Assembly (NCBI GenBank): GCA_003427395.1
Contig: BFEA01000024.1
Location: 4,617,871-4,681,870 of the forward strand
Reading direction: 5' to 3'
Origin: Chara braunii
Lineage: Eukaryota > Plantae > Charophyceae
DNA: 64,000 nucleotides
The position numbers and the translations under genes were made by a program. Below the pieces are notes generated by a model. The model saw nothing but the letters and a program-made list of their open reading frames with translations, was not told where the DNA came from and searched no databases. Below are positions 1 to 64,000 of the stretch, piece after piece; positions within the stretch are counted from its first letter, which is position 1, and the number at the start of each line of letters is the position of its first letter.

Positions 1-1854
1 CCCCCCCCCCCCCCCTCTGACCCCTCTTCGATTCCAAAAACGGAAGAGGTCCGAGCCGCCCTCGAGTACGAAACGGAGCAAAGCACAAACTAATAACACA
101 TGGCCTTTACTCTAATTCGATGCCTATTCACTTTTCACGGAAAGGCCTTGCTCGTAGGTTCAGTCTCATACTCGGGACAATGGATATGGGTACGGACCAT
201 CAGCACTCCGTAAGACAGGCCTGCGTATAATTTCAATGCCAGTTCATTACTCTGCAATCATGTGAGAGGTTTACCAAGCTATCTCTAATGTTTTCACCCC
301 CTTGCATAGACGTGTGGCACTATTAATAGGAGTCCCTTTTGTGTACCGTACAAAAAGTTGCAGGAGGTAGAACTGGCTTATGATCGAGACTGAAAACAGC
401 CGTGCAGGATTATCACTATGACAGGGTACAGTATTTACTGATGACAGTCCACTTTCGGCGGGTACACTGAGAACTCTGTGAGTGATCGATCACGCCTGGG
501 CGTTGAACTAGTCCCCGTCCAGTAGGTACTTAGCCAGTATGTGAGCCACCTTCCTCAACAGTGATTGTTTTTTGCCCATCTACTACACAGAAAGTAAGAG
601 GGCTATAGGGATTGCACATAAGCTGGGCCGACTTTCTTTTATGGCCAGGTCGTTCTTTCCCCTTTTTCCCTGTTATCCCTCCTCATCCATAAAGGGCAAA
701 CAAGGACTCTCACATCACGCTTTGGTTTTTCTTACAAAGTAATATTAACTTGATAAATCCAATCATATCACTTAAATTTAAAGAAGGAAGGCCTTGACTG
801 GAGGAGACTTATACAAGTTCCAGAGATGCCCGTTTTCAAAAGATTTTGCGGGTCACTCTGATACAGCGGCCGACTGAACATGAGCATAAGCTTCAGCGAT
901 CATCATCACCCAACCAAACAAAAGCACATCTACAAATGTTGCGTTCTCGCGTGAACTCCTCCAATAGCTCAATCATAACACGGAAAGCTCCATTCATCAT
1001 TCATTGTCAGTGATAATTTCAAGACCAAAACGGTTCGCTAGGAAGTCTACCACTCGACGATGGCAAGGCTGCAAGTTTTAGACAAAGGCAATTTGATTAC
1101 TCCACACTTCACTTGATAACGCAACTACAGATCACTGAATTGAGTAACGAGATAACTCGACCTTGTTCATCAGATGGGACAGTTTCAACAGCAATGGCCC
1201 AAACAGGCTCGAGCCAATCTCAGTCTCTACAAGCAAAAGGACGGAGGGTGAACCTGATCGAGACGCTGACTGTAGGGCGGAGGCAATGCCAACAGAGGGT
1301 TTTAGCCCTCTGCTATGCTCGTTCGTATTGAACCTGGAATTCTAGGCATCCTCCGCTCCGTTGATATCAGTGGAGCTTCGCATTGAGTTCCAATGTGAGT
1401 CTAACCTTTCTTGCCTCATTGTCACTGTTCGTTTGGTTCACCAAAAACCATTGAAGTGAACAGCAACGGCCAAATGCTCTTCTCACTGGGCACAGCGCGT
1501 ACATACAGAAAGTCGGACTCCACCTCAGACTTCTTCCTGCACGCACGACTCCTATATGTGTCAACTAAGTCGATGCCCTCTCTTCTCATACATTCTCCCC
1601 ACTCGAGTAGACACGTGTCACCGCCGTGGCTCGCACGAAGCAGTTGCAGTCAGTATCCCGAATGCACTGGCTGCCCTCGCACATGCCCCACTCTGTCAGC
1701 AGCGTCGTGACACAAGAAAATGGGGGGGGATGACCGACATCAGCTTAGTCTTTGCTCTCTCATGCTCTCTCATGCTCCTCTGCACACGGGCATCGTCCAA
1801 ATACCACCGCGCTTGTCCGGCCACAAAACAGGGAAGCCACACGTGCTATCCCGC

Positions 1855-4243
1855 TGTCCGGCGGCTGCCCAACAGCCGATGGCTCTTTCTCTTAGAAATA
1901 AAAAACTTTTTTTTCTTCTTTTGATGTTTTTGCGTGGTTTTGACGTATGCATGCATGCAGATGTGGTGTTTTTGGAGGACCTCGAACTTTCGGGCCTTCA
2001 CACTGACCCTTCGACTGGCTGGAGTGCCGATTCCAAATATGATCGCAAGCGGGCTCGGATGGATCCCCAAAGTTCGGAAGTTCCAGGGCTAAAGCTGCGA
2101 AGCGGGGGCCGGGGGTTGACTTTGGGGCGGACAGTGGAAGACTCAAGAGGAAGGGAACCTGGGAGGGCTGAGGATGAACTAATGAAAACTCCTGAACTGC
2201 ACCAGTCTGAGACTAAGAAGCGCGGACGGAGAATCCGAAGTTTCGGTGCGGGAATCGGAAGGGACGAAAAAGGGGGATGGATCCCCGGAAAAGCCAGGGG
2301 AACATTCAAGGGGAGAGGCCTCAACTTCACTAGGGCCGGCTGATATTGAGTATCACAAACTATGGCGTAAGCCGTCTGCAAGTCCGCAATACGCGTCATG
2401 CTTGGGGAAACTGCTTAGAAGAGACTGTCGAGGCCAGGATGTAATCAGGGGAGGGCGGCAATCGACCAACAAAGGGGGACAGCGGGTCAAAGGGTGCGGT
2501 CGAGGAAAGACCCCCCCGTTCAACAGGGTGTGTGAAGGTATCGTGACTAGCCGCCGCGCGGGAGGTCTGAATCGGGTCAGCATGATGGACCGGGCCCGGG
2601 AATCTTGAAACACCGGATGATGAGGAGTGGGGCGGAGCTTCTTCAGGGGCAGCCAGACTGGGCGCCGGGGGAAATGGTTTGAGAGGCGGACGATGGGATT
2701 GAGTGAGGATTTCTGTTGAGAAAAATGAAGCGACTTCCTGTAGGCCTGACAAGTAAGCTGGGAAGGGGCACGCTTGAGAAATCGGGAGAGAAGGCGCCGG
2801 GAAAACAGTGGAAGGAGGGGGGCACTCGGGGATCGAGCCCGCGAAAAAGGGGGAGAGAAGGGGCCTAGAGTGTGGTGGGAATAAGAGTGAGGCAAAAAGG
2901 GGTGTTCGCAAATAGGGGATTTGGGGAATGTCTATCCACTCGTACCAGCATCGAGGCCTGACTAGCTGGGTCCGTACTAGGGCATCGATTTTCTGATAGG
3001 CTGGTGAGAGCGTCGGCGTTTAGTCTTCGCTTCTTGATAACTGTCAGGCTCTGGTTTCGTACTAGGCCACTTGAAATTGATTTTTGGGGACGATTCTTGA
3101 CAACTGTCGGTCGCTGCCTGCATCAGCGAGAAGGTACCCAGACCTGAGGGGCAGGCTGATGCAAGGGCCACTCCCTTGTCTACTGTCCGTCGTTGCTTGC
3201 CTCGGTCAAGTATGCATCAAAGTCGGCGTTTTGTCTTCGCTTCTTCATAACGGTCAGGCACTGGTTTCATACACGACCACTTGAAATTATCCTTTGGGGT
3301 CGACTCTAGATGACTATCGGTCGCAGCTTGTATCAGCGAGAATGAACCTTGACCTGAAGGACGGGTCGATCCATGGCCATTTGGAATTATTCCTTTCAAT
3401 CGCTGCCTGCATCAGCGACAATGTACCTGGGCTTGAGGGACAGACCGATGCATGGATGCGTCGAAGCCGGTGCTTAGTTTCGTCTCTTGATAACTGTCAG
3501 GCGCTACTTTCATCAGAGTGAGTGTACCTGGAGCAGGTCGATGGGTGTATAAAACGGGTTCTTGGGCCGCACTTCTTAATGCACCTAACCTGAGGAACGA
3601 CTCGATACATGGGGACTAGAAATTATTCTTTGGGAATCTATTCTGAGTGACTGTCTAGCGCTGCAGGGCCTGCCAATGCGGGGGCGTCGGTCTCGATTCC
3701 TTCTTGATCACCAATTGAAGGAGCTAACATCGGTATGAAGGTGTCGGACTTGAGAGAAAGGCCAGTAAGCGGCATCAAACTTTAAAATCCCTCCCTGGTG
3801 ACTACCTTCGTCGGCAAAAATGTATTGAACCATGGTAAGTGACCGATGCATGATGACTCCGGGTCACCCCAGCCGAGGCTGAGGATTGGCTGAGAGGGAA
3901 GGACGAAAGATCGACCGAGGAAGAGGAAAGGGGTGTGAGACAGTATAAAGAGGATAGAAAGGGAGAGAAGGGTGCGCGCACGAAGAGGAGCATGGGTCAA
4001 GCGCTCGAGCGGACGGACCTGCGGCGTACGAGACGATTCACAGCGACAGGCGCGCAGCCGGGGACGAGGGAGCAAGAGAGAACGAGAGAGGAAGAAAGGG
4101 AAGAGAAAAGAAGTGAGAGAGGGGAAGGATGAGCCGAGAGACGCGGGTCGAACGTCGGCTTACCTCACGCACGCGACTCGGGAGGCAGCGCTCGAGGGGA
4201 GAAAAGGGGAGAGAAGGCGACGAGAACTAGAGGGAGAGTGACA

Positions 4244-4301
<58 letters not shown>

Positions 4302-6729
4302 AAGAGAGAACGGGTCCGAGTGCGCGCGGCACGAAGCGTACGTTTGCGTTCGAGGACGGGAAGAGCGAGGGATCAGGGTCAATACGCCTTGGGCGCACGG
4401 AGAGTGCAGGCGTTGAGCTTTGCCCTCGACGTAGAGCTAACGCTCGAGAGAAAGGGACGGAGGGCGTTCATTCAAGGTTGAGTCGGGAGGTGCGGCGGAA
4501 GGCCGTTCGGGAGGAACGCCGGTATCGGAGAGCGCAAGGACGGAAGAAAGGAGACTTGGGGGACCGAGCGACCGGGAGAGGCGCAGGGGGCTTCTACGCA
4601 TGAAGCCGGGAGAGAGAGCGCCTACAGCCCTCTCGGGGAAGCTCGGTCGAGCGACTCGGGAAGCCATCGTTCCGAAGAGGTTGAAGGTGCGGAGCCAGCG
4701 TAACTGCTAACGGTACCCCAAGGAGCTCGCATTCGAGGCACCGTTAGGGACGCAGAGCAAAGGTAGAGGCACGCCCGGCATCGGGCGCTCAGGGAGGATC
4801 TGTGGGGAGTCGACGAGGCCTTCAAGCTGACTACGGAATCCGGACCGAGCACGGGGAGACAAACAAGTAAACGCAAGAGCGGTGCTCGGGAAGCGGCGAA
4901 CGGGAGAGTGCGAGGGGTGCTCGGACCGGGCGCGGGGAGAGGCGAACTGATTGTTCGAAGGGTCCGCGCGGGGCTGCTACGAGCTGGCGAGCGTCAACGG
5001 GGGAAGAAGGGCGAGGGGGAGAGCGAAGCGGGCTCCAAACTCGAGCGGACGGGCGGCTCCGCGAGACATCCTGGGCGACAAAGGAAAGGTCCTTCTCTTT
5101 CGCCAGAAACGACAGAAAGGAGGTAGGATCACTACCTCAGTCTCCTCGAAGTGGTTGGCGATGTCGACGCCCTCGTCAGCGGCTCCGGCGACACGGGTGT
5201 CAGAGTGAGAGATGACCTGGGGAGAGAGCGAGGCGGGCGGGAGTTCGCATACGGGCGATCCACGGGGCTCCGACCCCGCCGACTGGCAACAGTTCGGACT
5301 TAGAGCGCTCTCTTTCAGGTCTGGTTTCGCGGCGAGCAGTCGTACGAGCTTTTTTTTGTCGCCGCGCAATCTCGGGTTCGTTTCCTTTTCGGAATGAACC
5401 TCGACACGCAGTCGCGAGGTCCGTCGCCCATCTATGAGAGCTACAACCTCCTGTTCTACGTTCCTTTCACGTTGTGAACCTAGAGCGTCGGTTTCTGGTT
5501 GGGGTTTTTCGAGTGCATGTACTTCGACTGACTGTCGAGAAGCCCAGACCGCCATCCTTTGTGAAAACTTCGTTTTACAAGTCTCATGTTCGGGTTAGTT
5601 TTCTCTGTGAAAAACTCGGGCTCACTGTAGCGAGATTAGAAAAAGCTTTTCTGCAGGTTCAAGTTCTGGTCCGGTTTCTCAGTATGAAACTCGACTCACC
5701 GTCATGAGTCTCGGTTCTGTTATTCTCCGTGAAAACTCTATCCCCCAGCTTTCTTGTCCAAATTTGGTTCCTCCGAGCGAATTCCAACTTGCTATCGCGA
5801 GGTGCGGGTCTAAGAAAAACTTCATTTTCCGGTCTCTGGTCTTTGGAAGCTCTTTTCATTAGATTTAAGTTCTGGTCCGGTTACTCAGTATGAAACTCGA
5901 CTCACCGCCATGAGTCTCGGTTCTGTTATTCTCCGTAAAAACTCTATCCCCCAGCTTTCTTGTCCATGTTTAGTTCCTCTGGGTGGATTCTAGGCGCGGA
6001 CCTGAGAAAAACTTCATTTTGCAGTCTCTAGTCTTTGGAAGCTCTTTTCTGAAAATTGAAGTTCTGGTCCGGTTTCTCTGTATGAACCTCAACTCACCGT
6101 CACGAGTCTCGGTTCTGTTACTTCTCCGTGAAAACTCCTTGTCCAAGTTTGGTTCCACCGGGTGGATTCCGACTTGCTGTCGCGAGGGGCGGGTCTGTGA
6201 AAACTCCATTTCGTCGTCTTGTGAATTCTGCTGGTTTAAGTTCCGGTCTGGCTTCTCGCCGTGAGGCTCGGGTCTGTTATTCTTCGTGAAAAATCTATCC
6301 CGCAGTCTCCTTGTCCACGTTTGTTTCCTCTGGGTGGATTCTAGGTGCAGGTCTGTGAAAAACTCCATTCTGCACTCTCTAGTTTTCCTTGTCAGCAGCT
6401 TCACGTTCAAACTCGGCTTGCCTTTGGGAACCTCTGCGCGATGTTGTACGGTCCGGGCGAGAATCGGAAACCCAATGCGCAGCCCTGGTCGGGTCTATAG
6501 GCTACTCAGCCAACGGTCGCCCCCCGCTCGAGACCGTCGCCCCAAGCGTAAGTGGACAGGAGCCCCGGGTCAAGGGCCTCCGTAAGGGCCTCCCTAAGAA
6601 CTCGAACGGAATCCGTTCGGCTCAGAACAAGGGGCCGAAACAGTCAAAGAGGGGACGGGTGAGGCGTGCACTAGCACGGCAACCCACTTATAGCCGTAGG
6701 AGGTGGGAGACCCGGGCGGAAGCGGGACA
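1855..6729 (+). mobile_element. Solo-LTR-like sequence (~4.9 kb) related to the LTR of the giant Ty3/Gypsy element at 30681-64000
   Basis: Starts TGTCCGGCGGCTG, and its first ~250 bp align by eye with the LTR start at 54619 (shared ...AAATAAAAAAC...TTTTTGCGTGGTTTTGACGTAT...CATG). Ends AAGCGGGACA, like the other LTR end AAGCGGACA. Same architecture: internal tandem repeats (~2950-3700), TATA-like TATAAAG near 3944, GA tract, 3' tandem repeats (~5560-6400). No TSD found, so the boundaries are approximate. Confidence 0.65.
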
Positions 6730-8567
6730 ACTCGACACCACGACCCGCCAACACTGATGACATCAACCGTAATGAGCGGGCTCACGTCTTGCACGCCTTC
6801 CACACAAAGGAGACACTCGTCCTTCTCATCCCCTTGTCTTCGCGTGCTGACCCTCACCCCTTTTGTCAGTGATGACGTCATCAAGAGTAGCGTCTGTAGT
6901 TCAAGCTCACCCGGCATGTCTGCCCGCTGTACCTCTTCACAGGGACGCGGCATGAACTCACCCTGAGTTGTTGACGTCAGCCAAGAAGTCGCGCTCTGCG
7001 TTGGCAATCTCCTCTCATGTCACACGCCCTCCCCTACCCGGTCTCTCCCGAGTTGACTCTCTCTCGCTCTCTCTGTGTCGCACTGATTACGTGCTAGCTG
7101 GACAGAGCGACAGCACCGGCCAATGGAGAGAGGACCAGTATCCACTTTCCTCCGTAGCGTTCAACGGTTGCGCACACTGCACTTTGGCAACTGCTGACAT
7201 CAAAACGCATCCCGCCCGCCAAAGCGTCGTCTCTCCTTAATGCCCCTGAACCGTCCACGTGCAGCCCACGTACGCCTCTCTCTCCTTCGGGTTCAGTCCC
7301 GCCTTCTACTAGCCTCTGCGCTCAATGGTCTAGCCCCTGTCGGTCTCGCTCGGCCCTGGACCGAACTGGCCTCGGGCCCAACCTCCACTGGTCCCGCCAG
7401 CGGGTGGTTTTGGCGGATCTGGTCCAGCCCATGCCAGGACTGGACATCCGCCTCTCGGTCGCTCATCTCTGACTCTCCCTCCGAGTCCCTGTCGTTGTGC
7501 TGTACCTCCCTTGTCGTGGTCCCAGTTGACGAGTCGTCCTCGTGGTAGGTGACCGTTACCCTCATACTCGCAGTCACCCCGTCTCGCCTGCACATCCGCT
7601 CGGCCCTGTTGCGCACCTCGGTAACCGCGGCCTGCAGTCCTTCGTCCCTCCTCATTTCCTGCTCCCTACCACCACACACGTTAACTTTTAGCCTCACCTC
7701 CCCGTCAGGCTTACCGTAGGTCAGTATAGTTTCCACTACAGTGCCCCTCTCATCTTCTTTCTCCCACATCCAAGAATACTTCATATATCTCGGCCTGTAA
7801 CCGCGCAAGCCATTTCGGTCCGCCATATCCACTCCGGATAGCCAGACCTCGCTCCCAGGTGCGTGCACTTGAATGACTCACACTAGCCCTCGCTTCTGGC
7901 CTCTGACACCAGACTAGCGACATCAAGGTGACAAGATAACCCGCGGACACCCACAGTCAGCTCTCCAATAGCCACGCTCTCTCGTCTCTTATAAACCTGC
8001 CTCATACCCAGATCCCAGTGCTCTAAACGGGGAGCTCGAGGTAGCCTTCAAGACTTAGTGAAAATTCAAAAATAATGGGATAATTTTAAAATTGGAATTT
8101 TACACACAGGAAAACCAAAAGAAAAGAAAAGAAAAGAACTTACGGCCGCAATATCTACAGGCCTTCTGCTATCGGTCCCTGTCGCTTCGTCTCACTGTGA
8201 GGCGACTACAATTCTGAGGTGGTGGTCCCATAACGGGATACCAACGATCACATTTTACCTTTTAAAATACAGCTTCGACCTATCCCCGTCGGGTACCCGT
8301 GTTCGATGGCAAGGAGGGGGCTTATGACCCTCCATGGGGGGTGATAGGCTCCCTACCAATGCGGCCGCGGGTCGCCCCTCTTTTGGGGCCTTGCCGCGCG
8401 ATGCTCAATCAAACAGCTCTAGCACAACCAACTTACGAGGGGTCGGGCCAGCCTAGGCCATCAGACAGAAGTCGTAGTCCAAAATTTGAACCGTCGGCCT
8501 CCACCATGAGGTGGCAGACCAGAAAAGGAAAAGAAAAGGAAATCACGTCTGAAAAACTAAAGATACC

Positions 8568-8600
<33 letters not shown>

Positions 8601-11507
8601 GATGAGAACGAAAACGTAAACGGCGGATTGACTACAGGCCGTCAAATTTCTCCCGAACTAAAGGCTGATACTTCAGTTGCACAGATTAGACCTCTAGCTT
8701 TCTTTTTATTTTCCTTTCTTACTTTTCATTTTTCTTCTTGTTTTCTTTGCTCAGCCTCCCCTTTTCTCTGATAGCGACCTGTTTTCTTGCACCCAACCCG
8801 TAACCTAGTAGAGGGGCATTTGGCGCGCAGTTGAAAAGACTAGGCCAGTCTTTTCACCTCCGCGTCCCAGGGCGAGCCCGGCGGCTACCACGGCCAAAGG
8901 CCGATAGTGCTCTGCTATACAGCAGGGCGCCGAGCCTGCGTGGACCAAAGGAAAGCCCTGTGGCGCACCCCTTCTGCAGAGGGCGAGCACCTACAGGTCG
9001 GTCCTTTCCAAGGCACCACCCCGGTATCTCAGCGTTACTGTGGAAGTTAGGCAACAGACTAAACCCACACATGCCCGAAGCACCGGCACCAATCAGGGAC
9101 TTTGGCACACAAAGGAGGGCCGGGACACTGCGCCCTCCGAGAAGGTGCGCAGCACCTTGGCTTAGCTCAAGCAGCAGCCCGCGAGACTCCGCTCCAGCAG
9201 CATTGCCGATAGCTTGCAAGTGCCTGAATGTTGTGCCTGGCCATAAGCTCTTTCGTATATGGAAGAGTTATGGCCAGGCCTGCGGCTTCGCTTTGCTGCG
9301 CCTACGCCAAAAGCTTCCGACAGGCCCCTGGTGGTTGGGCCTCTGCTAGAGCTGTTGGGCCTCCTTCGGTTAGGCCTCCCAACTGTCTGTGTATGTTGTT
9401 GCGAATCCTGCCTAGGGCCTGCATTTCAAAAAGGCCTCGAAAGTCGTGGAAATTCTTTGCAGCTCGAGTTTTGGGTTCCCTCAACCAACTGACGCGGCAC
9501 AGCTGTCTGAACCCCACATACGAAATTGACATGATTTGGGCCTCTCGTGATTTGTTAGGCCCGCCTTCACTTACGGCGACGCACTTGCATCATGGGCCCC
9601 GAGGCCTGTCGAGGAGCCACATCCTCGCAATATAGTCAAAGCTGAAAAAATAAAAATAAAAATAAGAGGTTGTATACCTCAAGAGACCTACAACCCCATT
9701 TTTTTTGGTTACTGTTTAACCCACAAAAAAAAAATCATCGCGGATTCCAATGAAACCCGTTGCATTGGCGTTTAAACGCCAAGTCAACAAGAATTCAACG
9801 TGTGTTGAATCATTCAAGGCGGACCCCCCGTTGAATCCGTTTTCATACACACAACGCGCGTGAACGCCAAAATATCCCCCTTTTTTTGTGCATTTTTCCA
9901 TATGATCGTGGACATTCTCCCATACGATCGCAAAAATTCGGACCTAAGTGACAGGGAAAGGGGAAATATGGTGGCGTTGGGCCTGAACTTTTTGTGCTCG
10001 GCTAAGAATCGAAAGAGGCCGCTTGTTTTTCGTGAATGCGTAGGTAGGATATTTTCATAGGCTCAACAGTCGAAATTAGGTTCGGAAGCCGATGCAGTAC
10101 AGGGCCACTTTGTTTCCTGATACCATGACCTACTTAGTGCCACACATGACCTTTCGGGACCGAAACGGATTCGGGACTAAGCCCGAGCATAGCCTTGGAA
10201 CCGGTGCGCTCCACATATCTCAACACCCGCCTGACGCTCGATAGCACCGAAGCGCTAAGGCCCACGCAGTCCTAGGACCAATAAAAGTTTAAAAGCCCAA
10301 CTAGGTCCTTTTGTGGGACACTTCGGACTTGCCCACATGCTGGCACACAAAGTGCACTAGCCTTCCCACGCATGAGGATTGGTGGGAGAGGACTTCACAC
10401 ACGTACGTACCGGCGAATTGGTACATCGCACACCGAAAGGACATGAACAGCCAGATTCCACGCGCTCTTGGGCACAAATTAGGTGCGGGCACTCATGCAC
10501 GGGCCGGGCGCGCACCCACGCACGGCTTACCGTGCTCGATTTCAAATGGGAAGCGGCGAATGTTCCTGAAGATCGTCAACATCATCACCATCTTAGTTGG
10601 AAAGAGCACACGCATCTGCGCTCGATTTGTCAAAACCATCAACATTATCATTCATCATTGTCATCATTAACAAGGGACAGTGGGCTCAACTGCGCGTTGT
10701 CGAGCGCATCGGTCACACAGAGGTGACCCTCCCGGTCGCGTCAGTTAGGATTTTGCAAGACTTCATCATAGAGCATTGTCGCTTCGGCCGAGTGCGCCAG
10801 CCATACCTCTCGCGAACCCCTACGACAAAATAGGGCCACGCAAGGTACAACTTACCTCCACCCGTGGGAGTTGTCACCATCCCTAAGGTGGGTGTATCCC
10901 CGCCGAGCTACCGAGCCACATGGGAAGATTTTTCGTATGCAATCGCAGAGGTGGCCCAGCTGAGGGCGTTTCTCATTGGTTGTAGCATAGGGGGTTCGAA
11001 ACGTTAACGCCCGAATCGAACCTGTGCGCCAATCGTCACCCGAGGCACCGATCTCTCGAGCGCGACCCTACGCAGGTTGATTAGGACGGTCAAATCTAAC
11101 CACAAGATACATCTCACGGAAACTAAAATTGAACTTCACTCGTAAGTGCGCCTAGTCCCTTTTTTCATGCTTGACCCATAACTTTTACAAAGAAGATCAG
11201 ACGAGTATCGCGCGCGAGGCTCAAAATAAATATCGCGGCAGCACAGGTCTTAATCATATCAGCTAGCCATGCATGAGCACAAGCAGCCGCAGTGATGGCG
11301 TATTATGTATTATTCATAATCATGTGGCCCTCTATGGTCTCGAGGGTCACCTTCGACACTCAAGTGTCGGCTAACATACGTCTTGAGGGACTAATCTCTC
11401 AGTGCTAGACAACCACAAAAGGCGGTTGGGAGTTCTACCCTCTTCTGCACCTTGTGGAGAGTGGGTGGTAGACGGGCTCCGGCCCTTTGTGGTGGTCCGC
11501 GCTTATG

Positions 11508-11629
11508 GCCTTGGTTTGACCTTGACGGCCGCCATGGACCTTAACGTCCAACCATAAAAATTCTAAGAGCCTTGGTTTGACCTTGACGGCCGCCATGGAC
11601 CTTAACGTCCAACCATAAAAATTCTAAGA
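11508..11629. repeat. Perfect 61-bp tandem duplication
   Basis: GCCTTGGTTTGACC...AAAAATTCTAAGA occurs at 11508 and 11569. Confidence 0.9.
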
Positions 11630-12891
11630 AGTAAGGGATATATGAAGGGATCTTCCCTTTCTCTCAAGACATAACTTATTTAATCGCTACGCACAGTCCC
11701 AGTAGGCCATGCAGACACAAAGGATACACAAATATAAAGGGTTATAAGATACAAGACGATCACTCTCACAATCACAGTGTAGCTTCCTTCACAAATATTT
11801 ATGCAATCGCAGGCAAAATCGGATCTGGATTTGGACTCACAAAACATACCTGCAATCACATCAACGACTAGGCTACAAAAGTCGCCCGGAGTCGCCCGGG
11901 TCGCCCGGGTGACTGATTTTCGTTCCTTTTTTTTTTTTTTTTGAAAGGGGGGGGGGAGATCTTATTTGCGCTTCTAAAGAGCTATCCAAATCCGCTTTTT
12001 TTTTTTTTTTTTTTTGGGTTTTCGACATTTTGGAAGGGGGGTCTCTCTCCCTCGTCTTCCTCCACCTCTCTCCCTCCTCATCCTCCTCCTCGCTCCCTCC
12101 TCCTCGTCCTGTCTCGGCATGCGGCCGTACCCAAACCCCTCCTCCGCTATCTCATCCACCTCCCACTGCCTCCCAAACGATCGCGCCGTCACCACGTGCC
12201 CACTCTCTCCACGTGGCCCATATGCCTTTGGCAACCCATAACTGAGCTTGAAAAAAAAAAAAAAAAAAAAGGAATAAAAAAAAGCACCGAAATGAAAGAA
12301 TGGACATGGCCGATGTGAAAGGACAAGACGAAGAAATGAGAATACCAAACGGCGAAGAAGAATAATGGAGGAGCAGGAGGAATCATTCTTCCTCTTCTTC
12401 ATCCTCCTAGTTTCTTCTGCCTCCTCCACCTCCTCTTCCATTATTTTTCGTTGTCCCCCTCCTGTCTCCCTCCTCCTCCTCCATCTCGTCGACTTCCTGC
12501 TGCTTTGTTCGTCCTCCCCCTCCTTTCTCTGATGTCCTTCTCATCCTCCTTTCTCCGACGTCCTCATCATCGACCCCGCAAGTGTCCTTACCATTCGCCC
12601 ATTTTCGCCATGTGCCCACTGTTCGGCTGTTGAAGGCTTCAAGTTTCAAGGACGCCACGTGGCCCACTGTCGAGAAGTCTCCGATGATTAAAGTTCAAGG
12701 ACGACGAAAGTAGGAGGAGGCGGCGGAGGCGGAGGAGGAGGAGGAGGAGAAGTCGTCCGTGGGGCCACTGTGCGGACATTGCAGGCCTTCGGCGGTGGGG
12801 CAATGGCAACGGCAAGAACCGGTAACTGTTGGGCAGGGGGTCTTGCAGGCGAGGTCATGTAGTGTCATGCCCTGCTGTAGTCGCCCGTTAG

Positions 12892-12987
12892 TGCAGAAGG
12901 CTTGCAGGGAGAGAAGAGGTGGTGCGCCGCCTCCAGCCTGCAGAAGGCTTGCAGGGAGAGAAGAGGTGGTGCACCGCCTCCAGCCTG
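12892..12987. repeat. 47-bp tandem duplication
   Basis: TGCAGAAGGCTTGCAGGGAGAGAAGAGGTGGTGC(G/A)CCGCCTCCAGCC occurs at 12892 and 12939. Confidence 0.85.
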
Positions 12988-13326
12988 GGCGATCTGCGGG
13001 TGGATGACGAGGGCCAACTATCAGAATTCGAACTACTTCTGCCTTCCCCCTGCCTGTCTTCTCCACACGGAGTGCACATTTTTTTCCCACCCTTCAGTCA
13101 TCTGGGGTTCGCAACCCTACGCACCACGGACACAAGACAACGATGGGCAAACATCAGCAACTCCATGTACACATATGAAACTGGTCACGGGATACCTTTT
13201 AGGACTAGTCCTACAAGCTGTAGTTTTAGAATTCTTCCAACCATCACGCAGCCAGTCCTAAAAGCTGTAGTTTTTAGGACTATTTTTTTGGGGATTCTTT
13301 CCATGTACACATATGAAACTTGCCAG

Positions 13327-13673
13327 CATTAGATTAGAACGGTGTTATGTGGGATATCTGAATCTTGCTTTCTGTGGGTTTGTGATGTTGGTAGTCATAA
13401 CTAGGAAGGTCCAGGTTTTGTCGTTTCCGAGGAGAGTTAGGAAGATGGATTTTGGTTGGCAAAAAGTTTGGCTCCTAGGTTCCGCCTGGACCGGTTGTTA
13501 GGTTGGTTAAGGTTTTCAAGTCTGAAACAAGTAAGCTAAACCGGCTGACGCTGCCGGGATATCTTCCGGGTTGAATTGTGAGGTCCCCGGCCTCGTTATG
13601 TTTCTTAAGATATAATAATAATGGAATGGTCCTTTTCAAAAAAAAAAAAAAAAAAAAAAAAAAAAACAACAAC
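13327..13673 (+). mobile_element. 5'-truncated non-LTR retroelement (LINE 3' end) with poly(A) tail and 10-bp TSD
   Basis: Ends CCTTTTC-A(n)-CAACAAC. Flanked by AACTTGCCAG at 13317-13326 and 13674-13683. Removing the insert restores a copy of the local repeat that is uninterrupted at ~13165-13270. Confidence 0.8.
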
Positions 13674-14572
13674 AACTTGCCAGGGGATACCTTCTAGGAC
13701 TAGTCCTAAAAGCTGTAGTTTTAGGATTCTTCTAACCAACACGCCGCCAGTCCTAAAAATCTTTTAGAACTCGTCCTAATGTTTTTTGGATTTTTTGAGG
13801 AGTGTCTAACGAGACCCTTAGTAGGGTGCATTTAATCAACTAGGACCCTTCGGGAAACAAAAAAAGAACAAAAAAAGGGGAAACTTTCGGAATGAACCCG
13901 GCCAACCACCTTTCTCGGCTTTTTGGCTAAGATCAGTGTAGTATCTGTGTTGACTCATTGGGGTGCCGACTCAGCAGGGCGTCGAAGCTCGTCCTCTGCT
14001 GATTCACCAGAATCAGGCCATAATTTTCTTAGAGCGGCACGTGTGCCCTCTGAGGTCCCTGTGCTGAATCAGCGGGGCGTAGAAGTTCCCCCTGTGCTGC
14101 CTCCTCAGCAAAGCGTACAAGTTCTCCCTGTGCTGGCTGAGCAGAGTGTAGAACTTCTACCTGTGCTGATTCAGCAGGGCGTGGCCAGTTCCCCCTTCCC
14201 AGACCTTACATCTCATCAGACAGCCATTCCATTTGGACACGTCGTGGCTTTTTTTTTCTCTCTTTTCCTTTCGAGAGAAGACAGGAACCGAAGCACACCA
14301 AAACCAAGATCCTTCTTGGTTTACAGAGTGATGAGTGGTAGCTCAAGTCCTTCCTCCCCAAGACTCGTTATGACCAGTCGGCCGCCGAAGCCTAGACTTG
14401 TTACGACCAGTCGAAGCCAATCTGACCCATAGGACCGGAAGGCAATGTTCAAAAGGGACACATTATCAACAAGAAAGCCAGGAGGAAAACCACAAGGATC
14501 CAACCGAACTAAAGTTTAGCCATCAAAAGAGGGTAGAGCCGTAGACAGCGAACGAACACTGACAGCACCTAC

Positions 14573-14671
14573 CATCTCTGCGAGGAGTCTGTCGCGATAA
14601 GGCCTCCAAACTCCAGTGTGGCGTAAAAAGTGTGCATATAAAGGTTCATCAAGAGCACAAACATCATCGCG
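14573..14671 (-). CDS. Exon 2 of branched-chain-amino-acid aminotransferase-like protein (sulfotransferase-like N-terminal domain)
   Basis: AG|CGC...ATG|GTAGGT; 99 bp, phase 0. Encodes RDDVCALDEPLYAHFLRHTGVWRPYRDRLLAEM, matching the RDD..LDEPLY..FL..TG..RPYR motif of plant BCAT-like proteins. Confidence 0.9.
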
Positions 14672-15101
14672 CTGCGCGCCAAACAAGACCACAACCCAGA
14701 ACACACGCACAAACACAGTCGTCAGCACATTCGTCTTGAAACACAACTACTAATAAATCATTAAAGGAAACAGGGCCAAACGAATATTCTCTGTTCAGCA
14801 AACGGATGTGAATCTTCTCTGTAGATGAAAAATGAATCTTCCCTGTTGAGGAAACGCAGCTTCTCTGTTGCTGCGCAAACGAATCGTCCCTTCTGTTGAA
14901 AACGACATTTCTAAGTTGAGAGAGAACGAATCTTCTCTTCTCTGTTTCACAAGGGGACAGAAAAAAAAAAAGGAAGGAAACAACCGATGGTAGTAAAAGT
15001 TCAAAAAACTCCTCCACGTACATGACGGATCACGGTCCGTGCAAAAGAGCTGAACCGTTTGTCATGCAGTACTTTGAACTCCTATGCACGTGGAAAACCA
15101 C

Positions 15102-15163
<62 letters not shown>

Positions 15164-16607
15164 GAGAGAGAGAGAGAGGAGGGGGCAGAGCAACAGAAAT
15201 CCAGAGAAGAAAAAAAGGACAACGATTATACATAGGGACGAACAGAGGAGAACCCTCCTCTTACCTTCACAGACATGACCTGGACACGCCAACTACGGTC
15301 TGCGAAATCGACCTCATCCTAGACCCTGTCCCGAGCGCTACAACCCACCCCTCCCCATCCCCCTCACCCGCCTCCAAAACTCATTTGGTCTTCATCCTAC
15401 AGCCTGTCCCGACCATCTCTACAACCTAACCCCCCCCCCCCCCCCCTCCCCCTCTCCCTCTCCCCACTATCACCAAAACGCATTTAGTCTGCGAAATCGA
15501 CTTCACCCTAAAATCTATCCCGATCATCTCTACAACCAAAGCTCCTCCAGCCCTTCCTCCCCACTCCCCTCCCCTCCCCTCCCCTGCCCCTTCCAAGGCT
15601 ATCATTGAAAATGCATCACTGACTGACGATTTCCAATCATATGACGTCGTAATCATATCCGCCATGCTGTGCTACATCCAATGAAACCAATGAGCCTAGC
15701 TGCACATACCCTGAAGGCACGACGGCCTCGCAAAATCGATAGTCACATATCAGCAGCGGTCGCAGCCTCCCGATCCGCGAGTCAGTTCCCTTCGCCAGAG
15801 CTCCCCTCCCTTCCCCTCCCCCTCCACCCCTGCCGGCGCACACACATTCATTCCCCGCTTCCTTTCCCTCCTCTTTTTACCTCCCTCTTCCTTTCCCTCC
15901 TTCGCAAAACCAGTTGAACCTCAACAATGTCCCGCATTTTAAACGGTTGAACCCACTGCCAACACAGGGACCACTCTTCATACACATATATTGTCACACT
16001 GTGATTTATACACATATTATCAATATACGTATTCATTCTTTTGGCTGAGGTGCCTCAACAGTTAATGAGGGGGAAGTTGACAGGGAACCAAGGGTCACTG
16101 ATGTATACAGAGACGCGAACTATTCTTTGTCAGCAACCGGTCGGAACACGCATTCTTCCCTGACATTCTTTCTTCCCTTTTTCTTTTGTTTTGGCCGCGC
16201 CATCTTCTTGTTGGGCAGATACGCTGCTACCTTTGGCCTGCTTGCGCTTCACCCTGAAACCCTGAGACGTCGACACATGAACAAACCGACTCCTCCTTCG
16301 TCCGCTGAGTCGTCCGACGGCCAAGATCCTCGATTACTATTCCCACAATACCTTCGGTTTTCCGAGGGCAGGACGAATCCGATGCTTACAAATAACTCGT
16401 GAGTGGGGGGCGCACTTCGAACACACACGGGCATTATAGTGACATTTGCTGTAAATCTTTTGTGTTGCGGGCGTGCGTGTGTGTGAGAGAGGGAGAAGAG
16501 AGACGAAGAGCAAGATAGAAAGACAGAGAGAAAGAGAGAGGCAGGCACACAGACACATTTCGACGGACAAACAGATACACAGATCGCCCGATAACAAAAT
16601 ACCCATG

Positions 16608-16645
<38 letters not shown>

Positions 16646-16693
16646 GACGAAGGGGATAAATACCGAGAGAGATAATATCGCTGTGATGTATGT

Positions 16694-16728
<35 letters not shown>

Positions 16729-17277
16729 GAAAAGAAATGCCGACCTTAATGAACAGAGGATAATATCGCTGTGATGTATGTGTGTGTGTGAGAGAGAGAG
16801 CGAGAGAGAGGAAGAGAAATGCCGACCTTAATGAAGAGAAATTAGAAGAGTGCCGAGTGCTCCTCCAGCTCAGCCTAGCGTTTTGTAGAAGATGCGGGAG
16901 ACAAAAGAATAAAGGAAAAGAAAAAGTACGAAACCTAAGATCGATAGAGAGAAGCAGGACGGGAAAAAATATGCTGTGTTTGTTCGATATCCTCCGAAAC
17001 AGTGAACCTCGGAGCAAACCGGCAGCGAGGCGGAGTGAAAATCCACGAGGAGGGGTGAAGAGAAGTAGAGAACGGAACAACAGCAGATCAGAGAGGGCAA
17101 GCGAGATCAGCAAAAGGCTAGCGACCTCGCACGCGCGCGCGAGAGAGAGAAAGAGAGAGAGTGAGAGAGTAGATTTAGAAGAGAATGAGAGAGAGAGAGA
17201 GAGGAGATTTGGAAACGAGAATAAATTACGGCAAAAAATAAAGAAATGGCAGTATCCGATGGATATGCTAACAGCAC

Positions 17278-18279
17278 CTGTAAGAATGAATACATTAAGC
17301 AAGTGCTCATGGAACGGGGTCCCGACCAGACATTGATGCAAAAAGGATCAAACGGTTCGGCTGCTGCCTCGTCCTCCACGGTCCCAGACTCCGACCCGGC
17401 TGCCACGTCAGCCCCGCCTTCCGACCCCGCCTCGTCGCCAATGCTGGAAGCATGGTAAAGAAGTCGGTCGATGATATCCGACATGGCGTCTGTTCCTCCA
17501 TGATCGGCAGTTCCTTGACTGCTAAGACTTCTTGCGCTTGACGTTGTTGTCAACACCGCCGCACCTCCACTTCCACCCACACTCCCCTCCCTCCCTCCCC
17601 GTTCTCTTTCTCCTCCTCCCACCTTCCTCCCGTCCAGAGTCGGGCTTCGTACTCTCGGAAGGGTTGTTCCCCCTCCCTCGCCTCCTTGCAGTTGTTGCCC
17701 GGTCGCCGCCCCTTCTCCTCCGCCGCCATCTCCTGCTGCCACTGCTACACCCCCTCCTACTTTTCCTCCTCCTCCAGCACCGCTATTACCACTGCCATGG
17801 CCAGTCCCTCCTCCACCAACCATGGAACTACTACCAATAGTCCGCCTGTCAAAACTCGTACTCCTCCCCACCGAGTCCGACGATCCGGCCGTAGAAGCAC
17901 GGAAAGCCGACGACTGGTCGCCCCCGCCTGCTCCGGATCCCGACTGCGCTAGTTCCCCTGATGGTGGTGCTATCCAACTAGCCGTCCCGGGGATCGAGAA
18001 CGAAGTGCCACGTTGCCCTCTCGCAGCTGTAGAAGATAGCTCATATGCCCCTGCTGTAGTGGAGGAGGTCGCTGCCGTGGCCCCCCCCTTCTCCCCAGCA
18101 GCTGCTGCTTTCCCACCTCCCCTCTCTCTCCTCATCGTGGCTGCCAATTGATCCTGCAGGGTGGCCATCGCCAGAGCTCCCGTTCCCGCCCTTTGCGCAT
18201 GCTTCGCCGCCGTCAGCGGGTCCCCGCCTTGACTCTGACTCCGCCCAGAGCGCGCCGATGGATCCGGAAAAGACGCCAT
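17278..18279 (-). CDS. Exon 1 of branched-chain-amino-acid aminotransferase-like protein, with long Gly/Ser/Ala-rich N-terminal extension
   Basis: Runs from ATG at 18279 (MASFPDPS) to CAG|GTG at 17278, 334 codons. Ends INVWSGPRSMSTCLMYSFLQ, the WS.PRS.ST.LMYSF.Q motif of this family, and joins exon 2 in frame. The true start codon is uncertain. Confidence 0.85.
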
Positions 18280-19071
18280 CGCGAATATCCACCTCGCAGC
18301 GCAAATCGACAAAATTTACGCTCACGAGCCTCCTCTCGAATCCAGATCTCTCTCTTTTTTCCTTCGTTTCTTTTTTAGCCTCCAATCCCGATCTCAATTT
18401 AACGGCTGAAAGCAATCTCCGCCGGTCGGAGTACGGTCACACCACTACGTAGGTAGATAGGCGAAGCGCCAAACCGACACACGTCCTTCCAACAAACGTA
18501 CCCCCAACAGACAGGACACACTGAGAACCCATGACACCCCACCTACCTACCAGGTATGCGAAGGGTCCATTATTCAGTGTGCATTCCAGGAAGGCTCTCA
18601 AACTAAAAGCACGGCAGCAGCACTCTCGTTGAGGGCGACCCCAGCTCTCCGTTCGAACCCCCAAACGCAGCAGAAGAGAACTGCCGTGGTTCGAACGGAC
18701 AATCGCTGAAACGCACGGACAATCGAATCTTGAACACAAAAGGGGAAAAAAAATAAAAAAAAACAAAAATCGACTTGACAATCGGACAATCGAAAGACGA
18801 GAAAGTGCGCGCACGAACGAAAGAATGGATGGACGAAATAGTTCACAAATCTTGGTGTCAAGATAAACACTGCACAATCTATCTATCGAGGAGGGTTCTT
18901 TGCGTCAGTGCTCATCAGAGAGTTCATGGCGTAGGAACAAGTGGCAATCTTGCGATTTTCTTCCAACTGTGCATTCGACTGCAAAATCCGGACGGCCATT
19001 CTCGACCAAGGGGGTAGTGCTACCCGCATTCAAACAACTCAACAAAATATCGACAGCCTGACGAGGAGAAA

Positions 19072-19178
<107 letters not shown>

Positions 19179-19331
19179 GTTGCAATCTGATGTGGGAGAC
19201 TGGCAACCGTGGCTACAGCATGACCCACATCCGATTTCGTGCATTGCAAGCCGGGATCAGCTTGGTTCCAAAGAAGGACGGCAGACACCTCGTGCAGTCC
19301 GCCATCACCCCTCCCACAGCAGAGGCAGAGG

Positions 19332-19426
19332 CCCCTTTTCTTTTTTCTTCTTTTTTTTTTTGAAAAGAACTCCCTTCAGACTACTAGGGGCGCTGATATG
19401 AGCAGACACCGCTAGTATCGTGGGGA
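19332..19426 (-). mobile_element. Possible very short retroposed 3' fragment with A-rich tail
   Basis: The minus strand ends TCTTTTC-A(n), like the insert at 13327-13673. Flanked by AGGCAGAGG at 19323-19331 and 19427-19435. Confidence 0.4.
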
Positions 19427-20289
19427 AGGCAGAGGAATATGCACAGCGTGACGATTGACAGATCAAACACATCAACGCAGCCTGGGCATATTGACCCCAA
19501 CACACACGTGACCCGAGACATGCGTGAGACACGACCCCATTCGCGGCGCGCGGAAAATCGGAAAAGTCGGGGCCGTTCCTCACGATTCGTAAGAATTACA
19601 AAAAATGGATCCCGGACGCTGAGGGGCTTTGGGTCTGATCCCTCACTACATACGGTAAGTAAAAAAGTGCGTTTTGGCGGATCCCACAGTATTCCGGTAA
19701 CTTGGGGCCTACCGGCAGTTGCACTACTCTCCATAGGCCAAGTTTGGCGAGTAGGTGCTGGTTGCACTTATTCGCCAAACTTGACGAATGCAAAATGTGT
19801 CAGACGGCTTGGCAGACCGTCGACGCAAGTTGTGGAAAGTGAATTCGGTTTCCCCGCCTGTGCACGGCGGTTTGTGGAGAGTGGTCCTCAGACCTCTCGG
19901 ACCTCTCCACAAAACAGCTTTCTGGAGAGTGCCGGGCTTCACGAGTCGACATCAGGTAGACGAAAAAAAAAAACTTCTCTGTAGAAGAAATATAATGGCG
20001 AGTAAGTGCAACTAGGCCCTTGGGAGGCGAGTGCAAACATTTGTAGTCGTGGCGGGCAGGGAATGAACGGCGCAGTGTGAGGTGCAAAAAAGTTGTAAGG
20101 AAAATGGACGCTTGGATCCCACAGTGCGTTTTTAAGAACGGATTTGGATCCCATGGGCCCGACGGGGAAGGCACTTCTCCACAAATTTTGCCGACATGCA
20201 CTCCGTCCCAAAGCCATCTACGGACATTCAACGGCCAACGACCACGAACCGACAACAGAAAAAAGAGAAAACCCAATTTTGCACAGGCG

Positions 20290-20944
20290 AGCAGTTCATT
20301 AGTGGTCTGGGTGTTGATTGGGGGGATCCCACAGAACTACCCAAGCAGAGAAGGGTGGGGGTACGTGGGGCAGGTGGCCAGGGCAGCAATGCTCTGGGTC
20401 ATCTGGCAAGACAGAAACGGCCTCAGGTTTAGAGGGGAAGGTCTGCACGAAAAACAGGCTGAGGCAACCTTCAGAGGCCTGTTGGTCTCATCAATGAGGG
20501 CCGACTGGTCCAGGAAGGCAGGTCTGGGTAGACAGAGGGAGGGCTTAGCGTGGTTCCGGAACACCTAGACACTAACTGACAGGTTGGCATCCATCTCCGT
20601 AGACTGCCGTCTGAAGGTTAGCAGTTGGCTAGAGCATGGGTAGGGCGAGGAGGAACGAGGGTGCTTCTTCGAACCAGGACACTCGGTTCCCTTAGACGGT
20701 CGCAGTGGGCCGTACGGGTAGGGCGGGTTGGAGAGTGTCGGTCCTCAGAAAGGAAGGGAGTTTCCTCTCGGCCGTTTGGAGGAAGTGTTCCAGACCATAG
20801 TAGGTCTGTGTATAGATAGGTTGAGCCTTAGCCGTAGGTGAAAGCAAGTTAGGTTAGGGTAGTGTAGGATAGGATAAGAGTAGGACTGGGAATTGGCAAT
20901 AGCAGAACTGGTTCTGACTTGGTGCAGTATTTGTGAGTGTAACT
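20290..20944 (+). mobile_element. L1-like LINE fragment (ORF2 C-terminus plus 3' UTR)
   Basis: Translation contains AMLWVIWQDRNGLRF, the W.IW..RN...F motif at the end of plant L1 ORF2. Cut off at 20945 by the LTR-like sequence. The 5' boundary is approximate. Confidence 0.6.
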
Positions 20945-23258
20945 TGTGATACGCAACCTCACGCCCCCTCGCAGCTTCCCGTACTGGGTCGCCGATCTGA
21001 GTTCTAGGAGGGGCGTGGCCGAGGATTTTTGGCCGTAGGGGTTGAGTCTCCCGGACGGAACGGGAGGCTCTGGTTTCGTGCCAGAGGTACCCCGGAGTCG
21101 AGCTGTCGTCGCGAAGTCCCGTGGGGGTCGGATCACTCCAAAACGATAAAATCAGAAGGGTTTCCACAAAAACGAATTGTCGTCGTGCATCGGGACGGAA
21201 AAAGGCATCAAGGGGAGAGGGATGGCGGCGGAAGACAGAAACTTCGATCGTCATGGGCTTGAGGGATAGGTAGTGGGTTCGAAGCCTTCAGGCCTCGTCA
21301 TCGGCCTCGTGAAGTGACCGGACCGACGGGTTTTTGCTGTAGAAGTGGTTGGTTCGAGGCCTTCAAGCCTCGGCGTCGGACTCGCCAAGTCCGCGCGGAA
21401 GTTTCCGAGAGGGTGAAACGGCTGGAGGACTCGCCAGCATCCGGATTCGAAATTGCGCGAGCAGTGCCCCCGCATTGCGGGAGAGCTCCGGGAAACGTGT
21501 CGCTCCCTCGTAACCCAGGACCAAGCGTCGCCAAGAACACGAGTCCCCCTGGCGACACCAGCGACAATCAAACTGCGGCCGCCACGCGGCGTGAGCGGCC
21601 GACCAGGGCAACACCGTCAAACCCGTATAAGGCAATATTAGAGTCGGGGAATCAAAGCGATCAATCAAGACAAACCCGTTCCCCCTATATTACACGCCCG
21701 GGGTGGATCTCGCCAACACACTTGCTCCGTCCGTCACAGCGCGCGTCGTACATCCGCATCGCAGTAGACGTTGTCGTCATCTGCAATGGGGAAGGTCGGT
21801 AGCAAGATGAGACGATCGGAGGTGAGCGATGAACACGGGCAAAATCCCACGCTCCCGGTCATCCGAACCAACACCGACTCCATACAACACTCGACGCAAC
21901 TCTTCTCTCTCAAGGTGGGTTCGTCAGAAGAAGATGATGAAATCCAAGCTCCCTTCCCCTTGCGGGGGCGTCGACCGCGCGCGCGGACGCAGGCGGTTGA
22001 CGTCACCGTTGCAGGGACGAGAAGTTCCAAAAGCGATGACTATCAGTTCAAAAAGAAAGGCGATGGAGAGAGAGAGAATGAGTTACACCGAGACTGCGCG
22101 TGCGTGCAGGAAAGGCCGCGGAGGGGAGGGGAACAACAGGATCAACACACTCATACTCCTACGCAGACGGTCCTCCAGTTCAGTTCTCCCGTCCCCGCCC
22201 GGATAAGTACATACACACATACATGCATGCAATCAACAACGCTTGACAGGACATCCAATCATCCATAGACCTTCGACATCACTCATGCGCACAACCAGCT
22301 CCCATCACTCCGGGCTTCACACACACGTCACACGTCATGCATAGACAAAGCAGCAATGGAGATAAAAGCGAGTCCTTCNTATACACAAAAATTCTCAATT
22401 AACTGCCACCCCCAGGCGCAGCCTTTAAAACCTCCCAAGACCACCGACCACCATAGCCACAAGGCCTTGCCGCGGTCGGCGCCCAATCCCCACCACTACT
22501 CAGTCCCTCCGACTGCTTCGCCCCGAGACTACCGCGGGTCCACCCCACGTCGTCACTCCGCCCGTCCTTGGGCTCGTCGAGCCTGTTCGGCGTCGCGGAC
22601 TTTCGCGCATAGCTCGCGCAGCATTATAGCCGAGATCAAAGAGAGAGAGAGGAGAGGGTTGCGCGAATTTATACCGCGGGAGGCGGCGGGTTATCAGCGC
22701 GAGGTGCGGGCAGCGCAAGTTGTAGATGAGCAGATGAGGAGGAAGGTGGGGAGTTAGAGGGTTCGACCCGCGGGATGGCATGGTCCTACGTGATTGGGGT
22801 GTCCGTTCAAGTGGTGCGCGGTTTCCCTCTCTCCACATTGATCCGAGCATCCCAACTACGCGGCCAATCACTTCGCGAAGTAAGGATCGAGCTGGGGGGG
22901 GAGGGGAAAACGAAGAGTCCTGCATGGGGGAAGTGCGCGCATCAAGAAGGGAAGATGGCGCGGGGATGCAAAGCAAGAACCGGGGGTGCGAGACGCGCGA
23001 AGAAGTCGGAGCTTAGGTGCGCGCGCGCGCAAAAATTCAAAAAATCCCCACCGAAACCATTTCTTGGTTTTCATACCGCGGCCCCTATTCGCCCGCGCGG
23101 GAGTTATTGACCAAAAATAAAAAAACCGTTTGAAAAAGGAAAACAAAAGCAAAAAGAAAGAAAAATTCTTGTTTGTCCGCATCTGTGCCTCGGGGCTTCC
23201 GGGGGATTTTTCCTCAGGGATACGGGAAGTCGCGTGGTACGGGTCTGAGCTTATCACA
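20945..23258 (-). repeat. Putative 3' LTR (~2.3 kb) of the PHD-bearing element
   Basis: Termini TGTGATA...TATCACA form a 7-bp perfect inverted repeat (TG...CA), downstream of integrase and the extra ORF. No second copy in the window to confirm it. Confidence 0.55.
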
Positions 23259-23598
23259 TCTGTGATACGCAGGGGGTTCCGAAAAATTAGCAGTCTCCCG
23301 ACTGCTGAGGTCATCATGTCTTAGATGATCGGGCGGCCTCTTCATCGTCAGCTGGCTCGATCATCTTCCTAATCTACGTGGATACATCTTGCATCCTCCA
23401 TCACCTCCTCTCATAGTATACATCCGATCGGGCGGCCCCTTCATCGTCAGCTGGCCCGATCGGTAAGAAATTTTTTTCTTTTTTTTTCTTTTTTTTTTTT
23501 AAACACAGCGCGTCTTGACGCGCGAACTTTGGGCATAGGAGAAGAAGATGATGAAGAGAAGGAGAAGGAGAGAAGCGGGGAGAGTTAGACGAGGGTGA

Positions 23599-24295
23599 TC
23601 AGAGGAAGTGATCGATGTCGGGATTGAGAGGGGGCGGAATAGGTGGAAGAAAAGCGGCCATTGCCGCGGGAGTCGGCGCCGCATCTTCCTCCTGGAAGTG
23701 GTGCTGGACGAACGAGGGATAGAGGAAGGCCCCCAGCACATGAGACAGGACACGTGGCGCCAGATCCGCCACCACTCGCACCACCCGCTTGCGCACCGAT
23801 CGGGGCCCTGGACCCGTTATCACCACACGAGTCTCGGTGTAAGGCCCTGCGCAGCATCGTTTCGTGGGCTGTGAATCGGTGTCCCCCCCGTCCTTGCACT
23901 CTGGCCACCAATCTGGCCGCCTGCTCCGCGTACTCGCGCACAAAACTTCGCGCCAGCTCCCGACTCGACGGTGGCAGGATCGTCAAGTCACCGATAAAGG
24001 TGGCGACGCTATACACGAAGTTGGGTGCCACTTGGAGCGCGTGGAACTCGATGAACACTCGAGTCGTCTCCCGCCCAGGCAACAGCATCACGTCCACGTA
24101 CACCCCCTCATACGTCAGCCGATCGCAAAGTAACGAGTACGCCGCCAGATCAGCAACCCCGGGCGCTGGCACGTTCACCTGCTGAATGTCGTACCGCAAC
24201 TGCCTTTCCTCATTGAACTGATGCCGCAACAAGCGATCTGCAAGCGACGTCTGGAAATGCTCGAGGGGCTCATGCTCCGGCTGGCGATGGTTCAT
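23599..24295 (-). CDS. Extra ORF of unknown function downstream of integrase (probably frameshifted)
   Basis: ATG at 24295 (MNHRQPEHEPLEHFQTSLADRLLRHQF...) overlaps the end of the integrase ORF. About 150 aa of globular-looking sequence, with a likely continuation in the 23599-23943 frame. Confidence 0.5.
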
Positions 24296-25480
24296 CCTGC
24301 TCCCTGAAACTCTCAGCACCAATGGACGAGGCCGATCGGGAAGAGGAGGAAGACGAAGAAGGAGAGGATGATCTCGTAGGAGCGGGGGTCCGTATGGGGC
24401 CTAGCGATGGCTGGAAGGGCCGGAGCGAAGCAGCGTGCTGTGTCAGCGGTCGGGCCTGGGAGTTGTGACGGGGAATCAGCTTCACGAAGTACTGTCCCTG
24501 TGCGCCAACTTCCGTTACCTCGTAACTGCCTGTGTAGCGCGGGTGGATCTTGGAGGAGCGCGCGGATTTCCGTACCTGTTCCAAGTCCCCAATTTTATAG
24601 CGACGGAGTGGTCCAGTGGACGCATGTCGGTTCTCATAATCGCGGATCTGCCGTTGATGCGTCCGATCTACGGCCCGCTGTCGCCGGCGAGCTAACGGGG
24701 GATAGGCCCTAGCCATTAAGTCCATGTAGTGGCGGGCCTTATCTCTGTGTTGGGCCCGTGTTGCTCTAACTTCCGTACCTACCAAGGGGGACAAATGCAC
24801 CCAAGGGACACGATTGGTTCTCAGTTGGAAGGGGGACACCCCAGTACTATCGTGTGGGGTAACCAGATAGACGGCCAAAATGTGGTCGACAATGACAGGC
24901 CAGCGCCGGGTATCTCCCGCAGTGATATTCCGTCTAAGAGCGGTCTTAATCAGTCGGTTGGCATTCTCTACCAGGCCATTTGCTTGAGGCCAATGCCCCG
25001 ACGAGTAGATAATCTTAACGTCCGCCCTGACCAGGTGACGTTCTACTTCGCCTTGAAATTCCGACCCATTGTCCATGTGTACCTCTTCTACGTCTAGATG
25101 CGTGCACAAAAATCGGTTTACGTACCAGGCTACCTCCTGCGAATTCCGACTGGTCATAGGGTACGCCTCGATCCATTTCGAAAAATGATCGATGGCCACT
25201 ACAAGAACATTGAGCTCTCCCTGATCGACGGGACCTCTCAAACGTTGATATCCGTCGTGTCGATGCTAACCCTCTGAAAGGGGCACTCTACATGAGTAGG
25301 CACCATCGTTCGAGGCATCTGTACCGGCGCCTTGTCCACCACGCATGCCGGGCAATTCTGGACGATGTATTTCACATCTTCCCGAATTCCCGACCAGTAC
25401 CATCCATTCTTTTCGATGGCTTTTTCCGTGTACTTGATCGCGAAATGGACCGCATCCTCTTCATGAGCGGCTCGTGTCCA
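24270..25480 (-). pseudogene. Ty3/Gypsy integrase (H2C2 zinc finger, DDE core, GPY/F-like motif; one frameshift)
   Basis: AHEEDAVH...WYWSGIREDV...CPAC; SIDT, IDHFSKW, MDNGSEF, NGLVENAN; YTGSYEV. No chromodomain seen. Confidence 0.9.
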
Positions 25481-25759
25481 ATCGAACCTAGCGAAAGGGT
25501 GCGGAACCGTCAACCAGCTAGTCCCTCCGTCATCATCGACTTTTCGTTTTTGTAACGTCGGTCCCTGCCAGCGATAGTCCTGCGGCCGCTCCGTGACTCT
25601 CCGCCACTCGACTTTGGTAAGTTCTGACAGCGAGTCGCCTAACAGCCTCTGTAGCAACAGAAGGTCCGTCCAGACTTCTGCCCGACGGGCACTTAGCGCG
25701 AATCCGTCGGCGGTCCGTGCGTCCAGATACCGTTTCTCGGTAGGGACCTGGTCCGTTCT

Positions 25760-25921
25760 GCAGTTGGGACAGACCCACGTCTTTTCACTTCGGTACCTAA
25801 CGCATTGTCCGTGGGATTTGACCGCTTGACACTGACTACACTGCACCCACAAAAGAAAATTGGGCCCTCCCGAATGTGACCCTTCTTGGTCCGGGACCAT
25901 AGGCAAGGTACAGAAGAAACA
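25760..25921 (-). other. PHD finger (C4HC3) inside Pol, between RNase H and integrase
   Basis: CFFC-x23-CSQC-x5-H-x2-C-x8-WVCPNC, in the same frame as the integrase zinc finger. Confidence 0.8.
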
Positions 25922-26129
25922 GAGACTTAGATGTGTTTCAGGGGACGAGTAGGGACTAGACGAGAGAGCGAGGGAGTTGGATGAAGGCAAAGAGATAGCG
26001 TCCGCCATCTCCGGCAAGACCTCCATTCCGGACTCAGGCGTCGTCCTTGCACAACACATGTAGCTCCCCGTAGCGTGGTTTCGTCGCCGCGGCTTCTGGC
26101 CTCCACGGAATGAGTCGCTCGTTGGCGGG

Positions 26130-27500
26130 GCACTTGTTGGGCGGCAGGAGGCGCGTCAATCCATCGGCGTTGCCATGCTGCCGCGTGGCACGGTGGCGGA
26201 TGTCGAAGTCATAGTCCTGCAGACGCACCACCCACCTTCCTAGCGTCCCCGTGTAGTCCGTGTTGTTGCGTAGGGACAACAACGACTGATGATCCGTTAC
26301 CAGCACAATTTCTGGCCGTAAAGATACGGTCGGAAATGCTGAATCCCCCACACCACCGCCAGGCATTCGCTTTTGCACGCTTCGTAATTAGCCTACGCCT
26401 GGCTCAGCGTCTTGGACGCATACTCAATGACGTGTTCCCTTCCGTCTGCCCCGTGCTGAGTCAGCACCGCCGATATCGCCTGCGGCTGCCAGTCGGTGTA
26501 TAGTGCGAACGGTCCTGGTGGGGCGGGACGCACCAACACAGGAGCAGATGTCAGAGCCTCCTTCAACGCCTGAAACGCCGCTTCACATTCCGGCGTCCAG
26601 ATCAGCTGCTCCTCTTTCTTCTGCAGGTTCGTTAGGGGCTTCGCTATACTCGAACCCCTTGATGAAGCGTCGGTAATAGGATGCCAGCCCTAGAAAAGCC
26701 CGAACCTGGGTGAGTGTGACCGGCGCCGGGGATTCTTGAACTGCTGCCACCTTCCTCGGATCCGGTTTTAGTCCATCGACCGTGACGATGTACCCCAAGA
26801 ATGAGATCTCCGACAAGAAGAACTCGCTTTTCTCCAAGGCCACTTTGAACCCCGCATCTTTTAGTGCATGCAAAACCCACTCAATGTGTTCCACGTGGTA
26901 CTCGTGTGTTTTTGAAAAGACCAAAATATCATCCATGTACACAATCACGCAGAAATTGATCAGGGGCTGGGTTAGTCGGGTTTTGTTAACGAACTCAGCG
27001 AAGGCCATATTCATGGCCCGCTGAAACGTTGCAGGGGCGTTACAAATTCCCATGGGACACCGGACCCATTGCCACGTGCCCTCAAATAGGACAAAAGCGG
27101 TTTTGGGTCGGTCTTCCGGTCGGACTGCGACATGGTGAAAACCGCGTTGGATATCGAACTTGGAAAAGACTCGAGCAGACCCGATAGCATCTAATAAATC
27201 GTCGATTCGCGGCAAGGGATACACATCTTTGGTAGTCATAGCGTTCAATTAGTCGATACATACCCGGACCGAACCATTTCGCTTTGGCACGAGGACCACG
27301 GAAAAAGACCACGGTCCCAGCGATGGTTCGACCCACCTCAACCGCTCGAATTCCCATACCCTTTCCAACGCCAACTGTCTTTCTTTAAGGGAATATCGGT
27401 ACGGTCGGCAATGTATCGGGGCGTGATCCACGGTATCAATCGCATGCTGTATCAAAGGGGTTAGCCCTATGTCGTGGTCCTGAACACTGACGGCCTCAGG
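26130..27500 (-). pseudogene. Ty3/Gypsy reverse transcriptase and RNase H (frameshifted)
   Basis: VVLVPKRNGSVRVCID, YPLPRIDDLLD, PMGICNAPATFQRAM, YMDD; RNase H PFALYTDW...HVIEYASKTL...TDHQSL...HGNADGLTRL. Confidence 0.95.
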
Positions 27501-27991
27501 ATAGGCCCGTATAACCACAAGGAGGAGGTGTCTGTATTCATCCGAAACACGGGCTGGTAACTGAACTTCTACGGTTCCCCCAGGAAGGGAGACCGTCGTC
27601 GTAACCGTGGGGACCGCCGCACTGGCATCGGGCGAGGCCCCAAACAAAGAGTTGTCGGTTTTCGCCGAAAGGACAGTTACAATAAGTTGACTATCCGCCG
27701 GACTCATCGGCTCTCTTTCCATGTCACTATCACTGTCCAGTTCGGGTTCGGCCGAGGGTTCTACCGAAAGGCCTGCGTCAGTTCCCTCGGTCCCCACCGA
27801 TATTTCCTGATTCGGGGTTGAAACGACACCCCCTCTTTCAAGAGTATCGCAACTTTTTCATCCGTGAGTAGGGGCCGTGGGGGTCGAAAAGATAAATCGC
27901 ACAACCCCCTAAGCTCGGTAAATCTTTCAGGTAGGGGGTCCGTCCTGAGATATAAGGACGCAGGGGGTTCCGAAAGGTCAGCTATTCGGGA

Positions 27992-28870
27992 CACCATAGC
28001 CGGCCACCCCAACTCTTCTTCAACCTCCATCACCTACACCCATCCACCATAGCCGACCACTCCGACCCTTCTCTAACCTTCATCACCTACACCCATCCAC
28101 CATAGCCGGCCACCCCCAACCCTTCTTCCACCCCCATTACCTACACCCTTCCACCATAGACGGCCACCCCCAACCCTTCTCCCACCTCCATCACCTACAC
28201 TCATCCACCATAGTCGGCCACCCCCAACCCTTCTTCCACCATCACCTACACCCGTCCACCATAGTTGGTCATCCTAACCCTTCTTCAACCTCCATCACCT
28301 ACACCTGTCCACCATAGCCGGCCACCCCCAACCCTTCTTCCACCCCCATCACCTACACCCTTCCACCATAGCCGGCCACCCCCAACCCTTCTTCCACCTC
28401 CATCACCTACACTCATCCACCATAACCGGTCACCCCCAACCCTTATTCCACCTCCATCATCTACACCCGTCCACCATAGCCGACCACCTCCAACCCCTTT
28501 CTTCCTCCATCACCCACACCCGTCCTCCATAGCCGGTCACCCCGAACCCTTCTTCCACCGACATCACCTACACCCATCCACCATAGCCGACCACCCCCAA
28601 CCCTTCTTCCACCTCCATCACCTACACCCATCCACCATAACCAGTCACCCCCAACCCTTCTTCCGCCTCCATAACCTACGCCCGTCCACCATAGCCGGCC
28701 ATCCCAACTCTTCTTCAACCTCCATCACCTACACCCATCCACCATAGCCGACCACCTCGACCCTCCCTCAACCTCCATCACCTACACCCATCCACCATAG
28801 CCGACCACCCCAACCCTTCTTCCATCTCCATCACTTACACCCATCCCCCTGTAACCGACCACCCCAAACC
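27992..28870. repeat. ~60-bp tandem repeat array (~14 copies)
   Basis: Unit approximately CCACCATAGCCGGCCACCCCCAACCCTTCTTCCACCTCCATCACCTACACCCAT. Confidence 0.9.
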
Positions 28871-29037
28871 CTTCCTCGCCTATCACCTCCCTCATCCACT
28901 TGAGGGGCATAGGGGCCGCAAGGGGGAACGAGAAGTCTCGAGTAGGGCCGGTTAGGAAGGGGGCAAGGATCAAGGTCGATTAGGACGCGAGACCTGTTGA
29001 TCTCCATCCCTCTCCCTCTCCCTCTCCCCTACCCTTC

Positions 29038-29132
<95 letters not shown>

Positions 29133-29142
29133 NNNNNNNNNN

Positions 29143-29236
<94 letters not shown>

Positions 29237-30680
29237 CCCCCATTCCTTCAAACTCTTTTACCCTTACCTCTTCCCTCACTCCCTCCCCTCCATGGCATGT
29301 GACTAACCTCTACCCTCACCTGTTACATTGCCAGGGGACGAACGAAAAAGAACTTGGTCCTCACTTGATGGAAAGCGAGGGCAAGGGAGGGGCTGCCGGT
29401 CCCTTGTGCCACCAGAAAGGGAAGGGTACCAGGCTGTTGAAAACATCTGCGAAAAGCGGAAAGGAGTGCTGTCTTTTTGAACAAGGTCAGTTTGACTCAA
29501 CCATTCTCCCGGAATGCATGACTGAGGCGATCGCATGGCTTGCCTGTGTGAAAGGGAGGGGAACTCATAAGGAGAATTGAAAGGCAAAGGCAACTTAGGA
29601 TTGCGGGAAGGGGCGATGTGTTGACCCCAATGGGGATTGTACTGGTCATTTGTCTTGTGTGGTCTTGCGCAGGTGAGTAGCTAGGGACGATTTGGACGGG
29701 GCTGGACCCGCGGATGAGGACTAGGGTGGGAGATTGGCTAAGGAAGGACTTGGATCCGGCTTAAGCCATGGATGCGGGATGAGTTGAGGCCGGGCGCTTG
29801 GGTGGATGGTTGATGCATGGACTTGGTTTGTGTGGAGGTTGCATGGAATGTCTCTCTCTTGTGCAATGCGACCCCTGAAAAGACTAAGGGCGGTCTTGGA
29901 TAGGTGATGCGATGCTAGTGGCTCTCGCAAAAAAAAATTGATAGCGGCTAGGGGTCCGGGCGACGCCGCCTTACCCCAAGGATGCCGCCGGGGCTGCCTA
30001 GAGCCGCTAGGCTTAGTGAAAAGGTGCGTGGCCCAATGGATGACGCTTGGCCTGCGCACGATAAGAAGATGAGACTTCAATGAACCCCCTGGACTGCCTA
30101 CGTATTGGAAGGAGCAATTGCCTAGTCAGATCTAACTGAATCGAGAAAACGCCACGAGTGCCCAAAGAGCTAACATCTTGATGCGAGAGCGGAGCTACAT
30201 AGCCACTTCCCTCCGATCCGGTTTCTTCTGATTCGTGATAGTCTGGTGTCGGGACCGGTGGGTCCCGAATAACATCCCGCCACTCGAGAGCCTGTACATA
30301 GCCAAATTGTGCATGACAAAGAAATCTGGAGTAAGGAGGCAAGAGAGAGAAAAGACAAAGGACTAGGCCGCCAGAAGGAAAGATGCCCTAGGTTGAGAAC
30401 CGCAGGGGGAAAGAACCACGACGACAAGCACGTAAGCGAGAGGACATGGGTACATAGGAACGTACATAAGGCCAAGAGGGCCATTGAGATTCAGCATGAC
30501 AAAGGCCAAGGGGCCATTAACCTTGCAAACACGGCACGACAACGATAAAAGAATGGGGGAGTCGAGAGGTGGACGGCCCTGGTGGCCGTGGGACGCTAGA
30601 AAATAAGGGCCCAACATGGGGGCCGCCTACGACAATTAACGACAACTTCGGATTGGAGGCCCCGCGACCGGGGAAACCGG

Positions 30681-32142
30681 TGTCCGCTTGCGCGGCCCCG
30701 CAGCGCCTACTGGTTTCCCGGGCACCCCCTCCGGTTTACCGTGCCCACCTCTCCTTTCAGCACCAGCGGTCTAAGAAGTACGGACCTTGTCGCCAAGTTG
30801 GCACGATGCAAAGCCCGGATTAGAAGTGTGGGCGGCCCAGTAGCAGTCTCGGGGTGGAACCGTGAAAGATAGCCAGCCCGCGTCGATGCAAGTCCAGAAT
30901 CACGGTGTGAGTGAGCGCAGGGCTGGTCAGGTACCCGAGGCTGAGGAGCGAGCTCAACACTGCTGTGGAAAACGGGCCGCCGCGCCCATAGACCGGACTC
31001 CTCGGGGTTTGGGCTTGACAGGGCTCGGAAGCATGCTCGACACAACAGACCCGAGCCTTTGAAGTTTGGAACATACAAGCTCAGAAACGAACGAACTGAC
31101 GCCTGCCACAAATTGGTTTCAGCGAGCTTCGAAGAGCGCGTGTACGCAGGCTCGAAATCGAGTTCGACTCACAAAGGTTCCTGAGAAGAAGCTGCCACTT
31201 TCAATTATTTATAGTCTAGAACAGACTTGAACAGGTTCAAAAACGAGTTTGACTCCACAGAGCTTCAGAAAACGAAATGCCACCTCCGACTCTTTAAGAC
31301 TTTTGGAACAGACTTGAACAGGTTCAGGCACGAGTTTGACACGACAGGGCTTCGGAAAATGAGATGCCACCTCTGACTCTTTAAAATTTTGGAACAAACT
31401 TGAATGGATTCAGGCACGAGTTTGATGCGACGGGGCTTCAGAAAACGAAATGCCACCTCTGTCTTCCGAGGTTTTGGACAGACTAGGACAGGCTCAAAAA
31501 GGACCTCGACATATTAACTGCCACCTCTGACCCTTTGAGATTATGGGACAAACTTGAACGAGTTTGACACGACAAAGCTTCAGAAAGACGAAATGCCACC
31601 TCTGACTTTCTTTAAAAAATTTGGGATAGACTTGAACAGGTTCAGGCACGAGTTTGACACGATGGGGCTTCGAAAAACGAGATGCCACCTCTGACTCTTT
31701 AAAATTTTGGAACAGACTTGAACGGGTTCAGGCACGAGTTTGACGCGACGGGGCTTAAGAAGACGAAATGCCACCTCTGTCTTCCGAGGTTTTGGACAGA
31801 CTAGGACAGGCTCAAAAAGGACCTCGACATATTAACTGCCACCTCTGACTCTTTGAGATTATGGGACAGACTTGAACGAGTTTGACACGACAGAGCTTCG
31901 GAAAAACGAAATGCCACCTCTGACTTCCGAGGTTTTGGACAGACTAGAACAGGCTAAAAAATGACCTTGACATATTTAAGCTGCAGAAAGCGAAATGCCA
32001 CCTTCGACTCTTTAAAAGCTTGGAACACACTTGAACAGGTTCAGAAAAGAGCTCGGCATATTAAAGCCGCAGAGAACAAAATGGGACCTTCAACTCTTTA
32101 AAAGCTTGGATCTGTCTGGTCAGAGAGCTTCGAAGCGCGAGA
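30681..32142 (-). repeat. Distal part of the 3' LTR (direct repeat of 60881-62023), with internal tandem subrepeats
   Basis: Identity starts exactly at TGTCCGCTTGCG (30681 and 60881) and ends at GAAGCGCGAGA. This copy is ~320 bp longer because of extra subrepeat units. Confidence 0.92.
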
Positions 32143-32143
32143 A

Positions 32144-32668
32144 GAGGTTGAGGGCCGAGGGGTTGAGAGGAGTCTCGAAGTAACTGCAGTTATCTTTGTA
32201 GCACCGGGAGCTTGGACAAAAGTCGTAGTACCCCTGGTCCAAGGACAAGGGGGTGGGCTGGATAGGCTGCTACGAGAGGCAAGAAAAATGCGAAGAGAGT
32301 GGATAGCTGAGGTTCGAAAACGATTTAGGTTTGTGGCTGTAGGAAAGGAGAGGTTCGCGGGGGAGAAAGAACTTCCAAAGGCGTGTTATCCGTTGACTGT
32401 GAGGGTGTTGTCTTTCATATTCCTAGGAACCAACGAAGGGAAAATAGTGAGGCTTCTAGAGAGGGGAAGGAGTTTGGGATTACCCTTTAGGGCCCTGTGG
32501 ACGCTGTATACGCATTGCATCGATCAGGGTATCCCTCCTCGTGGGAAGCTTTGGGGTATTTTTAGGAGATTGGGGTCCCTAGAGAAACCCTTCACTCTTT
32601 CATCAGAAAGATATCGCCAGTGGGTTTTTAAAACGGCGTCGGTAAATGGTGAGGTTCATACTCAGTGA
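32144..32668 (+). CDS. Accessory ORF (family B), C-terminal part; N-terminus displaced to 57849-57787 by the inversion
   Basis: The frame is open back to the breakpoint. LEVTAVIFVAPGAWTKVVVPLVQGQ resembles LEIRATIFLSEDAWTEVWRGLVTGQ, and LYTHCIDQGIPP resembles LYTRCVDAGVPP of the next ORF. Confidence 0.65.
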   Translation, partial: EVEGRGVERSLEVTAVIFVAPGAWTKVVVPLVQGQGGGLDRLLREARKMRREWIAEVRKRFRFVAVGKERFAGEKELPKACYPLTVRVLSFIFLGTNEGKIVRLLERGRSLGLPFRALWTLYTHCIDQGIPPRGKLWGIFRRLGSLEKPFTLSSERYRQWVFKTASVNGEVHTQ

Positions 32669-33245
32669 GAACGGGGCGGTAGAGTCGATAGAGGTCAGTG
32701 ACAAGGGGAAAGTTTTGGTTCCAGGGGACCCTCGTGTGACGCCCTACTGGATGNGCGTTGAGAAAGGCGAGGTCATCCGAGGAGGTGCATACGTGTGGGT
32801 TAGAGCTCGTCGGCTTACCTGGAAGGAAGGAGTGCGGAGAGGAGGCCCCCCTGACCTCGGTCGGTTCCTAGAGATTCGGGCTACGATTTTTCTCAGCGAG
32901 GACGCGTGGACCGAGGTGTGGAGGGGTTTAGTGACTGGGCAAGTGACCCATACGGAGTACCGAGAGTCCGCGAGGCTGGTAGCAAATAACCTGGTGCTGG
33001 CCGATTACGAGGAAGGGACTTTCGAGTCACGGACTCTAGTGTCCTTCGCAGAGCCTGGTGAGGTCCCTCGTGCGTCTGGGGTCCTTCATGCGAACTTACC
33101 CCAATTCTTGACCAACCCATTCTTAAGAGACACGGAGGAAATAGTAGTAATAATACTTAGAGCGGCTCGGGAGTCCAGGGTGCGGGCTAGGGGTTTGTTC
33201 TGGCTCTATACGCGGTGCGTGGACGCGGGGGTTCCCCCGGGCTAG
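32646..33245 (+). CDS. Accessory ORF (family B), unknown function; probably continues by frameshift into the 33215-33415 frame
   Basis: 199 aa. The ATG overlaps the end of the previous ORF. Motifs IFLS.DA and EVPRA are shared with ORFs 57836-58597 and 34704-35276. Confidence 0.65.
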   Translation: MVRFILSENGAVESIEVSDKGKVLVPGDPRVTPYWMXVEKGEVIRGGAYVWVRARRLTWKEGVRRGGPPDLGRFLEIRATIFLSEDAWTEVWRGLVTGQVTHTEYRESARLVANNLVLADYEEGTFESRTLVSFAEPGEVPRASGVLHANLPQFLTNPFLRDTEEIVVIILRAARESRVRARGLFWLYTRCVDAGVPPG

Positions 33246-33312
33246 GAGAGTTGTCTGCCATATTCAGGAGGTTGAGAGAATTTGAGGGGGTCAAACGTCG
33301 TGGACGTCCCGT

Positions 33313-33741
33313 ATGCTCGCCTCTTCGGGGAAGAGCAGGAGACGAACCGGCGTGGGTACGAAGCCCGATGATAAGAGGGGTTCCGGGGACTCTCTGGCGT
33401 CAGTGGAGCCTATAGTAGATACTGGGGAAGTTGTCCTTGTCACTCTACCGAGAGTCAGGTTGAAAGGGCCACCGAGGACCCTCCAGAGAGAAGAAGGGAA
33501 AATCCGACGCGGGAAGGCTTTCGTGCGATTAGCAATGAGTTGCGAGGGGAGAGTAGTGATTGGTGAAGCCCAAATTTTCCTTTCGAAGGAAGGCCTGATA
33601 GAAATAGCAAGGAGCTTGAGGACTGGAAAAGACCCTCTCTGGGACACGCGAGCCGTAAGGAATCGCCTGGAAGAGCTCGTAAAAGAGGTGAAGCCTCGCG
33701 AAGGGTGCCAAGAAAAATATAGAGTGACCTACGGGGGTTAG
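33313..33741 (+). CDS. Accessory ORF (family B-related), unknown function
   Basis: AQIFLSKEG...GKDPL...RVTYGG parallels VEIFLSPDD...GKDPL...RVEYRG in 34704-35276. Confidence 0.55.
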   Translation: MLASSGKSRRRTGVGTKPDDKRGSGDSLASVEPIVDTGEVVLVTLPRVRLKGPPRTLQREEGKIRRGKAFVRLAMSCEGRVVIGEAQIFLSKEGLIEIARSLRTGKDPLWDTRAVRNRLEELVKEVKPREGCQEKYRVTYGG

Positions 33742-34703
33742 GAGGAGATACCTCAGTTCGCCACCAATGAGCCGGTGGGAGTTCCCCGTTTCATCTTTGA
33801 ACGGATCTACCTCTCAGGGTCAAGAGGGCGGTGGGAAGAAGGATTTTCATCCTGAGCCAGTTCCGGTTTACGAGGTCGGACCTCCATTCCTTGCTAACGT
33901 GGTGTTTCCGGGATTCCTATCGAGACGATTGGTCGACTCTAGAGGACTTGGGTTACACCTTTGAAGGGTGGGGTCGACACGCAAGGGAATCTAGGATATC
34001 GTGGAGATACTTGGGTAAGATCTGCGAAGGGGAGTTAGAAAGATTGAACCCCTCGGATCTCATTCGGATCGCGATTGCTTGTCGCCGACGGAAACTAGGG
34101 GATGAGCGAGCCTCACCTTGGCGAACTTGTGGGGTTGGAGAGGGTGAGAGAAGAAGTTCTCCGGATCCTTACTCTATGTTAGGAGGAAGAAAGGAGAGCA
34201 AGGCATAGGTCCCTAGCTAGGATCAAGCTACTGGAGACAACTGCGATCACAATCCTAGACGAGTTAACGATAGATCTTCTCACTCGGCGAGGGGAGAGGG
34301 TATGAGAGCTACGTTCGTCTCCAATAGGATTTGTTGGGAATTGGAGCCTTGCGAAGACGACAACAAGATTCGGGTCAAAGGAGGTCCGCCGGCTGGCCTT
34401 ACGGGAAAAGAAGGATTTGGACCACACTGGCTTTTCGGTTTACATTAGAGACGCAAGTGGGGTGAGGTCCTCAAGGACTTAGAGAGAACCGTTGCTGGAA
34501 GTGGAGAGAAGGTTTGAGGAAGACTCTAGGTATCTAGGAATCCCGCTCGCATCTAGGATACATCTTGTAGAGACCCGATTTTGGGATAGGACGGGAGAGT
34601 ACGAAGGGGCCTTGCGCCAGACGCTGCGCGAGGAAGGAGAGATCGATCGCGCTATGTGTGAGGACTCGCTGGTAGAGGCCGCCGCGAGGTTGGCCGGCGT
34701 GAG

Positions 34704-35276
34704 GTGAGGCCCCCAATGATTAGATACGATAGGGGGAACCCAGTGGGTACGTTAGAGAGGGCTTGGAAATCGGGAGAGAGGTATGGAGTAACCCTCCCCA
34801 TGATTAGAGGGGAAGGAGTGGTGTCTACAAAGTTCTTCAAGATCTACGGGCAAGAGACGGTGGTGCGGTTCTCGGTGGTCTCCAAAGGAGGAAGCCGCAC
34901 TAGGAAGGTTGAGATCTTTCTGTCTCCCGACGACCGACGATTCTTCGCAACCGAGTTAGCGGAGGGGAAAGACCCCCTAGGCATTGCCCGAAAGGCCCTA
35001 GACGGACTGCGGAGATTGAGAGGGGGCGGCACCGAGGGACGCGTGGTTGATCGAGTGGAATACCGAGGTAGGTCAGAAGTTCCAAGGGCGGCTCACGGGA
35101 GGACTTGGGAGATCCCAACCTGGGCCTACCGTCTACTCTACGCCGATGACGCAGCCGTGAGGAGGTTCCGAAATAGGGGACAGGTGATAGAGAAATTTCC
35201 GTTAGGTGAAGAAGGGGGGCACGGACTGTTCACCCAGTGTTGGGAATCGCAAGAAGACACAGACCTCGAGTGGTAG
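34704..35276 (+). CDS. Accessory ORF (family B-related), unknown function
   Basis: 190 aa. The start overlaps the stop of ORF 34492-34707 (GTGA). Contains IFLS, GKDPL and EVPRA motifs. Confidence 0.55.
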   Translation: MRPPMIRYDRGNPVGTLERAWKSGERYGVTLPMIRGEGVVSTKFFKIYGQETVVRFSVVSKGGSRTRKVEIFLSPDDRRFFATELAEGKDPLGIARKALDGLRRLRGGGTEGRVVDRVEYRGRSEVPRAAHGRTWEIPTWAYRLLYADDAAVRRFRNRGQVIEKFPLGEEGGHGLFTQCWESQEDTDLEW

Positions 35277-35585
35277 GCGCTCGTGGAAGAATTCATCAAA
35301 CCCCTGTTTCAGGGGCAACCTGGAGAGGTGGATTGGGCCCTGATCACGCGGTGCTCTCAAGAGGGGGTAAGGGGGGGTTCCGATCTAGAAATCGCCAACT
35401 TAGCCTTAGCAGCCCGTGAAGAAAAGTGAGTAAGGGACTCTTGGTGGACTGTGACTAGCGAGGAGTCAGAAGAAGATAGTGCGATCCAGGAATCAAGTGA
35501 GGGGGAGGGAGACTCAGGGGAAGAAGATGGTTCGGAAGGGAGTGACGATAGTGAGCGGAGCGACTAGAGGATAACGATAGGGTGC

Positions 35586-36990
35586 ATGGAGAGTGAGGTG
35601 GACGTCGGACTCTCTCGTCCACCAGAAACGACTGTGAGAAGGAGTGTCGAGAAGAGCCCCGAGTTAGGAGCTAGGCTAAGTAGGGTGACGAAAGAAATGA
35701 CCGAGGGTATAGAGTCGATAAGCAGGGCTGAGAGGGGCCCAGAAACGGCTTCAGGAGAAAGGCAAGCCTTGGAGGGACAAAGAGGTGGCGCGGGAGTGCG
35801 AGTACATAGGGAGGTGGAGCCGCGAGCGCCGGTGAGAGAAGGGGCATCCGAAGCCCCAAGGCACCTTCCCGTAGAGTCCCGATGGGCGGATCTAGTGGAC
35901 GCCGAAGCGAGGGTAGGAGAAGCTCCATAATTTTCGAGAGATAGGCCAGGGCATCTACCGCCTAAGAGAGAAGAAGAAGGGGGTCCGGATAGATGGGACA
36001 TAAGAAATAAGAGGTCGCCGGAAGCTGGCGGTAGGCCACGAAGGTGGGCTGAAAGGAGCCTCGAGACCGCCTCAGGAGAAAGGCAAGCCTTGGCGGGACA
36101 AAGAGTTAGCGCGGACGTGCGAGTACATAGGGAGGTAGAGCCGCGGGTGCCAGTGAGAGAAGGAACGACCGAAGCCTTGAGGGACCTTCCGGTGGAGTCT
36201 CGATGGGCGGATCTAGTGGAAGCAGAAGCGAGGATGGGAGAAGCACAAGAGTTTTCGAGAGGTAGGGTAGGGTGTCGACCACGTAGGAGGGAAGAAGAAG
36301 GGGGTCCGAATAGAAGGGACCTGAGAGAAGAGAGGTCGGCGGAAGCTGGCGGTAGGCCATGGAGGTGGGCCGAGAGGGAGTCGGATGTTGCATGGGCGCC
36401 CGGAGAGGTGATGGGGAGAAGTCCGGGGGTGGACGCCTGGAGAGGATTTAGGGGACAGGATCCCGCACGGTGGGAGACAGAGTGGCCGAATGAGAGAAGT
36501 CGCTATGGGGAAGAACCATGGGGACCCCCTAGACCCCGACCGCGGGTCGAGGAGCCGGATCCCTCTTGGTACAAGCCGTACGATCCGGTGATTGACGGGC
36601 CTATGGAGGGACCCTATTTCCGCCGTTACGACGACCGACGAGTTCCTTACTACGATGTCAACCTAGGCCTAGAGGCACTTTTCTTCGACGGACGTGATGT
36701 GACGGGATTCGTCAAGAAATGGGAGAGTTATGCTTACCGAAAGAGATTCTCCGAGAAAGAGTGGATAGATCACTTCATCCAGCACTCTGACCCGGAGTTA
36801 GACCCTGCAATCAGGGCTATCTACCCAACAGATGGGCGGTGGAGGACGTTCAAAAGCAGTTTATTACGGACTTTCGTGTGTGATGATTTGATCCCCACCG
36901 TAGAGGGCTTGCATCGTGTCACGAGGGGGGAACGAGAGAGCTTGGTGGCCTTCACCTGGAGGCTCAAGCGCTTGTCCCAAGCCCTAGTGG
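35586..36990 (+). pseudogene. gag, 5' part (in-frame 321-bp tandem duplication, premature stops)
   Basis: FFDGRDVTGFVKKWESY...GRWRTFKSSLLRTF capsid-like region. The HREVEPR...LPVESRWADLV block is repeated at 321-bp spacing. Interrupted at 36991. Confidence 0.75.
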
Positions 36991-39202
36991 CAGTGCTTGC
37001 AATCTTTATGTATGTTGTGAACTGGACCCGACCCAAATCTGGTTTGCAAAAAAAACTACAACAATACCCAGCCCAAACTGCAAAAAACAATTATGGCCAG
37101 CTGTCCAAACTGGATAATGGGTTTTTGCAGATTTTCCAAACTGCACCCGGCTAGCAACCTGAAAAAATGCCCAACTCCACCCAGCCGGACCAGACCCCAG
37201 TTTTACGCCATTTTGGTCGACCAGACCCACCGTGAACTGCCACGAACCGCCTTTTTCCTTCTTAAATATGAAATATCAATATGACACTTTTCTTTTTTTT
37301 AATTCAACCTTGGTTCCCCCATAGATCTTTATTTGTTTTTCAAGTAACTCAAACATCATTGAGAAAGGCATTCATCATAGAAATTAGCACCCCGGGATAG
37401 TGGTCTTACCCATGGATGTTTTCATATTAAAAAAAAAAAAATGCAGATTTTTCAACTTCACGCAACTTCACCAGGGTTGTCGAGCCCCGGCCCCGGGGCC
37501 CCGGCGGGGGTCCGGGGGTCCGGGGTTGGGCACCCCCAACCCCGGCTCCAGACCACCCCGCAAAAAAAAAATCAAAAAAAAAAATAAAAAAATAAAAATA
37601 AAATAAAATAAAATAGTGGGGGGTGCGTAGCGAAAGCGCGCACCACATGGGCTAAACCCCAAAAATGGGGTNNNNNNNNNNNNNNNNNNNNNNNNNNNNN
37701 NNNNNNNNNNNNNNNNNNNNNNNNNNNNNNNNNNNNNNNNNNNNNNNNNNNNNNNNNNNNNNNNNNNNNNNNNNNNNNNNNNNNNNNNNNNNNNNNNNNN
37801 NNNNNNNNNNNNNNNNNNNNNNNNNNNNNNNNNNNNNNNNNNNNNNNNNNNNNNNNNNNNNNNNNNNNNNNNNNNNNNNNNNNNNNNNNNNNNNNNNNNN
37901 NNNNNNNNNNNNNNNNNNNNNNNNNNNNNNNNNNNNNNNNNNNNNNNNNNNNNNNNNNNNNNNNNNNNNNNNNNNNNNNNNNNNNNNNNNNNNNNNNNNN
38001 NNNNNNNNNNNNNNNNNNNNNNNNNNNNNNNNNNNNNNNNNNNNNNNNNNNNNNNNNNNNNNNNNNNNNNNNNNNNNNNNNNNNNNNNNNNNNNNNNNNN
38101 NNNNNNNNNNNNNNNNNNNNNNNNNNNNNNNNNNNNNNNNNNNNNNNNNNNNNNNNNNNNNNNNNNNNNNNNNNNNNNNNNNNNNNNNNNNNNNNNNNNN
38201 NNNNNNNNNNNNNNNNNNNNNNNNNNNNNNNNNNNNNNNNNNNNNNNNNNNNNNNNNNNNNNNNNNNNNNNNNNNNNNNNNNNNNNNNNNNNNNNNNNNN
38301 NNNNNNNNNNNNNNNNNNNNNNNNNNNNNNNNNNNNNNNNNNNNNNNNNNNNNNNNNNNNNNNNNNNNNNNNNNNNNNNNNNNNNNNNNNNNNNNNNNNN
38401 NNNNNNNNNNNNNNNNNNNNNNNNNNNNNNNNNNNNNNNNNNNNNNNNNNNNNNNNNNNNNNNNNNNNNNNNNNNNNNNNNNNNNNNNNNNNNNNNNNNN
38501 GGGTGAAACCCCTACCCCGGCTTGGGCCCCGGGGATCCCGGGGGGGGGGGGGGGGGGTTGGGTAGCCCCGCGGGGGGGTTCTGAGGGTGAAACCCCTACC
38601 CCGGCTTGGGCCCCGGGGATCCCCGCGTGACAACGCTGAACTTCACCCATCTCCAATGTCAGGATTGCGTGCTCAGGGGCTTCAAAACTTCAATTTTCAT
38701 CTGTCTGCTGCCACAAGGCCGTTTCCCGCCCCAATGACATTAAAGTGACACTCCAAAATCTCACTTGTAGCCCCCATGGAACCGAAGTGACAGACTCCAA
38801 CATACTACCGCCGCCCTGGAACTGCCTTCCGCAGGTCTTCAAAAAGTGAATGCATAGAGCTTTCATTTGGTCCAGGTACATTGATATTATTTTGTTGAAG
38901 TTCTTTTTGTTCCCGGCCTTGCATATTTTTCATTCAGCCCCGTATGGGCAGCGGCACAGGGCTCGAGTGGAAAATATGAGCCTATATATACACACACACA
39001 TATATACATATATATTGGCATAAGGCCTGTACGGCTGACCCGCACAAATTCCGCACCCAGCTGTGGCCTGCAGCTGGGTCATGCCACCACCTGGCTGAAC
39101 CCCAGTTGCACCTGCATGTCCCAAATCTGCCCCTGGACCGGGCCTGTCGGGTGCAGCTGGGCCGAGCGGGTTGCAGCCACGGCCACCTGATTGCAGGCAC
39201 TG
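36991..39202. mobile_element. Non-autonomous hAT-like DNA transposon (contains an assembly gap)
   Basis: TIRs CAGTGCTTGCAATC / CAGTGCCTGCAATC (13/14). 8-bp TSD CCTAGTGG at 36983-36990 and 39203-39210. No transposase in the sequenced part. Confidence 0.92.
37672..38500. other. Assembly gap (others at 29133-29142, 43245-43900, 55763-55837, 62778-63271)
   Basis: Runs of N. Confidence 1.
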
Positions 39203-39439
39203 CCTAGTGGATAGGGGGTTGTTGTCCACCCGTGGTTAATGGACCCCAGAAAATTCGCCGAACTGGACAGCGAAGCTTGTAAACGAAATGTTAGCGAATT
39301 CGTGGTTTTTAAACCTCAATTTGTGCTTTGTGTTCATGAAGACGGAATCCATGTTTGCGAATTCGTGGTTTTTGAAACCCGAAATGTCCATTAATGTGAT
39401 GAACAACTATCTAAAGCCAACCTAGTGTTCTTCGAAATT

Positions 39440-41935
39440 GTATCCAGGTGTACATTCGGGATTTTCGCTATTGAAATCGCACTTCGAGATTTCGGGATTT
39501 TACTTAGCCGTTTCTCAAAATTATATCCAGGCGTACGTTCGGGATTTCGCTACCGAAATCGCACTTCGGGATTTCGAGATTTTACTTAGTCATTTCTCGA
39601 AGTTATATTCGCACGTGCGTTCGGGATTTCGCTACAAAAATCGCACTTTGGGATTTCGAGATTTTACTTAGTCGTTTCTCGAAAAATTATATCCGAACGT
39701 ACGTTCAGGATTTTCGCTACTGAAATCTCACTTCGGGATTTCGGGATTTTACTTGGTCGTTTCTTGAAATATCCGCACGTGCATTCGGTATTTCGCTACT
39801 GAAATTGCACTTCAGGATTTCGGGATTTTACTCAGCCGTTTCTCGAAGTTATATCCGCACGTGTGTCGGAATTTTACTACCAAAATGACACTTCAGGATT
39901 TCGGGATTTTACTTAGCCGTTTCTCAAAGTTATATTCACACATGCGTTTGGGATTTCGCTACCGAAATCGCACTTAAGGATATCGAGATTTTACTCAGTC
40001 GTTTCTCGAAAAATTATATCCGAACGTACATTCGGGATTTTGCTACCGAAATCACACTTCGGGAGTTCGGGATTTTACTTAGTCATTTCTCGAAATTATA
40101 TCCAGCCGTATGTTCGGGATTTCGCTACTGAAATCGCACTTCGGGATTTCAGGATTTCACTTAGTCGTTTCTCGAAATTATATCCGAACATACGTTCGGG
40201 ATTTCGCTACTGAAATCGCACTTCGGGATTTCGGGATTTCACTCAGTCATTTCTTGAAGTTATATCCGCACGTGCGTCGGGATTTCGCTACCGAACTCAC
40301 ACGTCAGGATTTCGGGATTTTACTTAGTCGTTTCTCGAAGTTATATTCGCACGTGCGTTCGGGATTTCGCTATCGAAATCGCACTTCGGGATTTCGGGAT
40401 TTATCTTAGTGATTTCTCGAAGTTATATCCGCATGTGCGTTCGGGATTTTGCTACCGAAATCGCACTTCAAGATTTCACGATTTTACTTAGTCGTTTCTC
40501 GAAATTATATCCAACAGCACAATCGTCACCGCTCAGAAAAATCGCCACCACTCGGTGTTTCACTAGGGAAACACACTTCGGGATTTTCGAGATTCACTTA
40601 GTTAAATCCTGATGTTATATCCCCCTACGATTCGGTGTTTCGTCACCAAAACACACTTCGGGATTTTCGGGGTTTCCTTAGCTGTATCCCATTGTTAGAC
40701 CTCCCATAAATTCAGTGTTCCGTTACCGAAACACACTTCGGGGTTTTCGGGATTTACCTAGTTGTATTCCGATGGTTTATCCCCCTAAGATTCAGTGTTT
40801 TGTTACCGAAACACACTTCGGGATTTTCTGGATTCACTTTGTTAAATTCCAATGTTATATCCCCCTAAGATTCGGTGTTTTGCTTGCGAAACACACTTCG
40901 GGATTTTGGGGATTCACTTAGTTAAATCCTAATGTTATATCCCCCTAAGATTCGGTGTTTCGTCACCGAAACACACTTCGGGATTTTCGGGGTTTCCTTA
41001 GTTGTATCTCACTGTTAGACCTCCCAGAAATTCAGTGTTTCGTTACCGAAACATACTTTGGGGTTTTCGGGATTTACTTAGTTGTATTACGATGTTATAT
41101 CCCCATAAGATTCGGTGTTTCGTTACCGAAACACACTTCGGGATTTTCGGGATTGTCTTTGTTAAATTCCAATGTTATATCCCCCTAAGATTCAGTGTTT
41201 CGCTAGCGAAACGCACTTCGGGATTTTCGGGATTCACTTAGTTAAATCCTAATGTTATATCCCTCTGAGATTCGATGTTTTGTTACCGAAACACACTTCG
41301 GGATTTTCGGGGTTTCCTTAGTTCTATCCCACTATTACACCCCCCACAAATTCGGTGTTTCGTTACCGAAACACACTTCGAGATTTTCGGGATTTACTTA
41401 GTTGTATTCCGGTGTCATATCCCCCTAAGATTCGGTGTTTCGTCAACGAAACACACTTCTTGATTTTCGGGGTTTCCTTAGCTGTATCCCTGTGTTACAC
41501 CCCCCACAAATTCAGTGTTTCGTTATCTAAACACACTTCGGGGTTTTCGGGATTTACTTAGTTGTATTCCGATGTTATATCCCCATAAGATTCAGTGTTT
41601 CATTACCGAAACACATTTCGAGATTTTCGGGATTCACTTTGTTAAATTCCAATGTTATATCCCCCTAGGATTCGGTGTTTCGCTAGCGAAACGCACTTCG
41701 GGATTTTTGGGATTTACTTGGTTAAATCCTAATGCTATATCCCCCTAAGATTCGGTGTTTCGTTACCGAAACACACTTCGGGATTTTCGGGGTTTCCTTA
41801 GTTGTATCCCACTATTAGACCTCCCACAAATTCGGTGTTTCGTTATTGAAACACACTTCGGGGTTTTCGGGATTTACTTAGTTGTATTCCGATGTCATAT
41901 CCCCCTAAGATTCGGTGTTTCGTTAACGAAACACA
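39440..41935 (+). repeat. Left tandem arrays: ~82-bp units (39440-40510), then 80-bp units with a 4-mer (320-bp) higher-order period (40550-41935)
   Basis: Core TTCGGTGTTTCGTTACCGAAACACACTTCGGGATTTTCGGG recurs every 80 bp, with four cycling variants. Confidence 0.95.
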
Positions 41936-42016
41936 CTAAGGGTGTAGGGGGAAGGAAGTGGACGTAATGGCAGAGGAGAAGTTTGGTGCGGTGGCAGGTT
42001 GGACAGATCACCTCTT

Positions 42017-42082
<66 letters not shown>

Positions 42083-44309
42083 TCTATCTATTTATCTATC
42101 TATCTATCTATTTATCTGCGTGTGTGTGTGTGTGTGTGTATGTGGCAAATATAAAGCACTAAAATCAAAGATGTGTCTTTGTTGCTAACTTTTGTTTTTC
42201 ATATTTTCTCTCTGTATGCGCATGTATGTGAATTTTGTTTGGGACAGTGATGTACGTTATCAACTGCCAAGCAAGAACCTGTCACACAAAATGTCATGAC
42301 TTCTCGTGTCAAGGTGAGTTGTATTATGCATTGGAGGCATCTATGATGTCAGCAACCTATCATCTTATTACGCTTAATCACTGTGCTTGATGTCAGAATA
42401 ATCCATTTACGGGTGTTCAGATTTTAACCATGCAATGTGTTCAGTCCTCTCTTTTCATTTTCGGTGTTTTTTTTATGTATTTCTCTTTTGCAGGTTTTGT
42501 TTCAGATAAAATTAATGTTCCTCATCAATGTTTCGAGATATTTCCGGACGATAAGATCCGTACTACTGTATGACCTTCCACTTTTTCATGATTCTCTTAA
42601 AAAAAAGGAAAACAACGTATATTACTAAGCTATCGGCGGGGCCGGCCGGGACACCTTGTTTTCCAGGGCGCCCCGGCCGTGCAAGGGCCCAGAAAAAAAA
42701 ACCCAAAAAACACTAGTTATGTGTAAATATAAACTGAACAACTTTTGCCTTAGGGTCATATCCAAAATTTTTACCAAATTTAAAATAAAAAATAAAAAGT
42801 AAAAAAATATATTTTATTTTATTTTTATCACGGTTACGTTAGACCTGGATACCGGACCAGCCTTGACGTCCAGATCGTAACCATGATTGTTATTATATAT
42901 ACATATTTTTTGACCCGGCTGTGCAAGTGGTCTTGGGCCACTCTGGTAGCCTATGTATATTATCATTTTGGTGCCATTTGTCCAACTTCAATATGCTTGT
43001 GAAATACTAGAACGTAGCAGTCAGATTTTTTTGCACCTCATGGATTTAGCAGTATGAAACAAGTCTCTTTGAGAGACTTATTTGTTCATGTTCTTTTTAT
43101 TCTCCGTACTTTGTCCTGATGTATGTGGCAGGTGTCCCGACTTCAACATCAATAGAAACTTCGTGATGTCGTGCTTCACAGATGCCTGAGGGACGAGAGG
43201 TTGACGAGCATAGATGGAGATAAACATCTCCATTGCAATTCACANNNNNNNNNNNNNNNNNNNNNNNNNNNNNNNNNNNNNNNNNNNNNNNNNNNNNNNN
43301 NNNNNNNNNNNNNNNNNNNNNNNNNNNNNNNNNNNNNNNNNNNNNNNNNNNNNNNNNNNNNNNNNNNNNNNNNNNNNNNNNNNNNNNNNNNNNNNNNNNN
43401 NNNNNNNNNNNNNNNNNNNNNNNNNNNNNNNNNNNNNNNNNNNNNNNNNNNNNNNNNNNNNNNNNNNNNNNNNNNNNNNNNNNNNNNNNNNNNNNNNNNN
43501 NNNNNNNNNNNNNNNNNNNNNNNNNNNNNNNNNNNNNNNNNNNNNNNNNNNNNNNNNNNNNNNNNNNNNNNNNNNNNNNNNNNNNNNNNNNNNNNNNNNN
43601 NNNNNNNNNNNNNNNNNNNNNNNNNNNNNNNNNNNNNNNNNNNNNNNNNNNNNNNNNNNNNNNNNNNNNNNNNNNNNNNNNNNNNNNNNNNNNNNNNNNN
43701 NNNNNNNNNNNNNNNNNNNNNNNNNNNNNNNNNNNNNNNNNNNNNNNNNNNNNNNNNNNNNNNNNNNNNNNNNNNNNNNNNNNNNNNNNNNNNNNNNNNN
43801 NNNNNNNNNNNNNNNNNNNNNNNNNNNNNNNNNNNNNNNNNNNNNNNNNNNNNNNNNNNNNNNNNNNNNNNNNNNNNNNNNNNNNNNNNNNNNNNNNNNN
43901 ATTTGCTACACACACTGATTGAGACGTGGTTGTTGAAGACATCGCTGCAACAATCATTCCTGTTGTTGCAAGTAATGTTGCGATAAGATATGTTGCAGAC
44001 ACTTCTTTCCAACCTGAGCTGATTGACACTAACCGAATTTTGTGTTTTCAAAATTGTTTAATTTTTTTATTTTGAGTTGTTTGTGTGTTTTTCCTCCCCC
44101 CTCCCACGAAATCTTCGAGTTTTTTTATTTTTTTTTCGTTTAATATTTTCGAATAAATTAATTGTTTGTTTTTTTATTTTGAGCTGTTTGATCAAGTTTT
44201 TCATCTTCAGTTATTTGTGTGTTTTTCCTCCCACCCCCACCAAATCTTCGAGCTTTTTTTTTTTTTTCGTTCAATCTTTCTAATAAATTAATCTTGATAT
44301 AAAATCGGA

Positions 44310-47300
44310 ATACAACTCAGTAAATCCTGAAAACCCCAAAGTGTGTTTTGGTACTGAAACACCGAATTTGTGGGGGGTCTAAAAGTGGGATACAACCTCT
44401 AAACTTTTCGAACGCAAACGTAAAAATATTATTAAAAAAAAAAACAATTCTCAAAGAAATATGAAAAAAATTATGTGTGATATAAAATAATAATACAAAC
44501 AACTTTGCGTAACCAAACTCGAGTTAAAAATCAAAAACAAAAAAAAAACATTTTTTTTTTTTTTTTTTTAATATGTTCGGTCGAACACTTTTGGGTGGCG
44601 TTCGGCCGAACACCCGAACATGTTCGGACGTTCGGAAAAGCTCCGAACATGTTCGGTGTGCTACACAGGATACAACTAAGGAAATCCCGAAAATCCCGAA
44701 GTGTGTTTCGGTAACGAAACACTGAATCTTAGGGGGATATGACATTAGGATTTAACTAAGTATAATACAAAAATCCCGAAGTGCGTTTTCATAAGGAAAC
44801 ACCGAATTTTAGGGGGATATGACATTGGAATTTAACGAAGTAAATCCCGAAAACCGAGAAGTATGTTTCTGTAACGAAACACCGAATTTATAGGGGGTCT
44901 AACAGTGGGATACAACTAAGGAGACCCCGAATATCCCGAACTGTGTTTCGGTAACGAAACACCGAATCTCAGGGGGATATGACATTAGGATTTAACTAAG
45001 TATATCACGAAAATCCCGAAGGGCGTTTCCGTAAGGAAATACCTAATTTTAAGGTGATATGACATTGGAATTTAACAAAGTGAACCCCGAAAATCCCGAA
45101 GTGTGTTTCGGTAACGAAACACGAATCTTAGGGGGATATAACATCGGAATACAACTAAGTAAATCCCGAAAACCGCGAAGTGTGTTTCGGTAACGAAACA
45201 CCGAATTTGTGGGGGGTCTAACAGTGGGATAGAACTAAGGAAACCCCGAAAATCCCGAGGTGTGTTTCGGTAACGAAACACAGAATCTCAAGGAGATATA
45301 ACATTAGGACTTAAGTAAGTATATCACGAAAATCTAGAAGTGCGTTTCACTAGCGAAACACCGAATCTTAGGGGGATATGAGATCGAAATACAACTAAGT
45401 AAATCCTGAAAACCCTGAAGTGTATTTCGGTAAAGAAATACCGAATTTCTGGGGGGTTCAACAGTGGGATACAGCTAAGGAAACCCTGAAAATCCCGAAG
45501 TGTGTTTCGTTAACGAAACACTTAATCTCAGTGGGATATAACATAAGGATTTAACTAAGTATATCACGAAAATCCCGAATTGCGTTTCGCTAGCGAAACA
45601 CCGAATCATAGGGGTATATGACATTGGAATTTAACAAAGTGAATCTTGAAAATACCGAAGTGTGTTTTCTTAACGAAACACCGAATCTTAGGGGGATATG
45701 ACATCGAAATACAACTACGTAAATCCCGAAAACCCTGAAGTGTTTTTCGGTAACGAAACACGGAATTTGCGGGGGGTCTAATAGTGGGATATAACTAAGA
45801 AAACCCCGAAAATCTCGAAGTGTGTTTCAGTGACGAAACACCGAATCTGAGGGGAATATAACATTAGGATTTAACTAAGTGAATCCTGAAAATTCCGAAG
45901 TGCGTTTCCTTAGCGAAACACCGAATCTTAGGGGGATATAACATTGGAATTTAGCAAAGTGAATCCCGAAAATCCCGAAGTGTGTTTCGGTAACGAAACA
46001 CCGAATCTTAGGGGCATATAACATCGGAATACAACTAAGTAAATTATGAAAACCCCGAAGTGTGTTTCGGTAACGAAACACCGAATTTATGGGGGGTCTA
46101 AGAGTGGGATAGAACAAACGAAACCTTGAAAATCCGGAAGTGCGTTTCGGTAACGAAACACCGAATATCAAGGGGATATAACATTAGGATTTAACTAAGT
46201 GTATCACATCCCGAAGTGTGTTTCACCAGCGAAACACCGAATCCTAGGGGGATATGACATTGGAATTTAACAAAGTGAATCCCGAAAATCCCGAATTGTG
46301 TTTCGTTAACGAAACACCAAATCTTAGGGGGATATGACATCAGAATACAACTAAGTAAATCCTGAAAACCCCGAAGGGTGTTTCGGTAACGAAACACCGA
46401 ATTTATGGGGGATCTAATAGTGGGATAGAACAAAGGAAACCCCGAAAATCCCGAAGTGTCTTTCGATAACGAAACACCGAATCTCAAGGGGATATAACAT
46501 TAGTATTTAACGAAGTGAATCCTGAAAATCCTGAAGTGTGTTTCACTAGCGAAACACTAAATCGTTGGGGTATATAACATTGAAATTTAATAAAGTGAAT
46601 CTCAAAAATCCCGAACTGTGTTTCGGTAACGAAACATCGAATCTTAGAGGGATATAACATCGGAATAAAACTAAGTAAATCCCGAAAACCCCGAAGTGTG
46701 TTTCGGTGACGAAACATAGAATTTATGGGGGGTGTAAGAGTGGGATAGAACAAAGGAAACCTCGAAAATCGTGAAGTACGTTTCGGTAGCGAAATACCGA
46801 ATCTCAGGGGTATATAACATTAGGATTTAATTAAGTATATCACGAAAATCCCGAAGTGTGTTTCACTAGCGAAGCACCGAATCCTCGGGGGATATGACAT
46901 TGGAATTTAACAAAGTGAATCCCGAAAATCCCGAAATATGTTTCGTTAAAGAAACACCGAATCTTAGGGGGATGTGACATCGGAATACAACTAAGTAAAT
47001 CCCAAAAATACCGAAGTGTGTGTCGGTAACGAAACACTGAATTTGTAGGGGGTCTAAAAGTGGGATAGAACTAAGGAAACCCCCAAAATCCCGAAGTGTG
47101 TTTCGGTAACGAAACACCGAGTCTGAGGGGGATATAACATTAGGATTTAATTAAGTGAATCCCGAAAATTCTGAAGTGCGTTTCGCTAGTGAAACACCGA
47201 ATCTTAGGGGGGTATAAGATTGGAATTCAACAAAGTGAATCCTGAAAAACCCGAAGTGTGTTTTGGTAACGAAACACCGAATTTATGGGGGGTCTGACAA

Positions 47301-48780
47301 TGGGATAGAACAAAGGAAACTTCGAAAATCCCGAAGTGCATTTCGGTAATGAAACACCGAATCTCAGGGGGATATAACATTAGGATTTAACTAAGTATAT
47401 CACGAAAATCCTGAAGTGCGTTTCGCTAGCGAAACACCGAATCCTAGGGGGATATGACATTAGAATTTAACAAAGTGAATCCCGAAAATCCCGAAGTGTG
47501 TTTCGTTAACGAAACACCGAATCTTAGGGGGATATCACATCGAAATACGACTAAGTAAATCCCGAAAACCCCGAAGGGTGTTTCGGTAACGAAACACCAA
47601 ATTTATGGGGGGTCTAATAGTGGAATAGAACAAAGGGAACCCCGAAAATCTCGAAGTGTGTTTCGGTAACGAAACACCGAATCTCAAGGGGATATAACAT
47701 TAGGATTTAACCAAGTGAATCCCGAAAATCCTGAAGTGCGTTTCTCTAGCGAAACACCGAATCTTTGGGGGATATAACATCGGAATTTAACAAAGTGAAT
47801 CCTGAAAATCCCGAACTGTGTTTCGGTAACGAAACATCGAATCTTACGGGGATATAACATCGAAATACAACTAAGTAAATCCCGAAAACCTCGAAGTGTG
47901 TTTCGGTAACGAAACACCGAATTTATAGGGGGTGTGACAGTGGGATAAAATAAAGAAACCCCCGAAAATCCCGAAGTGTGTTCCAGTAATGAAACGCCGA
48001 ATTTCAAGGGGGTATAATATTAGGATTTAACTAAGTGAATATTGAAAATCCCGAAGTGCGTTTCGCTAGCGAAACACCGAATCTTAAGGGGATATAACAT
48101 TGGAATTTAACAAAGTGAATCCCGAAAATCCCGAAGTGTGTTTCTGTAACGAAACACCGAATCTGAGGATTTAACATCGGAATACAACTAAGTAAATCCC
48201 GAAAACCCCGAAGTGTGTTTCGGTAACGAAACACTGAATTTGTGGGGGGTCTGAGAGTGAGATACAGGTAAGGAAACCCCGAAAATCCCGAAGTGTGTTT
48301 CGGTAACGAAACACCGAATCTCAGGGGGATATAACATTATGATTTAACTAAGTGAATCACGAAAATCCCAAAGTGCGTTTCGCTAGCGAAACACCGAATC
48401 TTAAGGGGATATAAGTTCATATAACATTGAAATTTAACAAAGTGAATCCCGAAAATTCCGAAGTGTGTTTCGATAACGAAACACCGAATCTTATGGGAAT
48501 ATAACATCGGAATACAACTAAGTAAATCCCGAAAACCCCGAAGTGTGTTTCGGTAACGAAACACTGAATTTGTGGGGGGTCTAACGGTGGGGTACAGCTA
48601 AGGAAACCCCGAAAATCCCGAAGTGTCTTTCGGTAAGGAAACACCGAATCTCAGGGGGATATAACATTAGGATTTAATTAAGTGAATCACGAAAATCCCG
48701 AAGTGCGTTTCGCTTGCGAAACACCGAATCCGCCTAGATATAAAAACTAAAAAACGACTAAGTAAAACCCGAAGTGTATG
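44310..48780 (-). repeat. Right tandem array of the same 80-bp family in inverted orientation
   Basis: CCCGAAAATCCCGAAGTGTGTTTCGGTAACGAAACACCGAA is the reverse complement of the left core. Roughly 50 units. Confidence 0.95.
44397..44667. mobile_element. 271-bp insertion with 9-bp TSD (MULE-like TSD length) inside a satellite unit
   Basis: GGATACAAC at 44388-44396 and 44668-44676. Removal restores GTGGGATACAACTAAGGAAA. The right end is rich in CCGAACATGTTCGG palindromes. Confidence 0.7.
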
Positions 48781-48884
48781 ATCACTCAATGGATATGTTT
48801 ACCTTTGGTCTACCACATAGAGGACTCTATTCGTTATATATTCGGTGAAAAATATAAGGTCTATTAACCTTTTGTCATGTTGTC

Positions 48885-49740
48885 GGAGGTGGATAGGTGC
48901 GTAATGTTTATGTTGCACCTACCCGAGGAGAAAAGGAAGGAGGTCCTCGGAAATGCCCCAAGAGACTCTGTCAATTTCGAAAAAGTCGCCGAAGTGGTCT
49001 TCACGGGGGAGGAGTGGACGTAAGAGAATACATGAAAGAAACCCTGGACATGACGCTCCGTAATGTCCGCCACGCACGGAACGATGGCCCTAGGGGGAAT
49101 GATAGGCCACCCCCTGGTCCACTTGGTCCACCTGGTCCATGATGGGGAAAACGGCAAACGGGATGGAGAAATGAGTCGGGAAACCAAGGAGGCTGGAGAA
49201 ATGATCGAGAGATGGGAGGAAAACGAGGCCCCGATTGAGTGAATTCTCATTGGAAGGACGCTAGAGATGGAAGGTGGGGAGACACGCCTCAAGTTAGGGT
49301 CATTGGGGCGCGACCTGAGGTCAGGGCTCCCCCACGACCTGCACCGCCGGCTCCCCCTGTGCCTATAGCCGCTGCGATGCAAGGGGGTCCGCGCCCCAAC
49401 AACCTGCAAGCTCGAAGCGGGTGTGTTTACTACAATGAAGAAAGTCACATCAAAAGGGACTGTCCTCTTCTCACGGAGGCCTTAAGGTTGGGGGTGGTCA
49501 AGCTAAATGAAAACAAATGGGTTGAATGGGGAGATGGTGGAGAGGCGGTCTCCTTCTACCCGTCAATGAAGGTGAATGCGGACAAGAGAATAGCCCTCCA
49601 GGAGGCGAGGCTGGGGAAGAACCTGAAACTGGGGGCACCTCCAACTCGTCCCATGTCGAAATGACGGAATCCCCAGGAGGTGTGTCCATTAGGGAACCCC
49701 AGGTGTCCAGCATCAAGTTCGTTGAGACCCAGCCTTAAGA
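48885..49740 (+). pseudogene. gag, 3' part with degenerate CCHC zinc knuckle
   Basis: EVDRCVMFMLHLPEEKRKEVLG continues the 5' part. CVYYNEESHIKRDC matches CX2CX4HX4C with one C-to-Y change. Confidence 0.8.
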
Positions 49741-49804
49741 AGAGGGGCCTTGCCTAAGGGTAAAAACACAGGCTGGGTCCGAGACGTCTAAAAGCCAAGA
49801 GAAC

Positions 49805-52800
49805 GTGGCGGAAAATGGAGGAGGAAGGAGCGGCGACGACGACCAACCAATGGTCGATGCCAAAGTTGCGGAAGAAAAGAAGGAGGAGCCCACTTCACCC
49901 AAATCGCCAAGGATCACGGGGGCGAAAAAGTTCGAAATGAAATGCACCTTGGATGAGATCGACACGGTAGCTCCCCTTAGGAGAACCCTGATGCAGCCTA
50001 TGCAGTGCACACTTCTGGAATACCTAGCAGCCAGCAAAAGCGCTAGGGAAGAACTCCTAAGCATCACGAAGAAGGTAAGAGTCTCGCTCGTCGGAGGACC
50101 CACGGTACCGGGGGAGGGTCCAGCCAAGGAAAAAGTACAGTCCTCCCGAATTATTATGGATGAGCTGCCGACTAACTTCTTCTCGGGGGAGGAGGCCAAA
50201 AAGTTCTATGTATTAGGGAGCGACCAGCTAGAAGCGGTGGTGAGTGAGAAGAAGATGAGGGCTCTGGTAAACAATGGGTCCGAATCCACGGTATGTAGAG
50301 ACTCTATTGCCCGGGAGCTAGGCTTGGAGATAGGTAGGGGGGTATCGATGTCAATGGTCGTAGCGGATAACAAGCTACAACCGGCAGAAGGGGTGTGTCA
50401 CACCCCTGTGATCGAGGTTGCGGGCGTCGAGGCCTCGGTCCCAATATTTTCGGTGAAAGAGTATTCCTCCGAGTTGATCCTCGGTAGAACCTGGCTGAGC
50501 GCGGTTCACGCTACCACGGTTGACTTACCTGATGGAAGTCAGACCCTCTCCATCCAAAGTCCGGATGGAATCCGGGTGGTCCTGAAGACCGTGGACGCGC
50601 AAGATGAGCGGAACCGGACCAACATTCCTAGACGGAAGGGGAACCAATCGAGGGTATGCCAAGTCCGTCTGGAGGAAGCGCTCTTTACGGATAAGGAACC
50701 CCCGGGGGACCGATTAGAGGTCGAAGATGTCGGGGGCAGGATGGTGATCAACGGGATAGGGTACGAAAAGGAGGACGAGGAGGAGGAGTTCAGTGGATGT
50801 GTGAGACTGTCTTTTTTGGAGGAATCCCCCTAGTCGGCGGAATAAAGAACCACAAAACTGTGGCGGAAAAGGTGAAACCCGCCACGGTCAGCCGGGATAA
50901 AACGGGGGAAACTTCGATATCGGAAGAAGAAATCGCCGATATCATCAGGAAATGGAAGGAAACCGAAGGGCAGAGAATTACCGCAGACAGGTTAGCTAAG
51001 ATGGACATAGGGGACGGGAACCTCACGAACAAAGAGAGGGAGTTCGTAACGATGACCCTAAGGGGCTACGACAAGGCCATCGCCTTCGATGACTCGGAAA
51101 GGGGGAGAATCGACCCGAGATATGCTAAGCCAGCCCGGATGCATGCGATTCCTCACGTACCTTAGAAAGATAGACCCCAGTGGAAGTATGCTCAAAAGGA
51201 GAAAGAGGAGATAGTGACATTTATTAAAGAGAAGATAAGGACTTTCGTCGCAGAACCTTGCGAGAGTGCGTACTCTAACAAATGGTTCTTTCTGAGGAAG
51301 GGAGGGAGCGACAAGTTGAGGTGGATCCAAAATCTCCAAAGAACCAACACCGTGACCATAAGGGGCGTAGGGTCCATACCTGAAGCAGTTCTACTCACTG
51401 AAGGATCGGCTGGCCGCTCAATCTACTCAATCTGCGACCTCTTTTCGGGGTATGATAAGATTCCCTTGGACTACCGGGATAAGCACATGACCGCCATGCA
51501 TACGCCTTTGGGACTGGTCCAAATGATGGTGGTACCAATGGGGTGGACGAACGACGTGGCGGTGTTCCAAAGAGCCATGATTGCGGTCCTCAAGGAATTC
51601 ATACCTAGAAGGGTGAAAGTCTTTCTTAACGACTTCCCGATAAAAGGGTCAGTCGAACGGAATGAGACAGAGGTCTTTCCCGGGGTAAGAAAGTTCGTAG
51701 TGGGCCACATGAGCAATGTCAGGGATGTCCTGGTGAAATTAGACGATGCCAACCTTACGGTGAGCGGAACTAAGAGTCGCTGGGGCGTGTCGTCCATCAA
51801 GATATTGGGTTTCATTTGCGACAAGGATGGGCGGAGGCACGATCCCGGGGAATTAGAGAAATTGATGACCTGGCCATCGGCGCTCAAGTCGATAACGGAA
51901 GTTAGGCAGTTTCTAGGGGTGGTGGGCTACTGGAGGATCTTCATAAAGGCCTACGGTGAGAAAGCGGAACCCCTTAAACGACTCCTTAGGAAATCGGGAG
52001 GATGGATTTGGGGGGAGGAGCAGGCCGCGGCCATGGAAGCCCTAAAAGAGGAATTCCGCGAAGGTTGGCAGGTCCTACGAGTTCCGTTCTTCGAGGACGA
52101 GGAGTATCGCCCATTCATAGTTTCTACGGACGCGGGGCCTTACTCGTTAGGGGGCCTCTTATCTCAAAAGGATGGAGCAGGGAAGGAGAGACCGTTACGG
52201 TTCGAGAGTAGGACCTTGAACCCCGCTGAGCGAAATTATAGCCAGTTCAAAAAGAAAGTATTGGGAGTGTTGCATTGCCTGAAGGCCTTCAGCCATTACA
52301 TATACGGGCGACAATTTCTCCTAAGGGTTGACCCCACCGTAGTGGCAACAATCCTTCAAAAGGACTTCTCATTGACCAATCCGACCATCGCTCGGTGGAT
52401 GATACATATTAGACTACGATTATAGGGTCGAGAGGGTATCCGGGACCAAAAACCAGGTTGAGGACGGGTTGTCCCGACTTCCCATCCGGGAAGAGGACCT
52501 ACCTAAGCTCGAGAAAGTGACATTGTCGATGGCCAAGGGGGAGGTAATCCAAGTAGCGGCTAATAGGGTACAAGTGGCAGTACCCATCCGGGGAGAGGGG
52601 GGGACTCATAGAACCTTCCTCGCCAATCTCTACGACGGGAAGTACCGGGACATAGGGCTGTATTTAGCCGGTAGGGAGAGAGGGACCGAGAGAATCCAGC
52701 AAGAGGCGCTAAGATATTGCCTGCGAGGTGACCATCTCTTTAAGAGACCGACCAAGTTTGCGATTCTCATGAGAGTGTTGTGCGATCCAGAGGAAAGAAG

Positions 52801-53870
52801 AGCGATCATAGAGGAGCTGCACGATGGGGTCGTCGGGGTCATAGAGGGGTAAAGGGGACCTTCGATAAAGCCTGTAGGCTCTATTGGTGGGACTGGCAGT
52901 ACGCGGAGGTCGAAAGGTATTGCTCGACCTGCGAAGCTTGCCAAAAAAGGGCTACCGTTCGCTACAAGGAGCCCCTAGTTCCGTCACTACCCACAGTTCC
53001 GGGCGAAAAGGTCCACGTTGACTTGGTAACCATGCCTAAAGGAGTCGGGGGACTCCGGTACATAATCAACTTCCGTGACGATCTCACTGGATTCGTGGAG
53101 GCGAAGGCCATTAAGAAAAAGACGGTCGAGGAGGTGAGTGACTTTCTCCTAGAATACATCGTTAGTTACGGGTGTGTCGGAAAGATAGTCATGGATAGGG
53201 GGGCGGAATTTTTGAGCCAAAAGGTCAAGACATTGTTGGAAAAAACAGGAATCAGGGCGGTTTATACAACCGCCTATCACCCTCAAAGCAATGCGCCGGT
53301 AGAGAGAGGTCACCAAACGCTTGTAGATGCCCTGGCAAAATGGTGCAAGGGTCGCGCAGAGCAATGGCCGAAGTATTTGCGGTACGCGGTTTGGGCCGAC
53401 AACATCACAGTCAAATCAAGCACGGGATACCCCCCTTACACCCTTTGGTTCGGTAGGCATTGTCCCCTGCCCATCGAGTTCCACGTCGACACTTGGACAA
53501 GTGTCTCATGGAAACCAACATGACCAGGTGTGAGCTGTTGGGGGCCCGGATATGGCAAATAGCAGTAAATCTGGACGTCGGACTTACAGAGGCGGAAGCA
53601 AACATCGAGAAAGCGAGGGTGAAAGGGAAAGAAAGGTGGGACAAAAATCTACGGGTCCGACGAACGCCGATAAGGATTAACGACCTAGTTTTAATGTACG
53701 ATTCATCGTTAGAGAAGACCTGGAGCCGAAAATTGGCAAACTGATGGATGGGGACGTATAGGGTCCTAAAGAGATTGGATGAGAGGGCTTACATGCTCGC
53801 TGAATTAGATGGGAGTAGGCTACGGGACCCTATCGCGGGGGCTCGTCTCAAAATCTTCCGATCGAGAGGG
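49805..53870 (+). pseudogene. pol: aspartic protease, RT, RNase H, integrase (stops, frameshifts, catalytic D-to-N changes)
   Basis: ALVNNGSES...LILGRTWL; DLFSGY...PMGWTN...FLNDFPIKG; STDAGP...ERNYSQ; LHDG...H...YWW...CSTCEAC, HVDL, MDRGAEF, PVERGH; WMGTYRV. No chromodomain or additional RNase H seen. Confidence 0.95.
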
Positions 53871-54618
53871 ACCCTTGGGGAGGAGCCGAAGCGGGAAGAG
53901 AAGGAAGTTATTGACACGGAAGTGGCCGTTACCTACGAAAAGGGGGAGACCTCCAATCAAGGGGCCTCTTCTCGACCACCAAAGAGGGGGTTTAAGGTTC
54001 GAAAACTTACCCTACCAAAGACCCATGGAAAGAAGAAACGAACCAGAGAGGATGACGGTGACACAGACCGGTTAGAAAAATGCAGGCTAAGAGAAAGAAG
54101 GAACACCTCAAGGAAAACCTTGAGAATCAAACGGGAGAGAGAAGAGAGAAAACGAAAAAGGGAGAGGCGCGAGAAGAGGATGAGGAGACGGAAACGGGGA
54201 TAGAGTCGCTTGAGGAGAAAAGGGAGAGTGATGTACCATAGTCAGAGAAACATGTGTAGTACCATGGTTAGAGGGGACACGGATCCGAAAGAAAGAATGT
54301 ACCATAGTTAGAGAAACATGTGTCATGGGAGCAACGAGTCGTAACCCCAAAGGAGATATTGTACCATTGTTAGAAACGACCAGTGTCCCGGGGAGGGGTG
54401 CGCCGTGTGTCATGAAGAGTGCCGTAACTAGGCGATACGGTTAAGACTGGTAGGAAAGAAAAGGCGACCGTAATCTAACCGGAGGGTATGGGATGAAACC
54501 AACCATGGGAAAATGAGAGATACCTTCCCACGGTAACAATTGGGTGAGGGGCAAAGGTCAAAAAAGAAGGCTACGGGAATGCTCGCTCGAGACGGCGAGA
54601 AATGGGGTGTGGGCTGGT

Positions 54619-57600
54619 TGTCGGGCGACTGTCTACCAGCCGAAGACTTTTTTCTTTGAAAATAAAAAACGTTTTTTTTCCTTTTTTGCTGTTTTTGCGT
54701 GGTTTTGACGTATACATGCATGTGGATGTGGTGGTTAAGGATGTCCTTGGGCGTCCGAGTCTTCATAGTAACCCTTCGGCTGGCTGGTGTGGCTGTTCAA
54801 ACCTTGGTCGCAAGCTCGAGCACGCGGATCCCAAAGATCGGGGTTTCAGAGCCAAAACCAGAGAGCTGGGGGATGGTGGCCAGCCTGGAGACAGGTTATC
54901 AAAAATTTGGAAGGAGGGGACCTAAGGAAGGCAGGGGTGGACTACAATGGGCGGCATGTAATACTATGGCCGGGCACGACGAAGGCTGGTTACGCACGGC
55001 CGGAGGACTGCGGTTAAAGGAAGGAGGTGTCAAGCGGGACAGTCTGAGGCGAGCCGGAGAAGCACCAAGGACAGACGAGCTAGCCAGCGACAAGGAACTG
55101 ATCCAGGGGGGGAAGGAAAACTGCCTCACCCGTCGGCTGATCCCAGATGGGGCCAGGGTCGAGGAAACATGATGACAAAGAGCCGCGACCATGGGCCGGG
55201 CAGAAAGGGGGTCGAATCGAGAACTCGCACTGATGAAACCCGGGAGAAAAGGATAGAAAATGGGGGCCTCGACCACAGAAACGAAATGAGATCATTGGAA
55301 CGAAATCGGCCTGCACCAGGTGATCCGAGGATCTTCATGAGGCGGCTTCGTAACAGGGGTCAATTGCAAGGGCAATGCCAAGCTGGAAGGGAAAGAGCCG
55401 GCCAGGTGCGAGCTCGGCGAGCGAAGGCGAACGGACTAGCTCTGATGCAAGCACTCCAAGAACAGAAAAAGTGAACCGACAGACGAGAGTGCTAATGTAC
55501 CATGATCGAGGAATCGGCCAGGTGCACGCTCGGCGAGCGAAGGTAAACGGACTGGCTCTAATGCGAGCACTCCAAGAACAGAAAAAACGAACCGACTGAC
55601 GAGAGTGCTAATATACCATGATCGAGGAATCGGCCAGGCGTGCGCTCGGCGAGCGAAGGCGAACGGGCTGGCTTTGATGCGAGCACTCCAAGAACAGAAA
55701 AAGTGAACCGACTGACGAGAGTGCTAATGTACCATGATCGAGGAATCGGCCAGGTGAGCGCTNNNNNNNNNNNNNNNNNNNNNNNNNNNNNNNNNNNNNN
55801 NNNNNNNNNNNNNNNNNNNNNNNNNNNNNNNNNNNNNCGAGGAATCGGCCAGGTGAGCGCTCGGCGAGCGAAGGCGAACGGACTGGCTTTGATGCGAGCA
55901 CTCCAAGAACAGAAAAAGTGAACCGACTGACGGGAGTGCGAATGTACCATGATCAAGGAATCGGCCGGGTGCGAGCTCGGCGAGCGAAGGCGAATGGACT
56001 GACTCTGATGAGAGCACCCCAAGAACAGAGAAAGCAAACCAACTGACGAGAGTGTGAATGAACCAGCCAGGTGCACGCTCGGCAAGCGAATGTGAACGGA
56101 CTGATACAAGTGAACCAACTGACGAGAGTGCGAATGTGTCGTGATCAAAGAGTCGGCCAGGTGCGAGCTCAACAAGCAAAGGAGAACGGGCTGGCTCGAG
56201 TGCGAGCAACAAACGGGGCGAACGGCTCGACAGGTGTGCGAACATACCTAGATCGGAAATCGGCCAAATGCAAATTAATCCAGCAGAAGAGTAGACTGTT
56301 TTGGGTAGAACCGAGGTCAGGGAACGAGCCCCATGCAAGGTTGCTAAACGTGGGGAGGGAGATGAACGGGCAGTCCGGAGTGAGAGCGCGACCAAGATAG
56401 AAGGGAGCCAAGAAGCAAGAGAGCTTACGTCGAGATTAGGCTAAAACATGCAGAAGCGGAGAAACGCGCGCATAACCGGCGCAGTGACCAGGCAAGGAGG
56501 GGTTAGGACGGATCGCGGGTAAGAAGCGGGAAAGTATGGAAAATTTGGCGGATCGCCGGCGGGGATGCACGAAGAGAAGAGCGGGAAACTATGAAAAATT
56601 TTATGAACTATTGGCGGGTGACCGAGTGAGATTGAAGAGTGGTATGATTGGCAGAAGCGAAGGAGCGAGGATCGGAGCGAGGGGAAGAGAGAGGGATAGT
56701 GAGAATATATAAGGAAGAGAGCGGAGGAAGAGAAAAAAGGGGGGGGCGTACGAAGAAGGGGAACGCACGGGTCGAACGCCCGATAGAATCAGCGATCGGA
56801 GGCAGGAAGCGGCGGCTCTCCGGAGGGGCAGCGTTCGAGGGTTCGCGAGAAAGTTGTGCACCAGAGTAGCGAGGCGTGCGTGCCTCCGTGCCAGCGTCCG
56901 AGCAGGCAGACCAGGGAGACAGCGGCTCCTTGGGGTCAGAGTCGGGGAGCAAGAAGAGCGGACGTTAGCAGTTGGTGGAGGGACAGAGCAGAAAAAGTGA
57001 ACGAGAAGAGGCGGTGCGCGCGAGCGCGTCTTCTAGCCGAGACTAGCGCTCAATACGCACTCGCTCGAGAAAGAGAGAGAGGGAGAGAGAGAAAGAAAAA
57101 TGAGAGAGAGAGAGCGAGAGAAAGAGAGAGAGAAAAAAAAAAAGAGTGAGAGAGAGAGCGAGAGAAAAAGAGAGAGAGAGAGAAAGAGAGAGTGAGAGAG
57201 AGAGCGAGAAAAAGAGAGAAAGAGGGAAAGAGAGAGTGAGAGAGAGAGCAAGAGGAAGAGAGAGAGAGAGAGCGAGAAAATGAGAGAAGGAGAGTGAGGG
57301 AGGAAGGGGGAGGTTTCCTTCTCGAAAGGAGGGGGGGAGTTGGCGAGCTCTCGTGGCGAGGCTGCGAAGGGAGGTGATGGCGAAGTAGGTCTGGTGGTCA
57401 TGAGGTGATCCTTAAGGGAAGCGTCGGCCGGGCACTCGAGCGAGAGGTGGGGGCAAAAGGGCCGATGTTCGATAGCGTCGGCCACTGAGCCCTGCCGCGG
57501 GTGGGACTCACGAGGGACGTCAGCTGGAAGGATAGTCAGGGGACAGTAGTCTGGGCACCACTTTTGTTGCCTCGTCAGCGGTGGCGAGATTGCGCTCTCA

Positions 57601-57786
57601 TTGGTAAATCGAGTCTGCTGCTTCGATTCTCTTTCGGTGTGATGTTAGTGCATTTCCCTTCTCTCTCTGGACAACTATCACATGTCAAGCTACATTACAG
57701 TCTGAAAGTTTAAATTTCGTTGTTCCCCTGTCCCCTCCCTCCGCAATCTGATCGAGCCGCCCCGCGAAGGGAAGAGTTGGCGAGGG
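54619..57786 (+). repeat. Proximal part of the 3' LTR (inverted relative to the 5' LTR), with a 116-bp tandem array at ~55400-56160
   Basis: Starts TGTCGGGC after G-rich AATGGGGTGTGGGCTGGT. 56020-57786 is the reverse complement of 64000-62092. The start position is supported by homology with 1855. Confidence 0.85.
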
Positions 57787-57835
57787 GCTCTCACCGCCTT
57801 CTAAGGAGGATTCGACGAAGCGTCCCAGGTCTCTA

Positions 57836-58597
57836 TCAAGGAACACCATTCATTCTAAAACATTTTTTGGGGCACTCCGAAGACCCTTTTGTAGCCGTAA
57901 TCTTGTCCGCCCTCGCGGTCCCGAGTCGATTCCTTAAAGATTCCCACACGAATCCTGCAAGCTTTAATTCTGTACGGTACTGGGTTATCCACGCAGTATG
58001 TGTAGTACCAATGGAGCGACCTAAATGATAGATGCCACCCCCTTCCCGCACTATGGACCGCACAACCTTCTCGTACCGCTCCTCCTTTCCGCTTACCCTC
58101 CGGAAAACGAAGGATGGAAATATGGCCTTGACGCACCCCGTGGCGCGAGGGTACTCCTCGTCTCGAGCGCAAGTCACCCGCACCTCGATCGGTGGGCAGT
58201 AGCGAAGGGGCTCCGCCTCAAAGAGCTGCCTCAGAATCAGACCCGCTCGAGTCTCCCAATGATCCGCACGGTACCAACCTAGGACCAAGTTAGTGACGTA
58301 ATATACTCTGGCCTCCCTACTCAGATAGACCGTTCCTTCTGCACGGACCACTGTTCGTCGAGGCCTCTTTCCGTTCTGGGGCCTATTCCGAGAGCACCTG
58401 TCCCCCTCCCAAGTTCCTACTGCGAACCGCGCCCAAAGGAAAACCCCCTTCTCTAGCTCTAATCCTCTCTCGCGACCGGCCAGATATCTCTCAGTGCGAT
58501 GATCTAAGGGAACGGTAAAGCACTCCCTGTCCTTGCTTAGATCCACCTTCTCGATTTGAACCCCCTCCTCGTCAGTACCTTCTATGATCCTAACCAT
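57836..58597 (-). CDS. Accessory ORF (family B), 253 aa, unknown function
   Basis: MVRII..., GVFLWARF..TWEG, GTVYLSREA and EEYPRATG align with MVRFI..., GAYVWVRA..TWKEG, ATIFLSEDA and GEVPRASG of 32646-33245. Confidence 0.7.
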   Translation of the reverse strand: MVRIIEGTDEEGVQIEKVDLSKDRECFTVPLDHRTERYLAGRERGLELEKGVFLWARFAVGTWEGDRCSRNRPQNGKRPRRTVVRAEGTVYLSREARVYYVTNLVLGWYRADHWETRAGLILRQLFEAEPLRYCPPIEVRVTCARDEEYPRATGCVKAIFPSFVFRRVSGKEERYEKVVRSIVREGGGIYHLGRSIGTTHTAWITQYRTELKLAGFVWESLRNRLGTARADKITATKGSSECPKKCFRMNGVP

Positions 58598-58955
58598 TCC
58601 CCTCGACTATCTCCTCGATGATTTGAACTAGTGTTCTCCAACCGTCCGAACCGTCAAGGTACGCCTCCGGAGTAGTAGGGGCAGGCCGCTCCCCTCGCAA
58701 GTACGTCCGATACCCTAGCGAGTAGAAGTACTTAATCTCGTAGGCTCCCAGCAGTTCCCTCTCGAGCTGCGTGTGATTGACAGCTTCTTCCCAACTATCC
58801 GAAAAGCCTGCCCCTCTATCTGCACCCTCTTCTATATACAAAGCTATGTCGAAATCGCCAGTCCACCAGTAAAAATTGTAGCACCACATGTCCACTCCTC
58901 CTCGATCACCCACACTAATCCCCGCAAGTTCAACTTCTAGAGCCCTCAAACTCAT
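58590..58955 (-). CDS. Accessory ORF (family A), 121 aa, unknown function
   Basis: Paralog of the adjacent ORF (WEEA...YE.KYFYSLGYRTY.RG.RPAP...AYLDGSDGWR.L). ATGA start/stop overlap at 58955-58952. Confidence 0.7.
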   Translation of the reverse strand: MSLRALEVELAGISVGDRGGVDMWCYNFYWWTGDFDIALYIEEGADRGAGFSDSWEEAVNHTQLERELLGAYEIKYFYSLGYRTYLRGERPAPTTPEAYLDGSDGWRTLVQIIEEIVEGNG

Positions 58956-59270
58956 GGAGTTGCCGCTCTCACTATTCTCTCTACGACCCCTATTAGCACC
59001 CTCCAGCCGTCCGATCCGTCGAGATAGGCGTCCGAAACTACCGGGGCGGGGCGACCTCCCCTGGGGTAGGTTCGGTAACCTAAAGAGTAAAAATATTTAA
59101 ATTCATAGCCCCTCAACTCCCCCCTTGCACCGCGAGAGTGACCTATCGCTTCTTCCCATCCACGAAGGAAATCCTCCCCTTGTCCATAGTCGAAATGTGT
59201 AGCACCATACGTCAATATCCCCGCTCGTACACACGCTAATCCATTCCGGGACGGTTTCTAAGCTCATGCA
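58952..59270 (-). pseudogene. Accessory ORF (family A), frameshifted paralog
   Basis: The C-terminus lies in the 58952-59215 frame. The N-terminal ISVCTSGDIDVWCYTF (compare ISVGDRGGVDMWCYNF) lies in another frame. The 5' boundary is approximate. Confidence 0.65.
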
Positions 59271-59877
59271 ATATAATCAAAAAATTCTTCCACTTTCTTT
59301 TGGCCACTCGAGAGACTACCTCTATCCTGCAAGGAGAAGATGCCTGTGAGCTCAGAAGGATCAAATGGACCAGAGAAGGAACGTCGTCCCACTCGGCTAC
59401 CTTCCTGTCCTCCCCCGCTGAGAGGCCCCTTCCCACTCCTGGTACAGAGACTAGCCGCGGACATAGGTTATCCTCGAGGAAGGGTGGCAACCCCCTCCCC
59501 GGAGTCGGACCAAAGTCACACACCCGGGCCCTATGTCCCCCATTGAACCGACCCCTAGTCCTAAGTTAGCCTAACCGGTACCACGTCCCTACTCGGCCCA
59601 CCTCGAGCGTGGAATTACCCAGGTCCCAGGACTTTAATCCACCTATAAATCAAGAATCACTAGCCTACCTAGTCCCACCCCATTCTCCTTCTCTCATCAG
59701 GAACTCTTCATGCTTCGTTCGCACCTTCCATCTCGCCACCGTCTGACTCTTTTCTCTCTTCGAATCTCAAGACTTTGATCGGGGTCCTCAAAGAAAAGGT
59801 GAGGAGAGTAGAGATAATCAAGAGAAGCACTCAGGTTTATCGTTTTTGATTACGTACCTCGTAGTCTTTGCCTCCTT

Positions 59878-60420
59878 TTAGAACTCGTTCTCATAGTCCC
59901 AATAGTCCCCAAGGTCCGAGTCCGAAAAATCGGCAAGACACCGGTCCACCCAGGATTCGGCCTCCGACCCCTCGTCCAAAGAACCCCACGTATCTCCCAC
60001 TTCTCTATCCCCTTCGCTCACAATGGCTGTTGTATTTCTCTCGTCCCCTTGTCCCGGCGCCCGAAGCACCACTCTCTCTGCCCCCAAGTCCCGAACGGTT
60101 CTGGCTCGAGAATTCCCCTCCCAAGTGGGAGGCGCCTCTCTCGCGTGCCCCTCACACAACCCTCGTGGGTCGAGAATCGAAACTCCAAATCCCCCCGGCG
60201 AAACCCTTTCCGGAACGGGAGTTGCACCCTGTACGGGCACCCTCCACAGTCCGTGCGGGTCGAGGATGTTGGGTAACCCCCTTGGATCCCAAATCGACAA
60301 TGGCCCCGAACCCCCTCGAATCCTCCTTCTTTCCACTCCTTCCTCCCCACGTGCGGACCCGCTCACACTATTTTCACAAACGGCTCTTCTTCCCACTTGT
60401 TTGTTGCTTTTCACCCTCAT
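59878..60420 (-). CDS. First ORF after the PBS, 180 aa, acidic C-terminus, unknown function
   Basis: ATG-initiated. Internal repeat (ILDP.GL twice). Ends DFSDSDLGDYWDYENEF. No recognisable domain. Confidence 0.4.
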   Translation of the reverse strand: MRVKSNKQVGRRAVCENSVSGSARGEEGVERRRIRGGSGPLSIWDPRGLPNILDPHGLWRVPVQGATPVPERVSPGGFGVSILDPRGLCEGHAREAPPTWEGNSRARTVRDLGAERVVLRAPGQGDERNTTAIVSEGDREVGDTWGSLDEGSEAESWVDRCLADFSDSDLGDYWDYENEF

Positions 60421-60858
60421 TCAAACCCCTCAAGCAAACTGTGCACCCCCTTAATTTTTAGATTTTTAGAAATAAAACACTCGTAAAATAAGAACTTACT
60501 CCAAAAAAAACTGACCTGGGTACCGGAGTCGCAAGCGGGCCGGAGCGGAACTGTAAAAATTCAAGAGTCCCCGACACCCAACAACCCGACACCCCAACAC
60601 CCCAACAAGCCCAATACCCCAACAAAAACCCTTCCCCTCGCAGAAATAAGTCCCCAATCCTGCTCAAGTACCGTCGTCGTGAAGACCGAAGAAAGGTGCA
60701 GCCGAATCGAAAGAAGATGTCGATGCCGATGAAGAGTTTGAAGCTGATGAGTAAGGCTTGACGCCGAAAACTTGATGCCAACCAGAAGTTGTCTGTCACT
60801 CAAGTTCTCTTGCTACCCCCGTGGTCCTTGAGCCGGCCGAGGCCGTGGGAGAAAACCC

Positions 60859-60877
60859 ATCCCTGGCAACGGCGCCA
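60859..60877 (-). promoter_or_regulatory. Primer-binding site for tRNA-Asp
   Basis: The minus strand reads LTR-ACA-AGT-TGGCGCCGTTGCCAGGGAT. This is complementary, with one mismatch, to the plant tRNA-Asp 3' end ...ATCCCCGGCAACGGCGCCA (recalled sequence). Confidence 0.85.
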
Positions 60878-60880
60878 ACT

Positions 60881-63800
60881 TGTCCGCTTGCGTGGCCCCG
60901 CTGCGCCTACTGGTTTCCCGGGCGCCCCCTCCGGTTTACCGTGCCCACCTCTCCTTTCAGCACCAGCGGTCTAAGAAGTAAGGCCCTTGTCGCCAGGTTG
61001 GCACGATGCAAAGCCCGGATTAGAAGTGTGGGCGGCCCAGTAGCAGTCCCGGGTTGAAACCGCGAAAGATAGCCAACCCGTGTCGATGCAAGTCCAGAAT
61101 CGCAGTGCGAGCGAGCGCAGGGCTGGTCAGGTACCCAAGGTTGAGGAGCGAGCTCGGCACTGCTGTGGAAAACGGGCCGCCGCGCCCATAGACCGGACTC
61201 CTCGGGGTTTGAGCTCGACAGGGCTCAAAAGCGGGCCCGACACAACAGACCCGAGCCTTTGAAGTTTGGAACAGACAAGCTCAGAAACGAACAAACTGAC
61301 GCCTGCCACAAACCGGTTACAGCGAGCTTCGAAGAGCGCATGTACGCAGGCTCGAAATTGAGTTCGACTCACAAAGGTTCCTGAGAAGAAGCTGCCACTT
61401 TCAATTCTTTATAGTCTGGAACAGACTTGAACCGGTTTAGAAACGAGTTTGACTCCACAGAGCTTCAGAAAATGAAATGCCATCTCCGACTCTTTAAGAT
61501 TTTTGGAACAAACGTGAACAGGTTCAGGCACGAGTTAGACACGACGGGACTTCGAATAACGAGATGCCACCTCTGACTCTTTAAAATTTTGAAACAGACT
61601 TGAACGGGTTCAGGCACGAGTTTGACGCGACGGGGCTTAAGAAGACGAAATGCCACCTCTGTCTTCCGAGGTTTTGGGCAGACTAGGACAGGCTCAAAAA
61701 GGACCTCGACATATTAACGACCACCTCTGACTCTTTGAGATTATGGGACAGACTTGAACGAGTTTGACACGACAAAGCTTCGGAAAAATGAAATGCCACC
61801 TCTGACTTCCGAGGTTTTGGACAGACTAGAACAGGCTAAAAAACGACCTTGACATATTTAAGCTGCAGAAAGCGAAATGCCACCTTCGACTCTTTAAAAG
61901 CTTGGAACAGACTTGAACAGGTTCAGAAAAAAGTTCGGCATATTAAAGCCGCAGAGAACGAAATGGGACCTTCAACTCTTTAAAAGCTTGGATCTGTCTG
62001 GTTAGAGAGCTTCGAAGCGCGAGAGTGGGCCGAGCTCGGAAACGAGCCAACTCTCGTAAAAGTTACGGCCCTCTCCCTTCCTCCTCTCCCTCCCTCGCCA
62101 ACTCTTCCCTTCGCGGGGCGGCTCGATCAGATTGCGGAGAAAGGGGACAGGGGAACAACGAAATTTACACTTTCAGACTGTAATGTAGCTCGACATGCGA
62201 TAGCTGTCCAAAGAGAGAAGGGAAATGCACTGACATCACACCGAAAGAGAATTGAAGCAGCAGACTCGATTTACCAATGAAAGCGCAATCTCGCCACCGC
62301 TGACGAGGCAACAAAAGTGGTGCCCAGACTACTATCCCCCGACTATTCTTCCAGCTGACGTCCCTCGTGAGTCCCACCCGCGGCAGGGCTCAGCGGCCGA
62401 CGCTATCGAACATCGGCCCTTTCGCCCCCACCTCTCGCTCGAGTGCCCGACCGACGCTTCCCTTAAGGATAACCTCATGACCGCCAGACCTACTTCGCCA
62501 TCACCTCCCTTCGCAGCCCCGCCAGGAGAGCTCGCCAACTCCCCCCCTCCTTTCGAGCAGGAAACCTCCCCCTTCCTCCCTCACTCTCCTTCTCTTGTTT
62601 TCTCGCTCTCTCTCTCTCTTCCTCTTGCTCTCTCTCTCACTCTCTCTTTCCCTCTTTCTCTCTTTTTCTCGCTCTCTCTCTCAATTTATTTTTTTTTTCT
62701 CTCTCTCTCTCTTTCTCTCACCTTCTCTCTCACTCTCTCTTTCTCTCTCTCTCTCTTTCTCTCGCTCTCTCTCTCCTNNNNNNNNNNNNNNNNNNNNNNN
62801 NNNNNNNNNNNNNNNNNNNNNNNNNNNNNNNNNNNNNNNNNNNNNNNNNNNNNNNNNNNNNNNNNNNNNNNNNNNNNNNNNNNNNNNNNNNNNNNNNNNN
62901 NNNNNNNNNNNNNNNNNNNNNNNNNNNNNNNNNNNNNNNNNNNNNNNNNNNNNNNNNNNNNNNNNNNNNNNNNNNNNNNNNNNNNNNNNNNNNNNNNNNN
63001 NNNNNNNNNNNNNNNNNNNNNNNNNNNNNNNNNNNNNNNNNNNNNNNNNNNNNNNNNNNNNNNNNNNNNNNNNNNNNNNNNNNNNNNNNNNNNNNNNNNN
63101 NNNNNNNNNNNNNNNNNNNNNNNNNNNNNNNNNNNNNNNNNNNNNNNNNNNNNNNNNNNNNNNNNNNNNNNNNNNNNNNNNNNNNNNNNNNNNNNNNNNN
63201 NNNNNNNNNNNNNNNNNNNNNNNNNNNNNNNNNNNNNNNNNNNNNNNNNNNNNNNNNNNNNNNNNNNNNNNCGCCCCCCCCTTTTTTCTCTTCCTCCGCT
63301 CTCTTCCTTATATATTCTCACTATCCCTCTCTCTTCCCCTCGCTCCGATCCTCGCTCCTTCGCTTCCGCCAATCAGACCACTCTTCAATCTCACTCGGTC
63401 ACCCGCCAATAGTTCACAAAATTTTTCATAGTTTTTCGCTATTCTCTTAGTACATCCGCGCTGGCGATCCGCCAAATTTTCCATACTTTCCCGCTTCTTA
63501 CCCACGATCCGTCCTCACCCCTCCTTGCCTGATCACTGCACCGGTTATGAGCGCGTTTCTCCGCTTCTGCATGTTTTAGCCTAGTCTCGACGTAAGCTCT
63601 CTTGCTTCCTAGCTCGCTTTTGTCTTGGTCGTGCTCTCACTCCGGACTGCCCGTTCATCTCCCTCCCCACGTTTAGCAACCCTGCATGGGGCTCGTTCCC
63701 TGACCTCGGTTCTACCCAAAACAGTCTGCTCTTCTGCTGGAGTAATTTGCATCCGGACGATTTTCGATCTAGGTACGTTCGCACAATTGTCGATCTGTTC

Positions 63801-64000
63801 GCCCTGTTTGTTGCTCGCACTCGAGCCAGCCCGTTCTCCTTCGCTTGCCGAGCTCGCACCTGGCCGGCTCTTTGATCACTGCACATTCGCACTCTCGTCA
63901 GTTGGTTCGCTTGTATCAGTCCGTTCACCTTCGCTTGCCGAGCGTGCACCTAGCTGGTTCATTCACACTCTCGTCAATTGGTTTGCTCTCTCTGTTCTTG
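60881..64000 (-). repeat. 5' LTR (partial, continues beyond the window)
   Basis: Ends ...CAAGCGGACA next to the PBS and is homologous to both pieces of the 3' LTR. TATA-like TATATAA at 63314-63308 (56706-56712 in the other copy). Confidence 0.9.

Follow-up and report, generated by a model that had tools for sequence, protein, structure and literature searches.

A divergent PHD-type finger on the integrase of a Chara braunii Ty3/gypsy element, encoded behind an invariant UGA and a candidate +1 recoding site

The 64,000-nucleotide stretch of Chara braunii DNA analyzed here (the window) carries a dead copy of a Ty3/gypsy element in which a PHD-type finger and the integrase are encoded together in the +1 frame behind an invariant UGA; in our judgment it is about an even call that ribosomes cross this break by programmed +1 frameshifting aided by a predicted stem-loop.

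The element lies on the minus strand from ~27500 to 24270 and is decayed, with the order reverse transcriptase (RT), RNase H, finger, and integrase; the order RT-RH-INT, with an H2C2 finger and the D-x35-E signature, places it in Ty3/gypsy. All of the following parts are on the minus strand. The RT core (RVT_1, 26784–27245; Pfam E = 1.3e-31) has a stop just upstream (27251–27249) and a frameshift near 26650. The RNase H domain (26151–26524) was located through same-family gene models (84–91% identity by tblastn), on which Pfam RT_RNaseH is found, and it is broken in the window copy by a stop (26395–26393) and a frameshift near 26306, at both of which family contigs differ. It is followed by a 38-codon tail in the RNase H frame (26037–26150), which overlaps the open +1 frame and is also present in the gene models P0005, P0010, P0011, P0012, and P0015. 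Between the finger and the H2C2 finger is an integrase N-terminal extension domain (25511–25678), delimited by structural alignment of a model, and then come the H2C2 zinc-binding domain (25343–25465; Pfam Integrase_H2C2 E = 2.9e-7) and the integrase core with D-x35-E kept and a weak SH3-like C-terminal domain (24273–25238; Pfam rve E = 3e-7, SH3_Tf2-1 E = 0.09). A frameshift near 25240, private to the window copy, separates the core from the H2C2 domain. In-frame stops (27251–27249 and 26395–26393) and frameshifts (near 26650, 26306, and 25240) make the window copy a dead one. The majority of family contig depth differs from it at the 26395 stop and at all three frameshifts, the comparison having ended short of the 27251–27249 stop. 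Every same-family gene model seen is likewise broken, or spliced around breaks.

No LTR pair was found flanking the window copy, no gag or protease of the PHD-bearing element was found in the window, and the gag parts of the gene models P0003, P0006, and P0103 had no match there; the copy looks truncated. An extra sense ORF after the integrase (23588–24304, minus strand), which belongs to no Pfam family, has an internal deletion near 23843 relative to gene models. This ORF is several hundred residues longer in the same-family models P0005, P0006, and P0009. The original prediction that a C-terminal chromodomain is lacking agrees with Pfam, which gave no Chromo match in the window integrase ORF or in P0003–P0006 and P0016, and all of the same-family gene models scanned (4/4) are without it. 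The window element therefore does not have the mark of a chromovirus, a chromodomain at the integrase C-terminus.

Other features were observed around this element. A 54-bp tandem array of 16.5 copies (27992–28874) stands directly upstream of the pre-RT region and is followed by a (CT)n tract (29038–29232). A second, unrelated gypsy element on the plus strand (49739–54203; protease, RT, RNase H, H2C2, and rve) has no PHD pattern, and antisense ORFs near 57836–59096 come after it; a repeat pair (30681–32142 and 60881–62024, 90–94%) may represent its LTRs, and ORFs of a similar look are present at 32102–35276 on the plus strand. Between 39400 and 48700 there is an 80-bp satellite whose higher-order period comprises several units and which forms two large inverted blocks on either side of an assembly gap. 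An exon-like ORF (17107–18315, minus strand) that ends 'INVWSGPRSMSTCLMYSF' before a likely intron is probably an exon of a host gene.

The finger itself (25921–25760, minus strand) follows the pattern C-x2-C-x23-C-x2-C-x5-H-x2-C-x10-C-x2-C, with ligand codons starting at 25921, 25912, 25840, 25831, 25813, 25804, 25771, and 25762, and with a Trp two residues before the seventh ligand. It had been predicted that a complete C4HC3 pattern lies upstream of, and in frame with, the integrase H2C2 finger, and this is what we found, the two sharing one open frame (26155–25241). The bounds first given for this ORF (25238–26059) were not confirmed, both ends being private to the window copy: the ATG at 26059 is missing from ~94% of contig depth, and the stop at 25240–25238 comes after the frameshift, which most family contigs lack. 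A loose C4HC3 pattern had a single match in the six frames of the window, namely the finger, and the C4HC3 pattern had no match in 200 triplet-shuffled windows or in 20000 residue shuffles of the ORF. PHD fingers have their eight ligands in C4HC3 order, as here, and feature an aromatic residue two positions before the seventh ligand; the finger has W-V-C at this ligand, and the column is aromatic in 9/9 alignment rows. RING-variant (RINGv) domains are also of C4HC3 type with the spacing C-x1-C-x7-H, and this assignment was rejected because the spacing in the finger is C-x2-C-x5-H.

The resemblance to canonical PHDs is distant. The proposed comparison with Pfam PHD (PF00628) did give a match, but its score of 13.2 bits is below the gathering cut-off of 24 (E = 0.093), so that we file the finger as a divergent PHD-type finger and not as a Pfam member. 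With a profile made from 28 retroelement PHDs the finger scored at noise level (domain E = 0.15), and it was not among the matches of a profile made from 29. The best matches among solved structures were PHDs of the ING family (E = 0.06 and 0.4), and in an Atlas look-up, whose best score of 0.80 is to be taken as a lead only, the 10 best family-named matches all belonged to the PHD family or clan. An AlphaFold2 model of the region was built from a 13-row alignment (pLDDT 77.5). Its residues 7–70 were aligned with the PHDs of Pygo, AL3, PHF7, JADE1, and TAF3 (VIA-align; Z 4.6–5.1, rmsd 2.0–4.0, 46–53 residues), the underlying alignment being PHD-rich, and its residues 96–211 were aligned with residues 9–104 of the foamy virus integrase (Z 9.0, rmsd 3.1, 92 aligned) and with the Ty3 integrase (Z 7.1), residues ~95–210 thus matching the N-terminal extension and zinc domains of these integrases. 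The finger domain folded alone reached a pLDDT of 72.7, and Foldseek gave no match for it at E 0.001, with RING and PHD mixed. Both models lean to the PHD fold because canonical PHDs were abundant in the alignments behind them. The finger probably folds as a cross-brace PHD, and the C4HC3 finger is likely a very divergent PHD-type domain.

In the RNase H frame the 38-codon tail ends with TGA (26036–26034), and it is the +1 frame that encodes the finger and the integrase. The stop is part of GCC-TGA-G (26033–26039, minus strand), a candidate +1 shift site. It had been thought that the PHD finger is embedded in Pol between RNase H and integrase; the order is correct, but the finger is out of frame with RNase H, both in this copy and in the family. 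Our variant data derive from two runs of a single sample, as collapsed contigs (683 and 399), in which CpG decay and lineage differences are not separated. There was no variant at ≥6% at 26044–26019 in either set, so the stop is invariant in the family, and contigs of neither run had an indel at ≥6% within 25750–26190. Indels at ≥20% within 24900–26900 were confined to 25239–40, 26306, and 26647–50. In one contig of a separate study (X5, record 12), which covers 25576–26686, there are three gaps, all at 26306 and 26647–49. One low-depth contig per run carries a 102-nt in-frame deletion (25934–26035), and this deletion does not join the frames. These data have shown that the frame offset between RNase H and PHD-integrase, together with the invariant stop, is family-wide and is not damage of one copy. 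The stop was also considered as a decayed Arg codon; this was rejected, since the CpG decays at 26051, 26054, and 26058 stand at 94–98% while the stop has no variant. Four distant relatives (P0075, P0081, P0096, and P0098) have RNase H, PHD, and integrase in a single frame, which indicates that the break is lineage-specific and not general.

All 12 proteins recovered with the region were Chara braunii gene models (71–92% identity). The whole finger is present in none of the 14 same-family gene models, its first half is present in none of them, and six models with the RNase H end skip the finger; it is missing from public annotation because gene predictors splice over the break. A one-off capture of the finger was rejected because the finger is family-wide. 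Indeed, the original prediction was to stand or fall with a PHD- or RING-like match and with the presence of the segment in other family copies, and it stood on both, the matches being weak but consistent at the levels of sequence, language model, and fold.

The family survey of ligands and frame revealed no variant in the eight ligand codons among 38 variant rows at ≥6% in 25750–26190, a count that, taken alone, has a chance P of ~0.1–0.2. Downstream of the stop there are 26 variants, of which 16 are synonymous when read in the PHD-integrase frame (expected 0.33, P = 0.003), compared with 4/26 in the RNase H frame and 7/26 in the third frame, and the same holds for polymorphic variants alone (14/21, P = 0.002). 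Upstream, at 26037–26190, the RNase H frame has 7/12 synonymous variants (P = 0.09). Purifying selection has thus been shown to act on the PHD-integrase frame. This bears on whether the frame break arose by accident in a founder copy, which then spread by means of another element's integrase while its own finger and integrase were passengers. Such an accident would be consistent with a dead window copy, with same-family models that are all broken or spliced around breaks, and with distant relatives in one frame. However, the polymorphisms, found at 5–89%, are all on the break-bearing background and are enriched in synonymous changes, which means that selection went on after the break arose; the accident is largely refuted by this and we consider it very improbable.

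How, then, would the PHD-integrase be translated? We propose that some ribosomes would pause at GCC-UGA and slip +1, as at the NCC-UGA sites of antizymes; the bulk of the polyprotein would end after RNase H, and a minority would take the PHD-integrase into the particle. By analogy with antizymes, we see an evenly balanced chance that slippage at GCC-UGA yields PHD-integrase at a low ratio. A UGA ending ORF1 and an ORF2 in the overlapping +1 frame, both conserved, are an arrangement of the antizyme type. Ty1, Ty3, EST3, PA-X, and XXXYYYZ are other frameshift motifs, and none of them was found in the frame overlap. Of the seven P-site codons that Ivanov and Atkins (2007; PMC1874602) give for antizymes, none is GCC; in their account, G after UGA is an efficient termination context and the mammalian stimulator begins 3 nt after UGA.

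The candidate stimulator at the Chara junction is a predicted 19-pair RNA stem-loop (26029–25979, minus strand), which starts 4 nt 3' of the stop. In a 200-nt context 17 of its 19 pairs have a probability of ≥0.92, and it ranks third by z among 101 windows across pol, with z of −2.9 in a 60-nt window, −0.8 at 40 and 80 nt, and −1.25 at 101 nt. Polymorphic sites fall on 4/13 unpaired and 0/38 paired positions (P = 0.003; post hoc, for a structure predicted from the window copy), and when only synonymous sites are taken, the counts are 3/6 and 0/11 (P = 0.03, post hoc). No compensatory change was seen in the stem-loop among family variants, one position of a predicted pair (25985) carries a near-fixed family difference, and Rfam had no match at the junction. 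In ~6% of a single raw RNA run there were three reads over 2 kb and no joint, too few to inform.

The main rival to frameshifting is reinitiation, by which the PHD-integrase would be a separate cistron and ribosomes that stop at the UGA would restart at an AUG lying 7 nt (26026) or 25 nt (26008) further on. The two AUGs share the PHD-integrase frame, each has G at −3 and +4, and family variants are absent from both, and P0019, the closest relative outside Chara, is a predicted stand-alone ORF starting 26 residues before the finger, as known from the protein alone. On the other hand, no start codon overlaps the stop and the single upstream ATG is private to the window copy, while both downstream AUGs overlap predicted stems. 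The core motif of a TURBS is UGGGA, and it is absent from the 124 nt before the stop. Free integrase would, we infer, also need its own route into the particle. We regard reinitiation as unlikely.

Alternatively, a spliced or subgenomic RNA might supply the PHD-integrase, or splicing might join both frames. Acceptor-like AG sites rich in pyrimidines end at 25956 and 25926, 38 GT/GC-AG pairs would be able to join the frames, and gene predictors place a splice at the junction in several models. However, every frame-joining donor is of poor consensus, and the best donor-like site (26050) is not frame-joining because its introns to the good acceptors would be 95 and 125 nt long. Synonymous variants in the +1 frame are also enriched upstream of the acceptors: in the stretch from the stop to the best acceptor 6/9 are synonymous in the +1 frame (P = 0.045), and this stretch looks coding in that frame. 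An origin by splicing or from a subgenomic RNA is improbable in our view, and a small remainder of the probability falls to none of these readings. Returning to frameshifting, the full proposal is that in this charophyte gypsy lineage a +1 frameshift inside pol, at GCC-UGA with the stem-loop, gates the PHD-integrase so that it is dosed apart from RT, and we would put its chance slightly short of even. If it is true, both the position of recoding and the P-site codon are absent from the literature searched.

A homologue search of 1.84 billion representatives gave 89 matches. The metagenomic protein P0019 has 32% identity over 198 aa and retains all eight ligands and the same unusual C-x5-H spacing. 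It groups with two Chara families (SH-aLRT 99, on a long branch) in a quick integrase tree, which was limited to search matches (58/103 proteins had enough cover, 8 redundant ones were dropped, and 50 were kept). The second Chara family retains at least the C-terminal half of the finger (P0013). Among 95 relatives, the full PHD pattern was found N-terminal to the H2C2 finger in 6 and C-terminal to the integrase zinc finger in 19. Pfam PHD matches above the cut-off at the N-terminal position were found in P0028, P0030/P0096, P0075, P0078, P0081, and P0089. Judging from these protein sequences, a PHD N-terminal to the integrase recurs in several metagenomic relatives, and the layout is not new. 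Accessory domains seem to have a hot spot in the interval between RNase H and integrase in the relatives P0026–P0094. In P0039, a cytosine methylase-like domain was observed between RNase H and integrase. No locus was found in metagenome contigs scanned with the window protein or P0019, nor in viral contigs scanned with alignment A1.

As to the function of the finger, it would remain on the mature integrase and tether it to a histone tail or to another chromatin protein. That the finger tethers the mature integrase to chromatin in place of the missing chromodomain is a tentative suggestion, which we hold with somewhat less than even confidence, and the mark cannot be called. A cage Trp two residues before the His is a feature of H3K4me3 readers of the ING/BPTF type. 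The original prediction noted its absence correctly: at the position of the ING2 Trp, two residues ahead of the His, the finger has a Lys. The absent cage Trp does not by itself make the domain an H3K4me0 reader, and the originally suggested preference for unmodified H3 met with neither support nor contradiction. An Asp after the third Cys and a Pro/Gly before the last Trp have a role in H3 binding, and the finger has neither, while most relatives keep both.

It is also possible, whatever the mode of translation, and again we would put it below an even chance, that the finger reads no histones and is now a structural or protein-binding module for folding, oligomer, or particle contacts. This would fit how far the finger has diverged from canonical retroelement PHDs, down to noise level, and its loss of residues characteristic of H3K4me3 and of H3K4me0 readers alike. 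Against this, the finger sits on the integrase of an element that lacks a chromodomain. Moreover, canonical PHDs are found at the same site in relatives, and a profile made up largely of these best matches the fingers of KMT2D, CHD4, WSTF, DPF3, KDM5A, and BAZ2.

The N-terminal fusion of a PHD finger to integrase, as originally predicted, is real, and it is already in print for Gypsy-7a_cRei of Chlamydomonas reinhardtii, for which a PHD within Gag-Pol was described, the figure legend giving the order GAG, PROT, RT, RH, PHD, INT (Craig et al., 2023; PMC9940879). Targeting was proposed for that element, whose intergenic insertions are enriched 2.6-fold (PMC9940879). Like the Chara element, it is a gypsy element with a PHD between RH and INT; unlike it, Gypsy-7a_cRei is described as one Gag-Pol polyprotein, whereas in Chara a stop and a change of frame precede the PHD-integrase, whose finger is highly divergent, the two elements being compared by description only (PMC9940879). 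The PHD-integrase layout is thus already known, and by itself our finding extends the Chlamydomonas case to Chara and metagenomic elements; what appears to be new is the divergent finger and the family-wide split of pol with a candidate recoding cassette. Among the titles and abstract openings searched, we found no PHD-integrase element in Chara and no programmed break between RNase H and integrase.

PHDs are described as common accessory domains of Chlamydomonas elements (PMC8557442) and as widespread in retrotransposons (PMC6673714; 10.1101/2021.11.30.470311; PMC2836005). In REM1, CR1, Chlamys PLEs, Ginger1, and cnidarian retroelements the PHD is likewise a captured accessory domain, but according to these descriptions it sits elsewhere, in a separate ORF, in ORF1, inside RT/EN, or at the transposase C-terminus (PMC8557442; PMC6673714; PMC2836005; 10.1101/2021.11.30.470311). 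The word PHD is absent from the main text of the plant LTR survey (PMC6317226) and from that of a paper on DNMT retrotransposons (PMC5890265). The chromoviruses Chlamyvir, Tcn1, Tekay, Reina, Galadriel, as well as CRM, which are reported to bear a C-terminal chromodomain on the integrase (Neumann et al., 2019; PMC6317226), share with the Chara element the Ty3/gypsy order RT-RH-INT and a putative chromatin reader on the integrase. Their reader is a C-terminal chromodomain, whereas none was found in the Chara element and its finger is N-terminal.

The Chara junction resembles the antizyme cassette in that ORF1 ends in UGA, ORF2 overlaps in the +1 frame, and an RNA structure, at the Chara junction a predicted one, begins 3–4 nt beyond the stop (Ivanov and Atkins, 2007; PMC1874602). 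It differs from the cassette as presented there in its unlisted P-site codon GCC, the G after the stop, a simple stem-loop in place of a pseudoknot, and no known link to polyamines. In Ty1, Ty3, and other LTR elements, a frameshift sets the ratio of the downstream enzymes (Atkins et al., 2016; PMC5009743), as we propose for the Chara junction. Frameshifts of the Ty1/Ty3 type, and the LTR-element frameshifts treated in that review, lie between gag and pol, while the Chara break is inside pol, and for this reason we give the split pol greater weight than the layout. If the proposed recoding is true, the dose of integrase would come under a second point of control, and a streptophyte alga would provide a new natural +1 site.

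What the first reader, a model, noticed from the sequence alone, without database searches (positions are those of the whole stretch)
32144..60420. Giant Ty3/Gypsy element with a ~6.5 kb cassette of about ten unknown, partly paralogous ORFs between PBS and gag
Seen in sequence: once the inversion is undone, the region between the PBS and gag (60860-57787 on minus, then 32143-35585 on plus) is almost fully tiled by sense-strand ORFs of ~70-250 aa. At least two paralog families are present. Family A has two copies (KYFYSLGYRTY...AYLDGSDGWR). Family B has about five diverged copies sharing (I/V)(F/Y)LS..(A/D/G), E(V/Y/L)P(R/K)A and, pairwise, GKDPL or LYT.C.D.G.PP. Established: Ogre elements carry one extra 5' ORF, and some Athila/Tat elements carry extra 3' ORFs. 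I know of no described Gypsy lineage with a tandemly amplified multi-gene 5' cassette. Inference: protein-level conservation between very diverged copies implies selection, resembling viral accessory genes (anti-silencing or host-interaction roles are guesses).
Basis: partly seen in the sequence, partly recalled or inferred. Interest (0 to 1): 0.9.

Follow-up and report, generated by a model that had tools for sequence, protein, structure and literature searches.

The report
Nine-gene cassette in algal retrotransposon
A large jumping gene, likely from the stonewort alga Chara, carries nine extra reading frames in a row in front of its usual genes; eight show protein-level conservation, and the stretch is strongly short of start codons, so ribosomes likely read all of them from one message by skipping weak starts, as some plant viruses do, while what the proteins do is only guessed.

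Summary
Confirmed and extended. The window holds a decayed ~23 kb Ty3/gypsy element. An inversion (32143-57786) and a 12 kb insert break it; another copy (P0029) reads through both breaks. Between PBS and gag lie nine sense ORFs (o1, A1-A2, B1-B5, C), not ten: several first-reader ORFs are fragments. The cassette is family-wide and under purifying selection: B5 against another copy gives dN/dS about 0.09, A1/A2 pN/pS 0.33, and C shows third-position bias; o1 is untested. All named relatives are Chara braunii gene models. A sister gypsy family carries its own triplet of B repeats before gag. New here: ATG is depleted in and out of frame (14 in 3,989 nt against 79 in 4,860 nt of gag-pol), most starts have a pyrimidine at -3, and the ORFs abut at stop/start junctions. 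This is the signature of leaky scanning known from tungro- and badnaviruses, here over about nine cistrons. Translation was not shown, and RNA reads were inconclusive. Neither protein family matched Pfam, PHROGs or PDB sequences, and the B fold model has no significant match; an early PUR/Whirly lead failed. Verdict: new variant of a known kind, high interest.

The parts
60881..64000 (-). 5' LTR (start lies beyond the window end; holds 86-87 bp tandem repeats and GA runs; ends GACA)
   Evidence: LTR-LTR K2P distance 0.03-0.07
60860..60877 (-). Primer binding site; tRNA-Asp type by recall, not tested against a tRNA
60421..60859 (-). Leader with 1 ATG (3.0 expected); candidate splice donor near 60497 (untested)
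59878..60420 (-). ORF o1, 180 aa, stop-free here, no relative found, selection untested
   Evidence: other copies show 1-nt indels inside it
59269..59724 (-). Likely non-coding block with far more look-alike contigs than the ORFs around it (summed depth 1035-4788 against 144-1101 over A1-B1 in X1); candidate splice acceptor near 59325; likely a cis signal
   Evidence: no Rfam match; folding z -0.42
58952..59267 (-). ORF A1, broken by a frameshift near 59181 where other copies hold 45 more bases
58590..58955 (-). ORF A2, 121 aa, stop-free; its ATG overlaps the A1 stop (ATGA)
57855..58597 (-). ORF B1, about 245 aa, frameshifted near 58043; start overlaps the A2 end by 8 nt
57787..57849 (-). ORF B2, 5' piece, cut by the inversion
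32143..32668 (+). ORF B2, 3' piece; 73-75% identical to P0028 and P0029
32646..33371 (+). ORF B3; open to 33245 here, likely longer in other copies (indels at 33242 and 33293); 73% identical to P0030; predicted core beta-beta-beta-alpha-alpha-beta
33368..34305 (+). ORF B4: B domain 33385-33830 (broken by a frameshift near its start and a stop at 33741); 33801-34305 is inferred to be its C-terminal half across further breaks
   Evidence: tail against B5 tail not significant, z 1.0
34302..34707 (+). ORF C, unrelated to A or B by profile, broken here; 72% identical to part of P0029
34716..35567 (+). ORF B5, about 283 aa with an acidic tail; two internal stops in this copy
35586..36990 (+). gag, 5' part (321 bp duplication, one stop)
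   Evidence: related family-2 proteins score weakly to Retrotrans_gag (E 0.016)
36991..48876 (.). Later insert in gag: 80/82 bp satellite arrays in inverted orientation and assembly gaps; no clean target duplication
48877..49849 (+). gag, 3' part
49850..54203 (+). pol: protease, RT, RNase H, integrase in gypsy order, broken by several frameshifts and stops
55016..55027 (+). Likely polypurine tract
55028..57786 (+). 3' LTR, first part (start inferred from the purine tract and TGTC)
30681..32142 (-). 3' LTR, last part, beyond the inversion

Best explanation
This is a decayed copy of a multi-copy Ty3/gypsy retrotransposon, likely of Chara, with nine abutting accessory ORFs between its primer binding site and gag, eight of them conserved as protein, and these are likely translated from one long RNA by leaky scanning. 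Shown: the structure, the two paralogue families, purifying selection on A, B5 and C, and strong ATG depletion on the sense strand of the cassette only. Inferred: 40S subunits scan from the cap, each weak start captures a fraction, and the rest move on through ATG-poor coding sequence to the next ORF and finally to gag. If each start took 10-20%, 13-43% would pass eight or nine starts (arithmetic only). The RNA may begin at, or be spliced into, the conserved block before A1, which would bypass o1 (untested). Guessed (about 0.35): the products are small soluble accessory proteins built on one repeated alpha/beta domain that bind the element's RNA or host silencing factors, and tandem duplication widened their targets or dose.
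For: Selection: B5 against L001, 180 codons, differences 37/32/89 by codon position, pN/pS 0.23 (95% 0.17-0.30), dN/dS 0.09; four of five other frames give 1.12-1.40 and the codon-aligned antisense frame 0.38; A1/A2 pN/pS 0.33 (0.22-0.47) with dS saturated. C pieces 2/3/13 and 11/15/33, B5 extension 9/8/29 (p 0.002, 0.0009, 0.0001). Family-wide: 2368 and 2548 contigs laid on 32143-36990 and 1920 and 1853 on 57787-61200, 38-50% of them under 90% alike, with cassette depth like that of the gag core. Order kept in another copy, P0029: B2, C, B5 tail, gag, protease. P0001 (B5) and P0018 (pol, 85%) are two locus tags apart on a contig of the same length. ATG: observed/expected 0.46 in 32143-35585 (17 against 37, P 2e-4), 0.65 in A1-B2 (P 0.075), 0.33 in o1 (P 0.057), 0.45 in L001 (P 0.038), against 1.15-1.58 in gag and pol and 1.0-1.4 on the antisense strand; ATG ranks second lowest of 64 triplets. 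Internal ATG 6 in frame and 8 out of frame in 3989 nt against 29 and 50 in 4860 nt of gag-pol (p 5e-4, 4e-7), control triplets not depleted; internal Met 3 of 1746 residues in cassette proteins of other copies against 43 of 1599 in their gag-pol; pyrimidine at -3 in 8 of 10 starts. All 8 starts A1-B5 have a stop triplet at 0, -4 or -8 nt. Three of the window's internal ATGs (32288, 59464, 59543) are absent from nearly all other copies. These are the features given for RTBV and badnaviruses (PMC5902531, passages) and for green-algal bicistrons (PMC11291117, abstract).
Against: No translation or transcript shape was observed. RNA run X6 gave 167 and 135 reads, mostly under 95% alike, on both strands, tracking DNA depth (rho 0.75); X5 gave 0 and X7 gave 4, so expression is not shown. 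The sister family's B repeats are not Met-poor (57 of 1426, 4.0%), so the domain does not need this mode. The 1746 residues include five B5 homologues and are not independent. Four ATGs sit at 59731-59683 and 38 ATGs remain over the 6.5 kb in this copy. Scanning 6.5 kb is far beyond the 900 nt shown for RTBV. The preferred start context of Chara was not determined. Only A1/A2, A2/B1, C/B5 and B5/gag are junctions seen directly; the others are read across frameshifts, and stop triplets within 8 nt of an ATG are common anyway (39 of 64 pol ATGs). pN/pS for the distant B pairs (0.59-0.76) is biased by protein-guided alignment. o1 and the tail of B4 have no selection test. Protein function has no positive evidence.
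Confidence: 0.62

Rival explanations
1. The ORFs are real, but ribosomes reach each one by termination-reinitiation at the stop/start junctions, possibly helped by one of the cassette proteins as TAV does in caulimoviruses.
For: Stops sit at 0, -4 or -8 nt from all 8 starts A1-B5; ATGA at 6 of 9 cassette starts against 0.29 background; the 8-nt C/B5 gap is kept in L001. Non-LTR elements and caliciviruses use such overlaps (PMC5902531, passages).
Against: Reinitiation does not require loss of in-frame Met or out-of-frame ATG, and both are lost. The calicivirus TGGGA motif (recalled) lies 40-90 nt upstream of 0 of 9 starts, and no 5- or 6-mer clearly stands out before the starts. Both modes could act together.
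Confidence: 0.17
2. The cassette and gag are read from spliced or internally started RNAs; ATG depletion only keeps long leaders clear.
For: A donor-like site near 60497 and an acceptor-like site near 59325, 55 nt before the A1 start; the block 59269-59724 is shared by far more contigs than its surroundings. Splicing is reported for barley Bagy2 (PMC7264820, first third of text).
Against: No RNA joint was listed for X5, X6 or X7 (depth very low). One mRNA per ORF would not explain depletion inside every ORF or the tight stop/start spacing. One splice into A1 is compatible with the best explanation.
Confidence: 0.13
3. The cassette is captured or formerly useful sequence now carried neutrally, and the ORFs are by-products of purine-rich composition.
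For: This copy is broken at many places; the antisense strand is also 73-76% covered by long stop-free stretches; the 39 coding variants among the 40 best-supported ones are 26 non-synonymous to 13 synonymous, as expected for this copy's own decay. May hold for o1.
Against: dN/dS about 0.09 between copies, third-position bias, paralogues alike only as protein, and the same domain before gag in a sister family whose RT-RH is only 45-49% identical.
Confidence: 0.03
4. Family B is a PUR/PC4/Whirly-like single-stranded nucleic-acid-binding domain acting as a chaperone for the long RNA or cDNA.
For: With the poor B5 model (pLDDT 44.6) Foldseek ranked Borrelia Pur-alpha 1, 3, 5, 9 and MRP1/MRP2 13, 33 (E 0.3-0.6); I had noted the lead before the search.
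Against: Profile-profile score against 29 bacterial PUR proteins 13.1, probability 0.33, beaten by 7 of 60 decoy families. The better B3 model (core pLDDT 70-83) shows no PUR in the listed Foldseek or VIA rows.
Confidence: 0.12

Closest known systems
Ogre elements (REXdb non-chromovirus|OTA|Tat|Ogre)
   Same: [quoted passage not shown] That Ogre's extra ORF lies 5' of gag is recalled.
   Different: Nine 5' ORFs with tandem paralogues; no additional RNase H between RH and integrase and no plant mobile domain, which PMC6317226 (passages) gives for Ogre.
Rice tungro bacilliform virus and badnaviruses (Caulimoviridae): leaky scanning of ORFs I-II-III
   Same: Accessory ORFs upstream of the core polyprotein, short overlaps or fused stop/start codons, coding sequence cleared of internal AUG, weak starts (PMC5902531, passages).
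   Different: This is an LTR element with integrase, not a pararetrovirus; about nine upstream ORFs over 6.5 kb rather than two over 0.9 kb; no movement-protein match; not shown by experiment.
Green-algal bicistronic genes (Chlamydomonas, Auxenochlorella)
   Same: Weak ORF1 context and start-codon depletion before the next ORF, read by leaky scanning (PMC11291117, abstract).
   Different: Host genes with two cistrons in chlorophytes; here a mobile element with about ten.
Burro/GYPSM1 planarian giant gypsy elements; Retand, Athila and bdelloid elements with added ORFs
   Same: Large gypsy elements with extra coding capacity of mostly unknown function (PMC6431247 and PMC11963269, passages; PMC5408684, abstract; PMC7264820, first third).
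   Different: Burro puts known domains mainly in one huge polyprotein; Retand and Athila put extra ORFs between pol and the 3' LTR, often antisense or env-like. Here they are 5', sense, separate, and without a clear transmembrane segment.
Sister gypsy family in Chara braunii (gene models P0031, P0032, P0033)
   Same: Three tandem B-like repeats before gag; RT-RH clade sister to this family (97/94 support).
   Different: Its repeats form their own clade (99/98) and are Met-rich (4.0%); different gag; undescribed as far as my searches reach.

Membership tests
Ty3/gypsy LTR retrotransposon | Two LTRs, PBS after the 5' LTR, polypurine tract before the 3' LTR | tested here: met
   the 5' LTR start and the target duplication lie outside the window
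Ty3/gypsy LTR retrotransposon | Domain order gag, protease, RT, RNase H, integrase | tested here: met
   Pfam PF13975, PF00078, PF17917/PF17919, PF00665 in that order
Tat clade incl. Ogre and Retand (REXdb) | Additional archaeal-type RNase H domain (between RH and integrase in Ogre and Retand) | tested here: not met
   No Pfam family at E up to 1 in 52529-52852; under about 100 codons lie between the RH end and the integrase zinc finger
Ogre | Extra ORF with plant mobile domain PF10536 (57% of elements) | tested here: not met
   No cassette ORF matches it; the feature is frequent, not universal
Athila | 3' env-like ORF or Athila ORF-1 (PF03078) | tested here: not met
   No such Pfam match in the ORFs 53508-55172 or the cassette; PBS type resembles Athila's by recall only
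Any REXdb lineage (Athila, Tat, Phygy, Selgy, chromoviruses) | Placement of RT-RH-INT in the reference tree | not testable with these tools
   No reference motif found in the 5 supplement files held as text; the tree has no named lineages. 20 of 22 RT hits are Chara braunii, the other two unnamed at 38% and 30%
Chromovirus | Chromodomain at the integrase C-terminus | tested here: not met
   No Pfam family in 53508-53744 or 53748-54203; degraded copy, and some chromoviruses lack it
Works like tungro/badnavirus leaky scanning | Upstream ORFs cleared of internal AUG | tested here: met
   Depleted about fourfold, not absent, in this decayed copy; 3 Met in 1746 residues in other copies
Works like tungro/badnavirus leaky scanning | Weak start contexts and abutting ORFs | tested here: inconclusive
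   Pyrimidine at -3 in 8 of 10 and stops at 0 to -8 nt, but the host's preferred context was not determined and several junctions are inferred
Works like tungro/badnavirus leaky scanning | Downstream translation falls when an upstream start is strengthened | not testable with these tools
   needs a reporter assay
Caulimoviridae (membership) | No integrase or LTRs; movement protein (recalled) | tested here: not met
   Integrase and LTRs present; no movement-protein family in Pfam scan
Calicivirus-type termination-reinitiation | [quoted passage not shown] | tested here: not met
   Motif 40-90 nt upstream of 0 of 9 starts; other reinitiation types are not excluded
PUR/PC4/Whirly fold (family B) | Sheet-plus-helix repeat with significant profile or fold match | tested here: inconclusive
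   PC4 and Whirly profiles could not be built (one search found none in 201 genomes)
env-like proteins | Transmembrane segment | tested here: not met
   Highest 19-residue hydropathy 0.29-1.22 in nine ORF pieces, 1.68 in B2

The most novel reading that the evidence does not exclude
A charophyte gypsy lineage evolved a virus-like polycistronic genome: about ten cistrons read from one RNA by leaky scanning over 6.5 kb, with start strengths setting the dose of each protein, and encoding an accessory domain of unrecognised fold that was amplified independently in two sister families, perhaps in an arms race with host silencing.
Probability: 0.45. Interest if true: 0.9.

Novelty: new variant of a known kind. 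Interest (0 to 1): 0.78.

Why it matters
LTR retrotransposons are thought to express gag-pol plus at most one or two extras. A family with nine 5' cistrons, eight under protein-level constraint, and a sequence-wide loss of ATG would extend polycistronic leaky scanning, known for two or three ORFs in pararetroviruses and two in green algae, to about ten. It offers a natural test of how far scanning can go. It adds three protein families (A, B, C) with no known relatives outside Chara models, and gives a contrast pair: two sister families share domain B, one Met-poor and one not. It also shows that some Chara 'hypothetical proteins' are spliced-together pieces of this cassette.

Tried and rejected
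No genome is held for the window, so no genome-wide copy set. Pfam, PHROGs and PDB sequences: no match for any cassette ORF. A2: none among 11 candidates of 66-212 aa, none in viral contigs; longer or shorter forms of A were not searched. B: 2 hits by word search, 10 by HMMER over 1.84 billion proteins, 8 named Chara braunii and 2 unnamed. L002 (36% over 43 residues) was not examined; L003 lies antisense to a bacterial gene and was taken as chance. ESM Atlas: no usable hit for A2 or B5; this shows neither absence nor novelty. Folds: B5 model too poor; B3 model has no Foldseek match at E 0.001 in PDB or BFVD (115, 116); best VIA match chimallin Z 6.2, rmsd 3.5, 87 aligned, under the Z 7-8 typical of models without a clear match. 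The B5 model never got a VIA slot. Family A, C and o1 were not folded. Homodimer job on the B5 core: no verdict. PUR lead rejected as unsupported. Rfam: nothing over threshold in 57787-62100. Run search: no RNA holder listed. Variant tables show only 40 rows, mostly this copy's own changes, so they cannot test selection. Two frame tests (B3 tail, B1 tail) were given in the wrong frame and are ignored. Three look-ups of earlier findings returned nothing. Literature: ten searches found no description of this cassette; the Chara genome paper is not held, and its supplements, Repbase and Dfam could not be seen and may list the family. The RT motif F-L-D-D-F-P-I-K-G recalls fungal Ylt1-type elements (recalled, not tested).

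Full report
Structure. Self-comparison shows two LTRs whose pieces only line up if 32143-57786 is inverted. Read that way the element is: 5' LTR (to 60881, minus), PBS 60877-60860, cassette 60859-57787 then 32143-35585, gag 35586-36990 and 48877-49849 around a 12 kb insert, protease, RT, RNase H, integrase, a likely polypurine tract at 55016-55027 and the 3' LTR 55028-57786 plus 32142-30681. Internal length is about 14.1 kb and each LTR about 4.3 kb, about 22.8 kb in all. LTR-LTR distance is 0.03-0.07. Of 22 RT-RH relatives, 20 are Chara braunii models, the best 88% identical; the host is therefore likely Chara. No genome was held.

The ORFs. That 33801-34305 is the tail of B4 is inferred from those indels and the junction; its likeness to the B5 tail is not significant (z 1.0). 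A1 and A2 are 58% identical. The five B copies are chained by four pairs with z 6.2-16.8. ORF tiling by itself proves little, since the antisense strand is almost as open.

Selection. Against L001, a 1222 bp record, B5 has 37, 32 and 89 differences at codon positions 1, 2 and 3, pN/pS 0.23 and dN/dS about 0.09; four of the five other frames give pN/pS 1.12-1.40 and the antisense frame that shares codon boundaries 0.38. C and the B5 extension show the same bias, the acidic tail does not (12/13/20, p 0.28). A1/A2 has pN/pS 0.33 with dS saturated. B2 and B3 have counterparts in other copies at 73-75% identity. o1 has no second copy to test. Two DNA runs lay thousands of contigs over both cassette halves, 38-50% of them under 90% alike, at summed depths like the gag core; the tool warns that this is no copy number, and these runs may be the source of the assembly, but they show many different copies.

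A second family. HMMER over 1.84 billion proteins gave 10 hits, 8 named Chara braunii and 2 unnamed. Three (P0031-P0033) belong to another gypsy family with a different gag and three tandem B-like repeats before it. A profile of those repeats alone ranks B1, B3, B5 and B2 first to fourth and B4 seventh among 909 window frames, and the two profiles match at probability 97.4. In trees, that family's RT-RH is sister to this one (97/94) and its repeats form one clade (99/98), which points to separate amplification; deeper nodes are weak and B1 is a long branch (RT rows under 200 aligned residues were left out).

Translation. ATG is the second most under-represented triplet in the cassette, at 0.46 of expectation in 32143-35585, while gag and pol are at 1.15-1.58 and the antisense strand at 1.0-1.4; L001 shows the same. 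Inside ORF pieces of known frame there are 14 internal ATGs in 3989 nt against 79 in 4860 nt of gag-pol, both in frame (p 5e-4) and out of frame (p 4e-7); cassette proteins of other copies hold 3 Met in 1746 residues, five of the nine stretches being B5 homologues. Eight of ten starts have a pyrimidine at -3, and all eight starts A1-B5 have a stop at 0, -4 or -8 nt, four junctions being seen directly. The review PMC5902531 (passages read) gives exactly these features for leaky scanning in RTBV and badnaviruses, and PMC11291117 (abstract) for green-algal bicistrons. I therefore infer leaky scanning along the cassette to gag, perhaps entered at the conserved block before A1. Against it: nothing shows translation, RNA reads are few, unstranded in pattern and track DNA depth, the distance is seven times that of RTBV, and the sister family's repeats are Met-rich. 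Reinitiation and splicing remain rivals.

Protein function. No family, PDB sequence or Atlas match and no clear transmembrane segment, so these are not env-like. The B3 model has a fair core (residues about 40-135, pLDDT 70-83 in most blocks; three strands, two helices, one strand) without a significant fold match. A PUR/Whirly lead from the poorer B5 model failed the profile test. My committed guess is soluble accessory factors acting on the element's RNA or on host silencing, at about 0.35.

Comparison and novelty. It is a Ty3/gypsy element; it fails the Tat/Ogre, Athila and chromovirus features that could be tested, and its REXdb placement could not be tested. Papers seen: PMC6431247, PMC6317226, PMC5902531 and PMC11963269 as passages, PMC7264820 first third (122), PMC11291117 and PMC5408684 as abstracts (110, 120). 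They describe one or two extra ORFs, mostly 3' of pol, or one giant polyprotein. Ten searches found no multi-gene 5' cassette or leaky scanning in an LTR element, but the Chara genome paper and repeat databases could not be seen. Verdict: observation confirmed, interpretation supported, new variant of a known kind, interest 0.78.

Noticed in passing
window 59269-59724: A block between o1 and A1 draws several times more summed contig depth than the ORFs beside it, so many more elements share it; no Rfam match and no unusual folding energy. Likely a packaging, promoter or splice signal.
   Followed up: partly
P0031, P0032, P0033: A second, apparently undescribed Chara gypsy family with three tandem B-like repeats before gag that are Met-rich; P0032 also has a B5-like piece before a gag of that family.
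   Followed up: partly
window 36991-48876: A 12 kb insert in gag with 80/82 bp satellite arrays in opposite orientation (39455-41937 and 44668-48730, with 240-320 bp higher-order repeats); no clean target duplication, no long non-repeat ORF.
   Followed up: partly
window 7877-7296 minus: A 194-aa open frame whose middle matches the N-terminus of P0032 (E 9e-9) and no B profile; may belong to yet another element's accessory region.
   Followed up: no
window 24270-28030 minus: A second, unrelated gypsy pol with a canonical YMDD RT and a PHD-like cysteine stretch before the integrase zinc finger (25238-26059); a 54 bp tandem array follows at 27992-28874.
   Followed up: no
window 1855-2093 and 54619-54856: A 240 bp stretch of the element's 3' non-coding region recurs at 76% identity elsewhere in the window, suggesting a conserved 3' signal of a related family.
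   Followed up: no
window 51487-52425: The RT active-site motif is F-L-D-D-F-P-I-K-G in relatives (P0003, P0018), with one Asp changed in this copy; the sister family has Y-I-D-D-N-P-I-K-G. Unusual for plant gypsy lineages by recall.
   Followed up: no
window 35725-36377, 55399-56065, 31219-32110, 61417-61992: A 321 bp duplication in the 5' part of gag, and 116 bp and 86-87 bp tandem arrays inside the LTRs.
   Followed up: no
P0025-P0029: Several Chara braunii gene models join cassette ORFs to RT, integrase or DUF659 pieces of other elements, so they are likely annotation artefacts.
   Followed up: partly

Follow-up and report, generated by a model that had tools for sequence, protein, structure and literature searches.

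To our knowledge, LTR retrotransposons normally place gag first and carry one or two extra open reading frames (ORFs) at most. Ogre, for instance, has an ORF1 upstream of gag. Retrosat2, RIRE3 and RIRE8 have an ORF0 in that position (PMC3485330), and non-chromovirus elements of very large size, with LTRs of 5 kb, are known (PMC6317226, PMC9289625). Among plant pararetroviruses, RTBV and the badnaviruses possess AUG-free ORFs I and II, which serve leaky scanning to the polyprotein (PMC5902531), and in one badnavirus ATGA overlaps occur alongside the AUG-free ORFs (PMC5799344). CaMV uses TAV-driven reinitiation (PMC5902531), and in the termination-reinitiation of caliciviruses, influenza B and SART1 stop and start lie within ~20-30 nt of each other (PMC10275272).

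The window, that is, the whole 64,000-nt stretch of Chara braunii DNA analysed here, contains one Ty3/gypsy LTR retrotransposon of ~23 kb, which is high-copy and nuclear. As read from the sequence, its gag is preceded by about eight separate, tightly packed and tandemly duplicated accessory ORFs belonging to two paralogue families, A and B. As in RTBV and the badnaviruses (PMC5902531, PMC5799344), the small accessory ORFs stand before the polyprotein, are joined by ATGA or other short overlaps, are largely cleared of internal AUG and mostly have weak starts. Those viruses have two such ORFs over ~900 nt, whereas the Chara element has ~8 over 4.9 kb; unlike them, it is an integrase-bearing LTR element with an uncleared first ORF. 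It is not a member of the Caulimoviridae, which have neither integrase nor LTRs and use a tRNA-Met primer-binding site (PBS), whereas the Chara element has integrase, LTRs and an Asp-type PBS.

Long LTRs, large size and sense accessory coding sequence of no known family before gag-pol are shared with Retrosat2/RIRE3/RIRE8 and Ogre, but these have one extra ORF where the Chara element has two paralogue families arrayed in tandem. The tRNA-Asp PBS, the long LTRs and the fact that no second RNase H or chromodomain was found resemble Athila/Calypso (FIDEL, PMC2844528; REXdb, PMC6317226). In contrast to that group, the accessory ORFs lie 5' of gag, and no env-like ORF follows the integrase, as the frame ends at 54203 and the polypurine tract (PPT) begins at 54212. 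Unlike in Tat/Ogre, no pol piece gave a match to a second (archaeal-type) RNase H, a weak distinction in a decayed copy. With caliciviruses, influenza B, SART1 and CaMV, the element shares stops and starts within ~20-30 nt, some of them ATGA; it differs in that we found no TURBS-like core at the expected distance and no TAV homologue, and in an AUG clearance that those systems do not need.

Anatomy of the element

The order of the element is LTR, PBS, leader, A1, A2, B1, B2, B3, B4, D, B5, gag-PR-RT-RH-INT and LTR. In the window its inner part (32143-57786) stands in inverted orientation, one break falling within ORF B2 and the other within the 3' LTR, and we infer how the pieces join from the related proteins P0006 and P0011, LTR matches, CA ends, PBS and PPT. 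The inversion is either a real rearrangement or an assembly error. Relatives of the P series are predicted, spliced gene models, the internal joins of which are no evidence. The segments 56020-57786 and 62092-64000, taken at one point for terminal inverted repeats, were dropped as such when P0006 revealed the inversion.

The visible part of the 5' LTR (60881..64000, minus strand) starts outside the window, contains an N gap (62778-63271) and ends ...CA at 60881; it is 94% alike to 56020-57786 (inverted) and 90-95% to 30682-32142. A TATA-like TATATAA (63308..63314, minus) is a candidate promoter, with a copy at 56706 (plus). The PBS of tRNA-Asp type (60859..60877, minus) follows the CA end and matches the FIDEL PBS (PMC2844528) in 18 of 19 letters. 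A PPT (54212..54228, plus) followed by TG, to 54230, probably marks the start of the 3' LTR, the first part of which lies in the inverted segment (54229..57786, plus; assigned by LTR matches) and the last part at 30682..32142 (minus), ending ...CA with no PBS beyond. The LTRs differ by 5-10%, and the copy is old, with many private breaks. They also contain tandem repeats of 86-87 bp and 116 bp and, downstream of the TATA-like box, a long GA microsatellite (31219-32110, 55399-56065, 61417-61661).

A non-coding block (59305..59625, minus) has the highest summed contig depth, 4,300-8,600, several-fold above the ORFs. It may be common to deleted derivatives or related families, for example as a packaging or splicing signal. 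Two ATGs that this copy has within the block, at 59543 and 59464, are lacking in ~97-98% of the other copies by depth. Folding of the leader segment 59268-59650 shows nothing unusual (z -0.37), and no shunt hairpin was seen there.

The first part of gag (35586..36989, plus) has a candidate ATG 18 nt past the B5 stop, in the same frame, and is 68-74% alike to P0006 and P0011. The rest of gag, protease, RT, RNase H and integrase, all decayed, occupy 48877..54203 (plus), with Pfam matches in PR-RT-RH-INT order at 49850-53520 and an upstream gag-like region that matches P0006/P0011. P0006 runs through D, B5, gag and protease, spanning a ~12 kb insertion in gag (36990-48876). The insertion includes arrays of 80-82 bp repeats in inverted orientation (39455-41937, 44674-48730) along with two N gaps, and is possibly a DNA transposon with subterminal repeats. 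A 321-bp tandem duplication (35568-36377, plus) covers the N-terminal part of gag and is likewise present in P0006 and P0011. Elsewhere in the window, a second, unrelated gypsy pol (24270-27857, minus), which served as a control, has a weak PHD-finger match between RNase H and integrase (E 0.022, below the cut-off), and 7590-7745 (minus) matches the N-terminus of P0009 (48%), an ORF of another repeat family.

Accessory ORFs and their junctions

ORF A1 (58952..59267, minus) starts at ATG 59267 and is a paralogue of A2 (59% identity over 71 aa). It has ~119 aa in longer copies; the window copy is 44 nt shorter and frameshifted at 59181, where contigs show a joint with 45 letters for 1. At the longer length, present in two contigs among those listed, A1 is a whole paralogue of A2 (58590..58955, minus; 121 aa). 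ORF B1 (57855..58597, minus; ~247 aa) has a frameshift near 58042. ORF B2 is cut by the inversion into its first 21 codons (57787..57849, minus; loose ends at 57789) and the remainder (32143..32668, plus; 72-75% alike to P0004, P0006 and P0011); the B2 Met is also where P0006 and P0011 begin, and both continue into the ORF at 32144. P0004 stops ~30 codons short of the B2 stop of the window, either through decay or because the junction at 32646 genuinely varies. ORF B3 (32646..33371, plus) is 73% alike to P0007, its end being placed tentatively across breaks near 33240-33290. ORF B4 (33368..34208, plus), with a probable start in an ATGA overlap and several breaks, is 27-29% alike to B5 and P0001-3. 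ORF D (34302..34707, plus), with ATGA at its start and broken in this copy, is 72% alike to residues 216-324 of P0006. ORF B5 (34716..35567, plus) has an acidic tail and is 68-70% alike to P0001-3, which end at the equivalent stop; P0005 starts at the same Met. Two stops inside B5 are absent from P0001-3, and a stop in D is not shared with relatives either. Ahead of D, a frame of ~67 codons (34102-34305, plus) of helix-like sequence, interrupted by one stop, runs up to the ATGA that opens ORF D; it may be a ninth small ORF or the shifted end of B4.

The B paralogues are 25-31% alike and start Met-Val or Met-Ile. In other copies B2, B3, D and B5 are conserved at 68-75%, which together with selection on B1 (below) shows that these ORFs are coding. 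A profile of five B pieces recovered 11 related proteins, nine of them Chara braunii gene models. P0008, P0009 and P0010 represent a related Chara gypsy family in which each gene model has, ahead of gag, three B-like repeats that start M-x-R/L-W. Word-based protein searches had given no match for the shifted B1 frame or for A2 (near or longer lengths), weak negatives given that the profile search afterwards found the 11 B relatives; no search of any kind found relatives of the A family. The A and B profiles do not align to each other. Sequence searches of Pfam, PHROGs and PDB gave no family for any accessory ORF, including no plant mobile domain (the matches that one search gave derive from pol parts of the aligned gene models), atlas searches with the accessory proteins gave no usable match, and scans of genome, viral and metagenome contigs yielded no loci. 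AlphaFold models are of low confidence (mean pLDDT 35.6 for A2 and 47.5 for B5, whose core of three strands and two helices reaches 50-70). Foldseek with an accessory model returned nothing at E<=0.001, and a best VIA Z of 5.3 to KH domains, which spans a low-confidence part of the model, was not trusted. Two further ORF candidates were rejected: an 'ORF0' before A1, the ATG of which is missing from most copies in a region that takes small indels, and a 180-aa ORF (60420-59878), which is unsupported and has indels in other copies. By analogy with retroviral accessory genes (PMC7264820), our best guess is that the accessory ORFs are directed at the host or have a regulatory function.

The letters of the five junction motifs described in the initial annotation are all present, but two of the motifs, at 57849 and 34704, had been misread. 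The ATGA overlap at 58955 (A1 to A2, -4 nt) and the ATGGTTAG overlap at 58597 (A2 to B1, -8 nt) are real and join homology-supported ORFs, and ATG 32646 lies inside the end of the upstream ORF (B2 to B3, -23 nt), as claimed. The overlap at 57849, in contrast, is an artefact of a 253-aa upstream frame that is shifted near 58042; the stop that matches the paralogues is TAG 57857-57855, 5 nt before the ATG. The supposed '...NG' end of the upstream ORF at this junction goes with the shifted frame. At 34704 the GTG of the GTGA is in frame, but the start that matches both the paralogues and P0005 is ATG 34716, 8 nt past the stop of D. The AATGGT context of the B starts reflects an inherited Met-Val start, and '...NG' is what these letters give when read in a different frame; the suggestion that the context was inherited through tandem duplication agrees with the paralogy of the B ORFs and their MV/MI starts.

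With B1 to B2 at +5, D to B5 at +8 and B5 to gag (35586) at +18, all eight junction spacings lie within 23 nt (-23 to +18), two of them resting on the probable ATGA starts at 33368 and 34302. The closeness itself is not random: the probability of meeting an ATG of a given frame at -25..+20 nt from an arbitrary position is p=0.17, and six of six homology-supported junctions fall inside that range, although paralogous junctions are not independent of one another. The motifs as such are easily come by, for on the sense strand of the element 45 of 147 ATGs are ATGA and 7 of 147 AATGGT.

We compared the junctions with contigs from four DNA runs (two samples, one study, possibly the source of the window itself), so that they represent further copies in the genome rather than an independent study. 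Three of the 16 pieces listed bridge 58955 without gaps (80-82% alike; two perhaps one copy), and one of the 16 bridges 58597 without a gap (86% alike). For both junctions these copies reveal the frame offsets, not the ATG and stop letters; the listing covers 16 pieces, with 3807 more beyond it, and 40 of 594 differences. At 57849, 10 of the 11 bridging pieces listed have no gap; 13 contigs with loose ends at B1/B2 have one letter fewer, with a stop still there, 4 nt before the ATG. Conservation across copies thus extends to the frame offsets at 58955 and 58597, but the spacing at 57849 varies by a letter. The kept offsets support the initial view of separate accessory ORFs in a nuclear retroelement, rather than decay of one fused frame.

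The reading frame at the end of B1 is likewise clear from other copies. Contigs have one extra letter at 58042-58043, where further contigs are clipped; the version of the window has a depth of ~10 there, against several hundred to thousands summed. A C-terminal motif common to B2 and B3 sits in another B1 frame, past the break near 58042. Of 59 differences 40 are listed, and 33 of these, at 32 sites, fall in 57858-58041. In the paralogue frame, 19 of the 24 sites polymorphic in other copies are third positions (p=5.5e-6) and 18 of 25 changes are synonymous (28% expected), whereas in the frame read initially three of 24 are third positions and one change is a stop. The end of B1 is under purifying selection in the paralogue frame. 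None of the listed differences touches the B2 ATG or the TAG.

AUG clearance and candidate splice acceptors

The array is strongly, though incompletely, cleared of AUG on its sense strand from A2 to the gag start (ATG 35586). Its 13 segments (4647 nt) contain 11 out-of-frame ATGs against 29.4 ± 4.0 in shuffles that preserve amino acids and codon usage, and none of 2000 synonymous-codon shuffles was as low. From A2 to B2 (1158 nt) there are none, against 6.2 ± 1.9. In gag-pol of the same element, by comparison, 68 out-of-frame ATGs are found against 60 in shuffles, and antisense ATGs in the array number 26 against 25.8. A1 is not cleared (5 ATGs against 4.0 in shuffles); its omission from the clearance is a choice made post hoc. 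ATG ranks second of 64 trinucleotides in scarcity in the array and 61st in gag-pol.

The depletion extends to residues and codons. The array has 8 internal Met (0.51%) against 41 (1.88%; p=2e-4), and the second gypsy pol of the window is not depleted. His, Asp, Asn and Tyr codons of the array tend not to end in T when G follows (9:34, compared with 59:65; p=0.002), and TG is avoided after codons that end in A (4/68 against 355/1481, p=2e-4); both avoidances are absent in gag-pol and the second gypsy pol. B-type stretches in eight proteins of other copies add up to 1528 aa with 3 Met; the gag-protease of P0006 has 20 in 793. In the related family Met is normal (P0008 23/599, P0009 27/484, P0010 20/524). 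The decayed window copy retains 21 internal ATGs, some of which are missing from other copies (59106; residues at 32288, 34654 and 34800). Other copies lack three ATGs of the window copy yet gain two, at 57822 and 57839, among 71 listed differences. Graded by the start-context rule, seven of the nine starts have a pyrimidine at -3 and a weak context (p=0.04); the exceptions are B1, which is strong, and D.

Between the TATA-like box and 59328 there are 20 ATGs, and five more lie inside A1. Because of these 20 ATGs, plain scanning from the LTR cap seems unlikely. A candidate 3' splice acceptor at 59327..59343 (minus), in the block of highest depth, would leave 59 AUG-free nt before A1. Acceptors were scored with a home-made version of the acceptor consensus, defined after the A1 site was seen. 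Among 1444 AG sites, 59327 and 32606 share the top score (14) and precede A1 and B3. Acceptor-like sites (score >=12) lie 39-124 nt upstream of six of the nine starts, a position with p of 0.007-0.016 (0.02-0.06 without A1). The array (4587 nt) holds 13 such sites and gag-pol (6450 nt) four; enrichment over shuffles reaches p ~0.04 in three of four settings and is absent in one, and gag-pol shows none. No good site lies within 130 nt of B2, B5 or gag (scores 8-9), and some sites fall in the conserved motifs YFYSLG and IFR, which yield such letters anyway. All five internal ATGs of A1 are upstream of the acceptor-like site at 59080. ATG density does not differ significantly after and before acceptor-like sites (p=0.22), and clearance also holds before them: with A1 left out, 3289 nt contain 12 ATGs (3.6 per kb), compared with 117 in 6725 nt (17.4 per kb). 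Splicing alone is therefore insufficient to account for the clearance. No splice donor was pinned down in the element sequence. RNA sets X5 and X6 gave 3 and 135 aligned reads, nearly all less than 95% alike and on both strands, with no listed joint. A mix of spliced entry points and scanning past them is predicted to fit best.

Translation of the array

We lean towards a reading in which the accessory ORFs are reached by leaky scanning through the AUG-cleared array past weak starts, likely on spliced or shortened RNAs. The AUG-rich front would be unscannable, and ribosomes would probably enter after splicing at acceptors, for example at 59327 for A1 and at 59080 for A2 onward. Each weak start would capture a share of the ribosomes and the remainder would scan onward. 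Passing eight starts would leave little for Gag, which speaks against scanning; extra entry points are predicted to be needed, and the further acceptor-like sites could serve as such, sparing the late ORFs and Gag-Pol from starvation. The overlaps would reflect compaction and inherited junctions, with reinitiation a helper at most. They do not single out reinitiation, because a badnavirus pairs ATGA overlaps with AUG-free ORFs.

The acceptor-like sites could also point to nested monocistronic mRNAs, in which the leader is spliced to, or transcription starts at, a dedicated site for each ORF, as in complex retroviruses. The sites before six of nine starts, their paucity in gag-pol, the position of the two best before A1 and B3, and the location of all A1 ATGs before the A2 site are consistent with such a scheme. 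We nevertheless regard it as unlikely: whole ORFs are cleared, including the parts before acceptors and whole B proteins elsewhere, good sites are missing ahead of B2, B5 and gag, and several sites lie in conserved amino-acid motifs. Less probable still is coupled termination-reinitiation on a polycistronic RNA, whether cis-driven, as in caliciviruses and SART1, or transactivated, as in CaMV, which had been proposed as the mechanism. It would take ribosomes beyond the AUG-rich A1 without splicing, all eight spacings of at most 23 nt are within the reinitiation range (PMC10275272), and ATGA is found at 58955 and, probably, at 33368 and 34302. AUG clearance on one strand, however, is not predicted by it, the spacings are mixed, and the 57849 overlap is an artefact with a spacing that differs among copies. 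The 18S-complementary TURBS core, TGGGA, is absent within 87 nt of all nine starts, including the expected 40-87 nt upstream; it occurs at 97 and 104 nt in two of nine starts (background 21%), the first being changed in most other copies. Nor did Pfam give a TAV-like match for any accessory ORF, although the structure models are too poor to tell.

A single polyprotein that decay has split up, or that programmed frameshifting would join, is a very improbable source of the ORFs. The age of the copy and its private breaks would suit decay, and two B-like repeats are continuous in P0008 and P0010, which are spliced gene models. Against it stand the gap-free frame offsets that other copies preserve at 58955, 58597 and 57849, the Met starts shared by P0005, P0006 and P0011, and the end of P0001-3 at the B5 stop; fusion by frameshifting was rejected in view of in-frame stops 1-4 codons before the ATG at A1, B1, B2 and B3. 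We give equally little credence to AUG scarcity as a compositional or mutational by-product, with overlaps as plain compaction and nothing to do with translation. The signal withstands shuffles that preserve amino acids and codon usage as well as dinucleotide correction, is strand-specific and halts at the gag start. CTG is mildly depleted as well (p=0.004), and the paralogues share a history, so that segments are not independent, but they are only 20-31% alike. Leaky scanning with spliced entry remains our preferred reading. More speculatively, and less likely than not, the element may run a nine-cistron programme like that of complex viruses, in which Gag-Pol comes last and not from genomic RNA, an acceptor ladder and leaky scanning over up to 4.6 kb set the doses, and the B ORFs form an expanding host-directed array.

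Single extra ORFs before gag are already known. Our literature search, which did not extend to the Chara genome and Ogre splicing papers that may mention the family, found no such array and no leaky scanning in an LTR retrotransposon. One REXdb supplement file has no match to the Chara element, and the accessible portion of PMC12786077 contains nothing on accessory arrays or leaky scanning in LTR retrotransposons. A survey that counts only extra ORFs of at least 250 codons (PMC6317226) would overlook most ORFs of the array with that cut-off; strand-specific AUG clearance would offer a simple screen for hidden accessory ORFs in other elements. A and B are two unnamed protein families, and the array could provide a direct test of the reach of leaky scanning. 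If the preferred reading is true, a nuclear retrotransposon would have arrived independently, and on a larger scale, at the polycistronic strategy that plant pararetroviruses use.
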